Below, one piece after another: positions 1-20,000 of a DNA stretch of 20,000 nucleotides. Each line of letters starts with the position of its first letter. The first letter of the stretch is position 1. Source of the stretch: Reclinomonas americana ATCC 50394 (lineage: Eukaryota). The stretch is from positions 116,400 to 136,399 of the forward strand of contig PS015109.1 of assembly GCA_048213135.1 (NCBI GenBank). The letters are read 5' to 3'. Position numbers and translations under genes: made by a program. The notes under the pieces were generated by a model, which saw nothing but the letters and a program-made list of their open reading frames with translations, made no database searches and was not told the origin of the DNA.

Positions 1-3000
1 TGACGGATAATGGCCGCCGGAGCACCACCATCGTTGCTGCGATCGGCGGCGTAAATATTGCCGTCGGGGCAAACCGCCAGCGCGGTGATGACGTTGAATG
101 TGGCGGCCACACCGATAGAGTTGTCGGAGGCGCCGGGGTTCTCCGAGCCTGCCAGGCGACTCCACGAAGGCACCAAACGCACCGAGTTGCCACCGTCGGG
201 CACGTACTCCATAACAATACGGTACAAAGCGTGGCCATCGAGGCCAACTCCGGCACTACTGTTGTAGTACACGGTGCAGTCGGCGGGATCCACGGCCACC
301 ACCGATGGCTCGTTCACGTTGAAGTCACTGGCCTTGCCACTTATTACGGGCGTGCCACTCACAGACGCCGACTTGACAACAAGCGTTTGCACTTCCATCG
401 ATACCAGATCGATGAGGCGGAGTGCGTTGTTTCCGGTATCTTGTGAGTGCGTGATTGTTAGTGATNNNNNNNNNNNNNNNNNNNNNNNNNNNNNNNNNNN
501 NNNNNNNNNNNNNNNNNNNNNNNNNNNNNNNNNNNNNNNNNNNNNNNNNNNNNNNNNNNNNNNNNNNNNNNNNNNNNNNNNNNNNNNNNNNNNNNNNNNN
601 NNNNNNNNNNNNNNNNNNNNNNNNNNNNNNNNNNNNNNNNNNNNNNNNNNNNNNNNNNNNNNNNNNNNNNNNNNNNNNNNNNNNNNNNNNNNNNNNNNNN
701 NNNNNNNNNNNNNNNNNNNNNNNNNNNNNNNNNNNNNNNNNNNNNNNNNNNNNNNNNNNNNNNNNNNNNNNNNNNNNNNNNNNNNNNNNNNNNNNNNNNN
801 NNNNNNNNNNNNNNNNNNNNNNNNNNNNNNNNNNNNNNNNNNNNNNNNNNNNNNNNNNNNNNNNNNNNNNNNNNNNNNNNNNNNNNNNNNNNNNNNNNNN
901 NNNNNNNNNNNNNNNNNNNNNNNNNNNNNNNNNNNNNNNNNNNNNNNNNNNNNNNNNNNNNNNNNNNNNNNNNNNNNNNNNNNNNNNNNNNNNNNNNNNN
1001 NNCCACCGTGGGCGACATTACCGGATACCCGTCGTTGCCATTGACCAGGCCATTGGAGCCTGCCGTGCCCGCCAGCGTGGACGCAGTGTACTGACCGGAG
1101 CCGGGCATAGTTTCGGTGAGACGACGCACAATGTGCGTGCCCGACTGCGTCGTCGTGCAGCAGGCAAATGAGGTCACACGAGCATGAGAATGAATAGAGG
1201 AGCCATATGCAACAACACAACGCAACATCAGTCACGTAAAAGTCCAGAGGTCCGCTGTAGTTGGGCGTCAGAGCCGTGTACGGCGGTGGACCAGTCACGA
1301 TACTGACTGGAGATGAGTGCTTGCCTACGGAGGGACCACCAGCTGTCGAGCCCGCCATGTTGGCCGTGCCGGAGAGGATGGCGGTCATGTAGTCGAAATC
1401 GGTGTGGTCTGTTGTATACTGAAGATCCACCGTTGCCGCCTCGCCAAAATTGTTGTACGCCGCAGTAACGGTGACGGAGGTGTTGGTGGCGGTGCGCGCA
1501 GACACATACGTGTCTTCGAATGTGGGGCGTTGAGCGGTGCGGAACGCGGCAGAGAGAGTTGCGTGCCACATGACAGGCAGCGACTTGAGAGTCACCGACG
1601 ACGGATCCACAGCGTACTCCGACGGCTGCGTGCGCACGGCTACCATGCGGTAGAGCACCAAGGTGTTCGGCGCCAGACCTGTCACCGAAGCACTCACAGA
1701 GTTGACGCTGGAGAGATCGGTCAGCGGCGTGGCCGCCGTCAGGTGGGTCACGGGCATCTGAATTCGCCGGATTGAATCGCTGGCAGCCTGATCACAAGCA
1801 AATTCGTGAGACTGCTGGCACAATGCGGAGAGCCATAGGGCATGAACCACGCAACATCCGCGACATAAATTGCTCGATTGTACTCGTCGAACACCAGTCC
1901 GGTGGGTAAATTGAAGGAAGCCAAGGGTCCATCTGTGTTGCCGAATTGGAAATAGCTGCCGGCTAGCGTAGTGACAGACACGTTGTTGTTGAGGAGGCGA
2001 ATCTCGCGAATGGTACCAGCAGAATCCGACACGACGATGCGACCACTGCGTTGACCAATCGCGATACCCTCCAGCTGCTGGAACCGAGCCGAGTTCTTGT
2101 CGCCATCAGCACCACCGTTGGTTGTCACACTACCGGCGATGGTCACCACAGAGCGCGCGTAGGGGCTAAACACTCGCACCGTGTATCGATCGCAAATGAA
2201 CAGTTGCCCGCCGGAATTCACCGCCAGTCCACTAGGCCTGGTGAATAGCGCCCCTGTGCCAGTGCCGTCCACAGTGGAGGGTGACGCGAACATGGAGGGG
2301 TCACCGGCAACAGTATTGACATAGCCTGCGGGGCGACAGAATAGTCAAAATAGAGGGCAAGGCGACGACAAGAAGGAGGAATGGCGTGCGTACCAGTGGC
2401 AGGGTCGTAGCTGCGGATAACTTTGATGCCCGCGTCGGCAATGTACAGAACTCGGCGGTTCTGGTCGAACGCCAATTCCACCGGCGTACCAAATCGCGCA
2501 TCCGTCCCAAAGCCATCAGTGTGCATGGTACCGACTGTGAAGGTACCAGCCACTGTCGACGTGACGCACGGTGTTGACGAGCAGTCGAGGCGGCGAATGG
2601 AACGATTTGTCACGTCGGCCACATACAAGTGTGAACGATCGCGGTCCCACGCCAACCCTTGTGGATGACAGAAGCGCGGTGGCGAGTCGGACATGGGGTC
2701 GCAGGTACCATCATGACACGAACCGTAATCATACAAAGAACCGGTGCCGAGCGTCCACGCCGTAATACAGTTCACGGATTGCTTGGTAATGTAAAACGTG
2801 GTGCTGCCTGAGCTGCTGTCCGTCTGCACAATTCCCCGGGGGTAAAAGGGCACGCCAAGGACCGTGTATGTGGTCGGCTTGAAGCTCCACTGATCGGTCG
2901 TATACTCGAATGCCGCGCTCATGAAAGACGACGCTCCGAGCGTGGTGGCCGTTCCCCGAAGCGTAGCGCTCGTGGCCGTCCCATCCGCCGCACCCACTAT

Positions 3001-5610
3001 TGACAGGGAGGGCAAGAACCCGGTGGAACACACACCACCAGTGGTGGCGCGCGACAGCAACTGAGTGGAGGGATTGCGCAACATGAAATTGACCGTGTAC
3101 GAACTCGCCGGCGCCAGATCCTCGATGCGCACCGAGAACGACGTGGTTGAAGTCGGAAAGGTGGTGACGTAGATGCGAGGGCGGCGTGGTAGCGACGCAG
3201 TGCGCAGCGTCTGCGACGAAAAGGGGGAGGAAAGGGGAAAGGGATTAGAAGGGAGGGAGGAGAGGGGAAAGGGGAGGAGAGGGAAAGGGTACACGAAGGA
3301 AGGGGAAAGGGGATGAAGGGGATAAGGGGAAGTGAGCGAGGAAGGGAGAAACAGAGAGAGGGAGGTAAAATGAACTCGACGAAGTGGCAGGAGGAGAGCG
3401 AGTAATATGGGACAGGAGGGATTGAGTGACATCGAGAAAGTGAGGGAAACACGCGACAAGAAGATGGAAGTGAAAAAGGGACAGCAAGAGAGTACCTACA
3501 TGAGCTCGATGTGACAGGAAGAGACTGAGTAATATTAGACAGGGGGAATGGAGTGACATCGAGATAGCTCTCTCTCTCTCTCCCTCTCTGAGAGGGTACG
3601 CAACGTGCGCAACGCGGTCGACAATGATCACTCGATACGGTGTGTCACTGATGTAGACCAGATCGGTGGGCGCCAGAAACGCCGCATTGGCCGAGCGGCC
3701 GTCCATGTTGGCATTCACACTCGGGTTGCCGCCCGCAGTGGTGACGGCTCCGAGAAGGGTCACTTCTCGAATGACTCGTGCGTCGCGGTCGGCCACCAGC
3801 AGATAGCGAGTTTGCTCCAGCTGGTTGTTGACATAAGTGATGCCAGTCGGCGCCGTGAATCGCGCCGCACTGCCGACGCCATTGGTCACACCAGCGGCGG
3901 CTGTCGGGTCGCCGGCAATCGTGTCCACAGCGCCCGACGACAAATCGATCTTGCGCACCACCCGCGCCGTCGTGTCAGTGAGGAACAGGGTGGGCGTGCC
4001 GGCGAGATCGGCCATGACCATGCGGCCGGGTGATACGAAGCGCGCATTCGTGCCGACATCGTCGACATTGGCCGACATGCCCAGTGCGCCATACGGCGTC
4101 GTCACCACAAACGTGCTGCCGAGAACAACGCTGACCTTGCGAATGGCGTTGTTGCCGGAGTCGGCCACGTACAAGTCGTCGAAGGACGAATTGTTGGAGT
4201 TGCGCGCCAGACCGCTGACGGTGGATGAGAAGCGCGCCGCCGCGCCGGTGCCGTCACTGGAGCCGCAAGTGCCCGCCGTGCCCGCAAAGTGTGAAATGAT
4301 GCCCGTGGCGCCGGTGATGTTGATGAGGGAGCAGGAGGACTGGAAATAGGGGAAGGGGGGAGGAGGGGGAAGGAGGGGGCAAGTAAGGGGGAGGGGAAGG
4401 AAAGGGGAGGAGGGGAAGGAGGGGGGAGGAGAAGGGGGAGGGAGAAGGAGTAGAGTAGAGAAGGGGGAAGGAGGGNNNNNNNNNNNNNNNNNNNNAAGAG
4501 AGGGAAGAGAGGGGAAGAGAGGGGAAGATGAGAGAAAGAGGAATGAGATGGAGAGAGAGCGCGCGAGAGAGAAAAGAGAGAACAAGAAAGAGACGTTCAG
4601 ACGAAGAAAGAGCGAGAGGGAGAGAGAGAGAAAGGAATGCGAGCGAAACAGTGCGTGGAGAATGAGACTAGGAGAGCAAGTGATGACGATATGAATGTGT
4701 GTGCTAGACTCTCCGCGGACGCAACATCGCCGACAAAAAGCGCAGTGGAGGATGTGGCGTAATCGCGGCCGACAGCCACAACAACTGGCGACGACAGCTT
4801 GCCGACACCAACGGCGCCATTCGTCAACCCCGACGACATTAGGGTGCCGGCGTAGGTGGCCGTGTTGCCACTTACATCCAACGTGCGGATCACGTGATTG
4901 TTTCTGCACAGAGGGAAGACACAGAGAGAGTGTGAGCGACGAAGGAACGATCGACATTGGGAAGACAGCAAAATCAACAGGAAAGTGGCGTGGAGAGAGA
5001 GCGATGCAAACAGGAGTGAGAGTTAAGGGAGCGACGAAGGAGCGACTAACATGAAGAGAGAGGTAACGAGCAACAGAGTTGAGAGACAGTTACAACGGAG
5101 TGACAGAGATGCGATGGCAGGAGCGCGATGCCAACGACAAGGAGGCAATCACAGGGAGAGGAACAGCGATAGAGATGTGGCACACACACACACGCAAGTG
5201 ACTGCAACGCAACGTATCCGCGACATACAACGTGCTCGTCACCGTGTCGTACGCCACACCCGATGGCGTATCAAACCGCGCACCTGTGCGCTGTCCATTC
5301 GTTGTGCCCGGCGTGGACACACCGCCAGCAAAGGTCACCACATTGAGCTGCATGTCATCGCCGATACCATACTCGGCGTAGAGATTCGTGCCAGCCGGTG
5401 GTGAGAACCCATTCAGATTGATCGTGCCCGACAGAGCGCAGCTGGTCGGATCAGAGTGCATGGTATCCGACGACGACATCGAGAAGGTCGGTGTGGCAAT
5501 CAGCCCATTCACCACATGCACCACCATCAGCAATGCCGCAATCAACCAAATGGATGCTGATGACGCGCGGAACGACGAAAAGGCGCGTTGTCGATGCGCG
5601 TGTGACGCAC
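1..5610 (-). CDS. Large secreted/surface NHL-repeat (beta-propeller) and FN3-like protein, multi-exon, 3' end beyond window. Exons: 5610-5214, 4903-4726, 4339-3605, 3210-2394, 2325-1856, 1787-1227, 1144-1003(gap), 439-<1. First coding exon uncertain (possible ATG at 5800).
   Basis: Frame-consistent GT-AG joins restore NHL motifs (YVADTNNHVIR, YVADSGNNAIRKV, YVADVTNRSIRRL, YVTDSGTHIVRRL, DTGNNALRLID; DGTGAAARF, GFGTDARFGTPVELAFD). Signal-peptide-like IWLIAALLMVVHVVNG. FN3-like strands TSATLRGT..FEY and LAPASSYTV / GLAPNTLVLYR. Confidence 0.88.
3368..3567. repeat. Degenerate ~70 nt direct repeat pair inside an NHL-gene intron
   Basis: gagtaatat..gacagg.ggga.tgagtgacatcgaga occurs at about 3400-3437 and 3527-3564. 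Confidence 0.7.
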
Positions 5611-6279
5611 CTGCGCAAGAAAGAGAGAGACAGAAAAGGAGACAAAAGAAGAAATGCGTCAATAAATCAATGTGTTTTCTCTCCTCTGTGTGTGCATCAG
5701 CGTGTGTGTGACAGAGAGCATGGCGCACACATACACACACACGAGAGAGAGAGAGAGAGAGCGCGCACGCAGGGGAAAAAAGACACACAATACTACTCAT
5801 GTTCGCACTCACTGAATCCTGCGTTCGTAATGTGTGCATTGAATGTGTTGTCATGCTCACCATGACGCGGGCGGACAGCGTGCATGCAAGCCACACGCAC
5901 GCACACACGCACACACAATAAAAGGCGCGTCGATAAAGTGCGAAAAGAGTCGAGCAAAGTCCGGAGGAAATTTCATGTTCTTCTGGACACATTCTGTAAA
6001 TCATCGGTTGATGGCTACAAGCACATAAGGAGGCGGCAAGGGCGCGCTCGCTTTGACAAGGGTCATCCGAGATGCAACAACAGAGGCCAGGACGTAAATA
6101 AATATATCCGAACTGTACATGTCGAAGTATTAGTGTGCTTCATGGTGATCACTTGCAACTGCGACAAGCTTCCCCGCATGTAGATGAAGCATATGCCGAA
6201 ACGAACAGCATGACGTGCAGAAAACAGAAGCCAAAGTGTTCAAAGTCTGAAATTTCGAATTCGAATTTCGAACATGTGC

Positions 6280-6780
6280 AGCAGTGTGCTTCACAGCGAC
6301 CTTCTGCTACGATATCAGTGCAAGGCGCATGTGCGCACAACAAAGGCGATAATTACTTTGGAAAAAAGAGCAGCACAAGCAACAGGAAACAAATGTCAAA
6401 ATGAATTCCGAGCATGCATGCATTTGCATTGCTGTGCTTCACGGCGAATTTCTGCAACTGTGCTGATGCGAGCCACGTGTGTACGCGACAACGGCGATGA
6501 TTACTTTGGACAAAAGAGCAGCACAACGTGCAGGAGACGAAAGTCAAAGTGAAAAATACATGACATGGTAGCATTGTGCTTCACGGCGATTTTCTGCAAC
6601 TTTACTAATGCGAGCCACGTGTGTACGCGACAACGGCGATGGTTACTTTGGAAAAAAGAGCAGCACAACATGCAGGAGACGAATTCGAAAGTCAAAGTGA
6701 ATTTCGGAACAAGTGCATGCAGCTGCAGTGTGCTTTTTGAGCGATACCCGTCGTATACCGCATGCGTACGCGACGAAGAC
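6280..6780. repeat. Degenerate tandem repeat, ~145 nt unit, about 3 full copies plus a partial, in the divergent intergenic region between the NHL gene and Tom7
   Basis: tgtgcttcac(g/a)gcga..ttctgc...gcgagccacgtgtgtacgcgacaacggcgat..ttactttgga.aaaagagcagcacaa starts near 6285, 6433 and 6575, with a partial copy near 6728. The first copy is the most diverged. Confidence 0.85.
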
Positions 6781-6878
6781 GACAAGCAGAAACAAGCAGC
6801 CTCGACAACTGTAAACGTGAGATTTCACAGGGTTACTGGAGGGTTACAAACACCCACATCACTTCACTCTGTTCCACA

Positions 6879-7322
6879 ATGGGCGTCGCGTCTTCCTCCG
6901 CAACAACCACATCCACCACCACAACGACGACCACGACGACTGCGGCAGCCTCTGCAGCGCCAGCGGGCGCACCGTCGTCGTCGTCGGTGATGGCCGATGA
7001 GGACTTTGCGCAGGCGTCGAGCGCCAGCTTGCCGGGCGAGAAGACCGTGGCGAAGAAGACGCTGCGACAGAAGGTGCTCGATGGGTTGCGCACGGGAGCG
7101 TATCACTGTTGCGTTGCACGAGGAGACAAGAGTGGTGAGCCATGTCGTCGCAACATGTGCACTGACTCTTTGTGTGTGTGTGTGTCAGTGGTGATTCCGG
7201 GTCTGTTGTTGTATGGATACTTGTCGGAGCCGTCGTACTCTCTGTGGGAGTTGGTGAGCCCGTTGCCGCAGAACCCCGAGGCGTTGCAGGCGCAGTCACA
7301 GCAGGCAGCTGCTGCTGAGTAA
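6879..7322 (+). CDS. TOM7: Mitochondrial outer membrane translocase subunit Tom7. Exons 6879-7107 and 7189-7322 (81 nt in-frame intron). Alternative start ATG at 6990.
   Basis: Spliced core KVLDGLRTGAYHLVIPGLLLYGYLSEPSYSLWELVSPL matches the Tom7 pattern (H..IP hydrophobic helix G..SxP..LxxLxSP). Intron has GTTGCG donor, ctgac branch-like motif and tgtcag acceptor. Confidence 0.8.
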   Translation: MGVASSSATTTSTTTTTTTTTAAASAAPAGAPSSSSVMADEDFAQASSASLPGEKTVAKKTLRQKVLDGLRTGAYHCCVARGDKSGEPCRRNMCTDSLCVCVSVVIPGLLLYGYLSEPSYSLWELVSPLPQNPEALQAQSQQAAAAE

Positions 7323-7420
7323 TCTCTCTCTTTGTGTGTGTGTCTTAGTGGAAGGCGTTGGCAGGGTGGTATACTCTCTGCGAGAATGTCGGCGGTGGGG
7401 CTTAGGTGTTAGAATACATT

Positions 7421-7503
7421 TGTGTGTGTGTGTGTGTGTGCATTGGGAATCGATGTGATTGTGCTTGGGGGAGTGGGAAGTGAGAGAGAGAGAGAGAGAG
7501 AGA
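7421..7503. repeat. (TG)n and (GA)n microsatellites next to an assembly gap
   Basis: Seen directly. Confidence 0.9.
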
Positions 7504-7599
7504 GGAGCAGACNNNNNNNNNNNNNNNNNNNNNNNNNNNNNNNNNNNNNNNNNNNNNNNNNNNNNNNNNNNNNNNNNNNNGAGCTTCTGTGCGCTTCTG

Positions 7600-8290
7600 T
7601 GCGAGAGTGCTTTGCCATTGAGGGATAGTTGGGCAGTAGTCTGCTTTGCATTCCGAGTGATGCGAGTGAGAAGGCGAGGATTCGCTTGCAGAGCAGACTG
7701 CGGCCTGCATGCATTCCGCTTGTTGTCGAGTGAGAAGGCGTCGAGTCGTACATTGCTTGCGCTGTGCCGCATTCTGCATCTTGTACGAGTGAGAAGGCGA
7801 GAATTCACTGCTCGGCATACATGGTGCACCTTGTTAGTGGCGAGAATGCGAGTGAGAGGGTCGCGTGCGCTAACTCTGCTTTGCGTTCTTCATGTTTGCA
7901 CCTTGTTCAGTGGCAATTGGAATGGCGAGAGTTCACTTGCAGAACATGCAGCCTCGTGTTGACAAGCTCGGTGCACCTTGTCATAGGCGAGAATGCGAGT
8001 GGGAAGGCGCTGTACTCGCTACGCTTCGCATTGCACCTTGTTCAGTGGCAAGTGGAGAGGCGAGGATGGCCTATATACTTTCCGCTTGTTGGTATTCACA
8101 TTGCACGTTGTCGGAGGCGAGTGAGCGGTCTTGTTTGATGTTCGCAGGCGAGAATTCGCTTGTGCTGCATGCAGCAATCTGCTATTCGTTCTTCATGTCG
8201 AGTGTGTTGCATTAGGTGGCTTGCACTGAGAGGAGAAAGAATTCTATGCTGTATTTCGCGCGTGTGGTGCACCTGCAGTTGTGAGATCGA
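7600..8290. repeat. Degenerate minisatellite (~60-75 nt monomers) between the convergent Tom7 and F-box genes
   Basis: gagtgagaaggcg at about 7665, 7728 and 7787; tgcac(c/g)ttgt...ggc(g/a)a at about 7825, 7897, 7972, 8032 and 8102. Confidence 0.75.
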
Positions 8291-8355
8291 CATTTAAGGG
8301 TGCTGCACTTCCCTTTGCGTGCCGAGAAGGGATACATCGGGAGATTTCTATTGTT

Positions 8356-8361
8356 TTATTC
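8356..8361 (-). promoter_or_regulatory. Putative polyadenylation signal AATAAA at the F-box stop codon (approximate position)
   Basis: Minus strand reads ...CCA TGAATAAAAC. Confidence 0.35.
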
Positions 8362-10081
8362 ATGGTACATCGGCGGCATCTGGATTGGTGCTGACGAGGA
8401 CGCCAGTTCCTTCCCACTGTGGCGGTCGCACGTGAGGGCTGGTTGTCTCTTTCACTCTGCTTCTTGTGCTCACGACAAGAAATATTGGTCTTCGACGGCT
8501 CCCTTCATGTCGCTGTCTCTCGCTCTGCATTCTGTGTTGTCGTTGTCGTTATTCTCCTTCTCCTCTCTCTCTCTCTCTTCGAAAGGAGAAGTGCAGAGAG
8601 AGACTGCAGTGCTGCTACCTCAATTCTCTCTCTCTCTCTCCGTCTCTCTCTCCCTCCGTCTCTCTCTCTCTCTTTCTCTCTGAGGTTGCCCTACAGAAGA
8701 GATTGCGTCTTATCGTTGCTTTCAAGTGCATTGCGCGTCTTCAGTGCGCCTTCCATGATACTCTCTCTCTCTCTCTCTCAGTCGATGTCGTGCACCCTTG
8801 AGGTTGCGACATCTTATCCTTTCTCTCAACTGCATTACTTGTCGTCAGTGCGCCTTCCTCGACACACTCTCTCTCCCTCCCTCTCTCCCTCCCTCCCTCC
8901 TTCTCTCTCCCTCCCCTCCCCTTCCCCCCTCTCCCTCTTCCCACTCAACTGCCTGCTGGTCATCCGGCACGCCCGTTCGCATGCCGAGTCCAGTCCATTG
9001 CATGCGCACCTCCCCGGTGAGCACGTCAAGCTCGCACTCTGCGTACAGTGGAGTGAGAAAACGAAAGCACCTGCACTCCCCCGCTGTCTCCAACCCGCGC
9101 AACTGTACTCGATCTTGCCGCTGGGGCCGAGAAAGATGAGCATGTTGCCGGCGGCTACGCGATCCCAGTTCTGCAGTTCTCTCTCAGTAAGAAAGAGAGG
9201 GAGGCTCACACGCGCAAACCGCCCGCTGCGCACCTGCTTGATGCGATACTCGTCGTAATGCACGCCGACACTCGTCGTGCCGTCGGTGTTTGGCCGCGTC
9301 ACGCGACCGCGCAGCAAGACAACTGGCAACACGAGAGGGGTCAGCGTCCATACAACCAATCATTCGACAATCTCAAGTCGCCGCAACTGGCGCTCTGCGA
9401 GCCCTGGAGTGGAAAGATGGAGCGACCGGAGAACTCGCCGCCCTCGATGCGATCGATCGCCACCCGCACTGGAATCTGCTCGTCGATATCAAACTGGTAC
9501 ACGTGCCCATCAAACACCAGCCGCGACTGCCCCGTGATGCCAATGGCGTCGCCGACGTGCGCCAACGCGCGCAGCTCTCGCGACACTCGCACGGTCGATT
9601 CGCGTTGCAGGAGGTGCCGCAGTACGGGACTCGCTCGGAGAAACTCCCACCACGACATGCTGCGAGGGCGGTGAGCAGCACAAAAGGATGCAGAGTGTAC
9701 CAATGAAACAGGGCGCACCGTTGTCGTCCACCGTCCACAAAGGGCGGTTGCAGCGCGGGTTGTGGCTGGTCGACTGCTGTGATCGTGAGGATCCGAAGAC
9801 AACTCGAGCGCAGGTGACAGGAGAGAGCACGCAGCCTTCATGTGCTTGGTAGGGCCACATGGCAGTGACAAGGCGACTCCACAGTGCGTCGCTCGTGCAC
9901 ACGCGGTTCCACAGGCGACACACCAGCGTCGTTTTCTGTGAATAAAAGGTTGTCAGTGAGTCACCCACTCTCCCGTGTGTGTTGCCTCGTTCCTCTCAAC
10001 TCGCAGAATGTCGGCACGTGGTCTCAGGAACGAGAAGATGAGGGCGAACACGCCGAGGTCTTCGTACCCGAGGAGAAACAT
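8360..10081 (-). CDS. F-box protein, ~270 aa. Exons 10081-10001, 9935-9836, 9776-9719, 9659-9388, 9322-9234, 9170-9104, 9038-8950, 8416-8360.
   Basis: N-terminus DLGVFALIFSFLRPRADILRKTTLVCRLWNRVCTSDALWSRL is a typical F-box. All joins are frame-consistent. The stop TGA overlaps an AATAAA. The exon 2/3 boundary is ambiguous (GC donor model). Confidence 0.8.
8681..8875. repeat. Degenerate ~80-90 nt duplication plus (CT)n tracts in the last F-box intron
   Basis: tgaggttgc...tcttatc...tgcatt...tcagtgcgccttcc...ctctctct starts at about 8681 and 8799. Confidence 0.7.
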
Positions 10082-10278
10082 GGGCGCGAAGTACAATGCA
10101 TGACAGGATGCAAGACACGACAGGACGCGCTGTGTAGTTCCTCTTTGCAGAGCTCTAACGCAGCAGTGTCTTTGCAGTGCATCCACTGCTAGCATGCTGA
10201 GTGGACGTCGCTGGTGGTCGTCCACATTCACCGATGCTCACCAGTTGCATCGGTTCATCTTGAAGGGTGGTGTGCCCC

Positions 10279-13200
10279 ATGCTTCCATCCAACAGCAACA
10301 GCAGCGCAGTGGTGCGGATTGTGGACTGGGAGTGCGGGTTAATATCCATGTGCATGCGAGTGTGCGTGTGCATGCATGCTGAATGGCAGTGCATGCGTAT
10401 AGATCGTACCGTTCCCTCGCGCAATGTTTGTCAACACTCCGCATGATGTGCGCGACGTGTTGTTGCCCGACAAGACGAACAGCTTCGTGCAGCTGCAGAT
10501 TCCTGCGGTGCCAAAGAACGGGCCCGAGGAGTTTGCATGTCGAGTTGTCACTGAGAGGGTGCCGGCGTTCTTTGGCACTGCTGGCATCGGCAAGACATCG
10601 CAGATGACGAGGGCGGCTGGCAGGCTGGAAGCGCTGCTCGTGAACGGTGATTCGCTCGACTAGAGGGAGAGGCTGCGTCTTGCGTCTCACACTACTCTCC
10701 AGCGGGCTACCACGTCCACCGACTGGATGTGGCATATGGCAACGCAAGCAGCCTCGGCGGGGTTGCGCAGTGCGAGAAGGCTTCGCCGTTGGCTGACGGC
10801 AGGCTGGTCGAGGCGCCTGCCGAGTTTGTGCAAGCGGCGACTGCGTGGCGGCTTCTGCTGGCCCACTTCTGTGTGCAGGGTACGGCGCGTTTCTCGCTGG
10901 TCGACGATGTACGCGCTGCCTATGGCGACACGTGGTCCATACTCTCCACTGCAGTCGCGATGCAATGCATTCGGCTGGATCTGATTGAGGCCGGTCGTCT
11001 CAAGAAAGACGGCAAGTGCGTGAGGTGTGAACATGCTGTCTGTGCTGCATACATCGCTCACTCTAACAGGTTGGCTGTGCTTTGCTTGATGGACGACGTT
11101 CAGAACATCCTGTACACGGCAGTGGAGGCAGCGCAGTTGCTGAGGTCAGCCGATCCGACTGCACTGGCGGTCTGTGCACGCAGCAATGGTGCGCATTGCG
11201 TTGTTCTTACCAGCGGTGGTGCACCGCAGTCACTTTGCCGACGGCGTCTGACGCTCGCACTGCAAGCGATGCAAGAGTCTCTCCCACAATCGGGCACAAA
11301 TGTGGTCTTTCCCATGATCGCTGGCGTTGTCACTGTGGATCCGATCGCAGTGGAGTCGACGCTCGCTCTAGTCCCCGGGATTCCACTTGAATTATGGGAG
11401 ACTGACGAACTGATGCGGCGCATGTTTGAGCTCACGGACGCGAGTTGCGTGTGTTTGTGTGTGAAGGAGTTTTCCAAGGTCTCGCTTGGTCGTCGTTTCA
11501 AATTTTCGCCGCTCTCTGTGACTTACTCTAACCATCGATTCCGCAGCAACTGCGCTCACTGGTGTCGGTCTTCCGGCATCCGTCCGCGTGGCCTGGCGTA
11601 CGAGCAAGGCGTTGCGATCGGCACTGGACAGTCGTGCTCAACTGGCGCGAGAGCAGATCAAAGTCGTGAAAGCCGCACTTGGTTGCGTGATGGAGCCCCT
11701 TGCGCGTGGGTCTCCGCTCACTCATCATCCTCTCTCCGAGCAGAATGTCTGCAAGTGACTGGCCAAGCTGAAGATGGTGACCGGTGACTTTGTATCCGCC
11801 TTGAGCACACTGTGGTCGCAGCGCTCACTGGTTTCCTTCGCAGGTCGCTCTGTGCTGTCGATTGACGACGGCAAGCTTGCGTGTAATCTGCCCGGCATGG
11901 ATGCCTCAGTTCACATTGAGGAAAAATCTTGCATGCCGCGATCGACGCTGGTAATGTCACAGCACCTGCGGTCGAGGAGGCGGTTGCTGCAGGGCATGTA
12001 GTTCTGCGTTTGGTGAGTTTTCTCCGCCTCATGTTGTGTGTTTGCTTCCTTCATGAGCCTGACTGTTGGGCGATAGACGCCAGACAGCAGGTTCAAGGTG
12101 TACGTGCCGCCAGTGCTCCTCTTGCAACTCTGGGGGACGACTGGCCGATATGCTGCTCTTGTTGCAAAGATGATGTCGTGCGGATTGGATGGCGAAAGGA
12201 TGAGGCCCTCTCGCGCGTGGGAGGTGTGGCGGGTGGCGTACGTGTCGATGCAAGTGGAGCGACACATTCCCGTGGCGTCGATGTCGTTAAAGTCCATCTA
12301 CAGACTGGACGCCTTGCAAGGTTTGTGCAAGCGCGGTTGATTCGCAGAACACAAGCTCCTCTCACGCTCCTCAGCACCCATCCATGATGTATGGAGAACT
12401 ACGGTGCGCCTTGGACAACTGACGCCAGAAAGGACTGTGGACGCGGCAGACATTGTCAGCAGTCGCTGGTCACCACCATGGCTGTCGAAGAACGGACCTG
12501 TTGAGGTACCGTTGCTGTGTACGTTGCTTCCGCCGAGAGGTTGCTCACTCCACGTCGAGCAGGTCTCCAGAGGCCGGTTGTCCGCCGTCTACCTGACGGC
12601 CGACAGTGCATGTGGCTGTAGTTTTGTGACTGCGTTCGAGACTGAAGACAAGCGACGGATTGTGGTTCTTGAACAGTGCCAGCTGCTTTTCCGTGACGCA
12701 GAAGTTGTTGCACGAGCGCTGCAAAAATTGTACTCGGTGTGTGGTTCGCGACGCTCTTCGGACTCTTCAGGTCGTTGAAATCATGGCGTGCGACACACAG
12801 ATCGGTCAGTTTTTCGCGCGAGCCAACACCGTATCGTGGGTTGCCGTGCTGTCATCACCGCATGCGATCCCTGCCTTGCATGACCGCGACTGGGACCGCA
12901 TCGGCATATCAGCAGACGATCGCTCTCGGTTCGCCGTGATAGACAAGGCTGTGGCGGCCGAGTACTACGGACCAACTTTCTGCGATATGCCTCTGCGTAC
13001 GAGTTGCGTTGCGGAACTTCCATGCCGCATGCGGCAACCTCGTGCTGATCGTGTCGCAGCGCAACTTCGAATCAACTCATCCGACGGCACCGACTCTGCC
13101 ATCGCGACAGCACTATTCGATGTGCTGATGCTCCTTGTGGGCGACGCGGCAGCAGAAACCGTCAAAATGGAGGTGGCAGTGCTGGCCAAAACGATAGATT

Positions 13201-13379
13201 CTTCGAAGCCGCTCACTGGCTACAGATCGGCCGACCACCTGTGTCAAGTGATCGGCAATTGCAACGAACAATCCGCTCGAAGAGTTCTCGACGTTCTGCA
13301 ACTTGCCGGGCAGCGGATCGGTGACGCCAATGCCATCAACGACTTGCATTCGTGGTTCACCTTTGTCTTTCGCTTCTGA
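10279..13379 (+). CDS. CR (Crinkler/RHS)-like protein: P-loop NTPase + degenerate restriction-endonuclease-fold domain + HhH-like tail. Model exons: 10279-10311, 10403-10646, 10703-11015, 11070-11443 (possible in-frame intron 11170-11229), 11547-11681, 11744-11776, 11844-11882, 11963-12012, 12077-12320, 12375-12505, 12563-12703 (or 12736), 12771-12996, 13060-13379.
   Basis: Walker A FFGTAGIGKTS, strand RLDVAYGN, Walker B VLCLMDDVQ, VVFPMIAG, GLP motif. Then VYVPPVLL, RAWEVWRVAY, CSFVTAF..IVVLEQCQ, AVIDKAVAAEYYGPTF and LRINSS..LAKTI..GYRSADHL. The exon model at 11680-12010 is less certain. Confidence 0.7.
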
Positions 13380-13549
13380 TGGCCGTGAAGTCTCGACGCA
13401 TTGAAATGCGCGCGGGACAAGTGAAGTGCGCTCTGCGTTTGCGTGAGAGTGAGAGAACGAGTCGTGGGGGCTTGCTAAGAGGAGACGGTGGTCAAGGGGA
13501 GAGTGTTGGCGATTATCAGGACAGGTGAGAGGAGCAATGCAAGAATAAC

Positions 13550-14264
13550 ATGCAACACACAAATGCCACGTTGATTCGCTCACTTATTCACTCAGTCACT
13601 CACACACACACACACTCACACACACAAGCACTCAGTCACTCACTCACATGCACACACTTTCTCACTCTCGCATTTACATGTGCACAATCAATCACTGATT
13701 TCCTCCCCCTTGTCTCACTCCTTCTCTTCTTCTCCATCTCTCACTCACTCTCTGGCTCACTCTCCCTCCCCCTTGTCTCCTTTCCCTCTCTTCTTCTCCC
13801 TCTCTCACTCACTCACTCACCCTGCCCCCGCTCATTGCCTTTTCCTTTCTCTTTCCCTCCCTTCTCTCACTCACTCACTCCCACAGCACACCGCCGGCAT
13901 CACCCTCAAGCGACACCTCGTCCACCCCCGTCGCCACCCACTCCACGCCCTTCCTGCTCATTCACCAGTCGACCTCCTCTCCCACCACCGCCAGCGAAGA
14001 GCACGGACTTCTCCTCGGCCAACCCGTTCTCCGTCGTCGCAGTCGCAGTGCCAGTCGCCGGGGTGCACTTGAGGACCTCTCTCCAGCAGTCGCCGTCACT
14101 GTTGTAGCGCCCTTTGCACTTGTTATTGACAGTGCAAGAGAGGAAGGAGAAGAGGAGGAAGAGGCTGAAGAGGAGGAGGAGGAGAACAGCAGCGCCAACA
14201 GCGAGCTGGATCGACGACAACTCATCGCCAGTGATCTCTACTCGTCGGTCGGAGCAGCAGAGTG
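13550..14264 (+). CDS. Probable 5' exons of the TTC7-like gene (13550-13569, 13887-14264): low-complexity Ser/Pro and Glu-rich N-terminus
   Basis: Phase-2 join MQHTNAT|TPPASPS... across a pyrimidine-rich intron. Open frame continues to ELDRRQLIASDLYSSVGAAEW and ends at a GTTGCG donor. Confidence 0.5.
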
Positions 14265-14274
14265 GTTGCGTGAT

Positions 14275-14558
14275 TCTCTCCTCCTTCTGCGTCTCCTCCT
14301 TCTCCTTGCTCTTGTGCTTCTTCTTCTTTTCGTTCTTGTTCTTCTCCTTCTTGTTGTTGTTCTTCTTCTTCTTTGTCTTCTTCTTCTTCTCCTCCTCCTT
14401 CTTCCTCTTCCTCTTCTTCTTCTTCTTCCTTCTCCTTTCTTCTCCTTCTTGCTGTCTTTTCATTTCCTTTTCCTCATCCTTCTTTCCTTCTCCTCTTCTC
14501 TTCTTTCTCCTCCTCCTCCTCTTTCTCCACCACCTCCTCCTCCTCCTCCTCCTCCTCC
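14275..14558. repeat. Intronic (TCT/TCC/TTC)n trinucleotide low-complexity tract
   Basis: Seen directly. It causes the spurious poly-K/E/F/S ORFs. Confidence 0.9.
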
Positions 14559-14980
14559 NNNNNNNNNNNNNNNNNNNNNNNNNNNNNNNNNNNNNNNNNN
14601 NNNNNNNNNNNNNNNNNNNNNNNNNNNNNNNNNNNNNNNNNNNNNNNNNNNNNNNNNNNNNNNNNNNNNNNNNNNNNNNNNNNNNNNNNNNNNNNNNNNN
14701 NNNNNNNNNNNNNNNNNNNNNNNNNNNNNNNNNNNNNNNNNNNNNNNNNNNNNNNNNNNNNNNNNNNNNNNNNNNNNNNNNNNNNNNNNNNNNNNNNNNN
14801 NNNNNNNNNNNNNNNNNNNNNNNNNNNNNNNNNNNNNNNNNNNNNNNNNNNNNNNNNNNNNNNNNNNNNNNNNNNNNNNNNNNNNNNNNNNNNNNNNNNN
14901 NNNNNNNNNNNNNNNNNNNNNNNNNNNNNNNNNNNNNNNNNNNNNNNNNNNNNNNNNNNNNNNNNNNNNNNNNNNNNNNN

Positions 14981-15488
14981 ACCCTCGACGTACTTGTGCA
15001 GGTGATCCACCACCGCGCTAAAGTCGGCAAATGAATCCGCGAACCGGCCATTCCGGTAGTCGAGCAGGCCTGTTGCACAGTGAGATATTACTCTCCTTAC
15101 TCTCCGTTGCCTTTTCCCCAATGACGCACCCTTGACCGTCATCACCATGCAGTACTCGAGCAGGGTGCCGAACGGCTCGAGAATGAACTCATTGGCGTCG
15201 GTGATGTTGAGCGGAATCACCACCACGGTCTGTCCGCACTGCGCTGGGGGGTGGAAGGCACTGCTGTCGAGGATGGTGGCCGCCTCGGCGAGATCATTCA
15301 GCGCGAGGTGGCACTCGGCGAGCAGGGCCACCGCACGCTGCGCGAGGCTCAGACCGGATGCATCGACAAACAACCAACCAAAACAGACAAACAAGAAATC
15401 ACCTCCGAGTTCGCATGCTGCACCATGGTGGCCTCGAGCACATCCTTGGCCGCACGCACCGTCGACAGCGCTGCACGGCGGGCCTCCG
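14981..15488 (-). CDS. Internal TPR exons (15488-15403, 15337-15130, 15069-14981), probably part of the TTC7-like gene on a mis-oriented contig
   Basis: Spliced HANSERAVALLAECHLALNDLAEAATILD...YCMVMTVKGLLDYRNGRFADSFADFSAVVDHL resembles the N-terminal TPRs of NPG1/TTC7. Two GT-AG introns (65 and 60 nt). Gaps on both sides. Confidence 0.65.
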
Positions 15489-16248
15489 ANNNNNNNNNNN
15501 NNNNNNNNNNNNNNNNNNNNNNNNNNNNNNNNNNNNNNNNNNNNNNNNNNNNNNNNNNNNNNNNNNNNNNNNNNNNNNNNNNNNNNNNNNNNNNNNNNNN
15601 NNNNNNNNNNNNNNNNNNNNNNNNNNNNNNNNNNNNNNNNNNNNNNNNNNNNNNNNNNNNNNNNNNNNNNNNNNNNNNNNNNNNNNNNNNNNNNNNNNNN
15701 NNNNNNNNNNNNNNNNNNNNNNNNNNNNNNNNNNNNNNNNNNNNNNNNNNNNNNNNNNNNNNNNNNNNNNNNNNNNNNNNNNNNNNNNNNNNNNNNNNNN
15801 NNNNNNNNNNNNNNNNNNNNNNNNNNNNNNNNNNNNNNNNNNNNNNNNNNNNNNNNNNNNNNNNNNNNNNNNNNNNNNNNNNNNNNNNNNNNNNNNNNNN
15901 NNNNNNNNNNNNNNNNNNNNNNNNNNNNNNNNNNNNNNNNNNNNNNNNNNNNNNNNNNNNNNNNNNNNNNNNNNNNNNNNNNNNNNNNNNNNNNNNNNNN
16001 NNNNNNNNNNNNNNNNNNNNNNNNNNNNNNNNNNNNNNNNNNNNNNNNNNNNNNNNNNNNNNNNNNNNNNNNNNNNNNNNNNNNNNNNNNNNNNNNNNNN
16101 NNNNNNNNNNNNNNNNNNNNNNNNNNNNNNNNNNNNNNNNNNNNNNNNNNNNNNNNNNNNNNNNNNNNNNNNNNNNNNNNNNNNNNNNNNNNNGTCGCGG
16201 GGGGCTTGTCGTCGCGTGTCTTGCTCATCGTGCATGTGTGTCACACAG

Positions 16249-18555
16249 ATTCATGGATCGGCTGACACCGCGTGTGTTGGAGCGTGTGCAACCATTTTTC
16301 GCCTGGCATCTCGAGCAGGCACTCCTATACACTCCCCTGGCTGCTCACCGCTCTGGGTACGCCCGGTACATTTTTGTGTGTTTTGCTGTCCACTTATTTT
16401 TCTTCTCAGCGAGTCCGCGATGACGGTCCTGCAATTGCATCGCGAGGGCCTCTCCTTCCCCTACAAGTTGCACAAACGTGCGCGGTGGCTGCAGCTCTTC
16501 AACTGCGCCGAGCACTTGCTGTATCACATGACCGAGGAGATGTACACGGCCGAGGGCTTTGGGTCGCATGTCGGCAGCGTGGCGAACGCCATGTAAGTGA
16601 CTCTCTGCGTCCTTGTGCGTCAAGTGCGAATTGCTCATCTGCCTCTGGCAGCACGATTGAGCGGCCTTCGAGCGCGCTCGAGGAGACCGTGGGTGTGTTG
16701 TTGCTTCTGGAACGTGAACTCACCGGTTTTGAGGCGGAGATGGTGCATCACATTGTTGTTGAATTGCTTCATCTGCTTTCCCACTCTCACCTTGTGCGCT
16801 CCCGACGCAGGCCATATCTCGTGAGTCTGTGTACTGCATGCTCACCGATGCACTGATTCGCACCGGTCAGCGAGTGCAGCTGCGACGAGTTGCGTGCACA
16901 TTTCATAGACTTGCGCAGGCCATTGACATCTACTCACTGCAAAATCAGCTGCTGGAGGACTCGCTGAGTGTGTGCTTCTCCGAGTCTCGCCGCGTGCAAT
17001 ATCGCTACATCATGTCACTGTTTGGCACGCACGAGTATCGGCACTGCCTGCGGGTACTCAAGGAGCATCGCAATCTCATCGATCGGTACGAGGCGCCAGG
17101 TGCCGCGCGCAACAGCACCCTGTGCTCCCTCGACATGTTCAAGTGCAAGATCCTCGTCAACGTGTTCGGGCAGGTGAGCGGCCTCTATGCATGATTGCAT
17201 GCAGCACTGCCTGTGCGTGTGTGCATCTCAACGTAGAGTGTGTCGCGCAGCATGCCACCGCGTGGGACGTTGTGAATCAAATGCAAACATTGCCGCCACC
17301 ACCGCATCTGCACGTGTTGTGCGCGTACGCCGAGGCGCTGTGCATGTGGCACTCGGCCAGTGCTCAAGGTTGGTGTATGCATGCTTGCAGGTTTTGTTTC
17401 TTTCCTTACTGTTCTGACGCGGCACTCCTGCGCCAGAGGGTTCGTTCCAGAAGCAAATCGCCTTCCGAGAGACTGCCGTGCGCGCGTTCCACAACATTTA
17501 CGAATCGAGCCCGCTGTCGCACAACTATGGGCGTGCATTCGCGCTCACACTGGCCTCCTGCCGTCAAGTGCGCGAGGCCGCCGAGCAGTGCCAGCGGTGT
17601 CTGGAGATGGTCCCCGTGCCGGCGCAGACATGGATTTTGACGGGCATGGTGCTCACCGCAGCCAAGATGCCATCGGCAGCCCTCGAAGTGATCCACACCG
17701 CACTGGAGGATCATCCGCTTGACTTGGGGTGCGTTTCAGTTTTATTAATGGATGTGCGCGCCAAGCTCACCATTGTGCAGACTTTACTTCCTGCGAGGAT
17801 GCGTCGAATTCCAGCTCGAGCTTCATGAGCAGAGCTTGTCAACCTTTCGCGAGTTGCTGCAACTGGTCACCGATCGGTTCCAGCTCGCCGCCGTTGACTC
17901 TATTGACCGACAGTTGAGTGCTCGTTTGTGTGTGTGAGGGTGCATGCCCACTGCAATAATGTGACCTGATATGTTCGTGCGTTGCGTAGTCCGGTTCTCG
18001 AGCACTCCATGGAAGAGGAATGGGAGTGCCGTGATCGGACCACGGTGTGGACTTGCGGAAGTGGTGAGACTCGTTCCGCATGCGCGAGAGAATGTGGCAG
18101 AGCCATGCGCTCATTCTTCCTTGTGTGCAGTTCTCGACACCTCGAGCCCGGCTGTGCGCGTCGGCATTGCAAAACTGCTGACGCAACTCAGCCAGTGGTT
18201 CCTGGCACTCGATGAGCACGACGATGCGCGAGTGGCTGCCGCACGAGCCAACGCACTGAGTCCCAACTCGGCCGACTGTCGGTTCACTGTGCGTGTGTTC
18301 TTATTCTGAACTCTTGACTCCTCCTGACCCTGACCCGTGTTGTGCTGGCGAAAAATAGATCGGCCTTCTGCAACTGCATCAGGGATACCAAGAGGAGGCG
18401 CTGCAGGACTTTGAGCGTGCAACATCGCAGAGCGCGCCGCATTGCCAGGCTCACGTGGAGACCGGGCGCATCTTTGCACAATTCGGTCGCTTGCACTTGG
18501 CGCGACATCACCTCGTGCAAGCCATTCGCATCAACATGTTTTCCCACGAAGCATG
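16249..18555 (+). CDS. TTC7: TTC7/Ypp1/NPG1-family TPR protein (PI4-kinase IIIalpha complex scaffold-like). Exons 16249-16356, 16410-16592, 16652-16742, 16811-16888, 16949-17173, 17251-17368, 17437-17728, 17781-17912, 17990-18063, 18131-18288, 18359-18555. Last exon not seen (probably in the gap at 18665).
   Basis: PSSALEETVGVLLLLE, SVYCMLTDALIRTGQ..LLEDSL..F, ALTLASCRQVREA, VLTAAK..ALEVIHTALEDHP and QAIRINMFSHEAW occur in the order known for TTC7. All joins are GT-AG and frame-consistent. Confidence 0.8.
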
Positions 18556-18565
18556 GTGCGGTGCT

Positions 18566-18566
<1 letters not shown>

Positions 18567-18623
<57 letters not shown>

Positions 18624-18642
18624 ACCTCTCTCTCTCTCTCTC
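18567..18642. repeat. (CA)n followed by (CT)n microsatellite, intronic
   Basis: Seen directly. Confidence 0.9.
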
Positions 18643-18969
18643 ACTCGTCCCCTCTCCACTCACGNNNNNNNNNNNNNNNNNNNNAGGGAAACAAGGAACG
18701 AGGAGGAGACAAACCGGCCAGTCATGCGCCACGAGACACGCACAAGCAAGGACCCTCACGGGCAACACTCTCACCGCGTGCGTGCGCATCACCCCGCGAC
18801 ACGTAATGACTGGCAAACCCAACCCCGCCCTCCACATCCTCCCCCACCAAAACAACAACAACCGTCATCCCGTGACCTCGTGGCACCCACTTGATTGTCG
18901 TCCACCGTCACCGGCACACACCAACGGAGCAGGAAAAAAAACGAGAACAGAATCACCCCAAATCACACA

Positions 18970-19412
18970 TTATGCCGAGTGGCCAATCTTGGAGGCATAC
19001 TCCTCGTGACGTTCGTCACGGCGGGCACGCGCCTCGGCATCGGCCAGCAGCTCGTCGGGTGACTTGGCCGCCTCGCTGGCATGCTGGCCAGCGAGAGAGA
19101 CGTAGGCACGAGAAGTGGCCGCCATGTTCTTCTTCTCCTCGGCGGAGAGGTCGCGCACGTACCTCGCGGGCGCACCAGCCCACAGCTGCGTAGGTAAAGA
19201 TATGTGCATGAGTGAATGGGATAAGAAAAAAAAGGGGGGGAGGCAGGGGTAGGACGAAACCTGGCCGGCGGGGATTTGCTGATTCATCTTGACGAGCGAG
19301 CCGGGGCTGACCATCGCCTCCTCACCAATCACGGCGCCGTCGAGAATAATGGCGCCGAGACCGACAAAGGCCTTGTCCTTGATTGTGCAGGCGTGCAGGA
19401 TTGCACCGGATT
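18970..19412 (-). CDS. Gamma carbonic anhydrase family protein (mitochondrial complex I CA-type subunit), last two exons 19412-19261 and 19185-18970. 5' exons lie beyond the window.
   Basis: Hexapeptide repeats SGAILHACTIKDKAFVGLGAIILDGAVIGEEAMVSPGSLV..IPAGQLWAGAPARYVRDLSAEE, then a helix YVSLAGQHASEAAKS..EEYASKIG like plant/protist complex I gamma-CA C-termini. Confidence 0.9.
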
Positions 19413-19918
19413 CTGCGGAGGGGCGCAAGGGGGAAGGGAGAAGGGAAGGGAGTTGAGAATAAGAGAGGAGATAAAAAAGCACGAGCGCAATACCGCACGA
19501 AGAAGGAGAAGAGGAGAGGAGAGAAGAGAAATCGCTTTGGTTAGTACAATCGAAGAGGTGACAGGCACCACGAGGTGAGGGTGAAGGGAGAATGCCATTG
19601 AGGAGAGCAACACCAGCAAAGCAAGGAAAGACAAGCAATGAGAAAGTGACAGATGACGACAACGCGCAGGGGACGACAGCAGAAGAGAGGAGCGCACACG
19701 CGGGTGCACAGCGGTACACAAAAGGGCAAGAGAAGAGCAGAGAGGAAACAAAGCGAACGACGCGCCCAGACGCGAGCACATCCACACACAAACGGGAAAT
19801 AAGAATGAGACAGACGACTAATGCAATCACGAGGCACACGCGAAGCGAAAAACGCACATAGCACCAGCACACGCCAGGGAAGATAGATTTAGGGGGACGT
19901 GCCGTGTTTGACATAGTC

Positions 19919-19935
19919 AGAGAAGAGAGAGAGAC

Positions 19936-19997
<62 letters not shown>
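19919..19997. repeat. (GA)n microsatellite in the long gamma-CA intron
   Basis: Seen directly. Confidence 0.9.

Positions 19998-20000
<3 letters not shown>

Follow-up and report, generated by a model that had tools for sequence, protein, structure and literature searches.

The window analyzed for the current report is a stretch of 20,000 nucleotides from Reclinomonas americana ATCC 50394 (contig PS015109.1, positions 116,400 to 136,399), in which curated gene models place 37 intron donors in eight genes, referred to here as genes A to H. T is the third intron base in 19 of these donors (51%; +3T donors) and another base occupies that position in the other 18, a division that was counted with the motif already known, so that the share of 51% is not a blind estimate. 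The +3T donors occur in seven of the eight genes and are mixed with donors of the other class inside the same genes. Sixteen of the 37 donors read GTTGMG (M being A or C), and the heptamer GTTGMGT marks 13 of the 37. A preliminary description of this DNA had put the share of the unusual donors at ~40%, which agrees with the census whether GTTGMG (16/37) or the whole +3T class (19/37) is considered.

Five of the +3T introns lie in gene A, on the minus strand, where their removal restores the spacing of an internal repeat and produces a stop-free spliced frame of 1092 residues. The intron at 4904..5213 (donor GTTGCGTTG, 310 bases, CAG end, CTCAC 29 bases before the AG) leaves the junction YVADT|NNHVIR, whose D+5+[IVL]R spacing is that of the repeat units that are not interrupted, and the same spacing is seen at the junction LFVGD|SSCSLINIT of intron 4340..4725 (donor GTTGCGTCC, 386 bases including a gap of 20 N, CTTAC 44 bases before the AG). 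Repeat spacing is also kept across IIVDRVAH|TLRTA, the junction of intron 3211..3604 (donor GTTGCGTAC, 394 bases with a pyrimidine-rich interior of low complexity), for which the nearest same-phase alternative is a second GTTGCGC at 3613. The reading frame has to change at the intron 1788..1855 (donor GTTGCGTGG, 68 bases, IYVAD|AASDSIRRI, CTCAC 19 bases before the AG), and at 1145..1226 (donor GTTGCGTTG, 82 bases, FYVTD|SGTHIVRRL) the sole other compatible GT, at 1235, would remove the conserved VTD. Three of these donors occupy the same position of the internal repeat and may therefore share a common ancestry. The ordinary type is represented in this gene by the intron 2326..2393, with the donor GTACGCA. 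A metagenome scan with a gene A exon as query detected four loci, at 30-37% identity, that were unusable for intron comparison.

Gene H, a mitochondrial-type gamma carbonic anhydrase gene on the minus strand, contains the intron 19186..19260 (donor GTTTCGTCC, 75 bases), which is delimited by homology: the upstream exon corresponds to residues 131-179 of the plant gamma carbonic anhydrase 6x89_G2, the downstream one continues at residue 180 and extends to 247, and there is no gap or insertion at the junction. A full HMMER search with the C-terminal exon returned 30 proteins at E≤0.001, the best at 52% identity over a fragment of 110 residues, and among the ten matches that were checked the four named clusters were those of Cyanidiococcus, Phytophthora cactorum, Fabomonas tropica and Galdieria partita; the search turned up no close relative. 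When exons of genes G, D and H served as queries in word-based protein searches, no match passed the thresholds used, and a protein atlas gave no usable match to the last exon of gene D.

In gene C, likewise on the minus strand, three introns of 65 bases each begin with +3T donors. The first, at 9936..10000 (donor GTTGAGAGG), joins ...IFSFLRPRADILR to KTTLVCRLWNRV, has one further compatible GT, at 10017, and is followed by an exon whose residues 4-23 match positions 26-45 of the 47 positions of an F-box-like profile. The donor of intron 9323..9387 (GTTGCGGCG, CTGAC 18 bases before the AG) is the only GT that fits both flanking frames within eight codons, and that of the frame-compatible intron 9039..9103 (GTTGCGCGG, CTCAC 15 bases before the AG) has as its sole GT alternative a GTTGGAG at 9094, likewise with T at +3. 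A candidate donor GTTGAGT (8943..8949) ends the last recognizable exon of this gene, downstream of which neither a further exon nor an acceptor was found. The GCTGCGT that had been proposed as a possible donor at minus 9835 does occur at that location and on that strand; as a donor it is consistent with the frame in one of two rival gene models, with no in-frame acceptor that would place both flanking exons in the high-GC3 frame, and that model, which has a 41-base GTACAC intron, assigns 75 bases to a frame of ~54% GC3, versus ~81% for the other frame.

On the plus strand, the curated model of gene D is a complete ATG-to-TGA frame of 692 residues with 11 introns, four of which have +3T donors. 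The intron 11444..11546 (donor GTTGCGTGT, 103 bases, CTAAC 15 bases before the AG) has five same-phase GT alternatives downstream. The intron 11682..11843 (donor GTTGCGTGA, 162 bases, CTCAC 16 bases before the AG) contains a TGA at 11756 that is in frame and has to be spliced out; seven other GT sites are compatible with the frame, and the same donor may use an alternative acceptor at 11961. Another in-frame TGA, at 12338, is removed with the intron 12321..12374 (donor GTTTGTGCA, 54 bases, G at +5 and T at +6, CTCAC 10 bases before the AG; one alternative GT at 12325). The fourth, 13003..13059 (donor GTTGCGTTG, 57 bases, CTGAT 11 bases before the CAG), is an ambiguous candidate, being in frame and stop-free and having a same-phase alternative, GTACGAG, at 12997. 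Comparison introns in gene D begin with GTGATTC (10647..10702, the only compatible GT) and GTGCGTG (11016..11069). The candidate intron 7108..7188 of gene B (plus strand, donor GTTGCGTTG, 81 bases, CTGAC 23 bases before the CAG) is similarly in frame and stop-free, and it is ambiguous in that its retention keeps the frame and a same-phase alternative, GTGAGCC, lies at 7135. Gene E (plus strand) ends an acidic exon with a candidate donor GTTGCGT (14265..14271), beyond which CT-rich sequence of low complexity leads into an N gap (14559-14980) that hides the acceptor, and gene F (minus strand) contributes a comparison intron, 15070..15129, whose donor GTGCGTC is the only compatible GT.

The curated model of gene G, on the plus strand, is an open frame of 556 residues. 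Its candidate intron 16889..16948 (donor GTTGCGTGC, 60 bases, CTCAC 12 bases before the AG) follows an 18-base microexon (16871-16888) and is ambiguous, as a single 128-base GTGAGT intron might replace it, the frame being open either way (556 residues with the microexon and 550 without it). At 17369..17436 (donor GTTGGTGTA, 68 bases, G at +5 and T at +6) splicing from a later phase-1 GT would introduce a TAG into the junction, and there is one upstream alternative, GTGCTCA at 17360. The donor of intron 17913..17989 (GTTGAGTGC, 77 bases, end GTTGCGTAG, CTGAT 20 bases before the AG) is ambiguous, with same-phase alternatives at 17928 (GTGTGTG), 17932 and 17934 (GTGAGGG). The comparison introns of this gene are 16357..16409 (GTACGCC), 16593..16651 (GTAAGTG), 16821..16870 (GTGAGTC, which may run on to 16948), 17174..17250 (GTGAGCG), 17729..17780 (GTGCGTT, only compatible GT), 18064..18130 (GTGAGAC) and 18289..18358 (GTGCGTG).

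All 17 of the motifs listed in the preliminary description are found at the coordinate and on the strand claimed for them: besides the GCTGCGT at 9835, there is GTTGCG at 12 sites (minus 5213, 4725, 3604, 1855, 1226, 9387 and 9103; plus 7108, 11444, 11682, 14265 and 16889), GTTGAG at three (minus 10000 and 8949; plus 17913) and GTTTCGT at minus 19260. Read directly from the sequence, G stands at +6 in 17/17 of these sites and T at +7 in 14/17. To these the census adds three +3T donors, GTTGCGT at 13003, GTTTGTG at 12321 and GTTGGTG at 17369. Seven +3T junctions in three genes (19260, 5213, 4725, 3604, 1855, 1226 and 9387) have strong independent support, four donors (10000, 9103, 11444 and 11682) are the best among a few frame-compatible GT sites, and three of those listed earlier (7108, 16889 and 17913) are ambiguous. 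A continuous protein after intron removal is indicated for part of the set, by homology at 19260, by the repeats of gene A and by the frame of gene D. Altogether, other frame-compatible GT sites exist for 12 of the 19 +3T donors, and four of those 12 have a plausible ordinary alternative. The class proposed in the preliminary description is thus confirmed in part within the window, on the strength of its motifs, their enrichment and the seven supported junctions, with several individual donors left ambiguous and the one at 9835 fitting one of two gene models. Neutral gene models made without splice-site scoring, by longest frame or by codon usage, proved too noisy for an independent check and were dropped: both ran through introns or chose GC donors.

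The heptamer GTTGMGT occurs 16 times in the window, versus 7.11±2.66 expected, and none of 200 dinucleotide shuffles reached 16. The hexamer GTTGMG alone is weakly enriched (40 versus 29.84±5.19, with 40 reached in 7/200 shuffles), and for this reason the T at +7 appears to carry much of the signal. By the gene models, 14/16 of the heptamers have the orientation of the local gene and 13/16 stand at proposed exon ends; a sense-strand heptamer at 17981 falls inside the last nine bases of the intron 17913-17989. On the sense strand, 11 of the 12 GTTGCG copies with a following T coincide with a proposed donor, versus two of the eight that precede another base, again as read from the gene models.

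The base composition of the two donor classes points to an offset of one base between them. Among the 19 +3T donors, position +5 is C in 14, A in three and G in two, position +6 is G in 17 and T in two, and position +7 is T in 14; among the 18 others, position +4 is C in ten, A in seven and T in one, position +5 is G in 14, and position +6 is T in eight, C in five and G in four. The consensus G and T thus lie at +6 (17/19) and +7 (14/19) in one class and at +5 (14/18) and +6 (8/18) in the other. The last exon base changes as well, in that G at -1 falls from 14/18 in the other donors to 5/19 in the +3T donors (Fisher p=0.003) and A at -1 rises from 1/18 to 8/19. Such a loss of G would be expected under a shift, because the intron's +1 G would then replace the last G of the exon in the pairing with U1. 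The displacement does not extend to the full ordinary repertoire, as a shifted counterpart was seen only for GTG-type donors: the +3T donors have G at +4 in 17 cases, T in two and A in none, versus G in ten and A in seven at +3 of the other donors (p=0.007), and in the census of the window no GTTA donor was found (0/19, versus GTA in 7/18 of the others, p=0.007). Two +3T donors, GTTTGTG and GTTGGTG, hold G and T in the normal register, at +5 and +6, respectively.

Beyond the donor, the +3T introns resemble ordinary ones. All 17 with a defined 3' end start with GT and end with AG (16 CAG and one TAG), and all 17 have a CTNAY motif 9-45 bases upstream of the AG, versus 324/2243 (14.4%) of all AGs in the window. 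U12-type introns, for which the consensus donor is RTATCCTT and the consensus branch site TCCTTAAC, both absent from these introns, are comparable as a second donor class that coexists with ordinary introns in the same genes; we reject this identity, since the donors are GTTGCGT-like and, unlike those of U12-type introns, the CTNAY branch motif and the CAG ends are shared with ordinary introns. A family of introners or mobile-element introns was also considered and rejected, as the bodies of 16 +3T introns gave a mean local alignment score of 7.84, versus 7.25 for a shuffled partner; the mean for ordinary intron bodies was 7.36.

On balance we lean toward the view that the +3T introns are genuine U2-type GT-AG introns of the major spliceosome, with normal branch and acceptor signals, that are read in a displaced register. 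There would then be two kinds of donor, an ordinary one in which GTG or GTA precedes (C/A)G(T/C), and another in which a further T follows the GT, giving mostly GTTGCGT and occasionally GTTGAGT, and whose conserved G(C/A)GT block would lie one base further from the cut. U1 snRNA, and later U6, might pair with this block one base out of register, which can be drawn either by shifting the duplex or by bulging a U at +2/+3, and cleavage would still occur at the sole available GU. The U1 of this organism probably tolerates, or pairs with, the C following the G, as is reported for Mastigamoeba, because C follows G in most donors of both classes. We infer the pairing register, the nature of the U1 and the frequency of the class beyond the window from the sequence of the window. 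The shifted-register reading of the preliminary description, which offered shifted or bulged U1 pairing, a variant U1 or U6 or a dedicated factor as possible causes, is partly supported: it agrees with the G at +6, the T at +7 and the loss of G at -1, and is weakened by the absence of GTTA donors and by the poor pairing predicted with a standard U1. With the standard U1 5' end, hardly any pairing is predicted for GTTGCGT sites, whatever the register (+0.5 to -2.6 kcal/mol), the class means being -2.8 kcal/mol for the +3T donors versus -5.7 kcal/mol for the others. With a hypothetical U1 end of the ACGUAC type, the shifted register becomes the predicted minimum-energy duplex for GTTGCGT sites and the +3T class mean moves from -2.8 to -5.75 kcal/mol. 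A search of the window with Rfam at gathering thresholds gave no match, and at E≤1 there were four weak matches (three microRNA families and one scaRNA), none of them to a spliceosomal snRNA.

The same weak pairing might instead be taken as a sign that a co-evolved U1, or a second U1 paralogue, has a 5' end directly complementary to GUUGCGU and reads the +3T donors in the normal register, much as the U1 of Entamoeba (ACAAAC) reads GUUUGU. This alternative, which we regard as rather unlikely, is favored by the G at +4 in 17/19 donors, suggestive of a specific complement and not of a displaced general consensus, and by the precedents of Entamoeba and Mastigamoeba, whose U1 ends, according to a preprint (Roy & Bowser 2022), have changed to suit atypical donors. 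Against it, the two classes coexist here at ~1:1 in the same genes, whereas in that source one consensus accounts for 88-90% of Entamoeba introns, and the loss of G at -1 is predicted by a shift but not obviously by a new complementary U1. A bolder formulation, which seems unlikely to us, is that two modes of 5' splice-site recognition operate in parallel and at about equal frequency, through two U1-like snRNAs or through U1 and a dedicated factor, so that GUUGCGU would define a third class of spliceosomal introns beside the U2- and U12-types, one that would still depend on the major spliceosome for its branch site and 3' end.

It is also conceivable, but distinctly doubtful, that the class has been overcounted, with a minority of the frame-inferred +3T donors real, a true share far below 40% and an enrichment due in part to intron duplication in gene A and to chance. 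The barely enriched hexamer would fit this explanation, as would the four candidates with good ordinary alternatives, two more without a visible acceptor, the three gene A introns at a common repeat position and a census that was not blind. It is opposed by the seven independently supported junctions in three genes, the spread of +3T donors over seven of eight genes, the branch-like motifs in 17/17 introns and the dissimilarity of the intron bodies, which have no sequence in common outside the donor; furthermore, when the three paralogous introns are collapsed to one, 17/35 donors by our own count are still of the +3T type. Finally, a very unlikely reading gives U1 a minor role: the GCGU or GAGU block at +4 to +7 would be a binding site for a protein, or would be recognized mostly by U6 and U5 during catalysis. 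In its favor are the weak predicted pairing with U1 and the way in which a T at +7, a position outside the usual U6/U1 core, separates donors from exonic copies of GTTGCG. Against it, the window offers no direct evidence for such a factor, and in ordinary donors the same G(C/A)GT block occupies the place where U1 and U6 normally pair, which a single machinery offset by one base explains more simply.

U is the rarest choice at +3 in well-studied eukaryotes. The abundance of GTT-type donors holds within the window. If about half of the donors in this genome carry the signature, the site of U1/U6 pairing and the site of cleavage would be uncoupled routinely and not exceptionally, and the organism would provide a natural system for studying what sets the position of the cut. 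For gene finders trained on a purine at +3 and G at +5, about half of the exon ends would then be lost or wrongly placed, and such errors may be one reason for the absence of the window's proteins from the protein collections that were searched. No description of a GUUGCGU/GUUGAGU donor class was found in the literature searched, which is weak evidence for novelty, since sequence-logo figures escape a text search.

Among known systems, the closest parallels might be certain human 5' splice sites that U1 reportedly reads in a "shifted" register, as ascribed to Roca and Krainer in 2009. In both cases the consensus block lies one base further after the GU and the pairing of U1 would be uncoupled from the cut, here as read from the sequence; the human sites are a rare and atypical class, in contrast to ~43-51% of the donors in the window, and their displaced block is AAGU instead of G(C/A)GU. 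A human register with a bulge at +2/+3 is likewise said to have been described by Roca and coworkers in 2012, and it has in common with the donors examined here a GUU followed by a block that would normally start at +3, so that the pairing can be drawn with one bulged U. Table 3 of Tan et al. 2016 (PMC4856993) assigns 68 predicted sites (54 after curation) of 201,541 to this human register, versus 13/37 donors for the heptamer alone in the window, and the same paper puts all validated human noncanonical registers together at 1.5%. Entamoeba, according to the preprint of Roy & Bowser 2022 (10.1101/2022.06.08.495308), has GUUUGU(U) donors and a co-evolved U1 (AACAAAC), with U at +3 as the rule and a preference for T at +7, which resembles the situation here; unlike the genes of the window, it is intron-poor, and a single near-universal consensus, found in 88-90% of its introns, keeps G and U in the normal register, at +5 and +6. 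The window, by contrast, is intron-rich (up to 11 introns per gene) and has G and U at +6 and +7, and its two classes, at 19:18, differ from the single near-universal atypical consensus of an intron-poor genome. Donors with C at +4 are known, from the available part of the same preprint, in Mastigamoeba balamuthi (GUGCGC, with the U1 end ACGUAC) and, with a standard U1, in Thecamonas trahens and the Mamiellales, for none of which it reports a GUU class; the resemblance to these organisms lies in the ordinary class of the window, which is rich in GTGCG and GTACG and has C at +4 in 10/18 donors.

A second abundant class of 5' splice sites, GTTG(C/A)GT, is very probably a real feature of the genes in this window. 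The window is eukaryotic nuclear DNA (~57% G+C, six N runs) in which eight genes, A to H, were recognised, and a census of their donors, which was built with the motif known and not blind, came to 37 sites, 19 of them with T at intron position +3 (+3T donors). These are 16 GTTGMG sites together with GTTTGTG (12321), GTTGGTG (17369) and GTTTCGT (19260); among the 18 other donors, 12 are of the ordinary GTRMG type. Across the whole window, T follows 19% of GTs. The +3T donors occur in seven of the eight genes, and in genes A, C, D and G they stand alongside ordinary donors; the abundance of the class genome-wide is an extrapolation from these eight genes. The 17 motifs listed in the preliminary description all lie where it placed them, and its claim of a major donor type was largely right for the window.

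Against an expectation of 7.11±2.66, the window has 16 copies of the heptamer GTTGMGT, more than any of 200 shuffles produced. Enrichment of the hexamer GTTGMG is slight: it occurs 40 times where 29.84±5.19 are expected, and 7 of 200 shuffles have at least as many. In our gene models, from which both strand and exon ends are taken, 14 of the heptamers have the sense orientation, and all but one of those 14 stand at a proposed exon end. Of the 12 sense-strand copies of GTTGCG with T as the next base, 11 coincide with proposed donors; of the 8 with another base there, 2 do. The exonic copies lie at 3082, 7085, 10762 and 11611. Only two antisense copies of GTTGCGT exist, at 1558-1564 (plus strand) in gene A and 18181-18187 (minus strand) in gene G, presumably by chance. 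The sense-strand heptamer at 17981 adjoins the acceptor of intron 17913-17989, which starts with GTTGAGT and ends (17981-17989) with GTTGCGTAG, this donor-type heptamer being set directly against the 3' splice site. The sequence GTTGCGTTGC, ten bases in which GTTGC is doubled, recurs at donors 5213, 7108 and 13003 (also 1226), and at 13003 a second GTTGCG begins five bases past the first.

The best-supported +3T donor in the window is GTTTCGT at 19260, in gene H (18976-19419, minus strand), which encodes a gamma carbonic anhydrase of the type associated with mitochondrial complex I. Aligned with 6x89_G2, the gamma carbonic anhydrase of mung bean, the exon upstream of this junction covers residues 131-179 (E=6e-15) and the downstream exon residues 180-247 (E=6e-7); the alignment is contiguous across the junction, with no residue lost or gained. 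The best PDB matches of gene H are plant subunits; Gawryluk & Gray (2010, PMC2900272) found no such gamma carbonic anhydrase in opisthokonts, Monosiga included, so that animals, fungi and their unicellular relatives are improbable sources of this DNA. A full HMMER search of 1.84 billion representative proteins with the C-terminal exon gave a closest match of 52% identity, and its named matches were scattered among red algae, one oomycete and one ancyromonad; the source organism seems, from such comparisons, to be sparsely represented in protein collections. Word-based protein searches with exons of genes G, D and H gave no matches at the thresholds applied, and an Rfam scan of the window returned zero families at threshold.

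Gene A (1-5600, minus strand), which encodes NHL-like repeats, yields a single stop-free frame of 1092 residues when spliced at 5213, 4725, 3604, 2393, 1855 and 1226. Its five GTTGCGT junctions (all of these but 2393) restore the repeat spacing 'D, five residues, [IVL]R' that is present in five uninterrupted units: YVADSGNNAIRK, FLTDTTARVVRK, LVADRDARVIRE, YVADVTNRSIRR and YIADAGIKVIRS. Three of the five introns occupy an identical repeat position and may have a common ancestry. Introns 3211-3604, 4340-4725 and 4904-5213 are 310-394 bases long, and low-complexity sequence that is pyrimidine-rich on the sense strand makes up most of them; outside this trio, most introns have 50-103 bases. Between genes A and B lies a 142-base tandem repeat (6340-6696, 2.5 copies, 83% match), and units between genes B and C (~7600-8250) resemble it and seem to be related copies.

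The +3T set as a whole is supported by the complete model of gene D (plus strand, ATG 10424 to TGA 13379, 692 residues, 11 introns), by the open frame of 556 residues in gene G (plus strand, from 16253, TPR repeats) and by the motif CTNAY, which each of the 17 +3T introns whose 3' end is defined carries 9-45 bases upstream of its AG, the background being 324 of the 2243 AGs in the window (14.4%). All but one of these 17 introns end in CAG. Intron bodies have no common sequence beyond the donor, which argues for a signal and against a repeated element. Individual donors were compared with all GT/GC-AG pairs fitting the flanking frames (≤8 codons). The donor at 9387 is the sole frame-compatible GT; those at 1226, 10000, 9103, 12321 and 17369 have one alternative GT each, and 11444 and 11682 have five and seven alternative sites. 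Plausible ordinary alternatives exist for 7108 in gene B (6879-7320, plus strand), 13003 and 17913, namely GTGAGCC at 7135, GTACGAG at 12997 and GTGAGGG at 17934. The sites at 8949 and at 14265, where gene E (plus strand) ends at 14264, are candidate donors without a visible 3' partner in the window; gene F follows at 14981-15403 (minus strand). Candidate introns 7108-7188 (81 bases), 13003-13059 (57), 12506-12562 (57) and 9777-9830 (54) are multiples of three with no in-frame stop, and their frame stays open if they are retained, so that frame alone does not separate splicing from retention.

The donor at 16889 hinges on a candidate microexon of 18 bases (16871-16888, RVQLRR) that would separate two introns, one of 50 bases with the donor GTGAGT and one of 60 bases with the donor GTTGCGT; both have a CTCAC branch motif and both end in CAG. 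Dropping the microexon leaves the frame intact, and one intron of 128 bases fits the frame equally well. In gene C (~8950-10081, minus strand), no GT-AG intron that uses the first AG past the branch motif can connect the frame of the F-box exon, across 9630-9835, with the clearly coding frame that comes next. GCTGCGT at 9835, which had been put forward as a possible donor, has no in-frame acceptor with flanking exons in the higher-GC3 frame; a rival gene model in which it serves as donor keeps a consistent frame, but the frame read is less coding-like. The region could be explained by an unusual acceptor (CTCCGAG), by splicing from the GC donor at 9835 in combination with an intron of 41 bases, or by a single-base error in the draft.

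The simplest reading of the GTTG(C/A)GT class is that the ordinary signal sits one base deeper in the intron. The composition of the +3T donors at +5/+6/+7 (C14 A3 G2 / G17 T2 / T14; n=19) is similar to that of the other donors at +4/+5/+6. G is the last exon base (-1) at 14 of the 18 other donors but at 5 of the 19 +3T donors (p=0.003), while A at -1 is more frequent in the +3T class (8 of 19) than in the others (1 of 18); this would follow from pairing of the intron's first G in place of the exon's last G. Counting against a simple shift is position +4 (G17, T2, A0), GTA donors making up 7 of the 18 others (p=0.007). Predicted pairing with U1 also speaks against a shift. When the standard U1 5' end given by Tan et al. 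(2016) is used, GTTGCGT is expected to form hardly any base pairs, whatever the register, and the mean is -2.8 kcal/mol for +3T donors versus -5.7 for the others. As a thought experiment, we tried a hypothetical U1 with the end ACGUAC reported for Mastigamoeba; both classes are then predicted to pair better (means of -5.75 for +3T donors and -7.7 kcal/mol for the others), with GTTGCGT taking the shifted register. The placement one base deeper may stem from pairing in a shifted or bulged form, from a second or changed U1, or from some other factor.

A text search of the literature did not find GUUGCGU or GUUGAGU donors named, which is weak evidence, as sequence logos are not text-searchable; nor do the relevant portions of Tan et al. 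(2016, PMC4856993) and Roy & Bowser (2022, 10.1101/2022.06.08.495308) give an account of two registers coexisting at comparable frequency. The former describes for human sites both a shifted register and a bulge at +2/+3; the bulge at +2/+3 is predicted for 68 of 201,541 sites, and all validated noncanonical human registers make up 1.5%. According to the latter, Entamoeba has GUUUGU(U) donors with a matching U1, Mastigamoeba has GUGCGC donors and a U1 end ACGUAC, and C is preferred at +4 in Thecamonas and the Mamiellales, whose U1 is standard.
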